Source of the DNA: a virus
Length of the DNA stretch: 64,000 nucleotides
Direction: 5' to 3' (one strand)
IMG/VR virus record: IMGVR_UViG_3300032092_003271
Coordinates: 32,920 to 96,919 of that record
A model generated the notes under the pieces. That model was not told the origin of the DNA and ran no database searches. It saw only the letters and a list, made by a program, of their open reading frames with translations. The translations under genes and the position numbers were made by a program. Shown here piece after piece: positions 1 to 64,000 of this stretch (positions within the stretch are counted from its first letter, which is position 1; the number at the start of each line of letters is the position of its first letter).

Positions 1-7
1 GTTTTGT

Positions 8-925
8 TTATCCATTTTTTCTTACAATACTATAATTGTTTTCAAAAAATTCAATAGTTTCCTTCAGACCTTCATAGAATGGTGTGAATTTGAAATTTGG
101 TAGATAATTTTTAATTTTAGTATTGTCTGATGGTTTTCTAAACTGTCCATCGGGTTTTGAGGAGTCAAAAATTACATCTCCTCTGAAGTTCATTAATTCT
201 GTTATTACATCAACAACCTCTTTAATCGATATTTCTTCAGATGTTGATAATATTATTGGTTCATTTTCGTTGTAGTTATATAAAACCCATTCTGTTAATT
301 TTGCAACATCTTTACTAAATATAAATTCACGTAAAGGTTTACCTGATCCCCATATCGTAAGTGGTGTTTTATTTTCTCTTGCCAAATAACACTTGTGAAT
401 TAATGCCGGCAATACATGACCATTTTCAAGATCATAGTTGTCATTTGGTCCGTAGATGTTTGTTGGTATAACGGATTTATAATTTAAACCATATTGTTCA
501 TTGTAAGACCTAATTTGAACGTCCGTCATTCTTTTTGCGTACGCATAAGCATCGTTAGAAAAGTGTGGTTCACCTAAGTGAATCTTTTTTTCTGTTAGTG
601 GGTAATCCACTTTGTCAGGAAAAACACAAGTCGATAAAAATGCTACTAAATTTTTTACACCTGAAAGTCTTGCTCCCTCAATTACATTTGTATTCATCAT
701 TATGTTATTATAAAAGAATTCTCCTTTATAATTCATATTAGCGCCAACACCACCAACTTTGGCGGCACAATGTATAATACCGTCAAAACCTCTCAACATT
801 AATCTGTGGGTTTGATCTCTATCGATCAAATCATATTGGTTTGATGATGGTTTAAAATATTGGTCACCAATAAATTCAGAACCTACTAATCCATTCCCAC
901 CTGTGACTAATATCTTATTTCCCAT
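8..925 (-). CDS. fcl: GDP-L-fucose synthase
   Basis: VTGGNGLVG Rossmann motif, HCAAKVGG..AN, STC(V)FP, YAYAK, PTNIYGP.DN, GHVLPAL, WGSGKPLREF; adjacent to gmd. Confidence 0.95.
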   Translation of the reverse strand: MGNKILVTGGNGLVGSEFIGDQYFKPSSNQYDLIDRDQTHRLMLRGFDGIIHCAAKVGGVGANMNYKGEFFYNNIMMNTNVIEGARLSGVKNLVAFLSTCVFPDKVDYPLTEKKIHLGEPHFSNDAYAYAKRMTDVQIRSYNEQYGLNYKSVIPTNIYGPNDNYDLENGHVLPALIHKCYLARENKTPLTIWGSGKPLREFIFSKDVAKLTEWVLYNYNENEPIILSTSEEISIKEVVDVITELMNFRGDVIFDSSKPDGQFRKPSDNTKIKNYLPNFKFTPFYEGLKETIEFFENNYSIVRKNG

Positions 926-1892
926 AATATTCTAACCAATAGTTTATCATTTCATCTAACATACTTTCAAAAGTATATTCAGGTTGCCATGACAACTCTT
1001 TTTTTAATTTAGATGAATCACCTTTTAAATTTTCTAATTCTTCAGGTCTAAAATGTTTTTCATCAATAACAATATGGTCCATATAATCTAAACCTAATGA
1101 GCTGAAAACATAACTACATAGATCTTGAACGGAGTGAGATACCCCTGTCGCACAAACATAGTCGTCAGGTTTATCTGATTGTAACATTAACCACATAGCA
1201 TAAACATAATCTTTTGCGTGACCCCAATCTCTAGTTGCAGATAGATTACCAATATTTAGTTTATCTTGTAAACCAAGACTAATTCTAACAGCGGCTTTAA
1301 CAACTTTGTTAGTCACAAAATTAGTCCCTCTTCTTGGGGACTCGTGATTAAACAAAATACCATTCCAAATCTTCATCCCGTAAGAATTTCTATAGTTTCT
1401 ACAGATATTGTATGAAAATACTTTAGCACACCCATATGGTGATACGGGATTCATTGGTGTAGTTTCTCTTTGGTACCCGTCTTCGTCAATTGTATTTCCA
1501 AACATCTCGGAGGAAGATGCTTGATATATTTTTGAGTGTTGTGAAACCAATCTAACCGCTTCTAATAGATTTAATGTCCCAACACCTGTAACATTTGTTG
1601 TGTATATTGGTTGGTCAAAACTAATTCTAACATGAGACTGCGCCGCTAAATTATAAACCTCATCTGGTTGTACCATTGATAATACTTTAACTAAAGACGC
1701 CATGTCTGTTAAATCGGCGTATTCAAGATGGATTAAATTACCGTCCCTTAAACTTTCAATCCTTGAAGATTGTGTTTCAGAAACAGAATTTCTTTTTACC
1801 GTTCCCCATACTTCATAACCTTTTTCTAAAAGTAATTCGGCAAGATATGAACCATCTTGACCATTTATTCCTGTTATTAATGCTTTTTTCAT
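915..1892 (-). CDS. gmd: GDP-mannose 4,6-dehydratase
   Basis: ALITGINGQDGSYLAE, NLAAQSHV..SF, QASSSEMFG, SPYGCAK, LFNHESPRRG.NFVT, RDWGHAKDYV; start moved to MKKALITG (1892) from the ORF-track 1985. Confidence 0.97.
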   Translation of the reverse strand: MKKALITGINGQDGSYLAELLLEKGYEVWGTVKRNSVSETQSSRIESLRDGNLIHLEYADLTDMASLVKVLSMVQPDEVYNLAAQSHVRISFDQPIYTTNVTGVGTLNLLEAVRLVSQHSKIYQASSSEMFGNTIDEDGYQRETTPMNPVSPYGCAKVFSYNICRNYRNSYGMKIWNGILFNHESPRRGTNFVTNKVVKAAVRISLGLQDKLNIGNLSATRDWGHAKDYVYAMWLMLQSDKPDDYVCATGVSHSVQDLCSYVFSSLGLDYMDHIVIDEKHFRPEELENLKGDSSKLKKELSWQPEYTFESMLDEMINYWLEYYGK

Positions 1893-1893
1893 T

Positions 1894-2496
1894 TTATTTA
1901 TTAAATTTATATAAACATAACCCAACAGAATCATATGGTAAATCATCAAAATCTGAATTCTTTTTATCGGCAAATAATCGTTCAACTAAAGACCATTTTT
2001 CTGAATTTTCAATATAATCTTTTATTTTTATTGATTTTGTGGAATGAGCTTTGTCATACGGTCTATAATGATCCCAATCGTGCATACAAAAATATGTACC
2101 ATCATCAATAAAATTTTCTAAAACAATTATATCATTAAGGGCAACATCAGAATCTTCTGGACCATCAAACATAATAAAATCAGGTATTAAATTATTTTTT
2201 AATAAATCATTTATCATGACATCAGAATTGGTTTTGTAAAATTTTACAAAATCAAAAACATTAAAAAACTCATTATCTGGTTTTCTAACTGGGTCACAAG
2301 TATGTACGGTAGAATTTAGATTATTATCTTTAATTGATTTAGAAATAAAATATGTTGATCCACCACCATTACCAGTACCAACTTCTAAAACTAAGGTTGG
2401 TTTTATTTCTGAGATCCAATTATATAATTTATATCTTTCATATGGTAACATTTCACCATCAAAAATATCATTAAAAAAATTAATTTTTTCAGTCAT
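1894..2496 (-). CDS. class I SAM-dependent methyltransferase (Methyltransf_24-like)
   Basis: VLEVGTGNGGGST motif I, FIMFDG, MHD at the end of the later strand. Confidence 0.75.
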   Translation of the reverse strand: MTEKINFFNDIFDGEMLPYERYKLYNWISEIKPTLVLEVGTGNGGGSTYFISKSIKDNNLNSTVHTCDPVRKPDNEFFNVFDFVKFYKTNSDVMINDLLKNNLIPDFIMFDGPEDSDVALNDIIVLENFIDDGTYFCMHDWDHYRPYDKAHSTKSIKIKDYIENSEKWSLVERLFADKKNSDFDDLPYDSVGLCLYKFNK

Positions 2497-2514
2497 TGTA
2501 TTAATTATTGTGAT

Positions 2515-3051
2515 TTATTTTTTTATTCCAAAGGTAGGACAACCATCTTTAGTTAAGTAAATTATACTTAAATTATTCTCAACACAAAATTCATCAACGG
2601 CTTTAACAACTTGTGGAAATTTAGTTGGGGAATAATCGTGACCAAATATAAAACCTCCGTTTTTAACTTTCATTAAAGATATATTTAAATCTTTTTTCAC
2701 CCCTTCATATGAGTGATCTCCATCAATGTAGATCAAATCAAAATATTCATCAACAAATTCATTTAATATTTTTTCACTATAACCTTTGTGTATAAAAACT
2801 GAATTATCATTTACAAAATTATTTTTTAGTTTTTCATATTCCTCATTAAGATCGGTCCAAACAACATCATCACCATCTTTGTTCCCTGAACACATCATCC
2901 CTTCAAAAATATCAACTAAGTGAAGTTCTTTAGGGTTTATGTTTTCATATATTATTTTGGAAAACTCCCCCTTGAAGACCCCTATTTCACATATAACTAA
3001 ATTATTGTTTAAATCATTAATTAAGTCGTTTCTTGTTTCGTAAATTTTCAT
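2515..3051 (-). CDS. class I SAM-dependent methyltransferase (Methyltransf_24)
   Basis: CEIGVFKGEFS, FDLIYIDGDHSYEGVKKD, GGFIFGHDY, V.KAVDEF. Confidence 0.9.
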   Translation of the reverse strand: MKIYETRNDLINDLNNNLVICEIGVFKGEFSKIIYENINPKELHLVDIFEGMMCSGNKDGDDVVWTDLNEEYEKLKNNFVNDNSVFIHKGYSEKILNEFVDEYFDLIYIDGDHSYEGVKKDLNISLMKVKNGGFIFGHDYSPTKFPQVVKAVDEFCVENNLSIIYLTKDGCPTFGIKK

Positions 3052-3803
3052 TTAAAATTTTTATTATAAAAGTTTATCATTTTTTCATATTTTATTGGGA
3101 AATTTCCAGGTCCACCCGCAAAATGTAACACTATACCGTCATATTCTGTTAAATAATAACCAATGTGAGATATTAAATTTGTAAGTTGGTTATCATAAAT
3201 TTTGTTCCTATATAGATAAACGTTAAAAAAAGGTTGCTCTAAACAGTCGTTCACTAAATGCTGATTATTTTTTAAAAACATATCGATGTTTTTTAAATGA
3301 TTAATCATTATTGGTTTGAACCCAAATATACCGGCATTAATCCCTAATATGTTATTTTTTTGTATTTCTTTTTTTTCAGTATCATTTAAAATATCCCCAC
3401 CCCACCAATTTTCAGACATCAAGGAATTTTCATTACTAACATAAAATTTTTCATTTTCTATAATATTAAACATTTTTTCAGGAGAAGATGTCCATAAAAT
3501 ATCAAGATCTGAAAAAATAATTTTATCATACTCATAAGCTTTATCAAACAAATAAATTTTTAGTTTATTTGAACTTGATTCTAGTAACTCCGATTTATCT
3601 AAAACTAAAAAATACGGTTTTTTCTTAAAATTAATTTCATTTAACAATTCTGTTTCTAAATCAGTTATAAACAAAAAATCACCATCATAACCGTTATAAT
3701 ATAGACTATCAATACAAAGCTTTGCTAACTTTATATAATTAACATTATTACCTAATGTAAAATAGATTAAATTTTTTTCTTTAACATCCTTATTTAAATT
3801 CAT
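3048..3803 (-). CDS. GT-A glycosyltransferase, GT8-like
   Basis: YDKIIFSDLDIL (DxD), INAGIFGF, LEQPFFN, VLHFAG. Confidence 0.75.
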   Translation of the reverse strand: MNLNKDVKEKNLIYFTLGNNVNYIKLAKLCIDSLYYNGYDGDFLFITDLETELLNEINFKKKPYFLVLDKSELLESSSNKLKIYLFDKAYEYDKIIFSDLDILWTSSPEKMFNIIENEKFYVSNENSLMSENWWGGDILNDTEKKEIQKNNILGINAGIFGFKPIMINHLKNIDMFLKNNQHLVNDCLEQPFFNVYLYRNKIYDNQLTNLISHIGYYLTEYDGIVLHFAGGPGNFPIKYEKMINFYNKNFK

Positions 3804-3806
3804 CTT

Positions 3807-4610
3807 TTATAATTTTTTAATTTGTTTATTTATCACCTCAACCCAATATCCATATTCCAAACTCTCCCTACTATTTTTTTGAACTTTTTTTATCTCGTCA
3901 GATATAAAATTAAAATCATATAATTTATTCTGATCATCAATAAAAACAACTGGTAGGTTTTTATATATTTTTTCATATATTAAATGGTAGTCTTGTGAGG
4001 AACCAACCACTATTGGAGTGCCACCTAAATATAAAGTTTCATAAGTCCTAATACACTCAATACCATTTCCTCTAGGTGATACAACACCTAAATATGATTT
4101 TACGTGACTTGCAAATTCCTCAAAACTTATTTCATTATAATGATCTATGTGGTTAGATTCTTCACATATTTTTTTTATTTGGGATCTGAATGAAGGATTG
4201 GTCTCAACTCTAAAATTAGAAATTACCTTATTAACTGATTGACCATTCGGAATTAATTCAGGATTTAATAAATATTTTTTTTTATGAAAAATACCTTCAT
4301 TTATTATCCCATGACCTTCTCTTTCAGGTAACATATCAATTTCTACACCAATAGGTATTGGTGTCACTTTATCACTATGACAATTTGTGTTTGTTGAGAA
4401 AATATGAGTTACGTTTTCGGGACAATATGAAAATAAATTATCATCAAAAGTTATATCACCATTAGCTATGATTAGAACACATTTATTCTTTTTAGATTCA
4501 ATACTTTTAAATTCTTGTAATATAAAATCTATTTTACAAAAAATAACATTTTCGTCATTATGAAAGTCATTACAAAATTTAGTCATCTGTAAAAGATTAT
4601 CTTGTGACAT
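3807..4610 (-). CDS. exostosin/GT47-like glycosyltransferase
   Basis: VVSPRGNGIECIRTYETLYLGGTPIV and LPVVFID match the C-terminal exostosin-like signature. Confidence 0.6.
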   Translation of the reverse strand: MSQDNLLQMTKFCNDFHNDENVIFCKIDFILQEFKSIESKKNKCVLIIANGDITFDDNLFSYCPENVTHIFSTNTNCHSDKVTPIPIGVEIDMLPEREGHGIINEGIFHKKKYLLNPELIPNGQSVNKVISNFRVETNPSFRSQIKKICEESNHIDHYNEISFEEFASHVKSYLGVVSPRGNGIECIRTYETLYLGGTPIVVGSSQDYHLIYEKIYKNLPVVFIDDQNKLYDFNFISDEIKKVQKNSRESLEYGYWVEVINKQIKKL

Positions 4611-4613
4611 AAG

Positions 4614-5624
4614 TTACTTTCTGTATTTTCTATTTGATTTTTCATAAATTTCATCTATCAAAGAAATAACATTCAAAGTCTCTGACATATCAAAATCTTT
4701 TAAGTTTTGATAAACAAATGGATGATTTGGACAAGAACCTTGATAAGAACCGTAATTATTTGGTTCTGTAGATATGTTATATTTTTTTCTGATTTTTTCA
4801 AACTCAGACTGACTTCCGTGAGATAAAAAGTTTGCGGATTCAACTATGTTCAGAGCTTTACCCCCCAACTTTATGTATCCATTTGCGCCTATAACACTTA
4901 AAGAACACTCTAAATTTTGAGGTTCGGCCGCAATTGTAACTTCACAAGTCCCACCAAAATCACCAAAATCAAAAATACTATATATTGTATCCTCAATATC
5001 AACATTAATATGTTTATTTGAATATATTTTTGATGAGTGGACATAAGGTTTACCAAAAAGTTTTTGTAGTACGTCCAAATAATGTATACCCACTTCGTAT
5101 AAAGTTCCACCACCTACATTAGGTAGAGCTCTCCACCCTGTAAAATACTCAAACGGTCTTTGCCATCTTTGTACAAAATTAACAGATCTTATTTTTCCTA
5201 ATAAATTAGAATTTAAAACTTCTCTTAACAATGATACCGTAGGGTTTAATCTAACTTGTAAAACGCAATAAGCCTTTTTATTATTTTTATTTGCGGTTTC
5301 TATTATCTGATCAACCTCTTCTTTAGTAAAAGAAACTGGTTTCTCAACCAAAACATCACAGCCATTTTCTAACGCATATATTGCTTGATTAACGTGAAGT
5401 GAGTTTGGAGTTGCAATAGTTATAAAATTCGAAATACCGCAATCAACTAAATCTTTGTAATTTGTAAAATATTTTACATTATATTTTTTACCTAAGTTTT
5501 TTACTAAATCTTCTTGAATATCACAAACCGCAACCAATTCAAAATCTTCATTTAGTTCAATTGATTCTATGTGTCTTGGTAAAATAGCACCACAACCAAT
5601 TATTGCAACTTTATATTTACTCAT
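4614..5624 (-). CDS. Gfo/Idh/MocA oxidoreductase, WbpB/WlbA-like nucleotide-sugar 3-dehydrogenase
   Basis: IIGCGAI, ATPNSLH, VLVEKP, VLQVRLNP, WQRP.EYF..WR, GGGTLYEVGIHYLD; next to a WbpD-like gene; start moved to MSKYKV (5624). Confidence 0.8.
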   Translation of the reverse strand: MSKYKVAIIGCGAILPRHIESIELNEDFELVAVCDIQEDLVKNLGKKYNVKYFTNYKDLVDCGISNFITIATPNSLHVNQAIYALENGCDVLVEKPVSFTKEEVDQIIETANKNNKKAYCVLQVRLNPTVSLLREVLNSNLLGKIRSVNFVQRWQRPFEYFTGWRALPNVGGGTLYEVGIHYLDVLQKLFGKPYVHSSKIYSNKHINVDIEDTIYSIFDFGDFGGTCEVTIAAEPQNLECSLSVIGANGYIKLGGKALNIVESANFLSHGSQSEFEKIRKKYNISTEPNNYGSYQGSCPNHPFVYQNLKDFDMSETLNVISLIDEIYEKSNRKYRK

Positions 5625-5625
5625 A

Positions 5626-6102
5626 TTATTTATTTTGTTTTTTATATTTTGCTGGATTTCCATAAACTAAACTATCTCTTGGGACATCTTTTGTTACTAC
5701 CGATCCTGCGCCTATCAAACTATTTTCACCAATAGTTACACCACAAATTATAACACTATTGGCCCCAATAGAACACCCTTTTTTAAACAAAGTTTTTTTA
5801 AATCTACCTTCATTCATCCAATCACCGGTTACTTTTGGTGTAAAATCATTTGTTGTTACGGTATTAGGACCAAAAAAAACATCATCTTCCAGTAAAACAC
5901 CTTCATATACTAATGAATTATTTTGAATTTTACAGTTATTCCCAATAACAACATTAGGACCGATATAAACACCTTCACCGATAATACAATTTTTACCTAT
6001 AACCGATCCATTACATATATGGGAAAATGCCCATATTTTAGTACCTTCACCAATATTATCACTTTCTATTATTGAACTTTCGTGGATAAAAACATTTTCC
6101 AT
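5626..6102 (-). CDS. hexapeptide-repeat N-acetyltransferase, WbpD/WlbB-like
   Basis: IGEGTKIWAFSHI, CKIQNN..VYEGV.LEDDVFFGP...TND..P, GCSIGANS, GAGSVVTKDVP, GNPA. Confidence 0.88.
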   Translation of the reverse strand: MENVFIHESSIIESDNIGEGTKIWAFSHICNGSVIGKNCIIGEGVYIGPNVVIGNNCKIQNNSLVYEGVLLEDDVFFGPNTVTTNDFTPKVTGDWMNEGRFKKTLFKKGCSIGANSVIICGVTIGENSLIGAGSVVTKDVPRDSLVYGNPAKYKKQNK

Positions 6103-6104
6103 AA

Positions 6105-6893
6105 TTAAACAAATTTAGGTATATTATTAAATAGACTGTCTAAATAATTTTTATGATTAGAGTATGGTCTACAGGCATGGCATTCAATAAAATGGTTTGA
6201 GTTTATTAAATCTAAATCGTAACTAACTTCATTATTTCTGTGACAATCAATTCTTCTATTTAAAAAATCTTTAGCTAAACTTAAATCTGACACCCTTCCT
6301 GTATTTTTAAATTCATTTAATTTTAAACAAGCATACGCCTCATCGGTACCCCATTTATTACCCCACATGGTTTTCACATTTAAAGAATTTACCTTCAGTA
6401 CTTCCTCCCAAAAAGAGTCTTCAAAATTAAACACATCACAAAAAGTCTGACCTTTTGCAATATGATAAGCTGATGGACTAAATCCACCTTCATCCCATTT
6501 TTTAGGGTGTTTTCCTTCTAATGTATATTGATTGTCTATCAACATAACATAATTATTATCATCAACATTTGATATAGAATCTTTTAGGAAAAATGTACCT
6601 AATGGTATTTGATCAATCCCCATAATGGCACACACTTCATCTTTATAAAATTTTGTAAAATAAAATAAAGCCCAAGTATATTGCCAAGGTAAAATACCAC
6701 TAACTTCCCTCTCCAATATAATATTACCATATTCCTCAGATAAATTTGCGGACTTTAAATTTTCAGGTGTACCAAAAAAAACCAAGGTTGGGTTTATATT
6801 GAATTTTTCTTTATATGTTTTTGACAAATTATTCCAAAAATCATAATAAAGTGGATCATTATTGGAAACTAAAATAACTCTTTCTACTTTCAT
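6105..6893 (-). CDS. putative glycosyltransferase-like protein
   Basis: GIDQIPL DxD-like position, YHIAKG, WGTDE, RIDCHR; lies in the glycan operon. Confidence 0.4.
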   Translation of the reverse strand: MKVERVILVSNNDPLYYDFWNNLSKTYKEKFNINPTLVFFGTPENLKSANLSEEYGNIILEREVSGILPWQYTWALFYFTKFYKDEVCAIMGIDQIPLGTFFLKDSISNVDDNNYVMLIDNQYTLEGKHPKKWDEGGFSPSAYHIAKGQTFCDVFNFEDSFWEEVLKVNSLNVKTMWGNKWGTDEAYACLKLNEFKNTGRVSDLSLAKDFLNRRIDCHRNNEVSYDLDLINSNHFIECHACRPYSNHKNYLDSLFNNIPKFV

Positions 6894-6898
6894 TTTTG

Positions 6899-7708
6899 TT
6901 AATTTATTTTTTGATTATGACTTCCATGAAAATATTTTATAGTTTTCACTTCTTTATATTGTGTTTTATCTAAAATAGTGTCCAAAATAACACCCCAAAT
7001 TGGTAAGTCACCCCATCGATTACTGTAAATACACCCACAAGAATCAACTTTATTTAAAAAATTTTTTACTTTTAAATTATCATTAATTTCTTTTACATTA
7101 ACAACCATAAAATTGGTGTAAGGGCACATTATTTGATTAAAGTTAGTGGTGTTAGATAAATTATTTTCGGTTATATACTCATTCCTTAAACTTTCCAAAC
7201 CAACAATGACTAAATCAACGTCTTGGTTTTGGAACATTGGTGAAACAAAAACTAAATTTTCAGATTCCATTTCATCTATAATATCAAAATTAAAATCCTC
7301 AACGATACAATCTTCATCTATTCTTATAACATAATTAAAATCTTTTAGATATTCTAAAAAATCTATAGACCAAAAATGACACATATGTTTATACCCTATT
7401 GAAAAATTGTTTGTTAACCAATTTGGTGAACAGAAATCATTAACAATATTTTTGTTGTTATTAAAAGCGGTTTTTGGATCTTTATTTTTTATATCCCAAT
7501 ACTCTATGTTTAAGTTAGGAGTCTTACTTGAAATAAAATTTTGTTGATTTTCGTTTATATTACCTTCATGTAATATTATAAAAGAATAATTATCATTCTT
7601 TTCATTATTTAATAATTTTTCTATCGAAACGTTTCTATTTATAAGGGTTTTATATTGATTTACGTCATTATATCCCCTACTTAGGACACATATTGCAATT
7701 TTTTTCAT
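6899..7708 (-). CDS. GT15 (Kre2/Mnt1-like) glycosyltransferase
   Basis: GYKHMCHFWS, RIDEDC, YTNF, GCIYSNRWGDLPIW resemble the Kre2-type motifs SYRHMCRF, SNFEI and ERWGDAP. Confidence 0.7.
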   Translation of the reverse strand: MKKIAICVLSRGYNDVNQYKTLINRNVSIEKLLNNEKNDNYSFIILHEGNINENQQNFISSKTPNLNIEYWDIKNKDPKTAFNNNKNIVNDFCSPNWLTNNFSIGYKHMCHFWSIDFLEYLKDFNYVIRIDEDCIVEDFNFDIIDEMESENLVFVSPMFQNQDVDLVIVGLESLRNEYITENNLSNTTNFNQIMCPYTNFMVVNVKEINDNLKVKNFLNKVDSCGCIYSNRWGDLPIWGVILDTILDKTQYKEVKTIKYFHGSHNQKIN

Positions 7709-7710
7709 TA

Positions 7711-8442
7711 TTAAAATAAATCTTTATATTGGGTTTCAAATTTATTTCTACCTATACCTTGAGTGTCGTGTGAGTCAAATTGGAAATGGTGAAGTAAATC
7801 AGGTAAAAAAACATAATTAATATTTTTTAATAAATAAAATATACTAATAGACCTCTCAACTTCGTGACCTGAAAAATTTGAAGTTTTTATATCATCAATC
7901 ATTGGTTCTATCCATTCCATATATTCATTAAAAGTGTTGGTATTAAATGAATGGTTAGAAGTAACTGTAATAACTTTGTTATGAGGTAAAGAATACATTC
8001 GATTATTTAAATTTACATTATAGTTTTTTTCTAATGAAAATCTTAAATGGGATATCCAATGATCTTGACCAATAAAATTAGGTTCTGAAATTAGTATTGG
8101 AACATAACCAATAACATTATAACCTAAACTAAAATTAAAATTTATATGATCCTCAATATCGTCATTTATATTAACATCATACTCGAATAAATTTATAAAA
8201 TTAGATTTTATTAAATTGTTTTTCCATAAAGCATACCATCCGGTAAATGAGGTTAATTTTGGATAATTTTCTAAATTATGTGGTAAATCTCTACAAATTA
8301 TGACATTATCTAAATTTTTAATTTTTTCTATTTCATTATTACCAACAAACACGTACTTTAAATTCTTCATTTTTGAGAATTTGTTTACGTTCATATAATC
8401 TAAAATTATGTTTTCGTCATGGACAAAAATAAAAGTTTCCAT
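7711..8442 (-). CDS. putative glycosyltransferase (DUF4422-like)
   Basis: TGWYALWKN, FNEYMEW, GHEVERSIS; start moved to METFIFVH (8442). Confidence 0.45.
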   Translation of the reverse strand: METFIFVHDENIILDYMNVNKFSKMKNLKYVFVGNNEIEKIKNLDNVIICRDLPHNLENYPKLTSFTGWYALWKNNLIKSNFINLFEYDVNINDDIEDHINFNFSLGYNVIGYVPILISEPNFIGQDHWISHLRFSLEKNYNVNLNNRMYSLPHNKVITVTSNHSFNTNTFNEYMEWIEPMIDDIKTSNFSGHEVERSISIFYLLKNINYVFLPDLLHHFQFDSHDTQGIGRNKFETQYKDLF

Positions 8443-8446
8443 ATTA

Positions 8447-9943
8447 CTAATTAAATAATTTATTTTTGTTATTTTTAACAAAGGGTAATAAAAATTTATT
8501 ATAATCTTCCTGTTCTCCTTTTGAATTTTTTTCGTCTTTACCCCTTGTTTTACTTTCGTAGTGATAAGCAACTAAAGACCCGTCATAATAATTTTTAAGA
8601 CCAAGAAGTCTAACGGATAAATTTAACTCAACATCCTCAAAACAAGTTGTGTAATTTTCATTATAACCACCGGCATTATTAAATGTGTTTTTCCTAATCA
8701 TCATAAGTGCTGCTGTACTACCAACAACTTCTTTTATTCCTGTTGTGTATGAATAGTACGAACCTAACGATGCGTGAGTTAACATAAGTTGATCTTTTCC
8801 TGGTTGTAATTGCATTATAATACCGTCGTGTTGGATTGTATTGTCCTCATAATGTAATCTAGCCCCCACTGTACCAACTTTAGAATTTTCTTTAAAAACT
8901 TTTAACATTCCATAAATAACGTTATTCAGTATTATTATATCATTATTACAAAATAATAAAAACTCGTGCCTGTCAGATAAATGGTTTTTAACCACATCAT
9001 TATTTATTTTTGCAAAATTATAATAATCATACTCAACCAACATAATTTTACCTAAAGGTAAAATTTCATTTTTAATTCTTTCTTTTTCTTCGTTAGTTGA
9101 TCCAGTATCGGCAATAAAAATTTCAAATAAATTATCATTACAGTTATCGTAAAATGATTTCACACAATTAAACAATAAGTCAACATTACCTTTAGTTGGT
9201 ATTATAACCGCGACTTTACCAATGTTTTTTATTTGTTTTTCTTTAATTTCAGGATAATTAACATTTTTTGGTCTTAAATCTAATGGTAATTTATCACCCC
9301 ATTTCTCAACAAATTTTTCTTTACTAACCCAAAATTCTTGATTTGGTTGACCAACAGATTCATGTGTAATTTCAAAAGATGAGGTTACACCAATTTTGAT
9401 ACCATCCAAATAGTTTGGAATACAAAATAGATGATCGTAAAAGTGAAACTTTCCAATTGTCTCATCAAACGTATGTTTAATTTTTGTTTTATCGAAAGAT
9501 ATGAATAAACCATCAATAGTAACAACAGGGATTAAGTAGGGTAATTTAACTGAATATTTGTTTATCCATTTTTTTTGACCTTCGGGGTGATGATATACTT
9601 GACCAACCATTGTCTGATGCATTTTTTCCCAATAGACACCTGACTCAGGAAAGTAACAAGATCCGGCCTTTCCAATAATACCAAATTCAGGATTATTAGA
9701 AAAATCCTCTAAAAGTTTTTTACCCCAATTTTTTTCTAATTTAATGTCGTTGTGGCAACAAACTACAATATCGTAAATTGATTCACTTACCCCACTATTA
9801 TATACTTGAGATAATGAGTATTGGTTATGATTTTCAAATTCTAAAATCTGTACATCCTTTAAACCAACTGTTTGTAACAAATGTTCTTTAAATTTGTTAT
9901 TGTAGTTTTTGTCTTTATGTGTTGAATATATAATAGTTATCAT
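8447..9943 (-). CDS. two-domain GT2/GT-A glycosyltransferase
   Basis: N domain YNSG..VCCHNDI..TIDGLFI..FHFYD; C domain VIIPTK, DTGS, NFAKINN, FCNNDI, FEDVELNL, HYESKTRG. Confidence 0.88.
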   Translation of the reverse strand: MITIIYSTHKDKNYNNKFKEHLLQTVGLKDVQILEFENHNQYSLSQVYNSGVSESIYDIVVCCHNDIKLEKNWGKKLLEDFSNNPEFGIIGKAGSCYFPESGVYWEKMHQTMVGQVYHHPEGQKKWINKYSVKLPYLIPVVTIDGLFISFDKTKIKHTFDETIGKFHFYDHLFCIPNYLDGIKIGVTSSFEITHESVGQPNQEFWVSKEKFVEKWGDKLPLDLRPKNVNYPEIKEKQIKNIGKVAVIIPTKGNVDLLFNCVKSFYDNCNDNLFEIFIADTGSTNEEKERIKNEILPLGKIMLVEYDYYNFAKINNDVVKNHLSDRHEFLLFCNNDIIILNNVIYGMLKVFKENSKVGTVGARLHYEDNTIQHDGIIMQLQPGKDQLMLTHASLGSYYSYTTGIKEVVGSTAALMMIRKNTFNNAGGYNENYTTCFEDVELNLSVRLLGLKNYYDGSLVAYHYESKTRGKDEKNSKGEQEDYNKFLLPFVKNNKNKLFN

Positions 9944-10833
9944 TTCTTATAATTGTTAAAATAATCTTTTGCTCTTTGTTCGTCTTGTTCATACATGGTT
10001 TTATTGTGCATTGACATATGACCATAACCAACTTCAGAAAAATAACCATGAGTTGAGGATTTATAAATGTCATAATGTTTAAATTTATATCCTTTAGTGA
10101 CCATTTGTTTAAACCATACGTCGGCTAAATCTATCCCATAATAACCACCAAAAGGAAATACGTCACAATTTGGAATTACTTCTTTTTTGTAGTTATCAAC
10201 ATTTATTAATGCACACCATTCGTTAACTCTACATTCCGGCATTGGGAATGGGTTTTGTTTACTAATAAATGGTCTGCCGTGATTGGCACTTCTAGTGTCA
10301 GGGTTTTTATCTACATAATTAATAATCTCGTCATAAGGTAATTGGTTTTCACAATTAGACTCTAATAGATGAGAGTCACATATGTTCTCACGTTTTAATG
10401 GACAATTCCAGCACTGACCAATATGACCAATGGTAAAACAATCCCCAATTTCTGACAACAATTCAGAAACAATATCATTGGTAAATAAAACGTCATTATG
10501 AATGATAAGAAGATGTTTTTTATCCGTGTTCTCTAAACCATATTGATATCTTAAAGATGATCTGTAATCATTATCTGAAATGGTTTTAATAACATCACTA
10601 TTATTTATCCAAAGATGAAACTTAGGTATGAACCTAATTAATTTATCGTAATTTAAATTTTCAGATATAATTTTATAGTCATAATCTTCAGGTTGATCTC
10701 TTTCCTCGATAAAAAATATTTTATCGATTAAATTTCCGGAATGTTCTAATAAAGTTTTTAATGTTATTAACGTTTGATAAGGTTTACCATATACGTTAAT
10801 ACAAACATCAATTTTTTTCATGTTAGATTTCAT
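9940..10833 (-). CDS. GT-A glycosyltransferase-like protein (paralog of 11678..12511)
   Basis: VYGKPYQTL.TLK, IHNDVLF, IGQCWNCP, PECRVNEW. Confidence 0.55.
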   Translation of the reverse strand: MKSNMKKIDVCINVYGKPYQTLITLKTLLEHSGNLIDKIFFIEERDQPEDYDYKIISENLNYDKLIRFIPKFHLWINNSDVIKTISDNDYRSSLRYQYGLENTDKKHLLIIHNDVLFTNDIVSELLSEIGDCFTIGHIGQCWNCPLKRENICDSHLLESNCENQLPYDEIINYVDKNPDTRSANHGRPFISKQNPFPMPECRVNEWCALINVDNYKKEVIPNCDVFPFGGYYGIDLADVWFKQMVTKGYKFKHYDIYKSSTHGYFSEVGYGHMSMHNKTMYEQDEQRAKDYFNNYKK

Positions 10834-11676
10834 TTAATTTGTTTGATTTATTTCCCAATTTTCAGGATAATAACTAGGACAATAAAACATTTCATAACAC
10901 TGACCATTAAGGTTTTTCCCAGAATGAATTACTCTCCCGTTATTAAAATTTTTAACGTACCACATTTGCCACCAAGTAAAAGTTGAGCTACCCCCAATAA
11001 AATTATCACAAAGAGTGCCTAATATAAATTGATCCATAGGGTTATTTGTGTAGTCTTTAGAAAGTATGTGTGTATTATTAGGTTCGGCAAATAAAAAGTT
11101 TTTACCATTATAATAATTTTTACACCACTCAATATCATCTGAAAAAATTATAATATTATAATCTAAGTAATTTGGAAATTCTTTTTTTAATGTTTCTTCA
11201 TACCAAGTTTCAGGTATTTGATAAAAACAATCATGACCCACAAAATCACCCCTTCTAACACCAATTCCAATTGTTGGTTTTGTAAAAAAATCTTTATATT
11301 TGTTTTTTACCTCTTTAATTTTTTCTTCTTTTATTTCTAAAATATTTTTAATATAATCAACATCATCAATAAACCATTTTTCTGATTGTAATCCAGGATA
11401 TCCTAATATATTAATTATTTTGTCATTATTTAATTTAAAAAACTCAATAAAATTTTCTTTTTCATCATCACTATATTTTGTTATTTGAAATGAATACTCA
11501 ATATCGTAATTCTGATCTTCAGTAACATTAGGTGGATTTTTTAAATAATCCCATAGAAAATATTCAGGAAGTGCAATCTCATTATTAGAATGTTTTGCCA
11601 AGTAGTTTAATCCTGTAAAAAGAAATAACCAATTACCTAATCTTAAGTGGTTACCCCAACCATTGCATTTTATCAT
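10834..11676 (-). CDS. GT11 alpha-1,2-fucosyltransferase-like
   Basis: RLGNWLF, QSEKWF, GVRRGDF (HxRRGD variant), FSDDIEWCK, STFTWW; start moved to MIKCNG (11676). Confidence 0.82.
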   Translation of the reverse strand: MIKCNGWGNHLRLGNWLFLFTGLNYLAKHSNNEIALPEYFLWDYLKNPPNVTEDQNYDIEYSFQITKYSDDEKENFIEFFKLNNDKIINILGYPGLQSEKWFIDDVDYIKNILEIKEEKIKEVKNKYKDFFTKPTIGIGVRRGDFVGHDCFYQIPETWYEETLKKEFPNYLDYNIIIFSDDIEWCKNYYNGKNFLFAEPNNTHILSKDYTNNPMDQFILGTLCDNFIGGSSTFTWWQMWYVKNFNNGRVIHSGKNLNGQCYEMFYCPSYYPENWEINQTN

Positions 11677-11677
11677 A

Positions 11678-12511
11678 CTAGTTAAAATTTTCCATGAAAT
11701 ATTTTTTAGCGTTTTCTTCAGCCCCCACATAATAATTGTTATTTAGTGATGTTTGATATCCGCATGATAAATCAGACCAATACGAGTGAACATATTTTTC
11801 AACGTAATTAATGAACTTGTAACCTTTAAGATGTAAACTTCTAAACCAAGCAACCCCGGAGTCAGGACCAAAAACCCCAAAAAGAGGAGTGTCTCCATTT
11901 GGATAGGTTTCTTTATTAGACATTTCTCTATTAATTAAACAAGCCCATTCATTTAATCTACACTCCGGTAATGGTTTAGGATTTGTCCTATCAACATTAT
12001 GTACACCTGTTCTTACATATGGTAAACCTAATGAGATTACCTCATCATATGTTGGGTTCCAATCGTAAAATTTCTCACCACTACATAAGTTAGCTTTGTT
12101 TGCTGGACAATTCCAACATTGACCAAGTTGACCAATACCAATTGAGTCATTTATTTTATTTAACATATCACCAATGATATCGTCAGTGTATAATACATCA
12201 TTGTGAGTTATGAAGATAAATTTCTTATCACTTTTCTCAAATCCATATTGTGAATAACTATTTAAACGATCATTTTCATCGTTCATATTTTTTACCGAAT
12301 ACATTAAAATAGAATGTTTTGGTTCGTACACAATTAAATTATCAAAATAATCTACAACCCAATCAATAGTATCATCGTATGGTTGTTTTGGTTCTTTAAC
12401 AAAAAATATTTTATCAATGTGATTGCCTGAATGTTTCATTAAACTTTTTAATGTACATAATGTTTGCCACGGCTTTCCGTAAACATGAATAACTACATCA
12501 ACCTTTTCCAT
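11678..12511 (-). CDS. GT-A glycosyltransferase-like protein (paralog of 9940..10833)
   Basis: VYGKPWQTL.TLK, THNDVLY, LGQCWNCP, PECRLNEW. Confidence 0.55.
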   Translation of the reverse strand: MEKVDVVIHVYGKPWQTLCTLKSLMKHSGNHIDKIFFVKEPKQPYDDTIDWVVDYFDNLIVYEPKHSILMYSVKNMNDENDRLNSYSQYGFEKSDKKFIFITHNDVLYTDDIIGDMLNKINDSIGIGQLGQCWNCPANKANLCSGEKFYDWNPTYDEVISLGLPYVRTGVHNVDRTNPKPLPECRLNEWACLINREMSNKETYPNGDTPLFGVFGPDSGVAWFRSLHLKGYKFINYVEKYVHSYWSDLSCGYQTSLNNNYYVGAEENAKKYFMENFN

Positions 12512-12521
12512 AATTCTATAA

Positions 12522-13133
12522 CTATTTTAAACCAGTACTCCCAAAACCATTATCGTTTCGATCTTTATTTTCTAATTTATTTTTTTCAACAAACTCAACC
12601 CATTTTCCTGAAACAACAGGACAAAGAACCGCTTGCGCAATTTTTTGACCTTTTTCAATCCTTACTTTCTGATTTGTGGTGTTAAAAAGTATAACCTGTA
12701 TTTCACCTAAATATCCTTGATCTACGGTACCTGGTGAGTTTAAAACCATAAGACCTTGTTTAAGTGCTAAACCACTTTTAGATCTTACTTGTATTTCATA
12801 TCCTTCAGGAATGTCTAAGATTAAACCCGTATTTACTAATTTTCTATCAAATGCGTGTATCCAACACTCCTCAATTGAATACAAATCAAATCCTGAATCA
12901 GAGACATAATTATAAGATGGAGAAACTGTGTCTTCTTTTGATTTTACAAACCCCATTTCAATTTTAGGAATATACTCTTCCATCTCCTTTTCTAATTCAT
13001 CTATATCAATTCCAAAAGAATCCATAATAGCATTGTAATCAATATCTTGGGTTTCATCTATTTCAATATCATCAAGTAATTTCATTAACATGTTTATTTC
13101 TTCCTCGTTAATGTCATCTAATTCTTTACTCAT
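12522..13133 (-). CDS. dut: trimeric dUTPase with acidic N-terminal extension
   Basis: SGFDL, QVRSKSGLA, NSPGTVDQGYLGEI, KIAQ, RNDNGFGSTG motifs I-V. Confidence 0.93.
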   Translation of the reverse strand: MSKELDDINEEEINMLMKLLDDIEIDETQDIDYNAIMDSFGIDIDELEKEMEEYIPKIEMGFVKSKEDTVSPSYNYVSDSGFDLYSIEECWIHAFDRKLVNTGLILDIPEGYEIQVRSKSGLALKQGLMVLNSPGTVDQGYLGEIQVILFNTTNQKVRIEKGQKIAQAVLCPVVSGKWVEFVEKNKLENKDRNDNGFGSTGLK

Positions 13134-13858
13134 TATTTTAAACTTTTTAATTTGATTATTGTATCGATCAAAACTTTAACATCTTTCTCACAATACTCAG
13201 ATATTTCTTCCAATCTGTTATGTCCCCAATATGCTTCGTGAACCATTCCTCCGTTTACTTCACCATCTTTTGGTGTTGGGATGTCTAAACATGCACACAT
13301 CAAATCTAATGACCCAATTGCGGTGTATGCACCATACTGCCAAATTTCTTTTGTATCAATTGCTTTTACTTCCCAAGGTTTTGTATCATATGAAGGAAGA
13401 ATCTTTGACGGCATAATTCCATTTACAATCATTCTTTTTGCTAACATCGGGATGTCAAAGTTTTTAAGGTTGTGACCACAAAGATAAAAATCTAATTTAT
13501 GACATCTGTCCAACAAATCCCGAACCTCCAAAAGTAATTTGTGTTCATCATCACCCAAAAATGTTTGTTTTTTGGTTTCACCATTATCTAAAACAAAGGC
13601 CATAGATACACATACGATTTTTGCAAATTCAGGTACAAGTGCTGATCTTTTTCTAAATACAATGTCCATATGTTCTTCGGTTGTTCTATCTTCACCCCAT
13701 TCTTTGTCTTCAGGAAATCTTTTTAAAAACCAATCAAAATATTTGTCGAATTGTTCTGCAATTTTTGGGTTTGATTGAAGACATGTTTGGTAATCAGCGC
13801 AACCACCAACAGTTTCAATGTCTAAAAATAAAATTTTCGTTATTGGTATATTAATCAT
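13133..13858 (-). CDS. stand-alone 3'-5' exonuclease related to the PolB exonuclease domain
   Basis: FLDIETV (ExoI), GHNLKNFDIP (ExoII), YCEKDV (ExoIII). Confidence 0.88.
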   Translation of the reverse strand: MINIPITKILFLDIETVGGCADYQTCLQSNPKIAEQFDKYFDWFLKRFPEDKEWGEDRTTEEHMDIVFRKRSALVPEFAKIVCVSMAFVLDNGETKKQTFLGDDEHKLLLEVRDLLDRCHKLDFYLCGHNLKNFDIPMLAKRMIVNGIMPSKILPSYDTKPWEVKAIDTKEIWQYGAYTAIGSLDLMCACLDIPTPKDGEVNGGMVHEAYWGHNRLEEISEYCEKDVKVLIDTIIKLKSLK

Positions 13859-14307
13859 AATTCTGTTTTTTTAATAATTTCAGGATTTTGTTTTAAAGTT
13901 TGTATTGTAATTAAATCTTTAATTTTTGTAGTTGACCATCCGTGAGATCTTGTAGTATAAATAACGTCTATCGGTAAATGGTCTCCCGTAAATCTTTTAC
14001 CGATGTAATCATCACCTAAGATTCTTACATCAGGTTTGTAAAATTCAATTAACCTTTGTAGATCTTCTTCATCGTCATAACATACTACTTCATCAATGTA
14101 TTTGATTGACATTAATGTTTTATATCTTTCGTATAATGGGATGACAGGTTTATATTTTGTATATCTAGTTTCTGATGGATCTCTTTGTAGAAATACCATA
14201 AAATAATCACAATGTTCTTTTGCAGTCTCAAATGTGTAAATGTAACCTGGATGTAACAAGTCAAAGTTACCAGCGGTGAATCCTATTTTTCCTTTTTTCT
14301 GATCCAT
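13855..14307 (-). CDS. cytidylyltransferase-family nucleotidyltransferase (TagD/RfaE-like)
   Basis: FTAGNFDLLHPGY (HxGH variant), KPV...ER, IKYIDEV, LGDDY, RSHGWSTT. Confidence 0.8.
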   Translation of the reverse strand: MDQKKGKIGFTAGNFDLLHPGYIYTFETAKEHCDYFMVFLQRDPSETRYTKYKPVIPLYERYKTLMSIKYIDEVVCYDDEEDLQRLIEFYKPDVRILGDDYIGKRFTGDHLPIDVIYTTRSHGWSTTKIKDLITIQTLKQNPEIIKKTEL

Positions 14308-14309
14308 AA

Positions 14310-15521
14310 TTATTTTATTAAAGATTTATAAAACGATGCTCTTTCGTGAGACACGTTGTTTATGTCGTATTTGTCTTTTACTGTTTCGTATAGTTTTTCA
14401 CCAAGATCTATAATCATATTGGGATTCTCAACAAGTTTTTTAATGTTTTTTACCCAATCACTATGGTTTTTTGTTTCATCAACTAGTAATGCATTACCAT
14501 CAACAAATTGACCATTTTTTAATGAGTGTTTTAAATCAATCGTGTATGGACCAATATTGGAAGCTATAAGTGCTTTTTTATAAAAACCTGCCTCAATAAC
14601 TTTTAACTGAGATTTCATTCTATTAAAGATGTGATTTTTAATTGGTGCTAATGAAATATCAAACTTTGCATAATTTCTTGCGTATGAGTCAGTAGGTCTT
14701 GTCCAAACCCTCACGTAATTTTCAGTTTGAATTGCGGGATAGTCTTCCTCTTTAAATTTATCTAAAAATAATTTATACTCAGGTGAGATAATTTTATAAT
14801 TGTCTGTGAAAATGTTTTCATACATTGCCCACACAGTCTCTTGTGGTTTGATAGGTCTTTGTCTTTTCTCTCCTGTATCTTTGTTGATTTCAGTAACACT
14901 ACCTCTTGTATCGAAACCACAAACATAATATTGTAATTTATCTTTGAGTGGTGAAAGTTTATTAACCATACCATCTAACAATTTTAAATCGTGTAAATGT
15001 GATGATCCTCCTAACCACCCAACACGAATTTTATCTGAAGGTAGCGTAGGTTCGGTAAATTGACCTTCTTTTGGGTCGATTGCGTTAGGGAAAACAACTA
15101 CGTTTTTGTTGAACTTTCTAATTTCGTTTGCAAAGATTTCGGTGGTTGTTGTTACATAATCTGCAGCCTTTAAATTTTCTACAATCTTAAGGTGCATTTT
15201 GTCATTAACAATTAAATTATGGATTGGGTGTTCTTTTGTTGGTAACCAATAATCGTCCATATCTGCGATTACAATTATACCAAGACTCCTAAGTAATTTA
15301 ATAATTGTTGGGCATTGATCTAAATCACCAAAATTTCTGTGAAAATGAACTATTTGGTAATTTTTCCAATAACTTACATCGTTAATTCTTGGTTTATAAT
15401 CGATATCGATATGAAAATCATTAGGATATAAATTTTGTAGATTGATATGCGGATCAACTGAACGATATTTACCAACACCACTTGTGTCGGAAGGTAATAC
15501 TAATACTTTAATTTTAGACAT
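14310..15521 (-). CDS. GT-B glycosyltransferase (GT4-like)
   Basis: DMDDYW, RVGWLGGSSH..DL, DISLAP....FN..KSQLKVIEAG, IASNIGPY; start moved to MSKIKV (15521). Confidence 0.8.
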   Translation of the reverse strand: MSKIKVLVLPSDTSGVGKYRSVDPHINLQNLYPNDFHIDIDYKPRINDVSYWKNYQIVHFHRNFGDLDQCPTIIKLLRSLGIIVIADMDDYWLPTKEHPIHNLIVNDKMHLKIVENLKAADYVTTTTEIFANEIRKFNKNVVVFPNAIDPKEGQFTEPTLPSDKIRVGWLGGSSHLHDLKLLDGMVNKLSPLKDKLQYYVCGFDTRGSVTEINKDTGEKRQRPIKPQETVWAMYENIFTDNYKIISPEYKLFLDKFKEEDYPAIQTENYVRVWTRPTDSYARNYAKFDISLAPIKNHIFNRMKSQLKVIEAGFYKKALIASNIGPYTIDLKHSLKNGQFVDGNALLVDETKNHSDWVKNIKKLVENPNMIIDLGEKLYETVKDKYDINNVSHERASFYKSLIK

Positions 15522-15537
15522 AAATTTCTTTTGTAGA

Positions 15538-15566
15538 AATCTAATAATTTTAAACAAAATAATCAA
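15538..15566 (-). promoter_or_regulatory. host-type promoter for the left glycan operon
   Basis: minus strand TTGATT-N17-TAGATT(TC), just downstream of a terminator and 16 nt before the ATG at 15521. Confidence 0.5.
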
Positions 15567-15570
15567 TAAT

Positions 15571-15602
15571 AAAAAAAAATACCCACCATAAGATGAGTAT
15601 TT
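15571..15602 (-). terminator. intrinsic terminator
   Basis: minus strand AAAUACUCAUC-UUAU-GGUGGGUAUUU stem (two G-U pairs) followed by a U run, directly after the 15626 gene. Confidence 0.7.
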
Positions 15603-15625
15603 AATTTACGCCTGAAAAGTATTTT

Positions 15626-16243
15626 TTATTTTGCGATTTTTTTAACCTTTAAAACTTTACCCTCAAATAAGTGTTGACCAACTCTAAATTTGAACATTTC
15701 TCCACTATTTGATTCTGATTCAACTAAAAGACCATTTTCTTTTAGAACATCCTGAACTGTTTCTCTAACAATTTCTCTTATTTGATTTGAGGTCAATGAA
15801 CTTGATGATTGTACTTGTTGTGTTTGTTGTCTTGGTTTACTCTCAGCAATTTGATCACCTTTTGCATTTGTGTTCATTAATCTTGCCGCCTTCTCAATTA
15901 AATCATTACTTAAAACTGTATCTGTTGACATACCCATTGATGGTTGTTGTATAGGATGTTCCATCATTAATCTTTTAATTTCGTCAGGTAATTTAGAACT
16001 TGCAATTCTATCTTCCATAGGTAGATTAGATTGTCTTGGTTGTGATACAGGTCTTGTTTCTTCCATTAAATCCGCAGGTAAGTTATATCTTGCTGCTGGA
16101 GCCTCATAATTCTCAACCATTGGGCTTGAGTAATCATTACCCATGTTTATGTTACGAGCTTGACCTCTACCCATGTCATTGTGTTTTTCCATGATCTTTT
16201 TTGAGACCATTAATTTTTGTAGTAATTCTGATTCTGAATTCAT
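15626..16243 (-). CDS. hypothetical phage protein (possibly head-associated)
   Basis: long ORF in a tight operon; contains several (L/I/V)xE motifs. Confidence 0.6.
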   Translation of the reverse strand: MNSESELLQKLMVSKKIMEKHNDMGRGQARNINMGNDYSSPMVENYEAPAARYNLPADLMEETRPVSQPRQSNLPMEDRIASSKLPDEIKRLMMEHPIQQPSMGMSTDTVLSNDLIEKAARLMNTNAKGDQIAESKPRQQTQQVQSSSSLTSNQIREIVRETVQDVLKENGLLVESESNSGEMFKFRVGQHLFEGKVLKVKKIAK

Positions 16244-16244
16244 A

Positions 16245-16643
16245 TTATGTTATATTTTCGTTTCCAAATACTGCGTTAATTATCATTCTTTCCATACTCC
16301 TGTCACCTGTAGGATTATATCCAGGACGAGGAGTGTCAAATACTTCTTGAGTTGGTCTAATGAATTCCATTTTATCCACTCTAAAAAATCTCCAACTAGG
16401 AAGAGGTTTTTTTCCTAAATAAGCTCTATGTGATGATCCTTCTCTATCCCAAGCTCTTAATACGGGATTACCCCTCTTACTATAACCGTAGGCCACGGGT
16501 TCAATAACCCTTAACCCCTTACCTCCAGGTTCGTCACCGTTATAATAAATAACACATACTTTTTTATTTCTTATAGCATCAGTTATTTGATCAGCTGTTG
16601 CTACCTCTAAAATAAGTTTATTTAATGTGTTGTAAAGTTTCAT
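16245..16643 (-). CDS. stand-alone WYL-domain-like protein
   Basis: AI..KK...IYY......G.R.IEP...G......LRAW......WRFFRVDKM pattern typical of the WYL fold. Confidence 0.7.
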   Translation of the reverse strand: MKLYNTLNKLILEVATADQITDAIRNKKVCVIYYNGDEPGGKGLRVIEPVAYGYSKRGNPVLRAWDREGSSHRAYLGKKPLPSWRFFRVDKMEFIRPTQEVFDTPRPGYNPTGDRSMERMIINAVFGNENIT

Positions 16644-16927
16644 TATGCAGATGGAGTTGTGTATGGTTTGTTTGGTTGGTATTCATTAACTTTTATTTCA
16701 TTTTTTCTTTCAATAATATCAATTGATGAACCACCATTGATCGTATCTAAGAAAATTCCAGTACCTTTACCTGACTCATCACCATCTGATAGTGCATCAG
16801 GGTTAACCGCAGAATATGGATTTACCGTTTTGTAATCATTTTTTACAAGAAGGCTTTTTCTTTGGATGTCAGCAACTGCAGTCAAATCATTTGCTGGTTG
16901 GCTAAAATCTAATCTTTCTGTTTGCAT
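16643..16927 (-). CDS. hypothetical phage protein
   Basis: translationally coupled ORF in operon. Confidence 0.6.
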   Translation of the reverse strand: MQTERLDFSQPANDLTAVADIQRKSLLVKNDYKTVNPYSAVNPDALSDGDESGKGTGIFLDTINGGSSIDIIERKNEIKVNEYQPNKPYTTPSA

Positions 16928-16928
16928 T

Positions 16929-17399
16929 TTAAATTATTTGTTTCATTATTTGGTTTATTCTGTCAAGGTCTTCTTTAATTCTAACATCTTGTGTAAAAGT
17001 GCTATGTTCCTTAGAAGGTCTTGACATATCGGCAATAGGTCCTAAATCTTTAATTAATTTATCATCTATTTCGTCCGGCATATAATCGTTTTGTATTTGA
17101 TTTGAAAAATTGTCATTTTTTCTGAGTCCTTGAATTGTATTCTCAACCCAATTTTTCATATAATCGGCTCCATTTAAAACAAATGGTGCGTCAGTCCCAT
17201 CACCTTCATAATTATCAAACCAATTTTTTATCCTACCAAGTTGTTGGTATGTTACATATCCAGTATCCCTTAATTCCTCATTTCTTTTGTGACCTTCAAT
17301 TGATGGGTCTGAATTAGGAATGTGATCAAAACATACTTGAAGATATTCAACTACTTCTTTTGGTAGTTCAATAGTTTTATTATATAAATTACTATTCAC
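16929..17399 (-). CDS. hypothetical phage protein
   Basis: coupled ORF; ends IKEDLDRINQIMKQII. Confidence 0.6.
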   Translation of the reverse strand: MNSNLYNKTIELPKEVVEYLQVCFDHIPNSDPSIEGHKRNEELRDTGYVTYQQLGRIKNWFDNYEGDGTDAPFVLNGADYMKNWVENTIQGLRKNDNFSNQIQNDYMPDEIDDKLIKDLGPIADMSRPSKEHSTFTQDVRIKEDLDRINQIMKQII

Positions 17400-18276
17400 C
17401 TTGTTTTAAATGTTTTACCAATTTATCAATACTAATACCTTCTTTATCTGCAAGTCTTTTAATCGCTTCAATATTTCTTATTAATATTTTAGAGACTGGT
17501 TTAGATAATTTATCGTCTTCTTTTGTTTTTTTTACAACTTCTTTGTCTTTGGATTTTTTTGAAAGTAATATCTCATCAATCAAAGTTTCCATTTTTTCTT
17601 TTTCTAATTCAGACAATCTTCTTTTTGTAAAACAATTTTTACAATGTCCTCGTTTCTTTTCGTTTTTTAATTCTTTATCTAAATTTCTATCAAACCCCAA
17701 TCTTTTTAATCTTTCATCCCTTTCAATAGGATCCTCAACCTCCATCTTTTTTAATATTTTATTTGCAACATCATAAGTAGGTGCAAATTCGGTTTCTTCA
17801 AAACCAAAAGATTCAGATTGATCAACTTCACTTAATGTGTTATTTTTCACATCTTCAGACTCACCATAATAAACACGAATGAATGGCCACTGTTGAGCTC
17901 TAGTCATACGAACAGTTTGGTCCATAGTTTTCTTGGCCAAATTTCTTTGGTTTAATACGGGTATGTTAGAACTTATTAAAGAACCATCAGGGTCAACTAA
18001 TTCATCAATTTCACCGTCATTATGTTTCTTCTTACTATGAGAATCAATTAATTTGTGAACTTGTTGTTTTGTTAACTTTTTACCTGATTTTAATATTTTT
18101 GAAATTAACTTTTGAATTTCTTCAAATACAGATTTATCAACCTCAATAAATTCATCTTCTTTTCTGGATTCAGATAATGTTTCAGATACTGAATAATATA
18201 TACCAACTTTATTCCCTTTATCTTTTAAAAAGAAATAATACGGTTTTTCAAAATACTCTTTATTCAATTCTATCAT
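17392..18276 (-). CDS. hypothetical Lys/Glu-rich phage protein
   Basis: start moved to MIELNKE (18276), which removes the overlap with the divergent gene and has TATTTAT 15 nt upstream. Confidence 0.65.
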   Translation of the reverse strand: MIELNKEYFEKPYYFFLKDKGNKVGIYYSVSETLSESRKEDEFIEVDKSVFEEIQKLISKILKSGKKLTKQQVHKLIDSHSKKKHNDGEIDELVDPDGSLISSNIPVLNQRNLAKKTMDQTVRMTRAQQWPFIRVYYGESEDVKNNTLSEVDQSESFGFEETEFAPTYDVANKILKKMEVEDPIERDERLKRLGFDRNLDKELKNEKKRGHCKNCFTKRRLSELEKEKMETLIDEILLSKKSKDKEVVKKTKEDDKLSKPVSKILIRNIEAIKRLADKEGISIDKLVKHLKQGE

Positions 18277-18291
18277 GGTATAGTTTTTACA

Positions 18292-18318
18292 ATAAATACT
18301 TTCATTTGTTGTATTTAT
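18292..18318. promoter_or_regulatory. back-to-back TATTTAT putative late promoters
   Basis: ATAAATA 18292-18298 (serves the minus gene) and TATTTAT 18312-18318 (serves the plus gene) in a 53-nt divergent gap. Confidence 0.6.
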
Positions 18319-18329
18319 AAGTAAAACAC

Positions 18330-20576
18330 ATGGCATACCAAAATATAAATCAATATAACTACCCAAAGTTAAAGTTACAACTCATTTATGATGGGCAAGA
18401 TATGTCTTTGGCGTCTGATGAGGTAGACTTTAATCAAGAGGTAGTTTTTTCTCCATATATAATAGGTACAGATAATGGTGAAAAATTACCTGTGAATGTT
18501 GATTTAAATAGTCCATTATCAACTCAAAACTTAACATTGAGCTATGGTGTGTATAACCCTAATAATGTTGTAATCTCAGAATCATTTTATGAACCTAAAG
18601 ATTTAAGAATTGATTGTTTTACTGCAGGAACAACTTGTGATATTGGTTTAACGGGAATAGATAATGGTTTAGTTGATAATATTGTCGGTGAAACTTTAAA
18701 TTATACAAATGGTTTATTCACAGATGCGGTTAAGTTTGATAGGATGTTTTACGATAGACGAATGAAGTTCATTCAAACAACTACAAATGTCCCACAAAAT
18801 AATAGATTTTCAGGTATACCAAAATATACGGCCTATGAAATGGTATCTAAAAATAATCCACAAGTTGGGAGATACGTTGAATTATATGGTGGGTTTTATC
18901 AAGGATTTTATAAATTGTTTGGTTATGATTATGAAATTCTACCCGAAAGAATGAAAAAAGGGTGGTCTGTTGAAATGATCTTGAAACCTAGATTAATTAA
19001 TGAATATACCCCAAAACCTGGATACGAAACACTAAATCAAATTTACCCGAATAATAAAAATACTTTATTTTATTTAGGGACAAGAGCTGAAAATAAATTT
19101 TACCATTATGCCGATGGATCACCAAAATGTGATCCTAATTATGTTAGAGTGACTTCAGAATTAGCGGGATGTTTTCAAACGTGCGCTTGTTGTAATTATG
19201 ACGTAAATAATAGTAGATGTATATACGTATACCCGCCAAGACCAATTGGTGGTGTTTATGACCCACATATTAATTATGGTTGTAATCTTTGTAATGGAAA
19301 TCCTGAGACTAAACTCACTTGTGGATGTGGTTGTGATTTAGATCCTTGTCTCACTTGTGGATGGATGTGTTTTGAACATAAATGTAGCACAGTTATAGTC
19401 CCTTCCCCTACACCAACACCAACTCCTACACCAACCCCTCCTTGTGATACTTACCCAACTGAAGTTTCGTGTCCACCAAAACCTTGTTGTACATCATGCC
19501 CAAGTTGTGGATGCGATACTTGCGGTTGTCCACCACCATACCCATCAGATACATTTTCATCTATTGAGGATACTTGTGAAAAGGACCCCAAGTTTGATGC
19601 ATTATCAAACAATTTTTCAATTAGATTGTGCGGTGACCCAAAGAATCCAGGAATTGGTATTAGAGTTTTAAAAATAACAGGAGATTGTGAAACTACAGGA
19701 ACATGCGTAACAGGACAAACATATGTAACAGGTTATACAATACAAGATATTTGTACACCACCAATTTATCCTTTTTGTTTACAAACTAATCCTGCTTGGT
19801 TGGAGTATGAGCATTGGTTCCAATTAGACGTTGTGTTTGAAAGATACACGTTTATTGATTATTGTGATTTAAGATGGTTTGGAGGTTTAGATCAAATTAC
19901 AAGAGTTGAGTTTTTGGCCTCTCTTGCTAATAACACGGTATCTTTAATTGGACCTCCTGTAACAAATGGTTATGATGTTCCACAACAAGTTGAGATAGTA
20001 CAATTAAATCAAATATGGTTAGATGAGACAAAGTTTAGAAGAGGTAGATTAAGAATTTTTATTAATGGAAGAATATTCTACACAATTGAAGATTTTGAAG
20101 AAGTTATACCAAGAGCTTTAGATACTGATAAAGAAAAACAAGTTGCGGTTCCATTTAATATGTCTTGGGGTGGAGGAACACAAGGTTTACATGAAAATTT
20201 AACTTTATCATCATGTACCGCAACAACTATTGGTGATTATATACAAGATCCTGAATGTTTTCCTGAAAATATTTTAAGTGCAACTACTTTAAATAAATTA
20301 AAAACACACATTCTTTTAGAAGAAAATTTTGCAGGAACTTTTGAAGGTGGAATATCCCAATTTAGATTTTATACTGAACCTTTATCAGCTCCCGAAGTCA
20401 AACATAATTTTAAATTATTGAAAGATAAATTTATGATGTTTGACCCTGATTGCCCTGTTTGTAACACTGAAACTTGTGCGCCTAACGATTACACATATAT
20501 AATTTCTAATGATGTAACAACTACAACCACAACATCATCAGGATCAACAGGTAGAGTTTCTTTTAGTTTAGGTTAA
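18330..20576 (+). CDS. Cys-rich putative structural protein with Pro-Thr linker, possibly an interrupted LamG-like fold
   Basis: GWSVEM, HWFQLDVVF, LRIFING, GGISQFRFYTEPLSAPEVKHNF resemble LamG strands; Cys-rich inserts. Confidence 0.55.
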   Translation: MAYQNINQYNYPKLKLQLIYDGQDMSLASDEVDFNQEVVFSPYIIGTDNGEKLPVNVDLNSPLSTQNLTLSYGVYNPNNVVISESFYEPKDLRIDCFTAGTTCDIGLTGIDNGLVDNIVGETLNYTNGLFTDAVKFDRMFYDRRMKFIQTTTNVPQNNRFSGIPKYTAYEMVSKNNPQVGRYVELYGGFYQGFYKLFGYDYEILPERMKKGWSVEMILKPRLINEYTPKPGYETLNQIYPNNKNTLFYLGTRAENKFYHYADGSPKCDPNYVRVTSELAGCFQTCACCNYDVNNSRCIYVYPPRPIGGVYDPHINYGCNLCNGNPETKLTCGCGCDLDPCLTCGWMCFEHKCSTVIVPSPTPTPTPTPTPPCDTYPTEVSCPPKPCCTSCPSCGCDTCGCPPPYPSDTFSSIEDTCEKDPKFDALSNNFSIRLCGDPKNPGIGIRVLKITGDCETTGTCVTGQTYVTGYTIQDICTPPIYPFCLQTNPAWLEYEHWFQLDVVFERYTFIDYCDLRWFGGLDQITRVEFLASLANNTVSLIGPPVTNGYDVPQQVEIVQLNQIWLDETKFRRGRLRIFINGRIFYTIEDFEEVIPRALDTDKEKQVAVPFNMSWGGGTQGLHENLTLSSCTATTIGDYIQDPECFPENILSATTLNKLKTHILLEENFAGTFEGGISQFRFYTEPLSAPEVKHNFKLLKDKFMMFDPDCPVCNTETCAPNDYTYIISNDVTTTTTTSSGSTGRVSFSLG

Positions 20577-20624
20577 ATCAAAAAGATATAAATAAGGTTA
20601 TGGTTGTATTTATTTAGAAATACA

Positions 20625-21650
20625 ATGAGTCAAATTATTACAATAAATAGTATCAATCACGACGGTGAACTAGCCAATGTTTTGTTCACGCCTGATAATG
20701 ATCCTGTTGTGATAAATTTGGGTGACATAACTTTACCATTTGTTTTTGAACCATCTTTATTAATACCACCAAGAGAAGTTTATGGAACTTACACAATTTA
20801 CACATATGAGGATAAATGTACTAATATATTACAAGTACCACGCCCAACACCTACACCGACACCAACAGTAACACCAACAAGAACTGCAACGCCAACACCT
20901 ACACCAACACCAACAGTAACACCAACATACGAACCTTGTGCTTCTGCAACACCTGCACCAACACAAAATCCTACACCGACGCCAACAAGAACCCCAAGAC
21001 CTACACCGACGCCAACGACTACACTACCACCTTGTTTGTCACAAACACCGACACCAACACCGACACCAACACCGACTACACCTCCGAATTATTTCGCGTA
21101 TTTGTTTATAGAACCTGTTTCAGGATCATCCGCAATTGGTTCGTATATGTATTCGAATGGATCTAACTTCTTCGGATTCACAAACGCTTCCCAACCAACA
21201 CAAAGTCAGACGCAATTCAATATAGATATGAATTTATATATGAACTACTCTTCATGGACTAATGGACAATTCCCTAGCATCATTGTCCAATCTGTTTCAC
21301 AAACTACAGGTGGTGATGATCTATTTGGAAACCCAATCAGTAAATATAATTTCTTTACAACAGAAATTAAATCTGGTACAGTACTTTCAAAAGCTTGGTA
21401 CACTTGGTTTATTCCTGTAATTGCGACAAATAATGAAATACAAACTGAAATCTACATTAATGCAATGGGTAACCCGACCCAACAAGAATCTGTTGGAACT
21501 GAACCTACTATTAATAGTTATTTAGTTAACTACACAGGATCAACGATTCCTTCAGGAACTTATCGAGTTTATACAACATTCCCTAACCAAATATTTAGGT
21601 TAAACAATAATAACAATATTTATTTTAGAGGTAGCGATACCCAACCATAA
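20625..21650 (+). CDS. putative virion protein with mucin-like Pro-Thr tract
   Basis: about 80-residue (PT)n region; TATTTAT 11 nt upstream of ATG 20625 supports this start. Confidence 0.6.
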   Translation: MSQIITINSINHDGELANVLFTPDNDPVVINLGDITLPFVFEPSLLIPPREVYGTYTIYTYEDKCTNILQVPRPTPTPTPTVTPTRTATPTPTPTPTVTPTYEPCASATPAPTQNPTPTPTRTPRPTPTPTTTLPPCLSQTPTPTPTPTPTTPPNYFAYLFIEPVSGSSAIGSYMYSNGSNFFGFTNASQPTQSQTQFNIDMNLYMNYSSWTNGQFPSIIVQSVSQTTGGDDLFGNPISKYNFFTTEIKSGTVLSKAWYTWFIPVIATNNEIQTEIYINAMGNPTQQESVGTEPTINSYLVNYTGSTIPSGTYRVYTTFPNQIFRLNNNNNIYFRGSDTQP

Positions 21651-21662
21651 AATTGATATAGA

Positions 21663-24600
21663 ATGGCAAATCCATATAAAAATCCACAAACACCTTTATT
21701 AGCGGTTGGAACTTTCTCAGTTCAACCAAGTCAGACATTTGGTACTAATTTTAGTATATATAGTGTTGGTGGTTATATGGAAGTTTATGAACTTCAGGAT
21801 TTAATTTATACAATCCCAACTGGATCTCAAGGAGATATAGAATTTTCAGGTAATACAATTCCAATACAATTCCAAAAAGGTAGTGGATCGGTTTTCTCAC
21901 CTGACGTTTTAACATTAAATTCGGATAATATTTCGTCAGGTCGTAGAAGACTTGGTATGTTGGCGTATGTTTATTCAACACAAGAAATATTCCAATATAA
22001 TATCCCAAATTATACGACACTTTGGAATAACGCATTGGCGGCTTCAGGACCTGGTGGACCAACCGTACTACAATCAAAATTTGGAACCACAGTAAAAAGT
22101 AATTCAGCTGCAGGACAAGCGTTAATTAATGCTTGGACAGGATCAACAATTCAGGGTCACAGTGGTGGAACTGCCAATTCTAATTGGAGATTATTAGACA
22201 CAGGTGGATGTTGTATTACAGGATTTACATACAACAATGACAATAGTTTCACTATATACGATGATAATGGTGGTGTATTTACCGCATCTTTTGATGTTGT
22301 TACAGGATTGACAGTATCAGGAGGATCTTTAATTGTTAATGGTGTTAATATTACAGGTGACACATTTACAACAGGAGGTACATATTTTAGTGCAACAAGT
22401 ACAATAGATTTATATGACAATCAAGGGGGTATTGTTACAATTACAGGTATAACGGCATCAGGTGTTGCAGGATCAAACGGATCTTCAGGTTCTAGCGGTA
22501 CTTCAGGAACATCAGGAACATCAGGATCTAATGGATCTTCAGGTATATCCGGTTCTTCAGGATCTAGTGGGACTAGCGGAACATCAGGTGTAAGCGGTTT
22601 ATCAGGAACGAGCGGTTCTTCAGGTTCTTCAGGTTCTTCAGGAATTTCAGGATCTTCAGGGACTTCAGGAACTAGAGGTTCTTCAGGGACTTCAGGAACT
22701 TCAGGGACTAGAGGTTCTTCAGGTAGTTCAGGAAGTGGTGGTACAAGCGGTACAAGCGGAGTTAGTGGTGCGTCAGGAACTAGCGGTACAAACGGTACAA
22801 GCGGTAGTTCAGGAACATCAGGAAGTAGTGGTACAAACGGTACTTCAGGAACATCAGGAACTTCTGGTACAGGTGGTACTTCAGGTATAAACGGACAATC
22901 AAATTCATTATTCCCATATAACGCAAGAGTAGATATCCAATCAGGAGATCCAGGTAATACAAATATTATTTGGAATAATGTAACACAATCGGCATCAACA
23001 CAAATAAATATTTCACATTTAGATAATGATAATGATGATATTGATATATTTTTGGGGTTAATTCCAAGTGGAACAACAATTATTATCCAAGACCAAATTA
23101 ATTCAACTGAATTTCAAAAATGGATTGTTGGAGTTGGTGTTGAAGCGGCTCCCAATTCATATTGGACTTTTCCTGTTACATTAGTATCATCAACCATTGA
23201 ATTTACAGGTGGGGAAAATATATTATTTATTATAGGACAATTACCTTCTGGAACAAGTGGGGTATCAGGAACATCAGGAACATCAGGATCTAATGGTTCT
23301 TCAGGTACGTCAGGAAATAGCGGTACAGACGGAACTTCAGGGTCTAGTGGTTCTTCAGGAAGTAGTGGTTCTTCAGGAAGAAGTGGTTCTTCAGGTACGT
23401 CAGGAACTAGCGGTATAGATGGAAACGATTCTTCGAATAGTGGTAGATGGGGATATGAGGGCATTTCTACTACTCCCGGACCTGGTCGTTTTGGGACGGA
23501 TAACCCGGTAATGAGTTTAATTGGGTATGTCTACATAAATTCAGAAGCCGAAAACGGTGTAGATTATTCTACATGGCTTTCAGGAGTAGATAGTATACAA
23601 AACCTTGGATTCCCTGTTTCTTTACAAATTACACAGGTAGGTTCTAACAATATTATCGGTATATGGGAAGTTGTTTCTATTACTTCAACAGGTAGTGTTT
23701 ACGAGTTTCAAGTTGACCCGCCATTTGTTACAAATGGTACTATAACAGATACTTGTACAATATCATGGGTATATAATGGGATCAGTGGTTCTTCAGGTTC
23801 TTCAGGAATTTCAGGATCTTCAGGAATTTCAGGTTCTTCAGGTTCTTCAGGTTCTTCAGGTTCTTCAGGAATTTCAGGATCTTCAGGGACTTCAGGAACT
23901 AGAGGTTCTTCAGGGACTTCAGGGACTAGAGGTTCTTCAGGTAGTTCAGGTTCTTCAGGGACTTCAGGGACTAGAGGTTCTTCAGGGACTTCAGGGGCTT
24001 CAGTTGCCGTTAATGGTATCACAAATTACGTTGTTAAATTTACAGGGTCAACAGGTATCGGTAATAGTCAAATTTTTGATAATGGAACCACAGTAAGTAT
24101 CGGTACATCCGCATCGACTAGTAATTACAAATTAGATGTTCGTGGAGCAACCATTATGTCTGCAACAACAGGAACAAGTCTAACTGTAATTAGTTCAGGT
24201 AACAGTACATCGGCACCCGTACTTTCAGTCCAAGGATCACAAGGCGAATTGTTTAGTGTTACGGATAGTTTAATTGGATCTTTATTTTCCGTTAATGACA
24301 TTTCAGGTTTACCTATACTGGAGGTATTTTCTGATAGTACCACAATAATTGGTAACTATTTAGCGCCTTCATTATATACGACAACAAAAGTAACATCGAT
24401 AACTGCATCAACTGGAACAACAATATATTCAATACCGATCAGTGCATACACATCTTCATTTATTGATTATTATGTAAGTGGAGCCACAGGTATGAGAGCA
24501 GGTAATATTATGGCAATATGGAGCGGGACTACTGTACAATCAACAGATAATTCAACCGCAGACATCGGTAGTACAACACCTTTAACATTTGGGTTTTTGG

Positions 24601-24680
24601 TTTCGGGGTCAACAACATTATTTAGTGCGTCAGCATCAACAGGGAATTGGACTGTTGAGTCCATAATAAGGGCATTGTAA
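21663..24680 (+). CDS. fibre-like protein with three Gly-Ser/Thr-Ser triplet-repeat tracts
   Basis: (GSS/GTS)n tracts separated by globular domains; C-terminal phage fibre-like beta-rich region. Confidence 0.7.
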   Translation: MANPYKNPQTPLLAVGTFSVQPSQTFGTNFSIYSVGGYMEVYELQDLIYTIPTGSQGDIEFSGNTIPIQFQKGSGSVFSPDVLTLNSDNISSGRRRLGMLAYVYSTQEIFQYNIPNYTTLWNNALAASGPGGPTVLQSKFGTTVKSNSAAGQALINAWTGSTIQGHSGGTANSNWRLLDTGGCCITGFTYNNDNSFTIYDDNGGVFTASFDVVTGLTVSGGSLIVNGVNITGDTFTTGGTYFSATSTIDLYDNQGGIVTITGITASGVAGSNGSSGSSGTSGTSGTSGSNGSSGISGSSGSSGTSGTSGVSGLSGTSGSSGSSGSSGISGSSGTSGTRGSSGTSGTSGTRGSSGSSGSGGTSGTSGVSGASGTSGTNGTSGSSGTSGSSGTNGTSGTSGTSGTGGTSGINGQSNSLFPYNARVDIQSGDPGNTNIIWNNVTQSASTQINISHLDNDNDDIDIFLGLIPSGTTIIIQDQINSTEFQKWIVGVGVEAAPNSYWTFPVTLVSSTIEFTGGENILFIIGQLPSGTSGVSGTSGTSGSNGSSGTSGNSGTDGTSGSSGSSGSSGSSGRSGSSGTSGTSGIDGNDSSNSGRWGYEGISTTPGPGRFGTDNPVMSLIGYVYINSEAENGVDYSTWLSGVDSIQNLGFPVSLQITQVGSNNIIGIWEVVSITSTGSVYEFQVDPPFVTNGTITDTCTISWVYNGISGSSGSSGISGSSGISGSSGSSGSSGSSGISGSSGTSGTRGSSGTSGTRGSSGSSGSSGTSGTRGSSGTSGASVAVNGITNYVVKFTGSTGIGNSQIFDNGTTVSIGTSASTSNYKLDVRGATIMSATTGTSLTVISSGNSTSAPVLSVQGSQGELFSVTDSLIGSLFSVNDISGLPILEVFSDSTTIIGNYLAPSLYTTTKVTSITASTGTTIYSIPISAYTSSFIDYYVSGATGMRAGNIMAIWSGTTVQSTDNSTADIGSTTPLTFGFLVSGSTTLFSASASTGNWTVESIIRAL

Positions 24681-24681
24681 T

Positions 24682-25386
24682 ATGGCATTTAATTATTCAC
24701 CTAAAATAGTTACAGATAGATTAGCCATGTATTTAGATGCGGCTAACACCAAATCATATGTTTCAGGTTCAACTACCGCCTATTCATTAACTGGATCGAT
24801 TAACGGTTCATTAATTAATGGAACAGGATATAGTAATATAAATGGAGGGGCTTGGAGGTTTGACGGTATAGATGATAGTATTTTTTATGGTCTTCAACCA
24901 ATTAACTTTAATCCCTCAACTCAACCTTTCTCTATGGGTGGATGGGCCAATTTACTTTCAACCGGAGGAAATGGAAATAGGGCCGTAATATTAGACATAT
25001 GCGGTACTAATACATCTCGTTTATATATTGCTATAGATAAAACTAATTTACGTTTGATTGTTGATATAAGACCACCTGCCGGAACAGTTTACGTTCCAGT
25101 ATCCGGTAATACAAATTCAATTTCATTAGGAAGATGGGTTTATGGTATGGTTACATTCGATGGGGGTACTATTAATTTATATCAAAATGGAGAATTAATT
25201 AGTACCGCAACTGGTTTTACTAATTACCCCGTTATAAATTACAATTGGTATAGCGGATTTCAAGATGATGATGACGCAGATATGAATGGATATATAAGTT
25301 CAGTCTCATTTTATCTAAAAACATTATCGGCATCAGAAGTTCTCCAAAACTATAACGCAATTAAATCACGATACGGATTATTATAA
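24682..25386 (+). CDS. LamG/concanavalin A-like domain protein
   Basis: YLDAAN..SY, FDGIDD, W.Y.MVTFDG, LYQNG, LSASEVLQNYNA.K.RYGL. Confidence 0.85.
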   Translation: MAFNYSPKIVTDRLAMYLDAANTKSYVSGSTTAYSLTGSINGSLINGTGYSNINGGAWRFDGIDDSIFYGLQPINFNPSTQPFSMGGWANLLSTGGNGNRAVILDICGTNTSRLYIAIDKTNLRLIVDIRPPAGTVYVPVSGNTNSISLGRWVYGMVTFDGGTINLYQNGELISTATGFTNYPVINYNWYSGFQDDDDADMNGYISSVSFYLKTLSASEVLQNYNAIKSRYGLL

Positions 25387-26114
25387 TGGCAGGAAGAATA
25401 ACATATTACGGTGCTGTAGTAAAAGACGGTCTTGTTTTAGATTTAGATGCCGCAAAACGTGATTCATATATTGGAAATGGAATTGTATGGACGGATGTTT
25501 CAGGATTCCAAAATATTGGTACGTTAACAAATGGACCTACATTTGATTCAAACAATGGGGGTAGTATTCTATTTGATGGTGTAGATGATGAGGTTCTTGT
25601 TGGTAATGACCGTTATACTATGGTTTCGGCAATGACTTGGGACATATGGGTTAAAAGAATTTCTGATGGAAATGTATTCAACATGATGATGAGTAATTTT
25701 ATGCCATATATGGCTTTCAGAGGGACTGATAGCGGCTCAGACATAAATAAATTTAATGTTGCATACCGTACAGTCACAGGAGTTACGACAACTCAAAGAA
25801 ATTTATTAACGACAGGCGCAACTTTTAGTAATAACATATGGTATAATTTTACTTACACTTTATTGTATGATTTACAAAATCAACTTGCAACCGCAAAAAT
25901 TTATGTTAACGGAGTATTCAACACGTCATCTTCAAATAACAGTGATTCAGTTTACCAACCATCTGTAGGTAGTAGATTACGTTTAGGTAACTATACGTCA
26001 AATCAATATCCGTTTCCTGGTAACATTAGTAATTTTAAAATCTATCATAAAATACTTTCAGACTCAGAAGTTCTCCAAAACTATAATGCACTAAAAGGGA
26101 GGTACGGACTATGA
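25386..26114 (+). CDS. LamG/concanavalin A-like domain protein
   Basis: GLVLDLDAA, GTLTNGPTF, FDGVDD, WYNFT, IYVNG, LSDSEVLQNYNA. Confidence 0.85.
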   Translation: MAGRITYYGAVVKDGLVLDLDAAKRDSYIGNGIVWTDVSGFQNIGTLTNGPTFDSNNGGSILFDGVDDEVLVGNDRYTMVSAMTWDIWVKRISDGNVFNMMMSNFMPYMAFRGTDSGSDINKFNVAYRTVTGVTTTQRNLLTTGATFSNNIWYNFTYTLLYDLQNQLATAKIYVNGVFNTSSSNNSDSVYQPSVGSRLRLGNYTSNQYPFPGNISNFKIYHKILSDSEVLQNYNALKGRYGL

Positions 26115-26821
26115 GTACTCTATCAGGTGGTCCTAATATTGTGACCAATGGGTTGGTATTGTATTTGGATGCTGCAAACCCAAATTCATATGTTTCCGGA
26201 TCAACTACTTGGAGAGATATTTCTCGTAGTGTAAATAATGGGACATTGATAAATGGACCTACATACAGCAGTGCTAATGGTGGATCTATCGTTTTTGATG
26301 GTTCGGATGATTATGTAAATTTAGGTGTTAATTTAAATAATATTTTTATTGGTTCCTCATTCACCGTAAATATGTGGGTTTCTATTTCTATTAATTTACC
26401 GGACGGCAACGGTTATTCTCTAATATCTAACTATAGTGGTGATATTCCAACAAATAATGGGTTTCAATTAGGTTGGAGAGGTGGTTTGGGGGACACCTTA
26501 TACGCTTTTGGGGATGGGTATTTATCTCGTACACTAGATAACGTCACAGGATTAACCTCCAATGTTTGGTACAATATTACTTTTGTATATGTGAGAAACA
26601 CGTCAGGAAACATTTATTTAGATGGTATAAATAAAACCAATAATTCATTTACGAATACAGTTAACGCACCAAACCAAAATTTAAAATTAGGTGTAAGATC
26701 CGATAATAATACTTTCCCATGGTATGGTAAGATGGCAATCACCCAAGTCTATAATCGTGCACTAAGTGATTCTGAAATTTTACAAAACTATAACGCAATT
26801 AAATCACGATTCGGAGTTTAA
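26111..26821 (+). CDS. LamG/concanavalin A-like domain protein
   Basis: GLVLYLDAA, FDGSDDYV, WYNITF, IYLDG, YNRALSDSEILQNYNA. Confidence 0.85.
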   Translation: MSTLSGGPNIVTNGLVLYLDAANPNSYVSGSTTWRDISRSVNNGTLINGPTYSSANGGSIVFDGSDDYVNLGVNLNNIFIGSSFTVNMWVSISINLPDGNGYSLISNYSGDIPTNNGFQLGWRGGLGDTLYAFGDGYLSRTLDNVTGLTSNVWYNITFVYVRNTSGNIYLDGINKTNNSFTNTVNAPNQNLKLGVRSDNNTFPWYGKMAITQVYNRALSDSEILQNYNAIKSRFGV

Positions 26822-26920
26822 TTTTTTTTTAAGGTAATAAACTTTGATAAGGTAATATTTATCTATAAAACATAAATCAAAAGGTTTTCTTTTGGATAGG
26901 GGAAAAAAGAGAAAGAATAG

Positions 26921-29062
26921 ATGGCAAATGAATTTGTTGCAAGGCGTGGTATAACATCTTTGGGTGGTATTACATTACCATATACGGGAGTAAGCTCCAC
27001 ATATACAATCAATACAAACAATTATTTCATTGATTGTACAAGTGGGACATTTACTGTCACCCTTCCGACTGCGGTTGGTATTGCGGGTCAAACTTTTATA
27101 ATAAAAAATAGCGGAGCAGGAACAATAACCGTTGCAACGACAGGTGGTCAAAGTATAGATGGGACTACAACAAAAACATTAACACAATACGAGTCAATAA
27201 CCGTACAAAGTGACGGATCCAATTGGGCTATTGGTAGTACCGCTGAAACGGGAGGATCGGCAATACCAGGTTCAAACAATCAACTATTAACTTCAGATGG
27301 TGCAGGTGGTGCGATTGCAGAATCATTATTAACGTTTGATGGTACAATTACGTCACCGTATTTAAATGTCAATTCAGTAAAAATCGGAAGGGGTAATAAC
27401 AATGTATCAACAAATATTTCAATTGGCGGGATTGCGTTTAGTTCTGGATCAACAGGGTGTAATAATACTGCGATAGGTTTAAATTCTCTTAGTGCTAACA
27501 CAACAGGATCTTTCAATATTGCGATAGGAGGATCCACTTTAAGCGCATCAACTATAGGTAATAGAAATATTGCAATTGGTCACCAATCTCTTCAATCAGG
27601 TGCCGGACTTTGTAATAACGTAGCGATTGGATATAAGTCAGGGGCTCGTTTAGGTAACAATCTCACTCCAACCGATAATATTTTTATTGGGTGTCAAGCT
27701 GGTTACGGTGCAAATACAGGAAATGTTAGTTTTGGTAATATATTATCTGATAATATTGCTATTGGCAAAAAAGCAGGATGTAGTATAGGAAGTAAATACA
27801 ATCCCTCAATATATTGTGGTAATAGTGGATATCCTGATTATATCAATGAGTATGCCCCGGGTTGGGCAACTAGTGGTAAAAATGTTTTTATAGGAAACTA
27901 CGCAGGACAAAATGCCACACCACCATCACCCTGTTCCCCAGCCGCAACAATAATAGGATATAATACGGCAATTGGTCATTGTTCAATGGCCTCTACCACA
28001 TATGGTAAATTAAATACTGCAATAGGATATGCATCTTTAAAATCTAATACCACAGGTAACTACAACGTAGCGATTGGGTTACATTCTCTTTGTTCTAATA
28101 CGTCGGGAAATTTAAACGTAGCAATAGGTACTTGTGCGTTACGTTTAAATACGACCGGAATTCAAAATAATGCGATGGGGTTTAGATCACTAGGAAAAAA
28201 TACATCCGGGCTTAGGAACACGGCAATAGGATATAATACTTTATACGCAAATACGACAGGTACTGATAACTTGGCACTTGGTCATCGTTCTTTATTATTT
28301 AACACTACGGGAGGTAATAACATTGGTTTAGGGGTTTATGCATTACGAAATAATACTACTGGAAACCGTAATACCGCAATAGGTTCAAACGCGTTACGGT
28401 GCAATACTACATGTTCAGATAACACAGCAATAGGGTACTTTGCTTTAGCTTCAAATGATATCTCAAATTTTAACACAGCTATAGGGTCCAATTCCCAAAG
28501 GAATTCCAGCACAGGTGGTGCTAATACTTCAATAGGAACGGATAGTTTAAGGTTTAACACAACAGGTGGTGGTAATAATGCAATAGGTTCCCGTGCTTTA
28601 TATGCTAACACAACAGGTGATGGTAATACAGCAATAGGTAGGAATACTTTATGTTCAAACACAACTGGATTTTTTAACGTAGCTATAGGATTTTATTCTT
28701 TAAATAAAAATACAAATGGCTCACGTAATATAGCAATAGGTAGAGATTCTTTATATGGAAGAACATCCAATTGTGATACAATTGCTATTGGATATAAGGC
28801 TTTTCGTGGTGGTGGTGGTCCATTTTTTCCTGATACTTGTACTACATCCCACAATATTGGTATTGGTGCATATGTAAATTTTGCATGTAATACAGTAGGT
28901 TCTGTTATTATAGGTAGATGTGCTACATCTACGGCAAGTAATCAATTTGTGATTGGTAGTACTACTAATATAGTAGGAGCCGTTACCACAGAAACTTGTT
29001 CTGCAACTAAAACATGGTCTGTAGTAATTAATGGAGTAGCACAAAAAATTCTACTTGCTTAA
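26921..29062 (+). CDS. tail fibre/adhesin with YadA-head-like 14-residue repeats
   Basis: many NTTG.xNxAIG..(A/S)L repeats; N-terminal fibre domain. Confidence 0.8.
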   Translation: MANEFVARRGITSLGGITLPYTGVSSTYTINTNNYFIDCTSGTFTVTLPTAVGIAGQTFIIKNSGAGTITVATTGGQSIDGTTTKTLTQYESITVQSDGSNWAIGSTAETGGSAIPGSNNQLLTSDGAGGAIAESLLTFDGTITSPYLNVNSVKIGRGNNNVSTNISIGGIAFSSGSTGCNNTAIGLNSLSANTTGSFNIAIGGSTLSASTIGNRNIAIGHQSLQSGAGLCNNVAIGYKSGARLGNNLTPTDNIFIGCQAGYGANTGNVSFGNILSDNIAIGKKAGCSIGSKYNPSIYCGNSGYPDYINEYAPGWATSGKNVFIGNYAGQNATPPSPCSPAATIIGYNTAIGHCSMASTTYGKLNTAIGYASLKSNTTGNYNVAIGLHSLCSNTSGNLNVAIGTCALRLNTTGIQNNAMGFRSLGKNTSGLRNTAIGYNTLYANTTGTDNLALGHRSLLFNTTGGNNIGLGVYALRNNTTGNRNTAIGSNALRCNTTCSDNTAIGYFALASNDISNFNTAIGSNSQRNSSTGGANTSIGTDSLRFNTTGGGNNAIGSRALYANTTGDGNTAIGRNTLCSNTTGFFNVAIGFYSLNKNTNGSRNIAIGRDSLYGRTSNCDTIAIGYKAFRGGGGPFFPDTCTTSHNIGIGAYVNFACNTVGSVIIGRCATSTASNQFVIGSTTNIVGAVTTETCSATKTWSVVINGVAQKILLA

Positions 29063-29120
29063 AAAATGACTTTGACATTTAAATTGTAACACTTATGTTT
29101 TATTAAACAAAATAAAATTT

Positions 29121-29942
29121 ATGGTGCAAAAAGTATTTTATAATCCATCCATGCCTAGAGCAGGATCAACCTTGATTCAAAACATTTTAATGCAAAATCC
29201 CGATATCTATTCAACCCCTACTTCAGGTGTAATTGAATTTTTATTGAATGCGAGATCAGTATATTCTGCGGGTGATTCATTTAGGGCTCAAGATCAGGAT
29301 GAAATGAAAAAAGGATTCAAAAATTTCTGCAAAACAGGACTATATGGTTTCTTTGACGGAATTACAGACCGTCCATACGTAATAGATAAGAGTAGATCGT
29401 GGTTAGGTCACTTTAACTTCATTGAGTTTTTTACGGATGAAAAACCAAAAATGATTGTTATGGTCCGTGATTTACGAGCAATATTTGCTTCAATGGAGAA
29501 AAATTTCCGTAAACACCCCGACAAAGACCCAATGATTATTAATGGTGTTGAATTAAAAAACATGACTACCGCCGCTCGAGTTGATCATTTTTCAATTTCT
29601 CCACCCATTGGTCCGTCTATTGAGTGGTTATCTGAGGCAATACATCAAGGAATAGATAAAGATATTTTATTTATAAGATTTGAAGATTTGACAGTGGATC
29701 CTGAAACTGAATTAATAAAAATCTATAATTATTTAGAACTACCATATTTTAAACATGACTTTAATAACGTAGAACAACTAACAAATGAAAATGATGTTAT
29801 ACATGGTATTTTTGGAGACCATAAAATTAAACCTCAAGTAAAACCTGTAAAGGATAATTTTATTGAAATTCTTGGAAAAGAACAATGTGATCGTTTACGA
29901 GAACATTATGATTGGTATTTTAGAGCCTTTAACTATATTTAA
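29121..29942 (+). CDS. PAPS-dependent sulfotransferase
   Basis: MPRAGSTL 5'-PSB loop, IDKSR, VRD.RAIFAS 3'-PB motif, IRFEDL..DP. Confidence 0.88.
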   Translation: MVQKVFYNPSMPRAGSTLIQNILMQNPDIYSTPTSGVIEFLLNARSVYSAGDSFRAQDQDEMKKGFKNFCKTGLYGFFDGITDRPYVIDKSRSWLGHFNFIEFFTDEKPKMIVMVRDLRAIFASMEKNFRKHPDKDPMIINGVELKNMTTAARVDHFSISPPIGPSIEWLSEAIHQGIDKDILFIRFEDLTVDPETELIKIYNYLELPYFKHDFNNVEQLTNENDVIHGIFGDHKIKPQVKPVKDNFIEILGKEQCDRLREHYDWYFRAFNYI

Positions 29943-29961
29943 TATTTATAAAAAAAACAAA

Positions 29962-30198
29962 ATGGAAGAAACACAAACAACAGAACAAGTGCAACAACAT
30001 ATTAGTGCGGCATTTGACTCGGTTAATTTAATTAACGAAGAAATCACTAAAGAAATGACCGATGAACGTAAAAACACAATAAAACGTAATGGTGATCATC
30101 TTGAAATTATGATGGCAAAAGGTTGGTTTTTATCGGGATGTACTGAACAACAGATTATCGATATTAATAATTCTATTACTACGTCAAAGTCGTATTAA
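29962..30198 (+). CDS. small protein, possible fibre assembly chaperone
   Basis: SAAFDSVNLI..RN..HLEIM; start moved to MEETQ (29962) with TATTTAT upstream; function inferred from context. Confidence 0.45.
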   Translation: MEETQTTEQVQQHISAAFDSVNLINEEITKEMTDERKNTIKRNGDHLEIMMAKGWFLSGCTEQQIIDINNSITTSKSY

Positions 30199-30210
30199 AA
30201 AATATTATAA

Positions 30211-31089
30211 ATGGAAGAAAAATATTTAGTGTGGCATATTCAGGGAGGTTTAGGTAAGAATGTTGCTGCAACATCATTAATAGACTCTTTATCTGTAAAA
30301 TATTCAGATAGGAAGATAGTGATAGTGGCATCATATCCCGAAGTATTTTTGAATCAAGAAAACATTTATAGAGTATATGGTTTAGGTAACACTCAATATT
30401 TTTATGATGATTATATAAAGGATAAAGATACTTTAGTATTTAGACACGAACCTTATTATGAGACTAATCATATACTAAAAAATAAACATCTATTATCCAA
30501 TTGGTGCAAATTATTAGGTATTGATTATGATTTTCAAAAACCAAAGTTATCTTTTAATTTTGCACAAAAAAGAATGTCTTTAAAATGGAAACGAGAAAAA
30601 CCAATTTTTTTAATTCAAACAAACGGAGGATCAATGATGTCAGACCAAGAATATTCTTGGGCTAGAGATTTACCATTTTCTATTTCATTAGAGGTTGTAG
30701 AAAAGTTTAAGGAAACTCATCACGTTATTCAAATTTGTAAACCGTCTTCATTAAAAATACCCGGAGTAGAAGTGATAAGTGATAATATGTCATCAATGGA
30801 GTTATTTACATTACTTTCGGTGACAGACAAACGATTGTTAATTGATTCTAGTTTACAACATGTGGCAACAGCAATGAATTTACCATCAACCGTAATTTGG
30901 ATTGCCACATCACCGACAAATTTTGGATATTCAATGCATAATAATATAGTTGCAAATCCACCTTCAGGTAACGTTAAATTAATTGGTTCTTATCTTTTTG
31001 ATTATTCTTTTGATGGTTTACCTCATGAGTGCCCTTATTACAGTTTGGATGAAATGTTCGACATTGATAAAATATTAGAAAGTTTATAA
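30211..31089 (+). CDS. GT9 (heptosyltransferase-like) glycosyltransferase
   Basis: GGLGKNV, LIDSSLQHVA.AM.LPSTVIW..TSP..FGY. Confidence 0.75.
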   Translation: MEEKYLVWHIQGGLGKNVAATSLIDSLSVKYSDRKIVIVASYPEVFLNQENIYRVYGLGNTQYFYDDYIKDKDTLVFRHEPYYETNHILKNKHLLSNWCKLLGIDYDFQKPKLSFNFAQKRMSLKWKREKPIFLIQTNGGSMMSDQEYSWARDLPFSISLEVVEKFKETHHVIQICKPSSLKIPGVEVISDNMSSMELFTLLSVTDKRLLIDSSLQHVATAMNLPSTVIWIATSPTNFGYSMHNNIVANPPSGNVKLIGSYLFDYSFDGLPHECPYYSLDEMFDIDKILESL

Positions 31090-31091
31090 TT

Positions 31092-31544
31092 ATGATATAT
31101 TGGTTTACAGGTCAGCCTGGTGCGGGAAAAACCTCAATCGCAAAATCCTTAATCGAAAAATTACCAAATAACACGTTCCATGTTGATGGTGACGATTTAA
31201 GAGAAATCTTTAATAACAAAGATTATAGTGAAACGGGTAGAAGAAAAAATATTGAGTTAGCTCAACACCTAACACATTTCTTACACAATAAAGGAAATAA
31301 TGTTTTGGTTAGTTTGGTTTCACCGTATAGAGATCAAAGAGAAGACTTTAAAAATAAATTAAATGGGTCTATAATTGAGATATATGTCCATACTGAACAT
31401 ATAAGAGGACGGGAAGATTTCCGTGTCAAAAATTATGAAGAACCTATTGATAATTTTTTAGATATGGATACATCTGATGTTCTAATAGAAACATGTGTTA
31501 ATCAAATTCTAAATTATGAAAAATTACATAGCAAAGGCGGATAA
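31092..31544 (+). CDS. cysC: adenylyl-sulfate (APS) kinase
   Basis: WFTGQPGAGKT P-loop, DGDDLR, DYS..GR..N, SLVSPYR..R, EIYV, YEEP. Confidence 0.9.
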   Translation: MIYWFTGQPGAGKTSIAKSLIEKLPNNTFHVDGDDLREIFNNKDYSETGRRKNIELAQHLTHFLHNKGNNVLVSLVSPYRDQREDFKNKLNGSIIEIYVHTEHIRGREDFRVKNYEEPIDNFLDMDTSDVLIETCVNQILNYEKLHSKGG

Positions 31545-31914
31545 AAAAACATCATCCACTGATAGACAATATTCTATGTTTGTGGGGCGATGGCAGCCCC
31601 TTCATTTAGGACATCAATGGTTATTTAACCAAGCTTTAGAAGAAGGTAAGAATGTTCTAATTTGTATTAGAGATGTTAAACCTGACGAAAAAAATCCTTT
31701 TACGCCTGAAGAGGTAAAATCTAATATAGAAAACCATTATGGTAATTTAATAACACAAGAACGTGTTAAAGTTATTGTGATTCCTGATATTGAGTCAATC
31801 AATTATGGTAGAGGCGTTGGTTATGATATTATCGAACATGTACCACCCCAAGATATTCACGATATTTCAGCCACTAAAGTTAGAGAACAAATGAGACAGG
31901 AGGGTAAGTTATGA
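31516..31914 (+). CDS. small HxGH nucleotidyltransferase
   Basis: FVGRWQPLHLGH, KNPF, ISATKVR. Confidence 0.8.
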   Translation: MKNYIAKADKKTSSTDRQYSMFVGRWQPLHLGHQWLFNQALEEGKNVLICIRDVKPDEKNPFTPEEVKSNIENHYGNLITQERVKVIVIPDIESINYGRGVGYDIIEHVPPQDIHDISATKVREQMRQEGKL

Positions 31915-32354
31915 AAGAAAAAATAAAAAAATTCCAAATTAGATTTAACGTTAATAGCACATCTGAAATTGATCGATGGAGATTAATTACTGATGGTGAT
32001 GAAAAATTGGTTAAAGATATTATAATTGATGGTCACACCTACACTTCTATGGATTGGATGGAGGATATTAATGAATACAAATGGCATGTTAGTTGTGAAG
32101 GTTATGTAACAATAACTAACAATGTTGCATATGTTGTAACCGTAAAAGAAGATGCTGCTATGGTTAGACACATATTAAAAACAATCTCTTATCGTTTTTT
32201 AGGTACTTTAACAACGATTGTTACAGCGTATTCGTTAGGAGTTTCTTTAGAGTTGTCATCTTTATTAGGTATTGGTGAACTCATGATAAAACCAGTTATG
32301 TACTTCTTCCACGAAAGAATTTGGTATAAGTATGTAAGAATAGGTAATAAATAA
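31911..32354 (+). CDS. DUF2061-domain membrane protein with an extra N-terminal domain
   Basis: R.ILKTISYR..GT..T...Y and K...YFFHERIW. Confidence 0.75.
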   Translation: MKEKIKKFQIRFNVNSTSEIDRWRLITDGDEKLVKDIIIDGHTYTSMDWMEDINEYKWHVSCEGYVTITNNVAYVVTVKEDAAMVRHILKTISYRFLGTLTTIVTAYSLGVSLELSSLLGIGELMIKPVMYFFHERIWYKYVRIGNK

Positions 32355-35147
32355 TTACCTATTATCAATATATAAATTTACTTCACTATAATACTCAATA
32401 AAGTGATCGTTCCATAGATCCCACTTTATATCAATACCATCAACTGAAAATACTTGATGGTTTGTAAATTCCTTTAAATATAAATCTCTAAACTTTCTAA
32501 ATTTGTTTTTGGTTTCTTTATTATGAAGATGCCACTCACCTGAGATTTTTTTAACATTGTTTTTAATCCAATTAAAGTTTTCTTCCGTAAAGATATTATA
32601 TTCACCACCTTCAGAATCTGTTTTAAGAAAATCAATTTTAGTAATACCATGTTCTTTAATTAAAGAATCAAATCTAACTGAATCCATTTGTGTTTGTACA
32701 CCAAGTTCTGCAGTAAACATATTACCCGTGTTTACAACCCCATCAGTGTCGGTAATTCCTTTATTAATGTGAACTACAAAATCTTTGTTTGTGTTTTTAA
32801 CTAAGTATGGGAACTCCTCATCACAAGGTTCAATAGAATAAATTACCGAAGGTTTTTTGTTTAATATAGAATATGTGAATGGACCAATACTTGCACCAAT
32901 GTCCATAACAACATCACCTTCTTCTACGGTAAAAAACTTCTCATAAATTCGTTCCTCAAAGATTTCTTTATTAATTGCCCATCTAAACCAATCATTAGAT
33001 TTACCCCAATCAAAATCAATTCTATCCCCAAGTAGTAAGTCAATTTTATCTATGACCATTTGTGATGTTATATTTTTGGTGCACTCAAATTGACGACTTG
33101 TGTTTTTATGTAGTGGACACCAATACCAATCACCAGCATCAAATTTTTCTTTATTAAAACATCCGTGACATACGTTCTCATTAATCACTCGATGAACTCC
33201 TGTTAACATCTCAGCGTTTTTTTCACTAAATCCTGAAATCAAAATTAAAGGTAATCCTGTAGACCATGCCAACCAAGATAATCCTGAACCTAAACCAATG
33301 AAGAATTCACAAGTTGCAAGATCATCAATTACTTCTTGAATTGATCCACCCTTAAATTTAGTTGCTCCATTTGGATTTTTGTTACCCATATATCCACTAT
33401 CTTCTTTTGAATATATCATAACTTCGTATCCTTTGTCTGTTAGATACTTAACCACTTCTTCCCAACCCAAAAGGTTGTTCCAATATTTTGATTGTGCCGT
33501 TGAATGGACCCCAATACCAATTTTCTTTTTCTTTGGTACCTTAGGTATTTTTAATTTTGGTTTCACTTCATTATAAGGTAACCCTAAAATATCAGACGCA
33601 GTTTGTTGTAATGGTATGTGTCTAAAATCATTTGGGTGTAAACTATAATTAACATTATCACCATCAAAGAACCAACCTATTTTATACAACGCATATAAAT
33701 CGTGTACTGGTTCACCAGGGTTTATAAATTTTATTTGTGGATATTGATCAATAAACAACTCATTCATAAATGTAGAAACAATCAATTCACAATTATGTTT
33801 TTTTCTAAACTCCTCACATTGTGGGAACCAAGCCATTGTATCGCCTAATGATTTAGATTCAAGTGCAATATAGACTCTTTTCTTGTTAAAGTTTGGTACG
33901 TGTTCGTAAACTAATTCATCTCCATCAAAAACTTTACAAGTAATATTTTTAAAATACTCAACAATAAGTTTTGACCACATATTTGCCTTAATCTCAGATT
34001 GATACATTAAATTATTTAAATCCCAAAACTCGACTCTATATAATTTTTGTGAACTACCTTTAATATCGATAGTTGGGTTACCAACAAAATGAAAACTAAA
34101 ACTTACATTATCTCTTGGTTCTTTATGCGTAATTTCAGTTTCTTCAAATGTTTTTATGTAAAGATTTTTGGTATCTTCGGATCTATAATGTTTATTGATT
34201 ATTTTAACTGACTTATAGATATCGATTAATCTTTTTGTTATTATCGACCAATCAAAATCAATCCTTGTTTCTATGGTTTCATGAAATAACTTACCCCAAT
34301 TTTCAATAACATATTTAAGACCACTAACTACTGACTCGGTGGATCTTCCAATCTTTCTTAATCCACCTATTTTTGGTGTTCCATCGTAAGTACCAACTGT
34401 TGGTAGTCCACATGACATAGCTTCTAATAATGTTAGATTAGGGTGTCCCGCTTCTAAAATCGATGGGTGTGCAAATATGGTATGTGATCGATATAATTCT
34501 CTTATTGATTCTTCGTCAGGGTTTCCATAAACCACATTTAACTTTTTATATTCTAATAAGTCAGGGTTAGCATCAAAAAAGTTTTTGTTGTTATCAGGAC
34601 CCGCAACTGTAATCTCAAGATCTAATTCTTTTGCTGCTTCTATGGCATATCTAAAACCTTTTCTATCAATTGATTGGTTATATGCAAAACCATTATTTGC
34701 AAGACATAATATTTTATGATTGAGCGATCCTTTTGGGTTTTGGTTATCAAAAAAATTAGTATCAACACCATGAGACAAATAAAATAATTTATCAGTTTCA
34801 ACAAAATAATCTACCAAAAATTCCGCATGACAAAATGATATAACAGAATTCTTTATTGCTTTTAAATTTAAATTATAAAGATCCGATTCTCTTCCATATT
34901 CAACAACGTGATGATCATGTAAAGAGAAAATATATGGTATTCCCATTTCATGGGCCTCAATAGCCAAGTTTGCAACATGGATATGAATTATGTCTGAGTT
35001 TCTATCTACTTCACTTAAATATTTAATTTCAGACTCATGACCTTGTTCTATTGAGTTTAAGTGGTAATTCCAAATTACCTTTTCAATTGCCCCCCAACCA
35101 TTTGGTGGTATTGCTATTAAACCTGGTGTTACTTGTGTTATCTTCAT
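32355..35147 (-). CDS. multidomain GT4 + Aah/TibC-like O-heptosyltransferase + FkbM methyltransferase
   Basis: GT4: GWGAIEK, E..NLTLLEAMSCGLP; TibC-like: SLGDTMAWFP, STAQSKYWNN..GW, FIGLGSGLSWLAW, ISGFS, CHGC..WCP.H...RQFECTK.I; FkbM: DIGASIG, IDFLKTDSEGGE. Confidence 0.85.
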   Translation of the reverse strand: MKITQVTPGLIAIPPNGWGAIEKVIWNYHLNSIEQGHESEIKYLSEVDRNSDIIHIHVANLAIEAHEMGIPYIFSLHDHHVVEYGRESDLYNLNLKAIKNSVISFCHAEFLVDYFVETDKLFYLSHGVDTNFFDNQNPKGSLNHKILCLANNGFAYNQSIDRKGFRYAIEAAKELDLEITVAGPDNNKNFFDANPDLLEYKKLNVVYGNPDEESIRELYRSHTIFAHPSILEAGHPNLTLLEAMSCGLPTVGTYDGTPKIGGLRKIGRSTESVVSGLKYVIENWGKLFHETIETRIDFDWSIITKRLIDIYKSVKIINKHYRSEDTKNLYIKTFEETEITHKEPRDNVSFSFHFVGNPTIDIKGSSQKLYRVEFWDLNNLMYQSEIKANMWSKLIVEYFKNITCKVFDGDELVYEHVPNFNKKRVYIALESKSLGDTMAWFPQCEEFRKKHNCELIVSTFMNELFIDQYPQIKFINPGEPVHDLYALYKIGWFFDGDNVNYSLHPNDFRHIPLQQTASDILGLPYNEVKPKLKIPKVPKKKKIGIGVHSTAQSKYWNNLLGWEEVVKYLTDKGYEVMIYSKEDSGYMGNKNPNGATKFKGGSIQEVIDDLATCEFFIGLGSGLSWLAWSTGLPLILISGFSEKNAEMLTGVHRVINENVCHGCFNKEKFDAGDWYWCPLHKNTSRQFECTKNITSQMVIDKIDLLLGDRIDFDWGKSNDWFRWAINKEIFEERIYEKFFTVEEGDVVMDIGASIGPFTYSILNKKPSVIYSIEPCDEEFPYLVKNTNKDFVVHINKGITDTDGVVNTGNMFTAELGVQTQMDSVRFDSLIKEHGITKIDFLKTDSEGGEYNIFTEENFNWIKNNVKKISGEWHLHNKETKNKFRKFRDLYLKEFTNHQVFSVDGIDIKWDLWNDHFIEYYSEVNLYIDNR

Positions 35148-35148
35148 A

Positions 35149-36870
35149 TTATGTAAATTCTAAATAACCGTATATGTTTTTATTTTCCATTTCATATAAA
35201 AACTCATCAGTTTCTGAGTTATATACTTTTATTTTTTTAATATTCTCCCAATAGATATTATATGACCACGCCCAAGAATAATTAAGGTAATGTATTATCT
35301 CTTCTTCATGATTATCAAATTCTATTATTATTTTTCTAATAACTCTATGGTTATTATAGTTAAATGATAAAATAGCTAAAGAATCTTGATTGTTAACTTT
35401 ATAAATTTTTGTGGTACAACCTTCATAAAACTCAGCTAAAGTTGATTGACTTGTTTCTGTATTCCACATTGTGTTAGGAAAATCTAAATTCATTTGGTCA
35501 CTACCATACTTACTTAAAATTAAATTGGTATTTGAATTCATTAGATTATGGAACATATAAACCTCTACTGATTTAAACTCATCACCAAATCCGTTATTTT
35601 TTAAATATTTTTTATATGATTCTTCACTATCAACTCTATTTATTTTTTCTAAAAAGAAATCAATTTCTGAGAAAAAATAATGAAAAGATATATCTTTTTC
35701 ATTAAAATAAAATAACGATTTTTTATTTTCGTTTTTACATAGTTCAGGAATTGTTTTCATAAATTCATATGATTCATCAGAAAACAAATCATCAACTTCC
35801 ATTCTTTGGAAATGTGTGTACCCAAGTGATTTTGCTAAATCCAAACAATTAAATAGATTACACATTACTGATAACCCATGTCTTTGTAATTCGGGAGTGA
35901 CTTCATGAATAGTAAATCCTTCATACGATTTCCATAGATCAACATAACTTACATTTTCATATTGTTCTTTAAACAATTTGTTTTCACTATTATATAAAAA
36001 ATAATCAACTTGTTCTATAAGATCTTGTGGTGGAACTTTATTAGAAACTAAAAGAATTTTATGATCGTGTTTTTTTAAATTACTAATTGCATCTCTAAGT
36101 TTAGATAATAAAGAATCATTGGATACAAAGCAATCTATAATTGTAATTGTTTTAATGTTTTTATTATAATCTTCTTTTAATCTATTTTTTACTTTGTTAA
36201 TATTTAATTCTTTTTCTTCCTCCGATAATGTTGAGAATATTCCTTTTTTAGAAATTCTGTAGTGACCCCCAAATATGTTTAAAAATTTTATTTTACCTTG
36301 TTTACTCAATTCATAATTAAGTGGCCAATCAACAAAAGGTAATCCCTCAAAATATTTTTTTATTATATTTTTTTTATTCCTAAAAACCCTACCAAAACCA
36401 ACATAATTAGTTTCTAATAAATCTTCAGTTGTAATATCTTCTTTTAGTGAAATTATAAATGCATCTTCTTCTTTAGGTGATGCATAATCTTCGTATAGAT
36501 ATTTTGTCGCAGTAAAAGTCATTACGTAGTCTGTGTTTTCATCTAAAAAATCAACCTGTTTTTGTAATTTATCTTTATCACCAAACAAATCATCACCATC
36601 TAAATACGCAATATATTCTGATTCAGAATTATCTAAAAGTAGTTTTATATTATTAAGAGCACCTAAATTTTCAGACCCATCCAAAATTTTAATTTCAGGG
36701 TATTTTAATTTTAATTCATTTAATTTTTCTTGAGTTTTATCAGTTGAGTTATCATCTCTAATTATAACATCAAAATCAAAATTAGTTTTTTGTTTAAAAA
36801 TTGAGTCGATACAATCAAAGACGTATTGTTCAAAATTATATAATGGTACTATAACTGATAATTTTTTCAT
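35149..36870 (-). CDS. GT2 glycosyltransferase with uncharacterised C-terminal domain
   Basis: SVIVPLYN, DDNSTD, NLG...N, YIAYLDGDD, KLQKQVDFL. Confidence 0.85.
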   Translation of the reverse strand: MKKLSVIVPLYNFEQYVFDCIDSIFKQKTNFDFDVIIRDDNSTDKTQEKLNELKLKYPEIKILDGSENLGALNNIKLLLDNSESEYIAYLDGDDLFGDKDKLQKQVDFLDENTDYVMTFTATKYLYEDYASPKEEDAFIISLKEDITTEDLLETNYVGFGRVFRNKKNIIKKYFEGLPFVDWPLNYELSKQGKIKFLNIFGGHYRISKKGIFSTLSEEEKELNINKVKNRLKEDYNKNIKTITIIDCFVSNDSLLSKLRDAISNLKKHDHKILLVSNKVPPQDLIEQVDYFLYNSENKLFKEQYENVSYVDLWKSYEGFTIHEVTPELQRHGLSVMCNLFNCLDLAKSLGYTHFQRMEVDDLFSDESYEFMKTIPELCKNENKKSLFYFNEKDISFHYFFSEIDFFLEKINRVDSEESYKKYLKNNGFGDEFKSVEVYMFHNLMNSNTNLILSKYGSDQMNLDFPNTMWNTETSQSTLAEFYEGCTTKIYKVNNQDSLAILSFNYNNHRVIRKIIIEFDNHEEEIIHYLNYSWAWSYNIYWENIKKIKVYNSETDEFLYEMENKNIYGYLEFT

Positions 36871-37445
36871 TTATATATTTTTTTTGCAGGGACACCAACG
36901 TATGTTCCAGGTTCGTTTATATTCGATACTACTGCAGCACCCATACCTATTGTGGATAATGAATGGACACTAATTTTTTCTCTAATAGATGAATTATTTC
37001 CCATATAGACACAATCATATATTTTAACATTACCGGAAACTATTGATCCTGGCATCATAGAAAAATAATCACCTATTTCACAATCATGACCAATTTGGTT
37101 TCCCCTATTTAATAATGCGTGTTTACCAATTTTTATGTTTGTTGTTATTATTGAATTTGCTCCAATAAAAGAACCTTCACCAATTTTGACATCATCAGAT
37201 ATGATTGCGGTTGGGTGTATCCATGTGAAATATTTTGTATTTTTTGGTAATCTATTTGCAACGTCAAATCTATTTTTTGGGTCAGCAATTGCTATGATTA
37301 TTTCATATTCTTTGGTGTTAAATTCTGACAATGGTTTTGTGTGTTCATTAACATATTGGTCATCAACAAAACAAGTAATCTTTTCCCCCATCTGAAACAT
37401 AACCTCTCTTGCGTGGCCTCCATAACCTATCAGTGCTTTTTTCAT
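36867..37445 (-). CDS. PglD/NeuD/PerB-family sugar acetyltransferase
   Basis: IGYGGHAREV, IHPTA, IGHDC, hexapeptide repeats, VGVPAK. Confidence 0.88.
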   Translation of the reverse strand: MKKALIGYGGHAREVMFQMGEKITCFVDDQYVNEHTKPLSEFNTKEYEIIIAIADPKNRFDVANRLPKNTKYFTWIHPTAIISDDVKIGEGSFIGANSIITTNIKIGKHALLNRGNQIGHDCEIGDYFSMMPGSIVSGNVKIYDCVYMGNNSSIREKISVHSLSTIGMGAAVVSNINEPGTYVGVPAKKIYK

Positions 37446-38749
37446 TAGTTAAATCTATATTTTTTAGGATCAAAATAATGTTCATACCAAGATGAAACAT
37501 TTTCATTATAGTAACTCTTCCAAGTATGTGGGGACATACCAATCCACCTTTCTTGTATTGATCTGTTATTATTAGTTTCAATTTTTAATTTAGATAAATT
37601 GGGTAGTGTATTAATGTAAGAATTATTTGCCCACCAAAAATTACCTGAAAAATAATTTTTAAACTCATATTCTAAAAATTTAAAATACTCAACATATAAG
37701 GCTCCTGACAAGTCACAATCTTTATTTTTTAAGTCTTTAAATGGTATACTCCAATTTTCAATACAAAAATATTCTAAACATTCTCTCCATGATTCTATAT
37801 TAGAATCATAAGGTCTTGAGGTTCCTTTTGTGTGAAAATAAAATGTACTTCCACATGGGTTTAAATATGAATAATTTTGTAATTTAATTAAAGTTAAAAA
37901 TTCATCTTCATTTTTTTCATACCAACAAATATTAATTTTCTTATCAATGTCATGGGTTTTAACAATTTTGTTAAACAAATTAAAATCATCATACGATTCT
38001 GTAATAACATTATAAAATATTTGATCAGATCTTTTATATAATCCAAAATCTGATAACTTTTGGAGTTGAGATTGTAATACGTGAACCCAATTATTTTGTA
38101 AAAAATTATGGGAGAATATGGAAACTTTATGATTTTTTATTAAACCAATTCCTCCCCATAAACTATAATGTGTATTTTGTAGTAATTTATGGAATTCATT
38201 ATCTTTTGAGTATTTGTCGTCTTTTTCTTTTGCAAAAAACGTATAATATTCATTATAGTTTTCTATAATTTCGTCCCAAAATTTGTATACAAAAATATCA
38301 TATTCTTTAGTAACATCACTCTCAACAACATCATGAAATGCCAAATAACCGTCATCTGCCAAAAATTGTTTAAATTTATCATAATCATTTTTCACCCCAT
38401 TGTATGAGTGATCCCCGTCAATAAAAATTAAATCAAATTCAACACCTAAATTTTTAATAATTTCAACTGTGTCGTTTGATGTTGAATCCCCAATAATATA
38501 GTTAAAGTTTGGATATGTTTGTTTTATAGTATCAAAATTTTCGTGGTGTTTAATGTCAATTGCAATTACCTTTTCATATAAATGACATAATGCGACTGAA
38601 GTACCACCAAAGTTACTACCAATTTCTAAGGCGTATTTTCTTTTTTTTGTATTACTTAAATGATCTAAAAACAATTTGAATTCTTCGGGTTTTTGTTCAA
38701 TGTTAAATTTTAAACACGAATTCCAAATAGTATTAAAATTATAATTCAT
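37445..38749 (-). CDS. Methyltransf_24 domain fused to a putative glycosyltransferase domain
   Basis: LEIGSNFGGT, FIDGDHSY.GV..D, AFHD; C half YFHTKG, WR..LEYF, FSGNFWWA. Confidence 0.75.
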   Translation of the reverse strand: MNYNFNTIWNSCLKFNIEQKPEEFKLFLDHLSNTKKRKYALEIGSNFGGTSVALCHLYEKVIAIDIKHHENFDTIKQTYPNFNYIIGDSTSNDTVEIIKNLGVEFDLIFIDGDHSYNGVKNDYDKFKQFLADDGYLAFHDVVESDVTKEYDIFVYKFWDEIIENYNEYYTFFAKEKDDKYSKDNEFHKLLQNTHYSLWGGIGLIKNHKVSIFSHNFLQNNWVHVLQSQLQKLSDFGLYKRSDQIFYNVITESYDDFNLFNKIVKTHDIDKKINICWYEKNEDEFLTLIKLQNYSYLNPCGSTFYFHTKGTSRPYDSNIESWRECLEYFCIENWSIPFKDLKNKDCDLSGALYVEYFKFLEYEFKNYFSGNFWWANNSYINTLPNLSKLKIETNNNRSIQERWIGMSPHTWKSYYNENVSSWYEHYFDPKKYRFN

Positions 38750-38750
38750 T

Positions 38751-39545
38751 CTAATTACTGTTGTTTAATGAGTAGGAGCTTTTACTTGAGTCCCAAGCTA
38801 AATTTATAATGTGAAAATTTTTATGACATAAACTTTTATATTTTTTTGACCATCTAATGGCAAACTCTAATTCAGTTCTCATTTCATTTGTGTCGTAATC
38901 GGTTGAAAATTCACCAATACTTAAAAATCTTTTGGCGTGGTTAACACCAGGTCTTAATGAATAACTAGGCCAATTTGTATACATCATCCAAAGAGTTGGG
39001 ATCATTGTTTGTGTTGCCGAAACCTCATCTAAAAATAAATGATCATTTATTGGTCTATTTGGATCATAATACCATTCCCAATAATCTCCAATAGTTTTAG
39101 GTTGTATTTCGGGTGGAAAATTTTTATATGACTGAGAAAACCCAACATAACCATATTCTTCATGGTTTTCTAAAAGGTCTATGGTTTCTTTAATATTAAA
39201 ATGATTCACAAAAAGATAATCATCCTCCAACATAAAAAAATAATCGGTCTCTGTGTCAATTAGTTTTTTTCTCATTTCATTTAAAATTCTTGAGTGTCTA
39301 TACCCATCCTCAAAAGAATTTTTATAAAAATGTGTCACTATTATATTTTTATTTGGAAACTTATCCTGTAATAGATGTTCCATATTTATTTTGTCCATTT
39401 CAGATGACGAGTCATCAAAAAATATAATATTGTCAATAATCTCCAAATCCTTACAAAATGTGACAAAACCACGAAGAGTCATTTGTAATAATTCAAATCT
39501 TTTTGATGACGTTATTGTTAAAGAAATTTTTTTGTTATTGTACAT
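38751..39545 (-). CDS. GT-A/GT2-like glycosyltransferase
   Basis: TITSSKR..LL..TL, FDDSS, YFFMLEDDYLF, SLRP; start probably MYNNKK (39545), ORF track gives 39566. Confidence 0.65.
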   Translation of the reverse strand: MYNNKKISLTITSSKRFELLQMTLRGFVTFCKDLEIIDNIIFFDDSSSEMDKINMEHLLQDKFPNKNIIVTHFYKNSFEDGYRHSRILNEMRKKLIDTETDYFFMLEDDYLFVNHFNIKETIDLLENHEEYGYVGFSQSYKNFPPEIQPKTIGDYWEWYYDPNRPINDHLFLDEVSATQTMIPTLWMMYTNWPSYSLRPGVNHAKRFLSIGEFSTDYDTNEMRTELEFAIRWSKKYKSLCHKNFHIINLAWDSSKSSYSLNNSN

Positions 39546-39546
39546 A

Positions 39547-42144
39547 TTATTGTTTGTATACTTCAAATTTAGATAAGTCAGGATAAGGTAATTCTAAATC
39601 CTCATTATGTTTTGGCATTCCGTCTACTTTATAAAATTGGTTCATAAGAAGTAAACCTCTTGATGCTATTTCTGGCATCATATAAAAATTCCAACCCAAC
39701 ATGTCAAAGTCATCTTCATGATACGAACATTCGTTTCTTCCCGAATATCTCGCTCGTTTAAACCATTTGTATGCCTCATAATCGTCAGTAATAATTGCAC
39801 CACCTTTACCAAGTTTTAAATGTTTGTATGGTCCTGTAAATGACAAACACATATGTGTATTTGGAATGTACATGTCTGTTGTAAATCTTAACGCACTATC
39901 CCATACTCTTGTTGGGTATAATTGATATGCGCCTTTTAATGTTAAACTATTAACTGATTCAAATTCAACCTTTCCCCCTGCATGTATAATCTCACAAGGA
40001 ACTGAAGGGTATGTACGTGATGGAATTCTTATAGTTTGACCTTTTATGTTTTCATACATTAAAGCCAAAAACAAAGCGTTACTTTGGTTATCTACAGTAA
40101 CTGCATATGGGGCTCCTGTGTAATCACAAAGAACTTGTTCAAAATCTTTAGTTACTTGATAAGTTGATTTCCCAAGTGATCCAGGTCTTTTAAATCTTTC
40201 ATTTTTTGGTTTTGCAAAAATAACACCATGTTCAACTGACTCATCAGATCTTATTTGTTTTCCCATTTCAAACACTATAATTTTATATTCAAAATCATTT
40301 CGTTTTAATTTCTCAATTATTGGTGTAATTTCATTGTTATAATTTCCATGAAACTCAACCATAAATCTATCAACTAATTTTATTTGTTCATCAGTCACAG
40401 ATTCAAAGAAAGGATATTCACCACCCTCAATATCACATTTTAATAATGATATTCTTTCATAATTGTTATCTTTTAAAATATCATCTAAAGTTATTGTATC
40501 ACACTCAATAAGATTATTTAATTGACCGTAGTTAGGATCATCAGTTCCAAAATAATTTGACCCAATAGTTGTGTTCTCCATTGAGAATCTAAATGGAATT
40601 TTTGTATGTTCTTTATAAATTGGATTCATGTAGATCACAGATCTTTCATTATCATCGTCCAACAAAGTTTCAATACTATCCCTTAGGTAAGGATTTGCTT
40701 CTACTAATATTACTTTCTTTGCATTAATTGAATACATGTATTTTGCAAATAACCCAACATTGGCACCAATATCTATAACTGTATTCAAATTATCTAAATC
40801 TAAACCACTAAAACATCTGTCAATAAAAAACTCGTGATAATTAACATAGTTACAATCAAATGGTTTAAAATTGAATGATGGGATATTTGGTTTTACATCA
40901 TTAACAACCAATTCTTTTGAACCTAATAATTCATTGTTTAAATTATAAAACTCAATTCTAAATCCTCTGAAATTTTTCATTCCTTCAAATTTCATAACAT
41001 GGGTTGGAATTGGGATAATAAAATAAGATAATGGTTCTATAATATTTAAATTGAACCAATATAGTGGTGCGTTTGATGTCATACATCTTATGGTAATGTT
41101 CAGGTTTATTTTTTCTGAATAACCATAATTTAATATGATTTTATTTTCGATACCAACCCAACTAACATCAAACATATTTCCTACGTTTGATATACCTAAA
41201 GTGTTTAATAGTATTTGTATGTCTTTATTAATGTCTCCTGTCATAAATTTAATATTTTCATCGTTATTATACTTACCACAATAAACGTCCAAATTAAACA
41301 TCATCATTGGTAATTCGTATTTGATTGCTTCTTTAATTGCAATCGGGTTTAGTTCTTTGTTAAATCTGTCTCCTTTTGATGGGAATAAAAATAAATCAGA
41401 TGCTTGTAAAAAAGTATCAACATCTGATCTTTCACCCCAAACCACACAGTTATCTGGTTTGTCTTTCATTAAGGGCTCCCAATAATGTCTGAAGTTGTCG
41501 GCTTGATTTCCAATAAAGTGAAATAATATTTTTTCATCTTTTAATTGTTTTGCCATCTCAAAGACATAACCTTGATTTTTTCTTTCAGTAAATAGACCAA
41601 CAATCACAACATGTTTCCATTCAGGATCCAACATAAATTGTTCTTGAGCCCATTGTTTATCCGGTTTTACAATGTCAATTGGATATTCAATAATTTCGTA
41701 AGGTACATCAAACATTGAGTATCTAAATGCGTTAAATGGACTTACAAAAATAAATTTATCGGGAAACCATCTTTTGTTTGTTACAGGAATACTTGAATCG
41801 TGAGTCGTTTCAAATAGTTTGTATGTTCTTTCTTTAATAAATAATTTCTCATTAATTTCTTCAGGTATAAAATGTTCACAAAATTCTTCCAAACAAACGA
41901 TGTCTGGTTGAAATCCATGGATCAAATCAAATATTTTATTTTTATCTTCCCCTAAAACAAATAAATTTTCAGGTCCAATAAGATCTTTAATTCTATTTTT
42001 TTGAACAACAAAGGCGTCTCCATGCCAACTCCACTCAACACATTTGATTATATAATCATCTTTTAATAATTCTATTTTATTTACCAATACTTGCGGTAAC
42101 CCTCCTGTGGATAGATGAGGTGCGACAAATAAGATCTTTTTCAT
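39547..42144 (-). CDS. multidomain GT4 + FkbM methyltransferase + shortened DegT/DnrJ aminotransferase
   Basis: HLSTGGLPQ, SDLFLFPS...ELNPIAIKEA; IDIGANVGLF, LKCDIEGGE; FE..L..YTGA.YAV, DSA, SFTGPYK.L..G.GG.I.TDD, GWNF.M. Confidence 0.85.
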   Translation of the reverse strand: MKKILFVAPHLSTGGLPQVLVNKIELLKDDYIIKCVEWSWHGDAFVVQKNRIKDLIGPENLFVLGEDKNKIFDLIHGFQPDIVCLEEFCEHFIPEEINEKLFIKERTYKLFETTHDSSIPVTNKRWFPDKFIFVSPFNAFRYSMFDVPYEIIEYPIDIVKPDKQWAQEQFMLDPEWKHVVIVGLFTERKNQGYVFEMAKQLKDEKILFHFIGNQADNFRHYWEPLMKDKPDNCVVWGERSDVDTFLQASDLFLFPSKGDRFNKELNPIAIKEAIKYELPMMMFNLDVYCGKYNNDENIKFMTGDINKDIQILLNTLGISNVGNMFDVSWVGIENKIILNYGYSEKINLNITIRCMTSNAPLYWFNLNIIEPLSYFIIPIPTHVMKFEGMKNFRGFRIEFYNLNNELLGSKELVVNDVKPNIPSFNFKPFDCNYVNYHEFFIDRCFSGLDLDNLNTVIDIGANVGLFAKYMYSINAKKVILVEANPYLRDSIETLLDDDNERSVIYMNPIYKEHTKIPFRFSMENTTIGSNYFGTDDPNYGQLNNLIECDTITLDDILKDNNYERISLLKCDIEGGEYPFFESVTDEQIKLVDRFMVEFHGNYNNEITPIIEKLKRNDFEYKIIVFEMGKQIRSDESVEHGVIFAKPKNERFKRPGSLGKSTYQVTKDFEQVLCDYTGAPYAVTVDNQSNALFLALMYENIKGQTIRIPSRTYPSVPCEIIHAGGKVEFESVNSLTLKGAYQLYPTRVWDSALRFTTDMYIPNTHMCLSFTGPYKHLKLGKGGAIITDDYEAYKWFKRARYSGRNECSYHEDDFDMLGWNFYMMPEIASRGLLLMNQFYKVDGMPKHNEDLELPYPDLSKFEVYKQ

Positions 42145-42200
42145 ATGTAGAATATAGTTAATTGTAACACGAAAGCAAAGTATTTATTGTAATAAAGATT

Positions 42201-43952
42201 ATGGCGAATACAATAAAATACTCAACAACGGGGGATACACTATCAATAAAAAAAGAAAATTTTTTCTTTGGGGTTGGTGATGTTGGAAAGGGTCCAAGTC
42301 AATCAACAGATCATTATCAGGGTATTTCACCACCCTCAGGTGGTTATACAATTTACGCTAACACAAACGGATCTTTTACCGCAATTTTTTGTGCAAATGA
42401 TAACGCTCAATTAATAAACTTTACAAATGGATTCTCAAACCAAAATTTTACTGCCGCAACTCAATGTTTGAATTGGTATCTTAGTCAATCAAATTTTGCT
42501 TGTGTAAACAAAGACTATGAGCCAATTATTACAAGTGGTCTTACACTTTGTTTGGATTCATCTTTTTCACCTTCGTATACTACTTCTGGAAGTGTATGGT
42601 ATGATTTATCGTATAGCGTAAAAAATGCAACATTGAGCGGTTCTCCAACTTATAAACCGTCAGATAAAAGTTTAAGTTTTGTACCGGCACAAAGTCAATA
42701 TGCGACTATTCCTGATTTAGGTAGTTTAACCACATGGACAATAGAATCTTTGGTGAAGTTTACAGCACCATTGGTCGTAGGAAACACAATTTCTGCAGTT
42801 ATAACAAATCAGTACAATGGGGCAGTAAATTTGAATTTTAGTATGGGTACTCTAAACTCACCTACGGATGCGTTAATTAGGGTTGGGTTCTTTGATGGTT
42901 CTTGGAGAATAACATCAGGTTTTGCACCATTGACAGGTGTTACATATTATATTTCAGGTACTTATGATGGAACTACAATAAGACAATACGTTAACGGTGT
43001 TGCGTCAGGTGGTACTTTATCTTATGAAGGTACACCATCTTCAGGAGGTGAAGTAAGATTAATGAGAAAATGGGATGATGTGGTTAATACTACAAATTTA
43101 ATGTCTGGCGATTTAACAATGGTAAGGGTTTATAATAGAGCCTTAAGTGCTTCAGAAATTTTGAGTAATTATAATGCACAGACCACTATATCTTACGATC
43201 CCAATGCGGTTGCATTTATAGTTGCTGCCGGTATAACAAATACAACACAACAATCGGCAATTAACCAACTAGTTCTTGATTTGAAATCGTATTCATTATG
43301 GGATAAATGTAGTGCGATTTATCCATTCGTAGGTGGAACTGCATCATCTCACAAATATAATCTCAAAGACCCAAGAGATTTAGATGTTGCATTTAGAATT
43401 CAATTTTATGGTGGGTGGACTCATAACTCTAATGGAATACAAGGTAACGGGTCAAACGCTTATGCCGATACTTTTGTGGCAATGAATACAAGTGCTTTAT
43501 TGAATTTATCAAACCACCTTAGTTCTTACAATAGAATATTACCACCGTCAACAGGCACATATTATCATGGAATTGTAAATACAAGTAGTGGTATTGCGGT
43601 TTTTGGGGGTTTATGGAATGTTAATTCCCTTACAGGTGGTTTACAAAATTGGCTTTCAGGCGGTGCCGTAGCTGAGTTAGGACTTGTGAATATTACCGTT
43701 ATCAATGAAAGTACATCCAAATTCTATTTAAACGGAACTTTAAGATCTGAACCTAACGATCCAGTTTCAATGACTCTCCAAACTAATTATTATTTAGGAG
43801 CCGCTTATAGTACTTCATCTATGGGTCCTGCGTATTATAATACAACTAATTATGCATTTACCTCTTTAGGTGCGTCTATTACTACAACAGACGCATCCAA
43901 TTTATATACCGCTGTTCAAGCATTTCAAACAACATTAGGAAGACAAGTTTAA
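42201..43952 (+). CDS. putative virion protein with LamG domain and a second beta-rich domain
   Basis: GLTLCLD, GTYDGTTIRQYVNG, YNRALSASEIL.NYNA; N-terminus shared with 44222. Confidence 0.75.
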   Translation: MANTIKYSTTGDTLSIKKENFFFGVGDVGKGPSQSTDHYQGISPPSGGYTIYANTNGSFTAIFCANDNAQLINFTNGFSNQNFTAATQCLNWYLSQSNFACVNKDYEPIITSGLTLCLDSSFSPSYTTSGSVWYDLSYSVKNATLSGSPTYKPSDKSLSFVPAQSQYATIPDLGSLTTWTIESLVKFTAPLVVGNTISAVITNQYNGAVNLNFSMGTLNSPTDALIRVGFFDGSWRITSGFAPLTGVTYYISGTYDGTTIRQYVNGVASGGTLSYEGTPSSGGEVRLMRKWDDVVNTTNLMSGDLTMVRVYNRALSASEILSNYNAQTTISYDPNAVAFIVAAGITNTTQQSAINQLVLDLKSYSLWDKCSAIYPFVGGTASSHKYNLKDPRDLDVAFRIQFYGGWTHNSNGIQGNGSNAYADTFVAMNTSALLNLSNHLSSYNRILPPSTGTYYHGIVNTSSGIAVFGGLWNVNSLTGGLQNWLSGGAVAELGLVNITVINESTSKFYLNGTLRSEPNDPVSMTLQTNYYLGAAYSTSSMGPAYYNTTNYAFTSLGASITTTDASNLYTAVQAFQTTLGRQV

Positions 43953-43956
43953 TAAT

Positions 43957-44214
43957 ATGAAAATAACAGATATAACACCAAACGACCCAACAATATATGT
44001 TGGTTTGTTGACAGAAGAACAAAAAAATCAATTAAACGGCCAATGGTTTGCACCTGATAGTTATTTCTATGCGGTACAAGATATAAACGATAATTGGTTT
44101 ATATCAATTATAGAAATTATGAATTGTGTAAATCCTGATTTTTTATGGGTTAAAGATTTAGATTTAATCCCTTATGATCCAAAAATTGATAACATGCCCC
44201 TAATAGAAAGTTAA
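43957..44214 (+). CDS. small hypothetical protein (possible chaperone for the upstream protein)
   Basis: acidic 85-aa ORF tightly following a LamG gene. Confidence 0.5.
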   Translation: MKITDITPNDPTIYVGLLTEEQKNQLNGQWFAPDSYFYAVQDINDNWFISIIEIMNCVNPDFLWVKDLDLIPYDPKIDNMPLIES

Positions 44215-44221
44215 AAATAAA

Positions 44222-45943
44222 ATGCCAAATTTAATTAAATACTCAACAACAGGTGACACTTTATCGTTAAAGAAGGGTAATTTCTTTATTGGTACTGGTG
44301 ATGTCGGTAAAGGACCGACTGAAGTAACCGGATATTGGAATGGTGTCGATGTTCCGAGTGGAGGTTACATTATCCATAAAAACAAATCAGTTAATGGTCC
44401 GGCAATGTGGCTTTGTAAAGATGATGCCGAATTTGTTTATATAACCAACAATATTGAGGGGACCACATTTACAGGTGCAACGCAATCTTTAGTGTATTAT
44501 TCACCTATGAATGATGCGATGGTTTTCAATAGAAATTACAATACGATTACGACAAGTTTACTATCAATTGTTTTGGATCCTAGTTTTACTGTTTCATATC
44601 CTAAGTCAGGAACAACATTTTATAATATTGGTAATAATAACAATTCATTAACATTCAGTTTGTTAAATGGTGTATCCTATTCTTCAGAATCCGGTGGATC
44701 TTTGGTGTTTGATGGTGTTGACGATGAGGTTAGTAGTGACGCGGTTTATACAATGACTTCAGGTACAACTTATGATATTTGGGTTAAAAGGACCTCAAAC
44801 GGGAATGAATTCAACATGATGATGAGTAACTTTATACCATATATGTCATTTAGAGGTACTGGTAGTGGGTCTGACATAAACAGATACCAAGTGGCTTGGT
44901 ATGGAGTGTCAGGAGGTACACAAACACAAAGAAATCTATATTCAACAGGAGCAACTTTTAGTAATAACATATGGTATAATTTTACTTACACTTTATTGTA
45001 TGATTTACAAAATCAACTTGCAACTGGAAGAATTTATATTAACGGAGTTTTTAATGGTACGGATTCAATTTATAGTGATTCTATTTATCAACCATCAAGT
45101 AATAGAAGATTACTATTAGGTAATTATATAAATAACCAATACCCATTTACTGGAAATATTGGTAGATTTTTAGTTTATGAAAGGGTGTTATCTGACTCAG
45201 AAATTATAAATAATTACCAATCTAATTTACCAATAATATTAAATGAAAATATTGTAACAAATGGGTTGGTTAGCTATCTTGATGCCGGATTCAGAACTTC
45301 ATACCCAACAACAGGTACCACTTGGTATGATGTGAGCGGATATGGTCTAAACGGAACATTAACAAATGGTCCGACATATAGCTCATTGGATGGGGGATCA
45401 ATTGTTTTCGACGGTACAAATGATTATGTTAATAGCGTAGGAGCAACAACATCATTTTCATTCATACAAAATACTGGAATTTTTACAATAAGCGCTTGGG
45501 TTAAACTTAATGATTTATCAACCGCAAGATATATTATGGGTAATAATGACGGTCTTACAACAAGTAGAGGGTTCTTTTTGGGATATTCAGGAACTTCTGG
45601 CACATGTTTTTTGGCTATTACACGTGCCCTTTCAAACCAATATACTCTTGATCTAAAAAAACCTAATTTTTTTACTGATAATAATTGGGTATTAGTTACT
45701 TGTGTTGGAAATAGAACAAACTGTCAATTGTATAAAAATGGAATTCCTTTTGATACCCCTGTTAACTTTAGTACCTTTGCAACAACAAACAGTACAAGAG
45801 CATTAAATATTGGTAGAATTAATAGTCTGAATGGTGGCTATTGGTCCGGTAATGTTGCGTTAACTCAGATTTATAATCGAGCTTTATCATCAACAGAAGT
45901 TTTACAAAACTTTAACGCTCAAAAATCAAGATTTGGATTATAA
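44222..45943 (+). CDS. putative virion protein with tandem LamG domains
   Basis: two FDG.DD/ND ... LS.SE...N(Y/F) LamG units. Confidence 0.8.
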   Translation: MPNLIKYSTTGDTLSLKKGNFFIGTGDVGKGPTEVTGYWNGVDVPSGGYIIHKNKSVNGPAMWLCKDDAEFVYITNNIEGTTFTGATQSLVYYSPMNDAMVFNRNYNTITTSLLSIVLDPSFTVSYPKSGTTFYNIGNNNNSLTFSLLNGVSYSSESGGSLVFDGVDDEVSSDAVYTMTSGTTYDIWVKRTSNGNEFNMMMSNFIPYMSFRGTGSGSDINRYQVAWYGVSGGTQTQRNLYSTGATFSNNIWYNFTYTLLYDLQNQLATGRIYINGVFNGTDSIYSDSIYQPSSNRRLLLGNYINNQYPFTGNIGRFLVYERVLSDSEIINNYQSNLPIILNENIVTNGLVSYLDAGFRTSYPTTGTTWYDVSGYGLNGTLTNGPTYSSLDGGSIVFDGTNDYVNSVGATTSFSFIQNTGIFTISAWVKLNDLSTARYIMGNNDGLTTSRGFFLGYSGTSGTCFLAITRALSNQYTLDLKKPNFFTDNNWVLVTCVGNRTNCQLYKNGIPFDTPVNFSTFATTNSTRALNIGRINSLNGGYWSGNVALTQIYNRALSSTEVLQNFNAQKSRFGL

Positions 45944-45957
45944 AAATATTTATTAAT

Positions 45958-46230
45958 ATGGAAACACAAATACAAGAATACGATAACAGAGAATTTATGA
46001 TTTTCTCTGTGACTGAATTAGATCAGATTGATTTTACTCAGGTTTTGGAAACCTCGATAGATACCGTTAGAAAATCAGTTGATGAAACAAAAACATTTGT
46101 TAAGTGGGATGGATCAATGCCTGAGTGTGTAAGTAACCTTACGACAAAAGAAGGTCCTTATAATTACCATGAAATTTTACAAATATTAAATACACCTGAA
46201 TGGACTAACCCAAATCAAATGGAAGGATAA
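45958..46230 (+). CDS. small hypothetical phage protein
   Basis: IDFTQVLETS.DT.RKS.D..KTFVKW..P; TATTTAT upstream. Confidence 0.55.
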   Translation: METQIQEYDNREFMIFSVTELDQIDFTQVLETSIDTVRKSVDETKTFVKWDGSMPECVSNLTTKEGPYNYHEILQILNTPEWTNPNQMEG

Positions 46231-46532
46231 TGCCAAACTATGTCCAAATAAATTCAATATCAGGAACGTCACCATATACAATATTTGTGTGTGATCAGAC
46301 TTTCACATATTGTTATTTAGCTGCGGGACCCGTAATAATTACAACACCATATACATTTATGGTTCCACCACCATTAACTAATACCACAGATGTGATTGTT
46401 AAAATAATAGATTCAAACGGATGTGACACTTGGGTTCCATTATCTTGTGGTACATATTACGGAAAAGAATTTGAGGACTTTGCAATATTTTTATTTCAAG
46501 ATACAAATATTTATTTATTTGAAGGTCAGTAA
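46230..46532 (+). CDS. small hypothetical structural protein
   Basis: coupled ORF; beta-rich with DSNGC motif. Confidence 0.5.
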   Translation: MPNYVQINSISGTSPYTIFVCDQTFTYCYLAAGPVIITTPYTFMVPPPLTNTTDVIVKIIDSNGCDTWVPLSCGTYYGKEFEDFAIFLFQDTNIYLFEGQ

Positions 46533-46543
46533 TATTTATTAGT

Positions 46544-48409
46544 ATGCCAGTTTATAATAGATTAACGGATAGACAACAGGTTTCCGCGGTAACCTTAAAC
46601 GATATCATTCACGTAGTTGTTACAGGAGATACTTCTCAAAGCCCTCAGGGTTCTTCATATTTTGCCCCATTAAGTTATATACAAGCAATCTTGAGTGGTG
46701 CTAGTGGTACACAAGGTACTTCAGGTACATCAGGTACGAGGGGTAGTTCAGGATCTAGTGGTAGTTCAGGTACATCAGGTACGAGGGGTTCATCAGGAAC
46801 ATCAGGTTCTAGTGGTTCTAGTGGTACATCGGGTACGACAGGATCTAGCGGTAGTAGTGGATCATCAGGTAGTAGTGGTACAAGTGGGACTAGCGGTTCA
46901 TCGGGTTCAAGTGGAACTAGCGGATCTAATGGATCTTCAGGTACTTCAGGAACTAGAGGTTCTTCAGGTACTTCGGGATCAAGTGGTACAACCGGATCTT
47001 CAGGTAGTTCAGGCGTATCTTTTGGTACATCAGGTACAAGTGGTTTATCAGGAAACGATTCTTCAAATAGTGGTAGGTGGAGATATGTAGGAGTAGGTAA
47101 TAACCCCTCACCAGGACTTTTTGAGACGGATAATACAACAATATCTTCAATAGCCTTTGTCTACATAAATACACAGGATGAAAACGGTTCAGATTATACT
47201 AGATGGTTTTTAGGGGTAGATACTATACAAGACCTTGGTAACACTGTCTATTTACAAATCACACAAGTAGGTTCTAATAATATTATTGGTATCTGGACAG
47301 TTAGATCCATTACTTCATCAGGTAGTGTTTACGAGTTTGAAGTTGATAATCCAGCACTTGTTGCAGATGGTACTATAACAGATACTTGCACAATATCATG
47401 GGTATTTAATGGACTAAATGGTGAAACAGGATCAAGTGGAATATCCGGATCTTCAGGATCAAGTGGTAGTTCAGGTACTAGAGGTTCATCAGGTAGTTCA
47501 GGATCAAGTGGAATATCCGGATCTTCAGGATCAAGTGGTAGTTCAGGTACTAGAGGTTCATCAGGTAGTTCAGGATCAAGTGGAATATCCGGATCTTCAG
47601 GATCAAGTGGTACTAGTGGTGTAAATGGTACTGAGGGATCTAACGGTAGTAGTGGATCATCAGGTAGTTCAGGGTCTTCAGGTTCAAGTGGATCATCAGG
47701 AACATCCCCTTTACCCTCAGAAGTTTATACAGTAGAAAATACGGGTAACACTAAGTTTTATGTTACTTTTGTTGATTCAAATAACTTAGTTGCTGCACCT
47801 GAAAGTGTTTATACAAATACGGGTATAAGTTACAATCCAAGTACAGATATTTTAGAACTCATAACAGGATATCGAAGTGGTGATGGAACAGTTTCGGCCC
47901 CACCTTATAGTTTTATTGCAGATACTAATACGGGAATATATAGGATTGGTACCGATAATTTAGGTTTTGCAACAAACGGTACTAGACGAATGTCTATTGA
48001 TAGTACCGGTAGAATTTTAATGGGTAATGGTGATGAATCTTCAGGATCAAACTTTATAATTCCTTTAGGTGGGTACGCGGCAACATCTAATGCAACTCCA
48101 GCAACACTTATAACATTAGCAACAGACACTGATGGTGTGTATACTGTAGAGGCGTTTGTTGCGGGGGCCACAGTAACAGGAAGTAATGCGATCGGTGGAA
48201 TTATAAGCGCAACTTTTTTAAATAACGGAGGATCTCTTAGTCTTATCGGATCGGTACAAGGATCGGTACAAGAAAACTATGCGGGATCACCGACCTTCAC
48301 ACTTCTTGCGTCAGGAACTAATATAATATTACAAGTCACAGGAGTTGCGTCGACCACTATAAATTGGTTTGGTAAAATTAAATATATTACGGGATCTAGA
48401 GCCATTTAA
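46544..48409 (+). CDS. fibre-like protein with Gly-Ser/Thr-Ser triplet repeats
   Basis: two (GSS/GTS)n tracts, a domain shared with 21663, and a G...AP.YSF..DTNTGIY...D.LGFATNG..R fibre motif. Confidence 0.75.
   Translation: MPVYNRLTDRQQVSAVTLNDIIHVVVTGDTSQSPQGSSYFAPLSYIQAILSGASGTQGTSGTSGTRGSSGSSGSSGTSGTRGSSGTSGSSGSSGTSGTTGSSGSSGSSGSSGTSGTSGSSGSSGTSGSNGSSGTSGTRGSSGTSGSSGTTGSSGSSGVSFGTSGTSGLSGNDSSNSGRWRYVGVGNNPSPGLFETDNTTISSIAFVYINTQDENGSDYTRWFLGVDTIQDLGNTVYLQITQVGSNNIIGIWTVRSITSSGSVYEFEVDNPALVADGTITDTCTISWVFNGLNGETGSSGISGSSGSSGSSGTRGSSGSSGSSGISGSSGSSGSSGTRGSSGSSGSSGISGSSGSSGTSGVNGTEGSNGSSGSSGSSGSSGSSGSSGTSPLPSEVYTVENTGNTKFYVTFVDSNNLVAAPESVYTNTGISYNPSTDILELITGYRSGDGTVSAPPYSFIADTNTGIYRIGTDNLGFATNGTRRMSIDSTGRILMGNGDESSGSNFIIPLGGYAATSNATPATLITLATDTDGVYTVEAFVAGATVTGSNAIGGIISATFLNNGGSLSLIGSVQGSVQENYAGSPTFTLLASGTNIILQVTGVASTTINWFGKIKYITGSRAI
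47429..47612 (+). repeat. 72-bp exact tandem repeat, about 2.5 copies
   Basis: unit beginning GGATCAAGTGGAATATCC starts at 47429, 47501 and 47573. Confidence 0.9.
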
Positions 48410-48456
48410 CTTTTAATTTTCATTTATTTTAGTCATTATTTTTTTATTTTTTCTGT

Positions 48457-49701
48457 ATGAGAATATTTGTGCAGATTGCTGCTTATCGTGACCCCCAACT
48501 TATACCAACAATTAAATCTATGTTGGAGAAAGCAAAAAAACCAAAAAATATTATTATTGGTATTGCAAGACAATTTCATCCTGAAGATGGTTTTGATGAT
48601 TTAACTGAATATGAAAATGATGATCGTTTTCGTATTTTAAATATCCCACACACTGAATCAAAAGGCGTTTGTTGGGCAAGACATCAAGTCCAACAATTAT
48701 ATGGAGGTGAAGAATACACACTTCAAATCGATTCTCATATGAGGTTTGAAAAAGATTGGGATGACACTTTAATCAAAATGATTAAAAGATTACAAAAACT
48801 TGGTTATAAAAAACCTTTGTTAACAGGTTACGTTTCATCTTTTGATCCTGATAATGATCCTGAAGGTAGAGTTAATGAACCTTGGAGAATGGCGTTTGAT
48901 AGATTCACACCTGAAGGTGTTGTATTTTTCTTACCTGAGGTAATTCCTGATTGGAATAAAATTAAAGATCCAATTCCTGCAAGATTTTATTCGGCTCACT
49001 TCTGTTTCACTTTAGGACAATTCTCAACTGAAGTACAACACGATCCCGAATTTTATTTTCATGGTGAAGAAATTTCAATAACCGTTAGAGCATATACTCA
49101 TGGTTATGATTTATTCCACCCAAATAAAGTGGTTATTTGGCATGAATACACAAGAAAAGGTAGGACTAAACAATGGGACGATGATAAAGAATGGTATTTA
49201 AAAAACACCGCATGTCATAAAAAGAATAGACAACTTCTTGGTATTGATGGTGAAAAATATGAAGGAGACTATTATGATTGGTTTGGTAAAGAAAGAACTA
49301 TAAGAGATTATGAAAAATATGCCGGATTGCTATTTGAAACAAGAGCAGTACAACAAGATACTATAGATAAAAAATATCCCCCAAACCATTATGATTTTGA
49401 AAATGAAAATGAATGGAAAAAAAGTTTCTCAACAATATTCAAACACTGTATTGATTTAGATTTAAATCAAGTTCCCGAAACAGACTACGATTTTTGGGTT
49501 GTTGCTTTTCACGATCAAGAACATCAAACAATTTTTAGACAAGATGCCGACGCAAACGAAATAATAAGAATAAAGTCAGACCCTGAGGGATATGGTAAAA
49601 TATGGAGAGAATTCAACACAACAAAAATACCATCGTATTGGGTAGTATGGCCCCACTCAATTTCAAAAGATTGGTGTGATAGAATTGTTGGTAATTTATG
49701 A
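48457..49701 (+). CDS. GT60-like polypeptide N-acetylhexosaminyltransferase (Skp1 Gnt1-like)
   Basis: IFVQIAAYRD, A..P....GI..Q, GVCWAR, YTLQIDSHMRF...WD..LI, F.GEE....RAYTHG.D.F.P. Confidence 0.82.
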   Translation: MRIFVQIAAYRDPQLIPTIKSMLEKAKKPKNIIIGIARQFHPEDGFDDLTEYENDDRFRILNIPHTESKGVCWARHQVQQLYGGEEYTLQIDSHMRFEKDWDDTLIKMIKRLQKLGYKKPLLTGYVSSFDPDNDPEGRVNEPWRMAFDRFTPEGVVFFLPEVIPDWNKIKDPIPARFYSAHFCFTLGQFSTEVQHDPEFYFHGEEISITVRAYTHGYDLFHPNKVVIWHEYTRKGRTKQWDDDKEWYLKNTACHKKNRQLLGIDGEKYEGDYYDWFGKERTIRDYEKYAGLLFETRAVQQDTIDKKYPPNHYDFENENEWKKSFSTIFKHCIDLDLNQVPETDYDFWVVAFHDQEHQTIFRQDADANEIIRIKSDPEGYGKIWREFNTTKIPSYWVVWPHSISKDWCDRIVGNL

Positions 49702-50585
49702 GAACACTATTTGTAACTTGTTTATACTCAAAACTTTTTGGATCTGAGTTTGGTGGTAGAGATAGTAGAGACGGTCACTACAAAAATTCACTAAAAAGTC
49801 TTTTAAAGATGTCTGACGCTAAATTTATTTGTTATACGTCAGAAGATCAGATAAATGATTTAAAATCTTTTTTCTATAAACAAAACAAATTCAATGAGGA
49901 CCAAATCCAATTCAAAATCTTTGATTTAAAAAATTGTGAATATCATCAAAAAATTTCTGAATTAAGAAAAACTCAAAGTAATTTACTACACGATAGATGT
50001 TATGAAATACAATATTCTAAATTTTTTTGGTGTTTAAAAAATTGTGACAATTCAGATTTTGATTATGTTTTTTGGATAGATGCCGGATTATCACATAGTG
50101 GATTGATACCACCAAAATATTTAGACCAAACAAAAGGATATTGGGAAAAATATTTTGAGTCTGAATTATTTAACAACAAACTTTTAAATAATTTGATTAA
50201 ACATACTGGTGAACAGATTGTGGTGTGCGCAAAAGAAAATCAAAGAAACCATTGGTCAAAAACTTTACCAAAAAAATATTATAACAATTATAGTTTCGAT
50301 AGACATATTATTGGTGGTTTGTTCGGAGGTAAAAAAGAAAATCTAAAAAACTTTTGTAATTTATTTGACGAAAACATCAAAAATGTTTTAAACAACGAAA
50401 CTGAACTTTTCTTAGAGGAAAACATAATGAGTTTAATGTTCTTTAATAATAATGAATTATTCAATCCACTTCTATTTGACATTTGGTGGCATGAGGAAGA
50501 CTTTATACCTGGTGTTGATTTAAAAGAATTGACCTTAAAAGAAAAAAGTTTTTATAAAATTATAGAAAATCTAAATAATATATAA
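49698..50585 (+). CDS. HtrL/WlaTC-like glycosyltransferase
   Basis: VTCLY, YSKF, FWIDAG, IIGGLFGG, EE.IM. Confidence 0.6.
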   Translation: MRTLFVTCLYSKLFGSEFGGRDSRDGHYKNSLKSLLKMSDAKFICYTSEDQINDLKSFFYKQNKFNEDQIQFKIFDLKNCEYHQKISELRKTQSNLLHDRCYEIQYSKFFWCLKNCDNSDFDYVFWIDAGLSHSGLIPPKYLDQTKGYWEKYFESELFNNKLLNNLIKHTGEQIVVCAKENQRNHWSKTLPKKYYNNYSFDRHIIGGLFGGKKENLKNFCNLFDENIKNVLNNETELFLEENIMSLMFFNNNELFNPLLFDIWWHEEDFIPGVDLKELTLKEKSFYKIIENLNNI

Positions 50586-50586
50586 G

Positions 50587-52254
50587 ATGATAACATTAGT
50601 TACAGGATTATGGGACATTGGTAGGGGAGACCTATCAGAAGGATGGTCAAGATCTTTTGATCATTATTTAAGTAAATTCGAACAACTATTACAAGTAGAT
50701 TGTAATATGATAATTTTTGGTGATAGTGAGTTAGAAAAGTTTGTTAATCAAAGACGAAGTGTAACCAACACACAATTTGTATTAAGAGATTTAAATTGGT
50801 TTAGAAATAATGAATTTTATAATCAAATTCAATCAATAAGAACAAATCCAAAATGGTATAATCTTGCAGGTTGGTTAAAAGACTCAACACAGGCAAGATT
50901 AGAAATGTACAACCCATTAGTAATGTCAAAAATGTTTTTATTACATGATGCGGTATTATTAGATAAATTTAATTCTGAAAAACTATATTGGATTGATGCT
51001 GGCTTAGCAAACACTGTTCACATGGGTTACTTAACTCATGATAAAGTATTACCAAGGATTGATGATCTTTTTACTAATTTTACATTTATTTGTTTTCCAT
51101 ATGTTGCAGATAAAGAAATACATGGTTTTGATATTAATAAAATGGATATCATTACAGGAACAAGAGTCGATAAAGTTTGTAGAGGAGGATTCTTTGGGGG
51201 TCCTGTAAATCTAATAAGACAAATGAATACCCTTTATTATAATTTAATAAAATCAACATTAGAAAGAGGATTAATGGGAACGGAAGAAAGCCTGTTTTCA
51301 ATACTACTATATAACAACCCAACGATAATTGATTATGTCGAGATTGAGTCTAACGGTTTAATTTATAAATTTTTTGAGGATGTAAAGAACAATAACTTAG
51401 TTATTAAATCTTTAAAAAAAGAAAGGGTTATTAAAAATAAAACCAACGGTCAAGTTGGTTTATATGTTATAACATTTAATAGTCCAAAACAATTTGAAAC
51501 TCTTATCAATTCTATGTTACTATATGACTCTGAATTTTTAGAAAAAACTAATAAATTTTTATTAAATAACTCAACCGATCTATCGACAACACCTGAATAT
51601 ATTAAGTTATGTGAACAATATGGATTTGAACATATTAAAAAAGATAATATAGGAATTACAGGTGGTAGAGTATTTGTTGCAGATCATTTTGAAAATTCTG
51701 AAATGGAGTACTATTTGTTTTTTGAAGATGACATGTTTTTCAACATGGGTGCGGATGATGTATGTAAAAATGGGTTTAATAGAAATGTAAGACATCTATA
51801 TAGGAAAGTTCTACAAATTATGAGAAAAGAAAATTTTGATTTTCTTAAATTAAATTATACGGAATTTTACGGTAGTCATGAAAGACAATGGTCTTGGTAT
51901 AATGTAGATCAAGAGTTTAGATCAAAACATTGGCCAAACAATCAAAAACTACCAACACACGGACAAGATCCTAACTCTCCTTTTTTAGAATTTAAAAACA
52001 TAAAATCAGTCGACGGTTTACCATACGCAACAGGTGAGATTTATTTATCTAATTGGCCAATTATTTTATCAAGAGAGGGTAATTACAAGTGTTATATTGA
52101 AACTAAATTTGATCATCCTTACGAACAAACTTTAATGTCTCATTGTTATAAACAAACAATCAAAGGTAGAATTCATGCTGGTTTACTTCTCTTAACTCCA
52201 ACAGAACACAATAGGTTTGACTTCTATGATGGTAAATTGAGAAAAGAATTCTAA
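50587..52254 (+). CDS. HtrL/WlaTC-like domain + GT-A domain fusion
   Basis: TLVTGLWDIGR, YNPLVMSK, YWIDAG, RGGFFGG, TEE; C half YYLFFEDD. Confidence 0.65.
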   Translation: MITLVTGLWDIGRGDLSEGWSRSFDHYLSKFEQLLQVDCNMIIFGDSELEKFVNQRRSVTNTQFVLRDLNWFRNNEFYNQIQSIRTNPKWYNLAGWLKDSTQARLEMYNPLVMSKMFLLHDAVLLDKFNSEKLYWIDAGLANTVHMGYLTHDKVLPRIDDLFTNFTFICFPYVADKEIHGFDINKMDIITGTRVDKVCRGGFFGGPVNLIRQMNTLYYNLIKSTLERGLMGTEESLFSILLYNNPTIIDYVEIESNGLIYKFFEDVKNNNLVIKSLKKERVIKNKTNGQVGLYVITFNSPKQFETLINSMLLYDSEFLEKTNKFLLNNSTDLSTTPEYIKLCEQYGFEHIKKDNIGITGGRVFVADHFENSEMEYYLFFEDDMFFNMGADDVCKNGFNRNVRHLYRKVLQIMRKENFDFLKLNYTEFYGSHERQWSWYNVDQEFRSKHWPNNQKLPTHGQDPNSPFLEFKNIKSVDGLPYATGEIYLSNWPIILSREGNYKCYIETKFDHPYEQTLMSHCYKQTIKGRIHAGLLLLTPTEHNRFDFYDGKLRKEF

Positions 52255-52281
52255 TCGAAGTATTTATAGATAAAAGATTAG

Positions 52282-52794
52282 ATGGAGTTTTTTATCAGAA
52301 AAAATGCAACACTCCCTGTGTTGAAGATTAACGCTATTAAAGACGGAAGAAGTGACTACAATAGGTCTATGAGATTTATTGAAGATACTGATATCTTTTT
52401 TTCTATGGTGGATACAGAAACTAATATTCCTAGAATAACCTCAAGACCTGCCGGTCTCATGAAAAAAGATCCGTTAGATATTAGTACGGACGCTGAGTAT
52501 TATGTGTACTATCAATTCACACCATTTGATACAAAAAAAGTTGCAAGATATAAAGGTCAATTTTTATTTAGAAATGAAACTGGAATATTGACCCTACCTT
52601 TGAGTGAGGAAATATATATAAACGTAATTGAAAGTTTTATAATTGACGATTTTGAATTCCAAAGTTGTTATGTTGTAGATTACCCTTGTTGTTTTGGTCC
52701 CGTACCAATTCCTCCAGGACCTGTTCCACCAGGACCAACAACGACAACAACAACTATAATACCAACAACGACCACAACAAGTATTTATATTTAA
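52282..52794 (+). CDS. putative structural protein with Pro/Thr-rich tail (paralog of 52804)
   Basis: MEF.I..N..LP.LK, EYYVYY.FT..DT.KV.R..GQFLF; poly-Thr tail. Confidence 0.55.
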   Translation: MEFFIRKNATLPVLKINAIKDGRSDYNRSMRFIEDTDIFFSMVDTETNIPRITSRPAGLMKKDPLDISTDAEYYVYYQFTPFDTKKVARYKGQFLFRNETGILTLPLSEEIYINVIESFIIDDFEFQSCYVVDYPCCFGPVPIPPGPVPPGPTTTTTTIIPTTTTTSIYI

Positions 52795-52803
52795 ATAAAA
52801 TCT

Positions 52804-53646
52804 ATGGAATTTACAATAGGACAAAATTCAAGTTTACCACTACTTAAATTACAAGTAGTGAATGATGGTACACAAAATTTTGATTCAATGATGAAGTTTA
52901 TTGAGACCTCATCTGTATTTTTTTCAATGATTAGAACGGAAAATGGAATTCCAAAAATATTAACAAAAAGTGCGGGGTTTGTCGAAAAATTAGATATGGA
53001 CCCAAACGCTTCACCTGAATATTATGTTTACTATAGATTTACAACTCAAGACACTTCAAAAGTCGGAAGGTTTGAAGGTCAGTTTTTATTTATAAACGAA
53101 GAAGGTACTTTAGTTTTACCAATAAGAGAAAGTTTATATATTAATGTTATTGAAAGTTTCATTGCGAATGATTTAACTTATGATCCTTGTTATGTTTTAG
53201 AATATAAATGTTGTACAACGCCATTCCCTTCACCAACACCAACACCTACAAAAGAACCGGTAATTAGTCCAACACCAACAACAACCGCCACTCCAACACC
53301 GACAATCACTCCAACACCAACAACAACACCAAATAAACCTGTTTGTATTCACCCAAGATATGAAGAATTAATCTATTCAACAACTTTAGATGGTGATTTC
53401 ACTTCTAGTTTGGTTAGTGCATGTGCGGCATTAAATTGTTTAGAGAGTGCTAACTGTACTTATAATGGATATTATGATAGATACTTTAATATTAATGGAC
53501 CAACGGTTGGGTCATTAGCATTCGAAAACGAAACAACTTGTTACCCAACCAATGACACAGGTTATTTTATAATGTGGTTAAACGGGTCCTTCAGCGTCAT
53601 CCAATTTGTAAATGGAGTTTTACAAAATTCCCCTTGTTTATGTTGA
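52804..53646 (+). CDS. putative structural protein with Pro-Thr linker (paralog of 52282)
   Basis: same N-terminal domain, then a (PT)n tract and a Cys-containing C domain. Confidence 0.55.
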   Translation: MEFTIGQNSSLPLLKLQVVNDGTQNFDSMMKFIETSSVFFSMIRTENGIPKILTKSAGFVEKLDMDPNASPEYYVYYRFTTQDTSKVGRFEGQFLFINEEGTLVLPIRESLYINVIESFIANDLTYDPCYVLEYKCCTTPFPSPTPTPTKEPVISPTPTTTATPTPTITPTPTTTPNKPVCIHPRYEELIYSTTLDGDFTSSLVSACAALNCLESANCTYNGYYDRYFNINGPTVGSLAFENETTCYPTNDTGYFIMWLNGSFSVIQFVNGVLQNSPCLC

Positions 53647-53671
53647 TAAGATAATTCCTTTCATTTATATT
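53643..53671 (+). promoter_or_regulatory. host-type promoter of the DNA polymerase gene
   Basis: TTGATA-N17-TATATT(TA). Confidence 0.5.
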
Positions 53672-53731
53672 TATTTACGAAGGTAAATGCCGACCTAATT
53701 CGGTAGCTAATACACCAAAAGTAAAAAATAT

Positions 53732-56593
53732 ATGATATCACAAGAAGAAATTGAAAACTTCCTTGTGGGTAATGACCCTGAGGAATTTATCGTATCGGTA
53801 GAGTACGATTATGTATCTGACAAAATCTACAAAATCAAAGAAGTTCCTGGTAAAGGTAAACAAATACAACGAGACACATTAATCTCATTTGCTTGGGTTG
53901 GTGATCTACGTGGTCAAAACTTTTACTCTTCATCAAAAGGTTTACAAAAAGAAGCCATGACCAAACATGGTATTATGATTGAGAAACTTAAAACTGAAGG
54001 TAATGATCGTTTAGAACAAGGACTTACCTTTATGGTTAAATCTATGAAAGGTTATAGAAATCTAATACAATTCTTTAGAGAAGGTGGAGTTGATCCTTGG
54101 GGTGAAAAAACAAAAGACCTCATTATGGTCCTTCCCCCCGTTGAGCAATACCTCATCTCTAAAGAGAAACGACTATTTAAAGGATTTGAAGAATACAACG
54201 ACATCACGAGGATGGTATTCGACTTGGAAACGACCTCACTTGAACCTAAGGATGGTCGTATCTTCATGATTGGAATCAAAACAAACAAGGGGTATAAAAA
54301 AGTTATTGAGTGTGCAACACCAGATGATGAAAGAAGAGGACTTGTTGAGTTCTTTAATATCATCGATGATATCAAACCTTCAATCCTTTCAGGTTACAAC
54401 TCATTTAACTTCGATTGGTATTGGATCTATGAAAGATGTAAGGCACTAAACCTCGACATAAAAAAAGTTGCCAAGTCACTAAATCCTGATAAATCAATCT
54501 CAATGAAAGAGTCAATGTTGAAATTGGCAAACGAAGTTGAGAAGTTTAACCAAACACAAATGTGGGGTTATAACATTATTGATATCCTGCACTCAGTTCG
54601 TAGAGCTCAGGCGATCAACTCAAACATCAAGGAAGCCGGTTTGAAGTACATAACCAAGTATATTGAGGCAGAAGCACCTGATCGTGTTTATGTGGATCAT
54701 GATAAGATTGGATCTATGTATCGTGAGAAAGAAGAGTATTGGTTAAACATTGAAAATGGTAAGTACAAGAAGGTAGGCAATGATCCAAAAGTTGATGAGG
54801 TTTGCGGAAGACATTCTCAAGTATATATAAAAACAACTGGGGACGACATTATTGAGCGTTATCTTGACGATGACTTAGAAGAAACTCTATTGGTTGACGA
54901 AGAGTTTAACCAAGGTTCATTCTTGTTGGCATCATTACTTCCAACAACGTATGAAAGAGTCTCAACGATGGGTACTGCCACATTATGGAAAATGTTGATG
55001 TTGGCTTGGTCTTACAAACATAACTTGGCAATACCAGCTAAGAATGATAAAGGGAACTTCGTAGGAGGACTTTCTCGATTGATCCGAACAGGATACTCAA
55101 AAAACGTATTAAAACTTGACTACTCGTCTCTATATCCATCTATTCAGTTGGTACACGATGTATTCCCCGAGTGTGATGTAACAGGTGCGATGAAAGGATT
55201 ATTATCTTACTTCCGTAACACTCGTATTAAATACAAACAACTTGCTGAGGAATATGCAAGTATTGATAAAAAGAAATCAACATCTTATGACCGTAAACAA
55301 TTACCGATTAAGATCTTTATCAACTCGATGTTCGGTGCGTTATCAGCCCCACAAGTATTTCATTGGGGGGATATGGACAAAGGTGAGATGATTACTTGTA
55401 CAGGTCGTCAGTATCTTCGTATGATGATTCACTTCTTCATGGATCGTGGTTACACGCCTCTTGTAATGGATACGGATGGTATTAACTTCTCGGTTCCTGA
55501 AGGTGTGACAGAAAGACGTTATGTTGGTAAAGGTCTAAACTGGAAAGTTGTTGATGGTAAAGAGTATGTTGGTGAAGAAGCAGATGTAATGGAATTTAAT
55601 GATCTCGCAATGAGAGGTGAGATGGCACTTGACACTGATGGACAATGGCCGGCTTGTATTAACTTAGCTCGTAAAAACTACGCTTTGATTACCGCAAAAG
55701 GTAAAATCAAACTTACAGGTAACTCAATCAAATCTAAGAAAATGCCGATCTACATTGAGAAGTTCTTGGATAAAGGAATCAAGTTATTACTTGATGGTAA
55801 AGGACAAGAGTTTGTTGAGTGGTATTATGAATACGTACAAAAAATATTTGATCAGAAAATTCCTTTAATGGATATTGCAAACAAAGCAAAGATCAAACAA
55901 ACTATTGATGATTATATTGCAAGAAGTAAAACCAAAACTAAGTCAGGGGCATTAATGTCACGTCAAGCACATATGGAGTTGGCAATCAAAGACAAACTGA
56001 ATGCTAATCTTGGTGAGGTTATCTTCTATGTCAACAACGGTACAAAAGCATCTCACGGAGATGTGCAAAAAGTTAACAAACCGAAAAAAGGTTGGTCTCA
56101 AGAACATATTGATAATTACATGAGAGATTGGGGAACAACAATACCTGAAAATACAGATTCAATAATTCAGTTAAATTGTTATCGAATTGATCCGTCAGAT
56201 ATTGAAACTAACCCAACGATGACCGGTGAATATAATATTCAGAGAGCAATTGCAACTTTTAACAAACGAGTAGAACCTTTATTAGTCGTGTTCAAACAAG
56301 AAGTTAGAAACGGATTATTAGTTAAGAATCCTGAGGATAGACCATTCTTCACTAAAGATCAATGTGAATTAATTAACGGACAACCATTTGAGGAAGGTGA
56401 TCAAGATAAACTAGAAGATGTAATGGAAATTTCTGATGAAGAAATGTCTTTTTGGAATCGTGTTGGTGAAACACCTTACCACATGTATAAAGATGCGGAT
56501 CAAACTATGTGGAGATATGTACCTGAAAAAGATTTAGTCCATTTTAACTCCATCGGAAGAAAGGATATACCAAACACCGTTGACATTTTGTAA
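53732..56593 (+). CDS. family B DNA polymerase
   Basis: ExoI FDLETT, ExoII GYNSFNFD, motif A DYSSLYPS, motif B K.FINSMFG, motif C DTDG, KNYA. Confidence 0.95.
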   Translation: MISQEEIENFLVGNDPEEFIVSVEYDYVSDKIYKIKEVPGKGKQIQRDTLISFAWVGDLRGQNFYSSSKGLQKEAMTKHGIMIEKLKTEGNDRLEQGLTFMVKSMKGYRNLIQFFREGGVDPWGEKTKDLIMVLPPVEQYLISKEKRLFKGFEEYNDITRMVFDLETTSLEPKDGRIFMIGIKTNKGYKKVIECATPDDERRGLVEFFNIIDDIKPSILSGYNSFNFDWYWIYERCKALNLDIKKVAKSLNPDKSISMKESMLKLANEVEKFNQTQMWGYNIIDILHSVRRAQAINSNIKEAGLKYITKYIEAEAPDRVYVDHDKIGSMYREKEEYWLNIENGKYKKVGNDPKVDEVCGRHSQVYIKTTGDDIIERYLDDDLEETLLVDEEFNQGSFLLASLLPTTYERVSTMGTATLWKMLMLAWSYKHNLAIPAKNDKGNFVGGLSRLIRTGYSKNVLKLDYSSLYPSIQLVHDVFPECDVTGAMKGLLSYFRNTRIKYKQLAEEYASIDKKKSTSYDRKQLPIKIFINSMFGALSAPQVFHWGDMDKGEMITCTGRQYLRMMIHFFMDRGYTPLVMDTDGINFSVPEGVTERRYVGKGLNWKVVDGKEYVGEEADVMEFNDLAMRGEMALDTDGQWPACINLARKNYALITAKGKIKLTGNSIKSKKMPIYIEKFLDKGIKLLLDGKGQEFVEWYYEYVQKIFDQKIPLMDIANKAKIKQTIDDYIARSKTKTKSGALMSRQAHMELAIKDKLNANLGEVIFYVNNGTKASHGDVQKVNKPKKGWSQEHIDNYMRDWGTTIPENTDSIIQLNCYRIDPSDIETNPTMTGEYNIQRAIATFNKRVEPLLVVFKQEVRNGLLVKNPEDRPFFTKDQCELINGQPFEEGDQDKLEDVMEISDEEMSFWNRVGETPYHMYKDADQTMWRYVPEKDLVHFNSIGRKDIPNTVDIL

Positions 56594-56881
56594 CTCAACA
56601 CAAGCACCCTTACCAACTGAAATTTCGTCCCATTCTTCGTCTATTCGACCTATATCGGGAATAATCACACAGTTGGTAAGTGTTTTTATTTTAACTCGTT
56701 CTGTTGTTGTTGAATCAAGTTTTACTTTTGATTGTGCAACATCTTTTACGATTAAAAGTGTTTCACCATTTGTTTGATAAATTTCATCACTAATTACAAT
56801 AACTTCAAACGTTTCTAAATTAAATGATCTATCTCCTCTTATTACAGTTTTTCTAACTGCTTTGTTTCTTATAATTGACAT
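56534..56881 (-). CDS. small beta-rich hypothetical protein downstream of the neck gene
   Basis: follows the neck gene by 4 nt; overlaps the polymerase 3' end convergently by 60 nt. Confidence 0.55.
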   Translation of the reverse strand: MSIIRNKAVRKTVIRGDRSFNLETFEVIVISDEIYQTNGETLLIVKDVAQSKVKLDSTTTERVKIKTLTNCVIIPDIGRIDEEWDEISVGKGACVELQNVNGVWYILSSDGVKMD

Positions 56882-56885
56882 AAAA

Positions 56886-58013
56886 TTAAATTACATATAT
56901 TTGACGAGGCATGGCTCTAAACTTAAGAGTTTTGTTTAAGTTTTCAGCTAACAAAGCCTCTCTTTCCATAACTTTTTCAGGACGAAGTCTTGTTAATCTT
57001 CCTTCAGGACCGATTAATTCCTCGGCTAATTTAGTCTTTTCATCTTTACCTTCAGTACCTAATGTTGCGTAATCCATAGTTAAGTCGCCATCAGGAGTCT
57101 TTAAGTTACCACTAAATTTACCACGAACTCTTGCCAAAGTTTCTTTACAGTAAGCAATAAACCATCTACGAACCCAAACTTGAGCAGGATTATTTAGTTT
57201 GTACCAACTTATTTTATTAAATGGTACATCGGAAGGTAAAAGAACAATATCAGGATTATCCGCCAAACACTTATCTCTATCACCTTGTGAAGTATCATAA
57301 TACCAATACCAAACTTGACCTTTTGCTAATTCCGCATTACCGAAGTCAAATTTACCACCGGGAGTGTTTAAAAGATGTAATGCTTTTTTACCACCAGGAA
57401 GTGCTGTAATATAGTAAGTTAAATCACCCGCAAATATTCTTCTTTGGATGTTAACTTCTTGCATTCTTAATAATGTATCGAAGGCTGGTGTTAAATAATA
57501 ACTTCCCGCCATATTACCAATTTGTGCAAGACCTCCACCACCACCAAGTCCTGTTCCATTACCAATACCCGCAAAACCACCTAAACCAAACATTAAGTTG
57601 TTTAATGTTGATGGAGTAAACCATAATACTTCATTTATCTCACGACCCGCAGGTATCTCATAAATTTGTTGGTTAGGAACTAACTGTATGTAATCTTTTT
57701 TAATTTCCCAATCACCACCCGCTTGTAAACCAACAATTTTAGAGTATGCGTAAGTATACCTTGTTTCGAAGTCTAAACTTTTAGTGATAAAGGCTCTTGA
57801 TAAAGATTGGGTATCTAAATTTAAATTATTTAATGTGGTCCATTGAGAATCAATTAACCAATCTTGGACATACTGAGAATAATCGTCAATTGAATATTCC
57901 AATAATGTATCCATCATTTCATCTTCCAATTCTACAGATCTTAAAGGTGCACCTAACAAGTGTCTAACTTTTTGATAGAATTGACTTCTTTCTGGTTCGT
58001 CGATTATTGCCAT
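56886..58013 (-). CDS. neck/head-tail adaptor protein, T4 gp13-like
   Basis: R..LGAP...VEL.DE at N-terminus; W.RRW..A..KE.L..VRGKF.G.L..P.G...MD...L..EG..E...L.EEL at C-terminus. Confidence 0.75.
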   Translation of the reverse strand: MAIIDEPERSQFYQKVRHLLGAPLRSVELEDEMMDTLLEYSIDDYSQYVQDWLIDSQWTTLNNLNLDTQSLSRAFITKSLDFETRYTYAYSKIVGLQAGGDWEIKKDYIQLVPNQQIYEIPAGREINEVLWFTPSTLNNLMFGLGGFAGIGNGTGLGGGGGLAQIGNMAGSYYLTPAFDTLLRMQEVNIQRRIFAGDLTYYITALPGGKKALHLLNTPGGKFDFGNAELAKGQVWYWYYDTSQGDRDKCLADNPDIVLLPSDVPFNKISWYKLNNPAQVWVRRWFIAYCKETLARVRGKFSGNLKTPDGDLTMDYATLGTEGKDEKTKLAEELIGPEGRLTRLRPEKVMEREALLAENLNKTLKFRAMPRQIYVI

Positions 58014-58054
58014 AGAGTTTTTTCTCTATAAATATCTTTAATAATTAATTTGTG

Positions 58055-60250
58055 TTAGATAGAACAAACGATCTTCTCTCTATCTTTTGATTTGACATTC
58101 AAAGTGACGGATTCTAAAGTATTTTTGTCTCTGAAGAAATAACCATTAATCGAACTGAATTCAGGTTTTATTCTGAATCTAATTGATAACCTTTTTTCAT
58201 CACATCCTCGTTGACCTTTATTGGACCAATACAGATCAATATATTTGATAGGTACTATTAAATCACCCTCATAAATTATACCGGCCATTTGACTTCTAAC
58301 TTTATCCAAGTACTCCTGTGCAGAAGATTTACTATTTAACCAAGTAAATAATTTATCTATCAACTCATTATACAATTTTATGTAGATTGGTTTTTCATTT
58401 GATAATGAGGTTTGTTTAAAAATAGAAAAGAACTCGGACAAATAGCTATCAATAAACGGGTCCATTTTTTTAACCTCAAAGAATGAACCGACAGGAAATA
58501 TAACATCACCATTCTCATCTTTTAAATCTTGTTTAGTTACTAAATCCGCCTTTATATAATAACTCCCTTTTTTAAAGGATTTAGATAAACAAGAGGTTAT
58601 TTGAAAAAAAGTATAGTTTAAAGTTTCAGTACCCGAATGGATCTTTCGTAACAAATCAATCAACGTTTCTTTCGCATCATCAGAACACTTATAATCTAAT
58701 TGTAATTTTGTAAGATTCTTTTCAAAATATTCTCCTGAAAATCTATCTTCATATTTACTATGTTCTTTCTGTCTAGCATATGCCAACAAACCCTCAATAT
58801 CATTTGGTATTGTTGTTGTGTACCTTTGTTTGTTCAATATTTTTTTTACTTGATCGTTATCATAGTTCTTATCAACAATAAAGTTAGATACTAAATCTAA
58901 AAAGTTTACGGTTCTACTTTTGTCTTGGAGTGATAACTGAATTATTACAGGAAATGTACCAACATTTTTTTTACCAAAAAATTGATCTAATATAAACATT
59001 GATTGTTCCAACTCGTTGACCAAATATTGATCTTCTAAACCATCTCTAAAATTTTTTAATTGACAATATGGTGATCCTTCAACTTTTGATTGTTTACATA
59101 AATAATCTATCTTGGAGTGTCTTCTTAGAGCAATTTCATTTACTTCTTGAGATTCGTTAAGTTTTTTTTTATCGGTACGACCTACAAATAAATCATTAAC
59201 AAATTCCCAATTAACGACATCCCAAAACTTTTGGATATATTCATCACGTTTGTTTTGATATTTCAAGTAGTAAGCATGTTCCCACACATCAAGACCTAAC
59301 AAAGGATAACCACCCTTTTTAACTATATTCATTAATGGATTATCTTGATTTGGTGTAGACATAATTTTTAAATTACCGTCACTGTTAAGATACAACCAAG
59401 CCCATCCTGAACCAAAACGATCCTGAGCGGCTTTGTTGAACTCATCCTTCATTTTTTTAATATTACCAAAATCTTTTTTGATTTTTTTTAAAATCTCACC
59501 ACTTGGTAGTTGTTTTTTAGGGGACAACATTTTCCAAAATAATGCGTGGTTGAAAGCTCCTCCAGCGTTATTCCTAACTTTATTATCAAATTTACTGATA
59601 GTTTTTACGATTTCTTCTAACTCTAAATCACCATCAATATTTTTGATTGCTTTATTTAATTTATCAACATATCCTTTGTAGTGTTTATTGTAATGGATAT
59701 TCATAGTTTTTGAATCTATAAATCTATTCAAAGAGGAATATGAGTAAGGTAACTTTTCAATACCAATTGATTTCATTTCAGAAACCAAATTTTTTTTGAT
59801 TAGTTGTTTTTCGTTTAATAAAATTTGTTCAGATAAAAGACTTACTTTTCCCTCGATACCTTTATGTTCGTACATTAGTTCCTCAAGTTCAGGATATTTT
59901 TTTTCAAATTTTTTGACAATCTGTCCTGCAAAGGCATTTGCTTCGTCTTCATTAATACCACCGATATTAGGTCCGTGTTCTCTACCAAGAATTGTCATTT
60001 GATATTCATGAACCCATTCATGAGCCAATGTTCTCATGATGTCACGATTTAATCTTCCCTTAGCAAGAACTTTAATTAGGTGATCACCTCTTCTACTACC
60101 TGTAGACATCTCACCTTTCCTACCATTTAAAAACATAATTTTTAAATCATTCTTAAGTGGGTATTCATCTTGTAGTAAGGAAATAAACTTTTTAACAAAG
60201 TCTTTTCGATTTTTAATATCGGGATTTTCGTATTTGATAGAAACTTTCAT
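58055..60250 (-). CDS. multidomain protein: HExxH domain + Mn/Fe superoxide dismutase + unknown C-terminal domain
   Basis: TLAHEWVHE; LPYSY..L, TMNIHYNKH..GYV..LN, NNAGGAFNHALFW, FGSGWAWL, TPNQDNP, DVWEHAYYLKYQN. Confidence 0.88.
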   Translation of the reverse strand: MKVSIKYENPDIKNRKDFVKKFISLLQDEYPLKNDLKIMFLNGRKGEMSTGSRRGDHLIKVLAKGRLNRDIMRTLAHEWVHEYQMTILGREHGPNIGGINEDEANAFAGQIVKKFEKKYPELEELMYEHKGIEGKVSLLSEQILLNEKQLIKKNLVSEMKSIGIEKLPYSYSSLNRFIDSKTMNIHYNKHYKGYVDKLNKAIKNIDGDLELEEIVKTISKFDNKVRNNAGGAFNHALFWKMLSPKKQLPSGEILKKIKKDFGNIKKMKDEFNKAAQDRFGSGWAWLYLNSDGNLKIMSTPNQDNPLMNIVKKGGYPLLGLDVWEHAYYLKYQNKRDEYIQKFWDVVNWEFVNDLFVGRTDKKKLNESQEVNEIALRRHSKIDYLCKQSKVEGSPYCQLKNFRDGLEDQYLVNELEQSMFILDQFFGKKNVGTFPVIIQLSLQDKSRTVNFLDLVSNFIVDKNYDNDQVKKILNKQRYTTTIPNDIEGLLAYARQKEHSKYEDRFSGEYFEKNLTKLQLDYKCSDDAKETLIDLLRKIHSGTETLNYTFFQITSCLSKSFKKGSYYIKADLVTKQDLKDENGDVIFPVGSFFEVKKMDPFIDSYLSEFFSIFKQTSLSNEKPIYIKLYNELIDKLFTWLNSKSSAQEYLDKVRSQMAGIIYEGDLIVPIKYIDLYWSNKGQRGCDEKRLSIRFRIKPEFSSINGYFFRDKNTLESVTLNVKSKDREKIVCSI

Positions 60251-60279
60251 CTTTGATAAATATTGTACCGATCAAAAGA

Positions 60280-62046
60280 TTATCGCCTATTGTTGATTAG
60301 ATTCAATATTTCTTCAACAATGTCACCTGTATTTTCTACAATACCATCACCCATTACGGTTCTAATGATTTCTTTTTTACGATTAAGTATATCATAAATT
60401 GCACCCTCAATAGTGTTTTCAAATAGTGGGTAGTAAACCAATACGTTTGATTTTTGACCATAACGATAAGCTCTATCTTCAGCTTGTGCGTGTTCTGCAG
60501 GAACAAAAGATAAATCATTCATAATCACAGCTTCTGCAGAAGTTAAAGTCAAACCAACACCCGCAGCTTTTAAGTTACCAACAAAAACTTTGATTTTATC
60601 ATCGTTTTGAAATTGATCTACAGCTTGTTGACGCATGGCATTAGAACAACTACCATCAAGGTAAACTGCTTGTTTTGAGAAATGTTGGTATATTGTTTGA
60701 AGGGTGTCAGTAAAGTTTGTGAATATTATAACTTTCTTTCCCTGTTCTATAATGTTTTCAGCAAACTCAATTGTTTGTTTTGTTTTTTCATTTGCAATTA
60801 CTTTTCTAACTTTCATAAGTTTAGAAAACTGAACTGTTAAAGATGACGACTCGTCAGGATTTTTATCGTACCAATCAAAATATTCACCCATTAAATCTTC
60901 GTACTCTTTTGACTTTAATCTCAAATAAACAGGTGTAATGATTTTATCAGGTAAATCTAAAACATCTTCTTTTAATCTTCTAAGAATTTGTTTTGATGTA
61001 CGATCTCTTAATTCCTCTAAATTAGATGCCCCTGTCACATTCCATACTTTTCTTTTACCTGCTGTAAATTGGAATCCTTGACAATACCTAATTGCATAAG
61101 CTTTCCAATTCTGAGCAACAGGACTTTCAATTAGATTTAACAAATTATAATAATTCATTGGTCTAGAAGTCATCGGTGTTCCTGTCAATAACCAAACTCG
61201 TTCTACTTTTTTTGCAAAACTATTAATGATCTTTGTTCTTTGTGCCTGAACATTTGATATCATGTGAGCCTCATCTAAGATCACCAAGTCAAATCCACTT
61301 TGTAATAATAGAGACTCATCTTTTTTCTTTGCATCTGAGTCGTGGAAGTTTTTAAGGATATCATAATTAACGATTACAAAATCATCTTCAGTTGAGAATT
61401 TTTTACCTTCCGCAATAAAAACAGGTCTATCTGAATAATTTGCAATTTCTCTTTGCCAATTTATTTTTAAAGATGCGGGGCAAACAATTAATATTTTTTT
61501 CGCACCTGTCTCTAACGCGGCAATAATAGTTGAGGTTGTTTTACCAAGACCCATGTCATCGGCAAGAATAAATCTTTTAGATCCTGCCAGTTTTTCAATC
61601 GCAATTTTTTGATGATCAAGAGGAGGACGATGAGAATATTTAGAATAATCAACACTAACGGACTGAACGTTATGGGTTTTAATTAATGCAGATTTTGGAA
61701 TCCAAAATTCTGATAGTTTATCCCTTTCAAAAAATTTACCCCAAACATGATAAGACTTTTCTTTTTCAACTAAAAGTTTTTCAATATAAATATGGTCTGG
61801 TACTTGAATCAAATATTTTTCTTCTGCGAATTTTTTAGAGAAGTAAGTGTCAAGCTCAACCCATTTACGTGCAATTTTAGGTGTTGAGTTGTGATATGTT
61901 GTAATATATTCCGATTGACTTCTAGTTGGGTAAAATTTACTAGAGACTTCTTTTTTATGTTTGAGATATAGTATATAATTATTTGCACCACTATAACTTT
62001 CGAGCAACTCTAATGCTTTATGTTCTATCAGTGTTTTTGTTTCCAA
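60280..62046 (-). CDS. SNF2-family helicase (SMARCAL1/HARP-like)
   Basis: LADDMGLGKT, CPASLK.NW..E, DEAH, LTGTP..SRP, AAGVGLTLT.A, QAEDRAYR.GQ; TTG start. Confidence 0.92.
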   Translation of the reverse strand: METKTLIEHKALELLESYSGANNYILYLKHKKEVSSKFYPTRSQSEYITTYHNSTPKIARKWVELDTYFSKKFAEEKYLIQVPDHIYIEKLLVEKEKSYHVWGKFFERDKLSEFWIPKSALIKTHNVQSVSVDYSKYSHRPPLDHQKIAIEKLAGSKRFILADDMGLGKTTSTIIAALETGAKKILIVCPASLKINWQREIANYSDRPVFIAEGKKFSTEDDFVIVNYDILKNFHDSDAKKKDESLLLQSGFDLVILDEAHMISNVQAQRTKIINSFAKKVERVWLLTGTPMTSRPMNYYNLLNLIESPVAQNWKAYAIRYCQGFQFTAGKRKVWNVTGASNLEELRDRTSKQILRRLKEDVLDLPDKIITPVYLRLKSKEYEDLMGEYFDWYDKNPDESSSLTVQFSKLMKVRKVIANEKTKQTIEFAENIIEQGKKVIIFTNFTDTLQTIYQHFSKQAVYLDGSCSNAMRQQAVDQFQNDDKIKVFVGNLKAAGVGLTLTSAEAVIMNDLSFVPAEHAQAEDRAYRYGQKSNVLVYYPLFENTIEGAIYDILNRKKEIIRTVMGDGIVENTGDIVEEILNLINNRR

Positions 62047-62102
62047 TTAATCTTTTTTAAAAAAATACTAATAAAAAAGATATTTATCAATAAAATCGTA
62101 TT

Positions 62103-62615
62103 ATGAGAAGTAATGTTCCTATTACAAGATTTGGTAAATTCTTTGGTGATCGTGATTTCGAACTAGAAATTGGTATGGGTCAAGAATGGTTAATTGGTGA
62201 TATGAACTTCACTTGTGTTTTGTATAGAGTAGATAAAAACAAAATAAAAACTGATGACGTATATGGTGAGGCGGTAACAGACGGAATTAAATTTTTACCA
62301 CCTGTAGAGTTTAATGCCTATGTTGGGATTGCGGCACCTGAAAACAAAATGATCGGTTCTACTCGTATGGATCAACTTGAGCCAGGTAATATAACAATGT
62401 CTGTTTATATGAAAACTCTTGAGGATTTAGATATTGAAATTGACTTTGGTGATTACGTTGGTTACTACGATAGTGAAAATTTTGTAAGATATTACACAGT
62501 TGTTAACGATGGTCGTGTAACTTCAGATATAAAACATACCTATAAAGGATTTAAACCTTTTTATAGAACAATAATTGCGGCTCCTGTTGGGCCAAATGAA
62601 TTTAGAGGATTATAA
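62103..62615 (+). CDS. putative head-closure/neck protein (T4 gp14-like)
   Basis: LYRVD...T..DDVYGEA...F.PPVEF, GDY.GY; position ahead of terminator-like and sheath genes. Confidence 0.55.
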   Translation: MRSNVPITRFGKFFGDRDFELEIGMGQEWLIGDMNFTCVLYRVDKNKIKTDDVYGEAVTDGIKFLPPVEFNAYVGIAAPENKMIGSTRMDQLEPGNITMSVYMKTLEDLDIEIDFGDYVGYYDSENFVRYYTVVNDGRVTSDIKHTYKGFKPFYRTIIAAPVGPNEFRGL

Positions 62616-63658
62616 TGGCATTACCAAAAAAACATCCGGTAAAACCGGCAATACCCTTAACATACCCTAAAACTCTTTTACCAAGAAGGGAAGAGATTAA
62701 GGATATGATAACTAAGGATGGTACGTACCTTCCTAAGTCATTATTACATGCCGATTTGGATGGTGGTTTTTTAGAGTTTGTTAAAAATACTTTAAAAATT
62801 TCATCAGAGGGAAAAACTGTACCTGTTGCTGACATACTAATTACAACACAAAACTGGTCTCAGTTTGTCGAAACTTGGGATTTTCAAAACATTGATAAAA
62901 ACATTGAGCCTCCATTTATTACTGTAATTAGAAATCCTGAAGTGAAATACGGAAATAATCCTGCTGTTATGTACAACATACCAAACAGGAGAATGTATTA
63001 TTACATGGAAGTTCCTACTTGGGACGGTAATAGGGTTGGTGCTGACATTTATAAAATACCACAACCTGTACCTGCAGATTTTAAATACACGGTTGCAATT
63101 GTTTGTAATAGAATGAGAGAATTAAACTCTTTTAATAAAAAAGTTTTAGAAACGTTTGCATCAAGACAGGCCTATCAAGTTATTAAAGGTCACTACATCC
63201 CGATTATAAATGATAGTATGACCGATGAATCGGTTTTGGATTTAGAAAAAAGAAAATACTACATACAAAAATATGAATTTACAATGATGGGATTCTTAAT
63301 AGACGAAGATGAGTTTGAGGTGTACCCTGCGTTATCAAGAACTTTTCAAATGTATGAAGTCGATCAAAGACCCGTTAAACGACCTCAGAAAAAACAAATG
63401 CCAGTACAACCCGAAACAATTAGTTTGGTATATCCTGTAGATAATTTGTCTCAAGAATACTTTTTTGAATACACGTGTGATTTAAATTTCGATACCTCAG
63501 ATAATTTAGAAAGTTATTCCGTATTCATAAATGACCAATATTATGGTGATGATGTTGACAAAATTCAAATCAATACTAACGACACATTAAGGATTGATGT
63601 TATTAAACAAGTGAGTGCTGCAGAATCTTCATTAACATTCACACAATTTTTAGTTTAA
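62615..63658 (+). CDS. putative tail completion/sheath-terminator protein (T4 gp15-like)
   Basis: PFITVIR, KIPQPVP.D..Y.V.I, followed by the sheath gene. Confidence 0.5.
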   Translation: MALPKKHPVKPAIPLTYPKTLLPRREEIKDMITKDGTYLPKSLLHADLDGGFLEFVKNTLKISSEGKTVPVADILITTQNWSQFVETWDFQNIDKNIEPPFITVIRNPEVKYGNNPAVMYNIPNRRMYYYMEVPTWDGNRVGADIYKIPQPVPADFKYTVAIVCNRMRELNSFNKKVLETFASRQAYQVIKGHYIPIINDSMTDESVLDLEKRKYYIQKYEFTMMGFLIDEDEFEVYPALSRTFQMYEVDQRPVKRPQKKQMPVQPETISLVYPVDNLSQEYFFEYTCDLNFDTSDNLESYSVFINDQYYGDDVDKIQINTNDTLRIDVIKQVSAAESSLTFTQFLV

Positions 63659-63816
63659 CTTTCCCCGTATATATCTTTCTTCTCCTTACATTTTTCAAGT
63701 ATAAGGTTCTCTAAAAATTTATACATTTTAATACCTCTCTTATCACAATATTTTTTTAGGACATCGTGTACTTCGGCATCAATTTTTAAGTTTTTTATCT
63801 TCTTAGGTTCTTTCAT
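63655..63816 (-). CDS. ribbon-helix-helix DNA-binding protein
   Basis: KNLKIDAEVHDVLKKYC...GIKM..FLE.LI pattern; start moved to MKEPKK (63816). Confidence 0.7.
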   Translation of the reverse strand: MKEPKKIKNLKIDAEVHDVLKKYCDKRGIKMYKFLENLILEKCKEKKDIYGES

Positions 63817-63940
63817 AACGGTAGGCAGAAAAAAGGCAGAATAAAATCTTACCAAAATATAAATAGTTTGTGCAATGTAAAGTTTTTACTAAAAACTCGA
63901 ATATTTATAGGTAAAATAAATAAGTAAAGACATTTTAAAC

Positions 63941-64000
63941 ATGGCAACAAACAGTAAAGTTTTCGTTTCACCTGGTGTTTATACTTCTGAAGTAGATTTG
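63941..64000 (+). CDS. tail sheath protein, N-terminal fragment (runs off the window)
   Basis: MATNSKVFVSPGVYTSEVDL matches the SPGVYxxExD start of myophage sheath proteins; TATTTAT upstream. Confidence 0.85.
   Translation, partial: MATNSKVFVSPGVYTSEVDL

Follow-up and report, generated by a model that had tools for sequence, protein, structure and literature searches.

The 64,000-nucleotide stretch of viral DNA analysed here (the window) comes from a T4-like jumbo phage and represents its accessory ‘surface’ region. We favour, with moderate confidence, the reading that the enzymes encoded there O-glycosylate fibre and baseplate-peripheral proteins of the same phage in the cytoplasm. This appears the most likely explanation because two of the glycosyltransferases (GTs) come from families in which the enzymes characterised so far modify proteins directly and in the cytoplasm (GT60 and Aah/TibC, as the first-pass annotation had recognised) and because Ser/Thr-rich fibre genes are interleaved with the enzyme genes. 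Own-fibre O-glycosylation is retained from that earlier interpretation, whereas a single glycan coat built by all four enzyme blocks is not supported, nor are capsid targets, the exclusion of host glycans or a count of 19 GTs.

The window accounts for two thirds of a 97-kb contig (CheckV 31%) from an uncultured T4-like jumbo phage of a freshwater-type lineage, whose relatives have genomes reaching 272-304 kb. The phage identity was confirmed by a gp20 portal, a gp23 capsid protein and a T4-type terminase on the same contig, upstream of the window. Using an ORF map with Pfam, NCBIfam and PHROG scans, we reproduced the previously described alternation of four enzyme blocks (8-15566 and 32355-42144 on the minus strand, 29121-32354 and 48457-52254 on the plus strand) with fibre/lectin blocks (18330-29062, 42201-48409 and 52282-53646, all on the plus strand). 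Two of the enzyme operons are divergent from fibre genes, and the glycan island continues upstream beyond the window, where a GT2 and a GT4 gene or genes lie at L002:13988-15855. Fibre-block proteins, which comprise collagen-like, LamG, repeat-fibre and Thr-Pro-linker proteins, contain 15-35% Ser+Thr (23-35% in those counted as S/T-rich), as against 7-15% in the enzymes. Interleaving alone proves nothing, because tail-fibre regions are hot spots for accessory genes. Family membership, solubility, synteny, co-variation and the absence of export genes are what the analysis shows.

Enzyme inventory

By its sequence, the phage appears to carry a dozen or more sugar-adding enzymes. Nine genes of the window, with 12 GT domains, are firm GTs and three are weak (below Pfam cut-offs: GT8-like at 3048-3803, RXYLT1_C-like at 3807-4610 and GT9-like at 30211-31089); since six or seven further candidate ORFs gave no family match in the Pfam, NCBIfam and PHROG scans, the earlier figure of about 19 GT-like genes can be taken only as a maximum. 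The GT60, GT15, GT11 and Aah/TibC assignments were all upheld by profile matches, as were GDP-mannose dehydratase and GDP-fucose synthase for sugar synthesis, the methyl-, acetyl- and sulfotransferases for tailoring, and an APS kinase.

The first block holds glycan enzymes as described, but also a dUTPase (12522-13133; Pfam PF00692) and a 3'-5' exonuclease (13133-13858; PF10108), neither of which is a glycan gene. Its GDP-L-fucose supply pair (8-1985; PF16363, 408 bits, and PF01370) consists of a GDP-fucose synthase-like epimerase/reductase (8-925; NCBIfam GDP-L-fucose synthase, 230 bits, below cut-off) and a GDP-mannose 4,6-dehydratase (915-1985). Next to these lie two Methyltransf_24/TylF-type sugar O-methyltransferases (1894-3051; PF13578, 30 and 59 bits, and PF05711), the weak GT8-like and RXYLT1_C-like candidates (3048-4610; Pfam E ~0.002, no PHROG match), and a sugar 3-dehydrogenase (GFO/IDH/MocA, UDP-GlcNAc 3-dehydrogenase-like) with a hexapeptide N-acetyltransferase (4614-6102, from Pfam; the NCBIfam scores, 117 bits for NF040723 and 93 bits for TIGR03570, fall short of the cut-offs). 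The GT run at 6105-12511 contains a GT15 (6899-7708; PF01793, 38.6 bits), a double GT2 (8447-9943; PF13712, 77.8 bits, and PF00535, 43.9 bits) and a GT11 fucosyltransferase (10834-11730; PF01531, 47.5 bits), together with four ORFs without a family (6105-6893, 7711-8571, 9940-10833 and 11678-12511), the last two of which are paralogues (42% identical) with a language-model (Atlas) lead to GT2 (score 0.97). At 13855-15566 are a small nucleotidyltransferase, either heptose-1-P adenylyltransferase-like (TIGR02199, 70 bits) or glycerol-3-P cytidylyltransferase-like (TIGR01518, 66 bits; both below cut-off), and a glycosyltransferase (phrog_7162, 159 bits); the Pfam, NCBIfam and PHROG scans gave no assignment for the stretch 15626-18366.

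The block at 29121-32354 is a sulfation module, kept in 11-13 related loci, with a sulfotransferase, a small ORF, the weak GT9-like gene, an APS kinase (NCBIfam TIGR00455, 71 bits), an HxGH nucleotidyltransferase and a DUF2061 protein (Pfam PF13469, 50 bits; PF01583, 64 bits; PF01467; PF09834). Besides the TibC-type enzyme described below, the block at 32355-42144 encodes a GT2 (573 aa), a NeuD/PglD-type N-acetyltransferase (TIGR03570, 172 bits, above cut-off), a CmcI/Methyltransf_24 methyltransferase (434 aa) and an unassigned 271-aa ORF (all within 35149-39566; PF00535, 90.7 bits; PF17836; PF13578), as well as an 865-aa protein that combines GT4, an FkbM methyltransferase and a short DegT/PseC-like piece (39547-42144; PF00534, PF05050 and PF01041; NCBIfam).

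Candidate acceptor proteins

Two Thr-Pro-linker proteins at 18330-21650, one of 748 aa and Cys-rich, the other of 348 aa with a TP/PT tract of ~90 residues, are candidate GT60 acceptors; (ACN CCN)4 matches lie within both genes, and TPTPTP linkers occur in ORFs 18330, 20604, 52282 and 52804. Proline-free Gly-Ser/Thr-Ser triplet arrays are found in ORFs 21663 and 46544. The first of these, a 1005-aa fibre with three such collagen-like arrays (21663-24680; Pfam Collagen, 121 bits; tail-fibre PHROGs, to E 1e-35; S+T 33.5%), is a candidate acceptor for the TibC-like domain, and the second is a 621-aa collagen-like fibre (S+T 35%) preceded by a 100-aa domain (together 46230-48409) which in relatives forms the N-terminus of S/T-rich proteins of 440-1428 aa. 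Three small LamG (concanavalin-like) proteins (24682-26821; PF13385, 51-59 bits) are paralogous to two larger LamG-domain proteins of 583 and 573 aa (42201-45943; PF13385; phrog_8510 virion structural protein; S+T 22-23%). The 713-aa fibre or spike at 26921-29062 has ‘NTAIG..NTTG’ repeats of period 17 and 22 N-x-S/T sites, and matches phrog_6002, 4636 and 23837 (virion structural protein or tail spike) at E 1e-61 to 1e-68. At 52282-53646, two paralogues each have a BppU_N-like baseplate-anchor domain (~130 aa), a Thr/Pro linker and a variable C-terminus, with an Atlas lead to BppU_N and VIA Z scores of 8.6/8.5/7.9/7.9 to TP901-1 BppU, 80alpha baseplate and NF5 baseplate.

A late-type [AG]TATTTAT motif was observed upstream of 25 starts (0.9 expected). 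It is found on all acceptor candidates (11 nt before 18330, 13 nt before 42201 and 14-15 nt before each gene of 52282-53646) and is common to terminase, portal and head genes, and none of the ~35 enzyme genes has it. Because of this shared motif, the PHROG matches and the BppU_N-like anchor, the acceptor candidates resemble components of the virion. Capsid decorations, previously suggested as targets, are not supported: what evidence there is of a virion anchor indicates the baseplate and fibres only.

Host envelope remodelling as an alternative

The alternative that survives best, although we regard it as unlikely, is that most of the enzymes, above all those of the first block (GDP-fucose synthesis, GT11, GT2 and GT15), serve during infection to alter the host's LPS, O-antigen or capsule, and that only the GT60 and TibC-like enzymes, if any, act on phage proteins. 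The phage would borrow the host's lipid carrier, initiating transferase and exporters, and could thereby block superinfection or stop progeny re-adsorbing to debris, as has been suggested of cyanomyovirus LPS gene clusters. GDP-fucose synthesis, GT11, GT9-like, HtrL/YibB and acetamido-sugar genes are indeed the usual content of LPS, O-antigen and core loci, and the first block varies among relatives: no more than 1-8 of 82 loci have homologues. In cyanophages S-SCSM2R, S-SCSM1 and P-SSM2, comparable clusters of 13 GTs have been read as cell-surface modification (PMC12801897).

None of the ORFs in the window encodes a multi-pass membrane protein or has a transmembrane-grade hydrophobic segment typical of Wzx/Wzy, the only membrane-like candidate being the small DUF2061 protein (maximum Kyte-Doolittle score 1.5). 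As noted in the first pass, the window has none of the lipid-carrier, flippase or polymerase families; this absence extends to five near-complete relatives (91-100% complete), which lack the WbaP, WecA, Wzx and Wzy families (PF02397, PF00953, PF01943 and PF04932), including any initiating phosphotransferase. Soluble GTs without Wzx/Wzy had been taken to exclude host glycans, but the transferases of O-antigen and core synthesis are likewise soluble or peripheral, and the host's carriers and exporters could be available to them, so GT solubility does not discriminate between protein and envelope targets. What argues against envelope remodelling, besides the missing families in relatives, is that the two best-assigned enzymes are protein-directed and that the enzymes persistently adjoin and co-vary with S/T-rich fibre genes across the lineage; a lytic jumbo phage would also be short of time to rebuild an envelope.

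Conservation and co-variation of the protein-directed enzymes

The GT60 polypeptide GlcNAc-transferase family enzyme (48457-49701; Pfam PF11397, 236 bits) has 128 of 414 residues invariant across 31 dereplicated homologues, D92-S93-H94 among them. It is followed by a variable slot, here an unassigned 295-aa ORF (49698-50585) with homologues in 32 loci, and by an HtrL/YibB-family enzyme with two GT-A domains (50587-52254; PF09612, 61 bits), whose AF2 model (pLDDT 88) matched LH3, mimivirus R699, LARGE1, COLGALT1, K4CP and PmHS2 in Foldseek (E 1e-11 to 1e-7). GT60 (82 of 82 loci) and the dual GT-A enzyme (79 of 82) are core genes of the lineage, conserved about as well as DNA polymerase. The gene upstream of GT60 on the same strand differs in family among loci, and its S+T content is at least 20% in 20 of 28 dereplicated loci, compared with 15% of all ORFs. 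The suggested check for co-variation between GTs and S/T repeats came out positive for both protein-directed enzymes, in small and phylogenetically clustered samples: (Thr-Pro)4-coding tracts were found in 8 of 9 records with GT60 and in 0 of 9 lacking it, and collagen-like repeats in 5 of 5 TibC-positive genomes (those whose TibC-type domain scored above cut-off or was detected by tblastn) and in 0 of 8 without the domain. Collection-wide, GT60 was present in 10 of 68 (TP)6 records and 1 of 35 control records, a marginal difference (p = 0.059).

The TibC-type enzyme (32355-35147; 930 aa, assigned by Pfam, NCBIfam and structure match) consists of a GT4 domain (aa ~50-260), an Aah/TibC-type protein O-heptosyltransferase domain (aa 369-703) and an FkbM methyltransferase (aa 746-890). 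The known TibC substrate is an autotransporter, none of which was found in the window, and the only candidate for ADP-heptose supply is a weak rfaE-domain-II-like match (NCBIfam). The Aah/TibC domain scores 288 bits against TIGR04414 (equivalog cut-off 200) and E 2e-63 against TibC structures 4RB4/4RAP, and all four of its iron-finger cysteines are aligned to TibC Cys339/342/358/370, TibC being characterised by these cysteines and by Ser specificity (PMC4358343). The TibC-type domain and the collagen-like repeats usually adjoin each other and appear to be gained or lost together within the lineage, two genomes of which lack both.

These patterns bear on a second alternative, less likely still, in which the fibre region is a hypervariable insertion hot spot where mixed-purpose glycan genes and fast-evolving, low-complexity fibre genes accumulate independently, S/T richness being fibre architecture. 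The cassette of 0-8 enzymes enclosed by GT60 and the dual GT-A enzyme differs widely in content, Ser/Thr-rich triplet fibres are common across phages (PHROG matches), and one 188-kb fragment with GT60 lacks a (TP)4 tract; against this, the two enclosing genes are 71-98% identical and not sporadic insertions, the TibC-type domains and collagen-like repeats come and go together, and GT60 co-occurs with TP tracts in at least two distant phage groups and several divergent GT60 clades.

Glycosylation of phage DNA (hydroxymethyl- or hydroxy-pyrimidines) by some of the transferases against restriction, as in T-even phages, RB69 and DLP3, is highly improbable: T4-like ancestry, the dUTPase, exonuclease and nucleotidyltransferase inside the first block, and a GT60 gene adjoining DNA polymerase here and in XacN1 would fit it, but we know of no DNA role for GT60, TibC, GT15, sulfotransferase or O-methyltransferases, DNA glycans described so far have, to our knowledge, only one to three sugars, and profile scans of the 97-kb contig revealed no hydroxylase or hydroxymethylase gene. 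Four of five relatives have a protein of the thymidylate-synthase family, which supplies 5hmC and 5hoC (PMC13326640), but these matches (200-303 bits over the full profile) are as for ordinary ThyA.

Proposed glycosylation of the fibres and comparison with XacN1

For glycosylation of the phage's own fibres, we infer the acceptors, sugars, timing and biological role as follows. The enzyme operons, without the late-type motif, would be expressed during infection, and would supply GDP-fucose, an acetamido sugar and probably PAPS as activated donors. Once the late fibre genes are on, the two initiating enzymes would modify repeat regions that are unfolded or still folding: GT60 would place GlcNAc on Thr/Ser of the Thr-Pro linkers, and Ser residues in the proline-free Gly-Ser/Thr-Ser arrays would receive heptose or a related sugar from the TibC-like domain. 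The fused GT4 domain, the core dual GT-A enzyme and strain-variable transferases could then lengthen the glycans, and methyl-, acetyl- and sulfotransferases could cap them. If so, the glycans may serve in shielding or adhesion, or may stabilise a proline-free triple helix.

The earlier proposal of virion glycosylation, its capsid targets apart, gains from XacN1, an isolated distant relative that shares with the lineage a module of GT60, ORF332 and HtrL-like genes, located beside the XacN1 baseplate genes. At least two proteins of XacN1 virions stain positive with periodic acid-Schiff, which the authors ascribe to phage glycosyltransferases (PMC5852040). The GT60 of the window is 42-47% identical to the XacN1, Xoo-sp13, CM1 and RAS14 genes, and the 295-aa ORF is 28-29% identical to XacN1 ORF332.

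Glycan enzymes and Ser/Thr-rich fibre proteins are encoded in alternating blocks

By combining an ORF map with family scans, we reproduced the alternation of enzyme and fibre blocks from which the first-pass annotation had argued that the phage glycosylates its own virion in the cytoplasm. The first enzyme block (8-15566, minus strand) carries genes for GDP-mannose dehydratase, GDP-fucose synthase, two sugar O-methyltransferases, a sugar 3-dehydrogenase and an acetyltransferase, as well as GT15, double GT2, GT11 and PHROG-assigned glycosyltransferases and a small nucleotidyltransferase; its remainder consists of two weak GT-like ORFs, four ORFs without a family and two non-glycan genes (dUTPase and exonuclease). 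The second (29121-32354, plus strand) encodes a sulfotransferase, an APS kinase, an HxGH nucleotidyltransferase, a weak GT9-like ORF and a DUF2061 protein. The third (32355-42144, minus strand) has a 930-aa GT4-TibC-FkbM enzyme, a GT2, a NeuD/PglD-type acetyltransferase, a CmcI-type methyltransferase and an 865-aa GT4-FkbM-DegT-like fusion, and the fourth (48457-52254, plus strand) has GT60, an ORF without a family and an HtrL/YibB-family enzyme. GT60 and TibC-type routes, donor-sugar genes and sulfation genes are thereby united in one 52-kb region. Firm support extends to nine glycosyltransferase genes (12 GT domains); another three are weak, six or seven ORFs lack an assignment, and the figure of about 19 GT-like genes given previously therefore holds as an upper bound and not as a count. 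Among the ORFs without a family, a paralogous pair gives a lead to GT2; a PHROG scan of nine family-less or weak enzyme-block ORFs returned no matches.

The proteins encoded between the enzyme blocks contain 15-35% Ser+Thr, compared with 7-15% in the enzymes. They include two Thr-Pro-linker proteins, five LamG proteins, two fibres with proline-free Gly-Ser/Thr-Ser triplet arrays (matching Pfam Collagen and tail-fibre PHROGs), a 713-aa protein with 17-residue repeats (virion-structural and tail-spike PHROGs, E 1e-61 to 1e-68) and two paralogues that each have a conserved N-domain, a Thr/Pro linker and a variable C-terminus. Self-identity of the 713-aa fibre (26921-29062) is 34% at a lag of 17, and its N-T-T-G and N-T-A-I-G core yields 22 N-x-S/T sites, for which no HMW1C-type N-glycosyltransferase was seen. 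The family-less stretch that separates the first enzyme block from the first fibre gene encodes a small WYL-domain protein (16245-16643, minus strand; Pfam 23 bits) that is kept with its neighbours in eight related loci.

The sulfation module at 29121-32354 (sulfotransferase, APS kinase, 132-aa HxGH nucleotidyltransferase and DUF2061) is kept in 11-13 related loci; the one candidate for an ATP sulfurylase supplying APS is its small nucleotidyltransferase (PF01747, E 0.004). The C-terminal DegT/PseC-like piece of the 865-aa GT4-FkbM protein (39547-42144, minus strand), at about 225 residues, is too short for a whole aminotransferase. This gene overlaps by 20 nt a 271-aa ORF without a family match (38751-39566, minus strand), an arrangement kept in one relative (887 aa, 61%).

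The window belongs to a T4-like jumbo phage

The source record is a single virus contig of 96,919 bp with a CheckV completeness of 31%, and the window spans its bases 32920-96919. Upstream of the window it encodes ClpB, DnaK, a T4-type large terminase, a gp20-type portal, PhoH, further GT2 and GT4 genes and a gp23-type major capsid protein of 646 aa, which is 41-47% identical to those of the uncultured huge phages LR756508 and LR756511, Microcystis phage Mel-JY01 and Flavobacterium phage immuto; phage relatives of the B-family polymerase are only distant. Relatives of GT60 are encoded by at least 341 IMG/VR contigs (the best 80 of these 71-98% identical) of up to 304 kb, five of which (272-304 kb) are rated 91-100% complete by CheckV, and more than 7,000 protein clusters of a metagenome collection match GT60. 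Given the upstream head and packaging genes and the abundant long relatives, the window is a fragment of a T4-like jumbo phage from a common environmental lineage. An origin in a giant eukaryotic virus, prompted by the collagen repeats, GT60, GT15, B-family polymerase and low G+C, was ruled out by the gp20 portal, gp23 capsid protein, T4-type terminase and PhoH on the same contig. Moraphages are described as freshwater phages of 200-307 kb with DnaK, predicted Bacteroidota hosts and four core glycosyltransferase orthogroups (PMC12619734), and judged from this description it is plausible that the lineage is theirs.

Near the packaging genes, ClpB (679 aa) and DnaK/HSP70 (618 aa, 858 bits) are divergent neighbours (1425-5490 of L001, a stretch of the same contig upstream of the window). 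The capsid protein (3122-5062 of L002, another such stretch) has an insertion of about 240 residues (aa ~150-390) with 17% S+T and several cysteines, including CPVCADC; it lies outside the matched parts of the relatives and may be a surface insertion domain.

A TibC-like domain beside collagen-like fibres

Residues 369-703 of the 930-aa enzyme (32355-35147, minus strand) score 288 bits on NCBIfam TIGR04414 (autotransporter strand-loop-strand O-heptosyltransferase; equivalog cut-off 200) and match the crystal chains 4RB4/4RAP with E 2e-63 over TibC residues 49-382. TibC is a cytoplasmic enzyme that modifies the serines of repetitive adhesin passengers and not their threonines, and its Cys339, 342, 358 and 370 bind iron and are required for assembly and activity (PMC4358343). 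All four of these iron-finger cysteines pair with phage cysteines (C-H-G-C, W-C-P, E-C-T) in the HMMER alignment. The phage domain is like TibC and Aah (BAHT family, TIGR04414) in its curated equivalog score, its four cysteines, its solubility and its predicted cytoplasmic action on serines of a repetitive surface protein whose gene lies close by. Unlike those enzymes, which stand alone at about 406 aa, it is fused between GT4 and FkbM and is phage-encoded, with no autotransporter or AIDA-type repeat (none of the corresponding Pfam families was found among the 58 window ORFs). The neighbours of its gene are the collagen-like, LamG and 17-residue-repeat fibres, and its acceptor is likely the Gly-Ser/Thr-Ser collagen-like array. 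BAHT enzymes form a dodecameric ring, use ADP-heptose as donor and modify the beta-helical passenger of a self-associating autotransporter encoded next to them; in the phage, the sole hint of heptose activation is a weak rfaE-domain-II-like nucleotidyltransferase (70 bits, cut-off 181). TibC-type domains, hitherto unrecognised, were also found in Mel-JY01 and in the huge phages LR756501, LR756503 and LR756504 (636-735 kb), and our literature search found no paper connecting TibC-type enzymes with phages.

GT60 and a dual GT-A enzyme in a conserved gene order

The GT60 protein (48457-49701, plus strand) scores 236 bits on PF11397 (gathering score 21) over profile positions 95-348 of 352. Of its 414 residues, 128 are invariant in 31 dereplicated homologues, those of phages XacN1 and Xoo-sp13 among them; the invariant residues include D92, S93 and H94, which we take to be the metal-binding D-x-H motif of the GT-A fold. 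Characterised GT60 enzymes either add GlcNAc to the hydroxyproline of Skp1 (Gnt1) or initiate mucin-type chains on Thr/Ser (Dictyostelium, Trypanosoma cruzi). With these protist enzymes the phage protein shares strong PF11397 membership, the invariant D-S-H, a soluble form of about 410 aa as in Gnt1 and an association with Thr-Pro-rich mucin-like tracts; it differs in being encoded by a bacteriophage and in missing a prolyl hydroxylase partner in three of four near-complete relatives. Since P4H-type oxygenases (PF13640) are absent from the source contig and from the relatives G001, G003 and G004, the sequences make Thr/Ser the likelier acceptor, and hydroxyproline is unlikely as a general one. 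The remaining genome, G002 (IMGVR_UViG_3300027621_000003), is alone among G001-G004 in carrying two P4H-type 2OG oxygenase genes (288908-291681), which lie beside collagen-like genes at the contig end; it has just one (Thr-Pro)4 tract.

PDB sequence searches with GT60 and with the HtrL-like enzyme (50587-52254, plus strand) gave no matches. An AlphaFold model of the latter (pLDDT 88) contains two GT-A domains, and its best Foldseek matches are the bifunctional two-GT-A enzymes LH3, mimivirus R699, LARGE1, COLGALT1, K4CP (chondroitin polymerase) and heparosan synthase (E 1e-11 to 1e-7). These fold matches show the architecture of the dual GT-A enzyme and not its acceptor.

Across 82 loci the gene order is kept: S/T-rich fibre genes are followed by GT60, zero to eight variable enzyme genes, the HtrL-like enzyme, a protein with the N-domain of the 52804 family and the DNA polymerase. 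GT60 is present in all 82 loci, the HtrL-like enzyme in 79, and in degree of conservation GT60 roughly equals the polymerase. The family of the gene directly upstream of GT60 differs among phages; where on the same strand, this gene reaches 20% S+T or more in 20 of 28 dereplicated loci, compared with 15% of all ORFs, and Thr-Pro tracts occur in 14 of the 28. No terminator-like site was found between the fibre gene and GT60, a weak indication that the two are co-transcribed.

Repeat proteins carry a putative baseplate anchor and a late-type motif

In proteins of the 52804 family, a conserved domain of about 130 residues precedes a variable part that is 0-650 residues long. No Pfam match to BppU_N (PF10651) was found in ORFs 52282 or 52804, and a language-model (Atlas) lead for the N-domain is to a cluster in which 13% of members have BppU_N. 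The top four VIA matches of this N-terminal domain (~120 residues) are all phage baseplate proteins (TP901-1 BppU, Z 8.6, rmsd 2.8 over 100 residues; 80alpha, 8.5; 3UH8, 7.9; NF5, 7.9), standing just about one Z unit over generic Ig-like folds.

The motif [AG]TATTTAT occurs 42 times in the contig, with 25 sense copies lying 4-40 nt upstream of start codons where 0.9 were expected; it is probably a late promoter or a leaderless-start element of the phage. It precedes 23 of 100 genes, among them terminase, portal, head and packaging genes and every S/T-rich fibre gene in the window, and none of the approximately 35 enzyme genes. Its window positions are 18312, 21617, 42181, 45947, 46533, 52261, 52782, 58028 (minus), 60256 (minus) and 62081. 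This distribution places the repeat proteins in the structural expression class, presumably a late one, and the enzymes in another. A sigma-70 promoter scan did no better than shuffled sequence (59 sites versus 59.8 expected). The motif also stands ahead of a gene for a 731-aa protein (58055-60250, minus strand) with structural-looking neighbours, in which a complete Fe/Mn superoxide dismutase (Pfam 139 and 77 bits) lies between family-less regions.

Export genes are missing and the phage's own proteins are the favoured acceptors

The first-pass annotation had seen no Wzx, Wzy or polyprenyl-phosphate transferase, and this was borne out in the window and extended to the five relatives that are 91-100% complete. 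Initiating polyprenyl-phosphate transferases of the WbaP and WecA types (PF02397, PF00953) were found in neither, the PF01943 flippase (Wzx) and PF04932 polymerase/ligase (Wzy_C) families had no members in the five relatives, and no window ORF is a multi-pass membrane protein or has a Wzx- or Wzy-like hydrophobic profile; control genomes were positive in the searches of the relatives, which covered these four families.

On balance we judge it probable that the window encodes a system that O-glycosylates, in the cytoplasm, fibre and baseplate-peripheral proteins of the phage itself. Glycans would be initiated by GT60 on Thr-Pro linkers and, on a second route, by the TibC-like domain on Ser of the Gly-Ser/Thr-Ser triplets; core and cassette transferases would then lengthen them, and methyl, acetyl and sulfate groups would serve as caps. 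One attractive role that such Ser/Thr glycosylation may have is to stabilise the proline-free triple helix. What the analysis shows is family membership, solubility, synteny, co-variation and a lack of export genes; the target proteins, the sugars, the timing and the function are inferred.

The chief alternative is that a large part of the machinery, above all the variable GDP-fucose/GT11/GT15 block, remodels envelope glycans of the host on host carriers. Such remodelling has been argued for cyanophage clusters (PMC12801897) and is compatible with soluble transferases and missing export genes; we regard it as unlikely for the present system, yet as the explanation to be taken most seriously after glycosylation of the phage's own proteins.

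A bolder version of the self-glycosylation reading, which we consider improbable, combines GT60, the two-GT-A enzyme (with the architecture of LARGE1 and of chondroitin and heparosan polymerases) and the phage's own PAPS and sulfotransferase genes. These would build long sulfated repeating-disaccharide chains on the Thr-Pro mucin-like linkers, while TibC-type glycosylation would in parallel stabilise proline-free collagen-like triple helices, giving a proteoglycan- or mucin-like, strain-variable coat on the baseplate fibres without a lipid carrier.

Enzymes and repeats are present and absent together

Using a DNA pattern coding for (Thr-Pro)4, with the reversed pattern as a control, we found 1-13 copies in each of eight GT60-positive records (the contig, the five near-complete relatives, XacN1 and Xoo-sp13), none of which matched the control. 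The tract was missing from G104, a GT60-positive 188-kb fragment (31% complete), and from nine GT60-negative records (five of them capsid-protein relatives, together 1.8 Mb), so that it occurs in eight of nine GT60-positive and none of nine GT60-negative records. Across IMG/VR, PF11397 was found in 10 of 68 (TP)6 records and in one of 35 control-repeat records (G104), a marginal difference between records of unmatched size (one-sided p = 0.059). The GT60s from this wider test are 28-69% identical to that of the window, which implies that several GT60 clades are involved.

Collagen-like repeats (PF01391) occur in exactly the genomes with a TibC-type domain (the contig, G002, G003, G004 and Mel-JY01), mostly no more than a few kb from it, and are absent from eight genomes without one, including G001 (which has only a sub-cut-off TibC fragment) and G005 of the same lineage. 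Co-variation of enzymes and repeat proteins, for which the first-pass annotation had proposed a test, is seen for both the GT60/(TP)4 and the TibC/collagen-like pairs, in samples that are small and phylogenetically clustered. Joint presence and absence within the lineage is hard to explain by synteny alone, and chance co-location in a hypervariable region seems to us a doubtful account, less likely than remodelling of the host envelope. Glycosylation of phage DNA (PMC13326640) seems to us very unlikely. The 97-kb contig has no thymidylate-synthase homologue for a hydroxylated pyrimidine, and by score the PF00303 matches in four of the five relatives (200-303 bits) look like ordinary ThyA.

Comparison with known glycosylation systems

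Virion glycosylation is already known in mycobacteriophages and suggested for XacN1, and autonomous glycan coats are known in giant viruses. The Xanthomonas jumbo phage XacN1 shares, in the same order, GT60 (its ORF334, 45% identity), the ORF that follows (its ORF332, 28%) and the HtrL-like dual GT-A enzyme (its ORF330, 41%), and next to this module lie baseplate wedge genes and the gene for a 3,313-aa protein. The one experimental pointer to virion glycans is that XacN1 particles were reported to contain two or more periodic acid-Schiff-positive proteins, as bands without protein names, which the authors ascribed to phage glycosyltransferases (PMC5852040). XacN1 also resembles the window in having the GT60 module near DNA polymerase and baseplate or fibre genes, and in its TP tracts; Xoo-sp13 and Stenotrophomonas phages CM1 and RAS14 belong with it. 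Unlike the window, XacN1 has only two annotated GTs and a carbamoyltransferase. It lacks a TibC-type domain and collagen-like repeats, and genes for GDP-fucose synthesis or sulfation are missing from the surroundings of its module.

In mycobacteriophages, according to Freeman et al. (2023, Cell Host Microbe, PMC10527164) as cited by others, structural proteins of the phage are modified in the cytoplasm by GTs that it encodes itself, between one and a few of them acting on the C-termini of capsid and tail-tube subunits. The window, by comparison, encodes at least 9-12 GTs of other families together with nucleotide-sugar and PAPS synthesis, and its candidate acceptors are fibre or baseplate-peripheral repeat proteins.

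Giant viruses offer chlorovirus capsid glycans, Megavirinae fibril glycans and the mimivirus collagen enzymes L230 and R699 (PMC4691112, PMC10117803, PMC9546862). The window is like them in having its own nucleotide-sugar pathways, multi-domain GT and methyltransferase enzymes, clade-variable clusters, collagen-like proteins and soluble cytoplasmic enzymes, and its gene set of chlorovirus/Megavirinae type comprises GMD and GDP-fucose synthase, a sugar dehydrogenase, acetyltransferases and the GT4-TibC-FkbM and GT4-FkbM-DegT fusions. The external fibril layer that is the glycan target in giant viruses would have its like in the window's fibres. Unlike giant viruses, the phage has a bacterial host, a tailed virion and initiating enzymes of the TibC and GT60 types, and because its collagen-like repeats are without Lys or Pro, Hyl-type glycosylation is inapplicable. 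In the Bacillus anthracis exosporium, BclA is a collagen-like Gly-X-Thr filament that is O-glycosylated in a cytoplasmic compartment, forms the hair-like outer nap and carries an oligosaccharide with methylated and acylated rare sugars (PMC6222408, PMC10050317). A collagen-like repeat filament with O-glycans is what we propose for the phage; BclA differs as part of a spore and not of a virus and in its sugars, rhamnose and anthrose, and its enzymes appear to be unrelated.

We found no literature connecting TibC-type or GT60 enzymes with phage proteins, nor any on a phage system this large with sulfation. Self-glycosylation of phage particles is documented only in mycobacteriophages (few enzymes, acting on capsid and tail-tube tails) and hinted at for XacN1; apart from these, it is giant eukaryotic viruses that are characterised by elaborate glycan coats of their own making. 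If our reading is correct, an abundant freshwater jumbo-phage lineage makes complex, strain-variable and possibly sulfated glycans on its own fibres, using enzymes related to one that glycosylates an E. coli adhesin and to those that initiate mucin-type chains in protists. Host recognition by phages, their stability and their evasion of grazing or immunity in nature would then have a further, hidden layer. Such a system would account for a large share of the 'auxiliary LPS genes' of big phages and would provide a source of soluble, lipid-independent protein glycosylation enzymes of biotechnological interest.

Isolates suited to a direct test are XacN1 or Xoo-sp13 for the GT60 module and Mel-JY01 (PP395634) for the TibC-type module. 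In Mel-JY01 (323-8430), the TibC-type domain forms the C-terminus of a 1226-aa CDS annotated as 'methyltransferase FkbM', right after a 'structural protein', and a collagen-like open frame (323-2170, plus strand) clashes with annotated minus-strand CDSs.

Follow-up and report, generated by a model that had tools for sequence, protein, structure and literature searches.

A six-gene cassette in the genome of a large marine phage appears to provide the phage with its own activated sulfate, and one of its products, a 132-aa nucleotidyltransferase of the HIGH superfamily (hereafter NT), is probably a new and very small ATP sulfurylase. The cassette is found at positions 29121-32354 of a stretch of 64,000 nucleotides, called here the window, which corresponds to positions 32,920 to 96,919 of IMG/VR record IMGVR_UViG_3300032092_003271; all the coordinates given below are those of the window. 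Judging from the sequence and its relatives, we think there is a good chance that the six genes form a single operon combining the supply of activated sulfate with a use for it, NT being the candidate ATP sulfurylase. To our knowledge, ATP sulfurylase is the sole entry to activated sulfate, and textbooks hold only two kinds of it, Sat and CysDN.

The first-pass annotation of this region had described a six-gene sulfation module lying right after an adhesin gene. Our ORF check confirmed all six genes, which are co-oriented and abutting on the + strand, and the gene that precedes them matches tail-spike and virion-structural PHROGs. The NT gene overlaps cysC upstream by 29 nt and the DUF2061 gene downstream by 4 nt. 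The features of the region are as follows:

26921-29062, + strand: tail-spike-like virion structural protein, just upstream of the cassette (phrog_6002, 3e-68; phrog_4636, 1e-64)
29072-29099, + strand: promoter-like site TTGACA-16-TATGTT, within the 58-nt gap ahead of the cassette
29121-29942, + strand: PAPS-dependent sulfotransferase, 273 aa (PF13469 and PF00685, PAPS-binding motifs)
29962-30198, + strand: small acidic protein of no family; the ORF opens at 29863, likely start at Met34
30211-31089, + strand: GT-B glycosyltransferase of GT9 (heptosyltransferase) fold, 292 aa (AlphaFold model and Foldseek)
31092-31544, + strand: short-form APS kinase, 150 aa (PF01583, TIGR00455, motifs)
31516-31914, + strand: NT, HIGH-superfamily nucleotidyltransferase, 132 aa, candidate minimal ATP sulfurylase (motifs, comparative evidence)
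31911-32354, + strand: DUF2061 membrane protein whose N-terminal extension, about 85 aa long, is soluble (PF09834, 1.9e-13)
32355-42144, - strand: convergent block of glycan genes (GT1/GT9-FkbM methyltransferase fusion, GT2 and others)

The convergent block also encodes a PglD-like acetyltransferase, a sugar O-methyltransferase and a GT1-FkbM-DegT fusion. Scanning the region for promoters and terminators returned nothing above chance, promoter-like sites being no commoner than in shuffled sequences, and the site at 29072-29099 is at best a faint pointer to a cassette promoter. A blastn search of the cassette against a phage collection gave no matches. At the protein level, 18 other viral contigs combine five families of the cassette in a shuffled order, so the arrangement is not a chance one; a partial set occurs in two further viral contigs, both cut at an end.

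The sulfotransferase is well supported by its profile matches (PF13469, 4.7e-13, 50.3 bits for a cut-off of 27; PF00685, 1.9e-10) and possesses both the 5'-PSB motif (PRAGST) and the 3'-PB motif (RDLRAIFAS). The small ORF that follows (29863-30198) belongs to no family in our profile search; its homologues, found at the same position in three viral loci (L084, L085 and L103), are only 86-87 aa long, and its start is therefore probably Met34, at 29962. The Pfam GT9 match of the third gene is sub-threshold (8.6e-4, 19.1 bits for a cut-off of 22), but its AlphaFold model (pLDDT 88.6) retrieves GT9 enzymes as best Foldseek matches, namely 3tov (7.6e-11) and WaaF 1psw (3.7e-9), followed by TibC (5e-8) and WaaC (1.4e-7). 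On this model, the product has a GT-B fold nearest to heptosyltransferases. In 18 viral loci this gene goes with that of the sulfotransferase; the two loci that depart from this lie on contigs cut at an end. As for DUF2061, it adjoins the APS kinase-NT pair in 32 of 80 viral loci, and in Chitinophagaceae (L057, L072) it forms the N-terminal part of a fusion with APS kinase. Our literature search returned no description of DUF2061 in sulfation.

The APS kinase is a short one. It passes the Pfam cut-off for APS_kinase (PF01583, 2e-17, 64.1 bits for 21.1) but stays under that of TIGR00455 (1.2e-19, 70.6 bits for 138.7), and the profile match spans only about the first 105 of 152 positions. It aligns with canonical CysC at the P-loop (GQPGAGKT) and at DGDDLR, YSETGRRKN and VSP, whereas the canonical lid segment KGLYKKAR...FTGI is deleted. 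This short subfamily alternates with canonical CysC beside NT. We rejected the assignment of the kinase as a NadR-type ribosylnicotinamide kinase, since fused and neighbouring copies reach 1e-60/1e-72 on the APS_kinase profile. A complex prediction for the short APS kinase and NT, run without controls, scored 0.00 and carries no weight either way.

NT matches PF01467 (1.3e-6) and carries the motifs GRWQPLHLGH and ISATKVR, i.e., the GRxQPxHxGH and ISxTxxR signatures of archaeal/NadM-type NMN adenylyltransferases (NMNATs); HxGH and ISxTxxR are near-invariant across the NT family, and the NMNAT-like NPF and DIE motifs are also kept. Its nearest characterised protein by sequence is the NMN adenylyltransferase 2qjo (4.9e-7). 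Resemblance to Sat is fainter: the match to the Sat profile PF01747 (0.0036) reaches 17.2 bits for a cut-off of 24.3 over about 38 residues around HxGH, or 12.3 bits in the genome search, and the sulfate-binding Sat motif QxRNPxHxxH is altered (Arg one position earlier, Gln for Asn), GRDHAG being absent. The hhalign program does pair "ICIRD" of NT with "IVGRD" of Sat (86% probability), yet this pairing is not in register with the HxGH motif, which it skips, and may be only a local similarity. NT is also a single domain of 132 aa devoid of the N-terminal PUA-like domain, far from the 350-400 aa of Sat. Its structure model (pLDDT 89) shows the HIGH-type Rossmann-like fold that Sat also has, and aligns with Thermus thermophilus ATP sulfurylase 1v47 (Z 7.7 over 117 residues) and with 1r6x, 2gks, 1j70 and 1x6v (Z 5.8-6.1); the archaeal NMNAT 1f9a (Z 9.9) and the PPAT 4nah (Z 9.8) score higher, and HldC reaches Z 6.3. 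On its motifs and modelled fold, we place NT in the NMNAT/NadM-like branch of the HIGH superfamily, and it is not a trimmed Sat.

What brings NT into sulfate activation is the company it keeps. The neighbourhood and fusion analysis with cysC that had been suggested in the first-pass annotation showed that, in viruses, an APS kinase gene lies directly upstream of the NT gene, or overlaps it, in 80 of 80 loci. Of 80 cellular loci, about 58 have the two fused, adjacent or near each other, and fusions involving a full-length, high-scoring CysC domain exist in both orders, APS kinase-NT (P0123, P0126, P0152 and P0157) and NT-APS kinase (P0200, P0201, P0234, P0276, P0294 and P0311; APS_kinase down to 7e-60). 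Across 20 cellular loci, no Pfam family turns up more often than Sulfotransfer_5 within three genes of the pair; CysQ-like proteins are found there too, and a closed Marinimicrobia chromosome has the pair next to a sulfotransferase gene (7.8e-48) in a locus of capsule type. The picture is not uniform: on Thermodesulfobacteriota and Dadabacteria chromosomes cysC is elsewhere and the NT neighbourhood is uninformative; many viral copies of the pair have a DNA methyltransferase and DUF3310 as neighbours and no sulfotransferase in the vicinity, and in Xylella phage Salvo the fusion sits among DNA-metabolism genes. Because of these contexts, uses of the pair's product outside glycans are possible.

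The distribution of NT is complementary to that of the known sulfurylases. Among 55 NT-bearing cellular genomes, 53 have an APS kinase, 5 a Sat and 2 a CysD, and 46 of the 53 with APS kinase, including several closed chromosomes, have neither Sat nor CysD. In three NT-bearing Nitrospiraceae, the catalytic motifs of the Sat domain are damaged (QTQSLVHRVH with EPNYAA; GWDYAS; YRVH with GQDYAS). We compared genomes with and without NT in two groups, in which most genomes are MAGs or SAGs and clade-mates are non-independent, so that the following Fisher p-values overstate the support: among 61 Marinimicrobia, sampled at phylum and order level, with only three NT bearers, and serving mainly as a control, these three all have APS kinase and none has Sat or CysD, whereas 40 of the 41 NT-lacking genomes with APS kinase have Sat or a CysD-like gene (p = 3e-4); among 61 genomes of one Flavobacteriales family, 15 have APS kinase and NT without CysD or Sat, whereas the 37 with APS kinase and no NT all have CysD (p = 2e-13). 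In this family, the sulfated-polysaccharide locus contains either cysC-NT (15 genomes) or cysC-cysD-cysN (37 genomes), never both. The replacement takes place within an otherwise conserved gene order (GcvH, TonB_C, cysC, slot X, an unknown gene, a CysQ-like Inositol_P, a flippase, three sulfotransferases and a Wzy-like gene), where slot X is occupied by NT in L177, L180 and L181 and by cysD-cysN in L178 and L179.

In the phage itself, the lack of CysD/CysN and Sat first seen in the window holds for the whole 96.9-kb record, where profile searches found no Sat, CysD/PAPS_reduct or CysN; likewise, three relatives that are 92-100% complete have no Sat, no CysD and no PAPS reductase. The early suggestion that cysC serves sulfation here and not sulfur assimilation gains support from this absence of PAPS reductase in the record and in its near-complete relatives, and from the sulfotransferase encoded in the same operon. 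The further proposal that the small HxGH protein would be the source of APS, making the PAPS pathway self-contained, is supported, strongly if indirectly, by the comparative evidence taken together, i.e., adjacency, fusions in either order, a distribution that complements that of Sat and CysDN, and the taking over of the cysDN slot within a conserved sulfation locus.

Since the best sequence and fold matches of NT are NadM and archaeal NMNAT, with which it has GRxQPxHxGH, NPF, DIE and ISxTxxR in common, one has to consider that it could be a true NMN/NaMN adenylyltransferase working in NAD salvage, for instance to refill NAD during infection, its position next to cysC being then meaningless. 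Sources do sometimes label relatives of NT as NMN adenylyltransferases, and nadM is given as an auxiliary gene in virome papers (PMC8066274). We nevertheless give this reading very little credence. NT falls far under the cut-off of every NMNAT equivalog model (TIGR01527, 28.8 for 181.2 bits; NF002243, 35.4 for 127; NadM models, 38 for 409) and does not have the complete NMNAT core of about 170 aa with its second-substrate subdomain after DIE: phmmer aligns NT residues 20-94 and 109-130 with NMNAT residues 6-83 and 121-143, leaving out about 23 residues of the NMN-binding subdomain, and the Foldseek alignments are mostly limited to about 77 columns. NadD scores above cut-off in all five NT-bearing genomes tested, so NT is not the housekeeping NMNAT, and no NAD-salvage partner (Nampt, Nudix) was found in the scanned viral and cellular neighbourhoods. 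The constant viral adjacency to APS kinase, the two fusion orders and the in-place replacement of cysDN also speak against it.

The GT9-fold neighbour raises another scenario, given that GT9 enzymes use ADP-heptose and that HldC, present in the fold list of NT, is a small HIGH nucleotidyltransferase: NT would be an HldC-like sugar-1-phosphate adenylyltransferase making an ADP-sugar of the ADP-heptose type for the adjacent enzyme, with APS coming from the host. This is highly improbable in our opinion, as a GT9-like gene is found with NT in no more than 19 of 80 viral loci, in 1 of 80 cellular loci by phmmer (L004, perhaps phage DNA) and in none of the loci where NT replaces cysDN, whereas APS kinase is always beside NT in the viral loci; moreover, a general scan returned no other ADP-heptose pathway gene among its matches in the scanned parts of the window and loci. 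We take somewhat more seriously, while still judging it unlikely, the idea that NT is a partner of APS kinase without being a sulfurylase, either as a regulatory or scaffolding subunit or as an enzyme that carries out another adenylyl transfer, on APS or PAPS, with APS provided by a host or unrecognised sulfurylase. Fusion and adjacency prove a partnership, not a reaction; inactive Sat-like domains are known in fusion with APS kinase, PDB 3cr8 being in the fold list of NT, and the DNA methyltransferase contexts hint at other uses. The near-invariant HxGH and ISxTxxR motifs argue for catalysis, however, and the many NT genomes that have APS kinase without Sat or CysD would be deprived of a source of APS, NT standing exactly in the slot of cysDN.

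We thus favour NT as the sulfurylase, for which the following route can be proposed. NT would hold ATP through HxGH and ISxTxxR and transfer AMP onto sulfate, yielding APS and pyrophosphate; its fixed arginines R52 and R99 stand at positions that could accommodate a small anion. According to its family and kept motifs, the short APS kinase of the overlapping gene would phosphorylate the 3'-OH of APS to give PAPS, a step expected to pull the unfavourable adenylylation of sulfate forward. The sulfotransferase would then move the sulfate onto a sugar installed or extended by the linked GT9-fold glycosyltransferase, the acceptor being presumably a glycan produced by the surrounding glycan-gene island of about 40 kb, either on the virion or, equally well, on the host surface. 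DUF2061 probably ties the module to the membrane, speculative as this is.

This scheme resembles PAPS synthesis by Sat or CysDN with CysC, in that an adenylyltransferase of the HIGH superfamily is paired with or fused to APS kinase in either order, as in the bifunctional PAPS synthases PDB 1x6v (human PAPSS1) and 2gks (Aquifex Sat-CysC), and in that sulfotransferases and a PAP phosphatase of the CysQ type accompany the pair. Unlike Sat (about 350-400 aa), the NT family is 110-135 aa long, lacks the PUA-like domain as well as QxRNP and GRDHAG, and branches with NMNATs; it is unrelated to CysD, which has a PAPS-reductase fold, and needs no GTPase partner gene. With archaeal/NadM NMNATs (1f9a, 1ej2, 2qjo), it shares about 30-35% identity over roughly its first 80 residues, but it differs from them by a near-invariant "RD" instead of "GS" after strand 2, by a new invariant GR(G)VGY loop, and by its association with APS kinase, without Nudix in the scanned neighbourhoods, in place of cysDN. 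An analogy can be drawn with CoA synthase, PPAT and dephospho-CoA kinase being fused in some lineages: in both cases a small HIGH adenylyltransferase precedes a P-loop kinase acting on the 3'-OH of the new adenylate, although the kinase here is of the CysC type (PF01583) and not CoaE, in a context of sulfation and not of CoA synthesis.

No paper describing the NT family, a large and unnamed one, came up in our literature search. We regard as likely that this 110-135-aa family, which would descend from NMNAT/NadM-like enzymes by loss of the subdomain for a large second substrate, constitutes a third, independently arisen and non-orthologous class of ATP sulfurylase beside Sat and CysDN; that it displaced these in streamlined marine microbes, both bacterial and archaeal, among them SAR406, Flavobacteriales and MG-III; and that, together with a short APS kinase, it serves large phages as a portable generator of PAPS, which in the present phage would feed a sulfotransferase and GT9 pair decorating a virion or host glycan.

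Virome surveys count cysC under sulfur assimilation and "nadM" under NAD metabolism, separately (PMC8066274), unlike the situation described here, where cysC and NT share an operon with a sulfotransferase gene and PAPS reductase is absent. If our reading is true, viral cysC genes in sulfur-cycle surveys would have to be counted as sulfation and not assimilation, and annotations such as "cytidyltransferase-like", "nadM" or "kinase" would be corrected. The presence of cysC without any known sulfurylase in many genomes and phages would be accounted for, and a single-domain enzyme of about 130 residues would be a very small part for enzymatic PAPS regeneration. More broadly, it suggests that abundant marine microbes and large phages commonly bear sulfated glycans on their surface.

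The window, whose G+C is about 30% and in which no tRNA genes were found, comes from a 96.9-kb IMG/VR record (CheckV completeness estimate 31%). PHROG matches include tail fibre, tail spike, head-tail adaptor, DNA polymerase and helicase, which marks the source as a large tailed phage. ORF, family and motif searches confirmed the six-gene cassette recognized by the first-pass annotation downstream of a tail-spike-like structural gene.

Features of the cassette
29121-32354, + strand: whole cassette, six ORFs abutting or overlapping
First ORF, + strand: sulfotransferase (PF13469, 4.7e-13), both PAPS-binding motifs present
Second ORF, + strand: small acidic protein matching no family
Third ORF, + strand: GT9-fold protein, 292 aa (sub-threshold GT9 Pfam match plus model)
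Fourth ORF, + strand: short-form APS kinase, 150 aa (PF01583, 2e-17)
Fifth ORF, 31516-31914, + strand: nucleotidyltransferase (NT), 132 aa, with HxGH and ISxTxxR motifs; 29-nt overlap with the kinase gene
Sixth ORF, + strand: DUF2061 membrane protein; 4-nt overlap with the NT gene

For the 292-aa protein, the confident predicted model (pLDDT 88.6) matches GT9 heptosyltransferases best (3tov, 7.6e-11), and its structural neighbours include both enzymes of LPS heptosylation and TibC, a protein heptosyltransferase; in the kinase, the P-loop, DGDxxR, YS..R..N and SP motifs are retained and the lid is missing. Glycan genes surround the cassette over about 40 kb (GDP-mannose dehydratase, GT2, GT11, GT1-FkbM fusions, DegT aminotransferase, PglD-like acetyltransferase and sugar O-methyltransferases). 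Window positions 1-18366 and 32355-42144 (- strand) carry a very large glycan-biosynthesis set (GDP-mannose 4,6-dehydratase, GT2, GT11, GT1, DegT, PglD-like, O-methyltransferases) interleaved with virion structural genes, its O-methyltransferases including GT-FkbM fusion proteins of 865 and 930 aa. Positions 21663-26821 encode a collagen-repeat protein of 1005 aa (PF01391, 1.5e-35) and, after it, three paralogues in tandem, each about 235 aa long and matching phrog_24074 and phrog_8510, both of them families of virion structural proteins; more copies of that domain lie at 42201-45943.

The absence of Sat and CysD/CysN, the two known ATP sulfurylase types, noted earlier for the window, extends to the whole record, where PAPS_reduct (CysD/CysH) was not found either. 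Neither Sat nor PAPS_reduct was found in three phage relatives (92-100% complete, 250-321 kb), one of which carries the full cassette. Since the record and these near-complete relatives lack PAPS_reduct, the phage cysC does not appear to feed sulfate reduction, in agreement with the earlier view that it is not a sulfur-assimilation gene; the record holds a single sulfotransferase, that of the cassette, which is the only PAPS user in sight.

The NT family is large (7455 near-length matches; 539 clusters at 50% identity, E < 1e-10) and common in viruses, where it occurs in at least 579 IMG/VR stretches. In the best 80 of these, NT is directly preceded by an APS kinase gene in 80/80 loci, with DUF2061 in 32, a sulfotransferase in 19 and a GT9-like gene in 19; the last two co-occur in 18 loci, in shuffled order, and the two loci with only one of them are on contigs ending inside the locus. 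Among 80 cellular loci (SAR406/Marinimicrobia, Marinoscillum, Flavobacteriales, Saprospiraceae, Chitinophagaceae, MG-III archaea, Pelagibacteraceae, Nitrospiraceae, Dadabacteria and Thermodesulfobacteriota), the kinase, either short or a canonical 200-aa CysC, is adjacent, near or fused to NT in about 58. Fusions of NT with CysC, looked for as proposed in the first-pass annotation, occur in either order, and their CysC domains are full and score highly. DUF2061, a small two-helix membrane domain, is fused N-terminally to the kinase in Chitinophagaceae (L057:3686-4384, L072:7318-8016) and encoded just downstream of NT in other bacteria (L004, L049), which argues that it is part of the PAPS module in cells and phages alike.

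In an MG-III archaeon (L034:7596-7995), the short kinase upstream of NT is split in two ORFs by a frameshift or sequencing error. NT is also fused to other modules (proteins P0133, P0135, P0127, P0148 and P0235): P0133 and P0135 have N-terminal regions of about 200-300 aa, with PF07460 in P0135 and no extra precomputed Pfam domain in P0133, and other partners are DUF59 (PF01883; JGI name “FeS assembly SUF system protein”), DUF6717 and a HAD phosphatase (PF00702); the HAD fusion may serve as a PAP or PPi-related phosphatase. The 62.6-kb Flavobacteriaceae MAG contig L004 carries the whole cassette (sulfotransferase 2e-74, GT9-like 1e-52, kinase, NT, DUF2061), and its genome also has CysD; the contig may be a binned phage or prophage and gives a weak hint of the phage's host group.

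Many viral pairs sit in DUF3310-kinase-NT-DNA methylase operons with no sulfotransferase nearby. One such operon, conserved in many other viral loci and different from the cassette, lies in a 321-kb phage with terminal repeats (L096:5178-7265: DUF3310, short kinase, 133-aa NT, N6/N4 DNA methyltransferase), and no sulfotransferase was found within 6 kb of it. Cultured Xylella, Xanthomonas and Stenotrophomonas phages (H1-H9 and Salvo) carry a kinase-NT fusion, annotated as “kinase” or “hypothetical”, among DNA-metabolism genes; in Xylella phage Salvo (gp32, L176), a MazG-like pyrophosphatase and a “cysteine dioxygenase” are close by. The NT-kinase product may have further uses in such contexts.

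Among 55 NT-bearing cellular genomes, 53 have APS kinase, 5 Sat and 2 CysD. Of the five genomes with Sat, three belong to Nitrospiraceae, and catalytic residues have been lost from their Sat domains. These three genomes (G190, G005, G189; loci L173, L174, L175) encode Sat-CysC fusions with degenerate motifs (FQTQSLVHRVH/IVEPNYAAPG; IVGWDYASPG; HPLYRVH/IVGQDYASPE), similar in look to the inactive Sat-like domain of Thiobacillus APS kinase, besides a separate NT gene. We used two controls of 61 genomes each. In a Marinimicrobia order, the three NT-bearing genomes have the kinase without Sat or CysD; of 41 genomes with a strong kinase and no NT, 39 have Sat, one a CysD-like protein with a CysN-kinase fusion, and one neither. 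In one Flavobacteriales family, none of 15 genomes with kinase and NT has CysD or Sat, and CysD is present in 37/37 with the kinase only. Fisher p values (3e-4 and 2e-13, respectively) exaggerate the strength of the association, as related genomes are not independent. In that family, a locus ordered GcvH, TonB_C, cysC, X, unknown, CysQ-like phosphatase, flippase, three sulfotransferases and Wzy-like has NT at X in three of the genomes and cysD-cysN in two others; in this operon for a sulfated polysaccharide, NT thus stands in the place of the sulfate adenylyltransferase, and we consider this synteny the deciding evidence for a sulfurylase role. A closed Marinimicrobia chromosome without Sat or CysD has the NT-kinase pair in a capsule-type locus adjoining a sulfotransferase (7.8e-48), and in 20 loci with 107 neighbours, Sulfotransfer_5 is the most frequent family.

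NT counts NadM and archaeal NMN adenylyltransferases as its named relatives (NCBIfam 1e-9, far under cut-offs; PDB 2qjo, 4.9e-7), and an ATP-sulfurylase profile gives only a sub-threshold match around HxGH. A fold search with the confident AlphaFold model (pLDDT 89, pTM 0.81) ranks NMNAT (Z 9.9), PPAT (9.8), NadM (9.0) and NadR (8.5) before Thermus thermophilus ATP sulfurylase (7.7, 117 residues) and other sulfurylases (5.1-6.1), Foldseek alignments being mostly limited to the first 77 residues or so. NMNATs are the nearest characterised enzymes, and NMNAT-like motifs are kept. However, NadD was found in 5/5 NT-bearing genomes tested, so NT is dispensable for NAD synthesis. Compared with NMNAT in the phmmer alignment, NT is missing a stretch of about 23 residues that follows the DIE motif, presumably the second-substrate subdomain of NMNAT structures, which we take as a lead only. 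Near-invariant residues are (alignment numbering) G24, R25, H30, G32, H33, R52, P61, D91, G98, R99, G102, Y103, S118, T120 and R123; R52-D53 stands where NMNAT has “GS” (2/3 alignments shown), and GR(G)VGY forms a loop that is new relative to NMNAT. The hhalign pairing of NT “IRD” with Sat “GRD” is out of register with HxGH and calls for caution. Judging from sequence and model, NT is an NMNAT-like HIGH enzyme in reduced form that has gained further fixed arginines, which would fit a small anionic second substrate.

The proposal that NT supplies APS for a self-contained PAPS pathway has strong but indirect support from the gene content, linkage and replacement pattern shown here; its catalytic steps we infer. 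NT would convert ATP and sulfate to APS, the overlapping kinase would trap it as PAPS, and the sulfotransferase would transfer sulfate to a sugar on which the GT9-fold enzyme acts, with DUF2061 perhaps tethering the module to the membrane; the acceptor could be a virion protein, a virion glycan or a host envelope glycan. Full-text literature searches gave no description of the NT family, and in virome papers nadM and cysC figure separately as auxiliary genes (PMC8066274). The cultured Xylella, Xanthomonas and Stenotrophomonas phages with the fusion are possible experimental handles. The NT family is probably a new, minimal enzyme family for a known process, sulfate activation.
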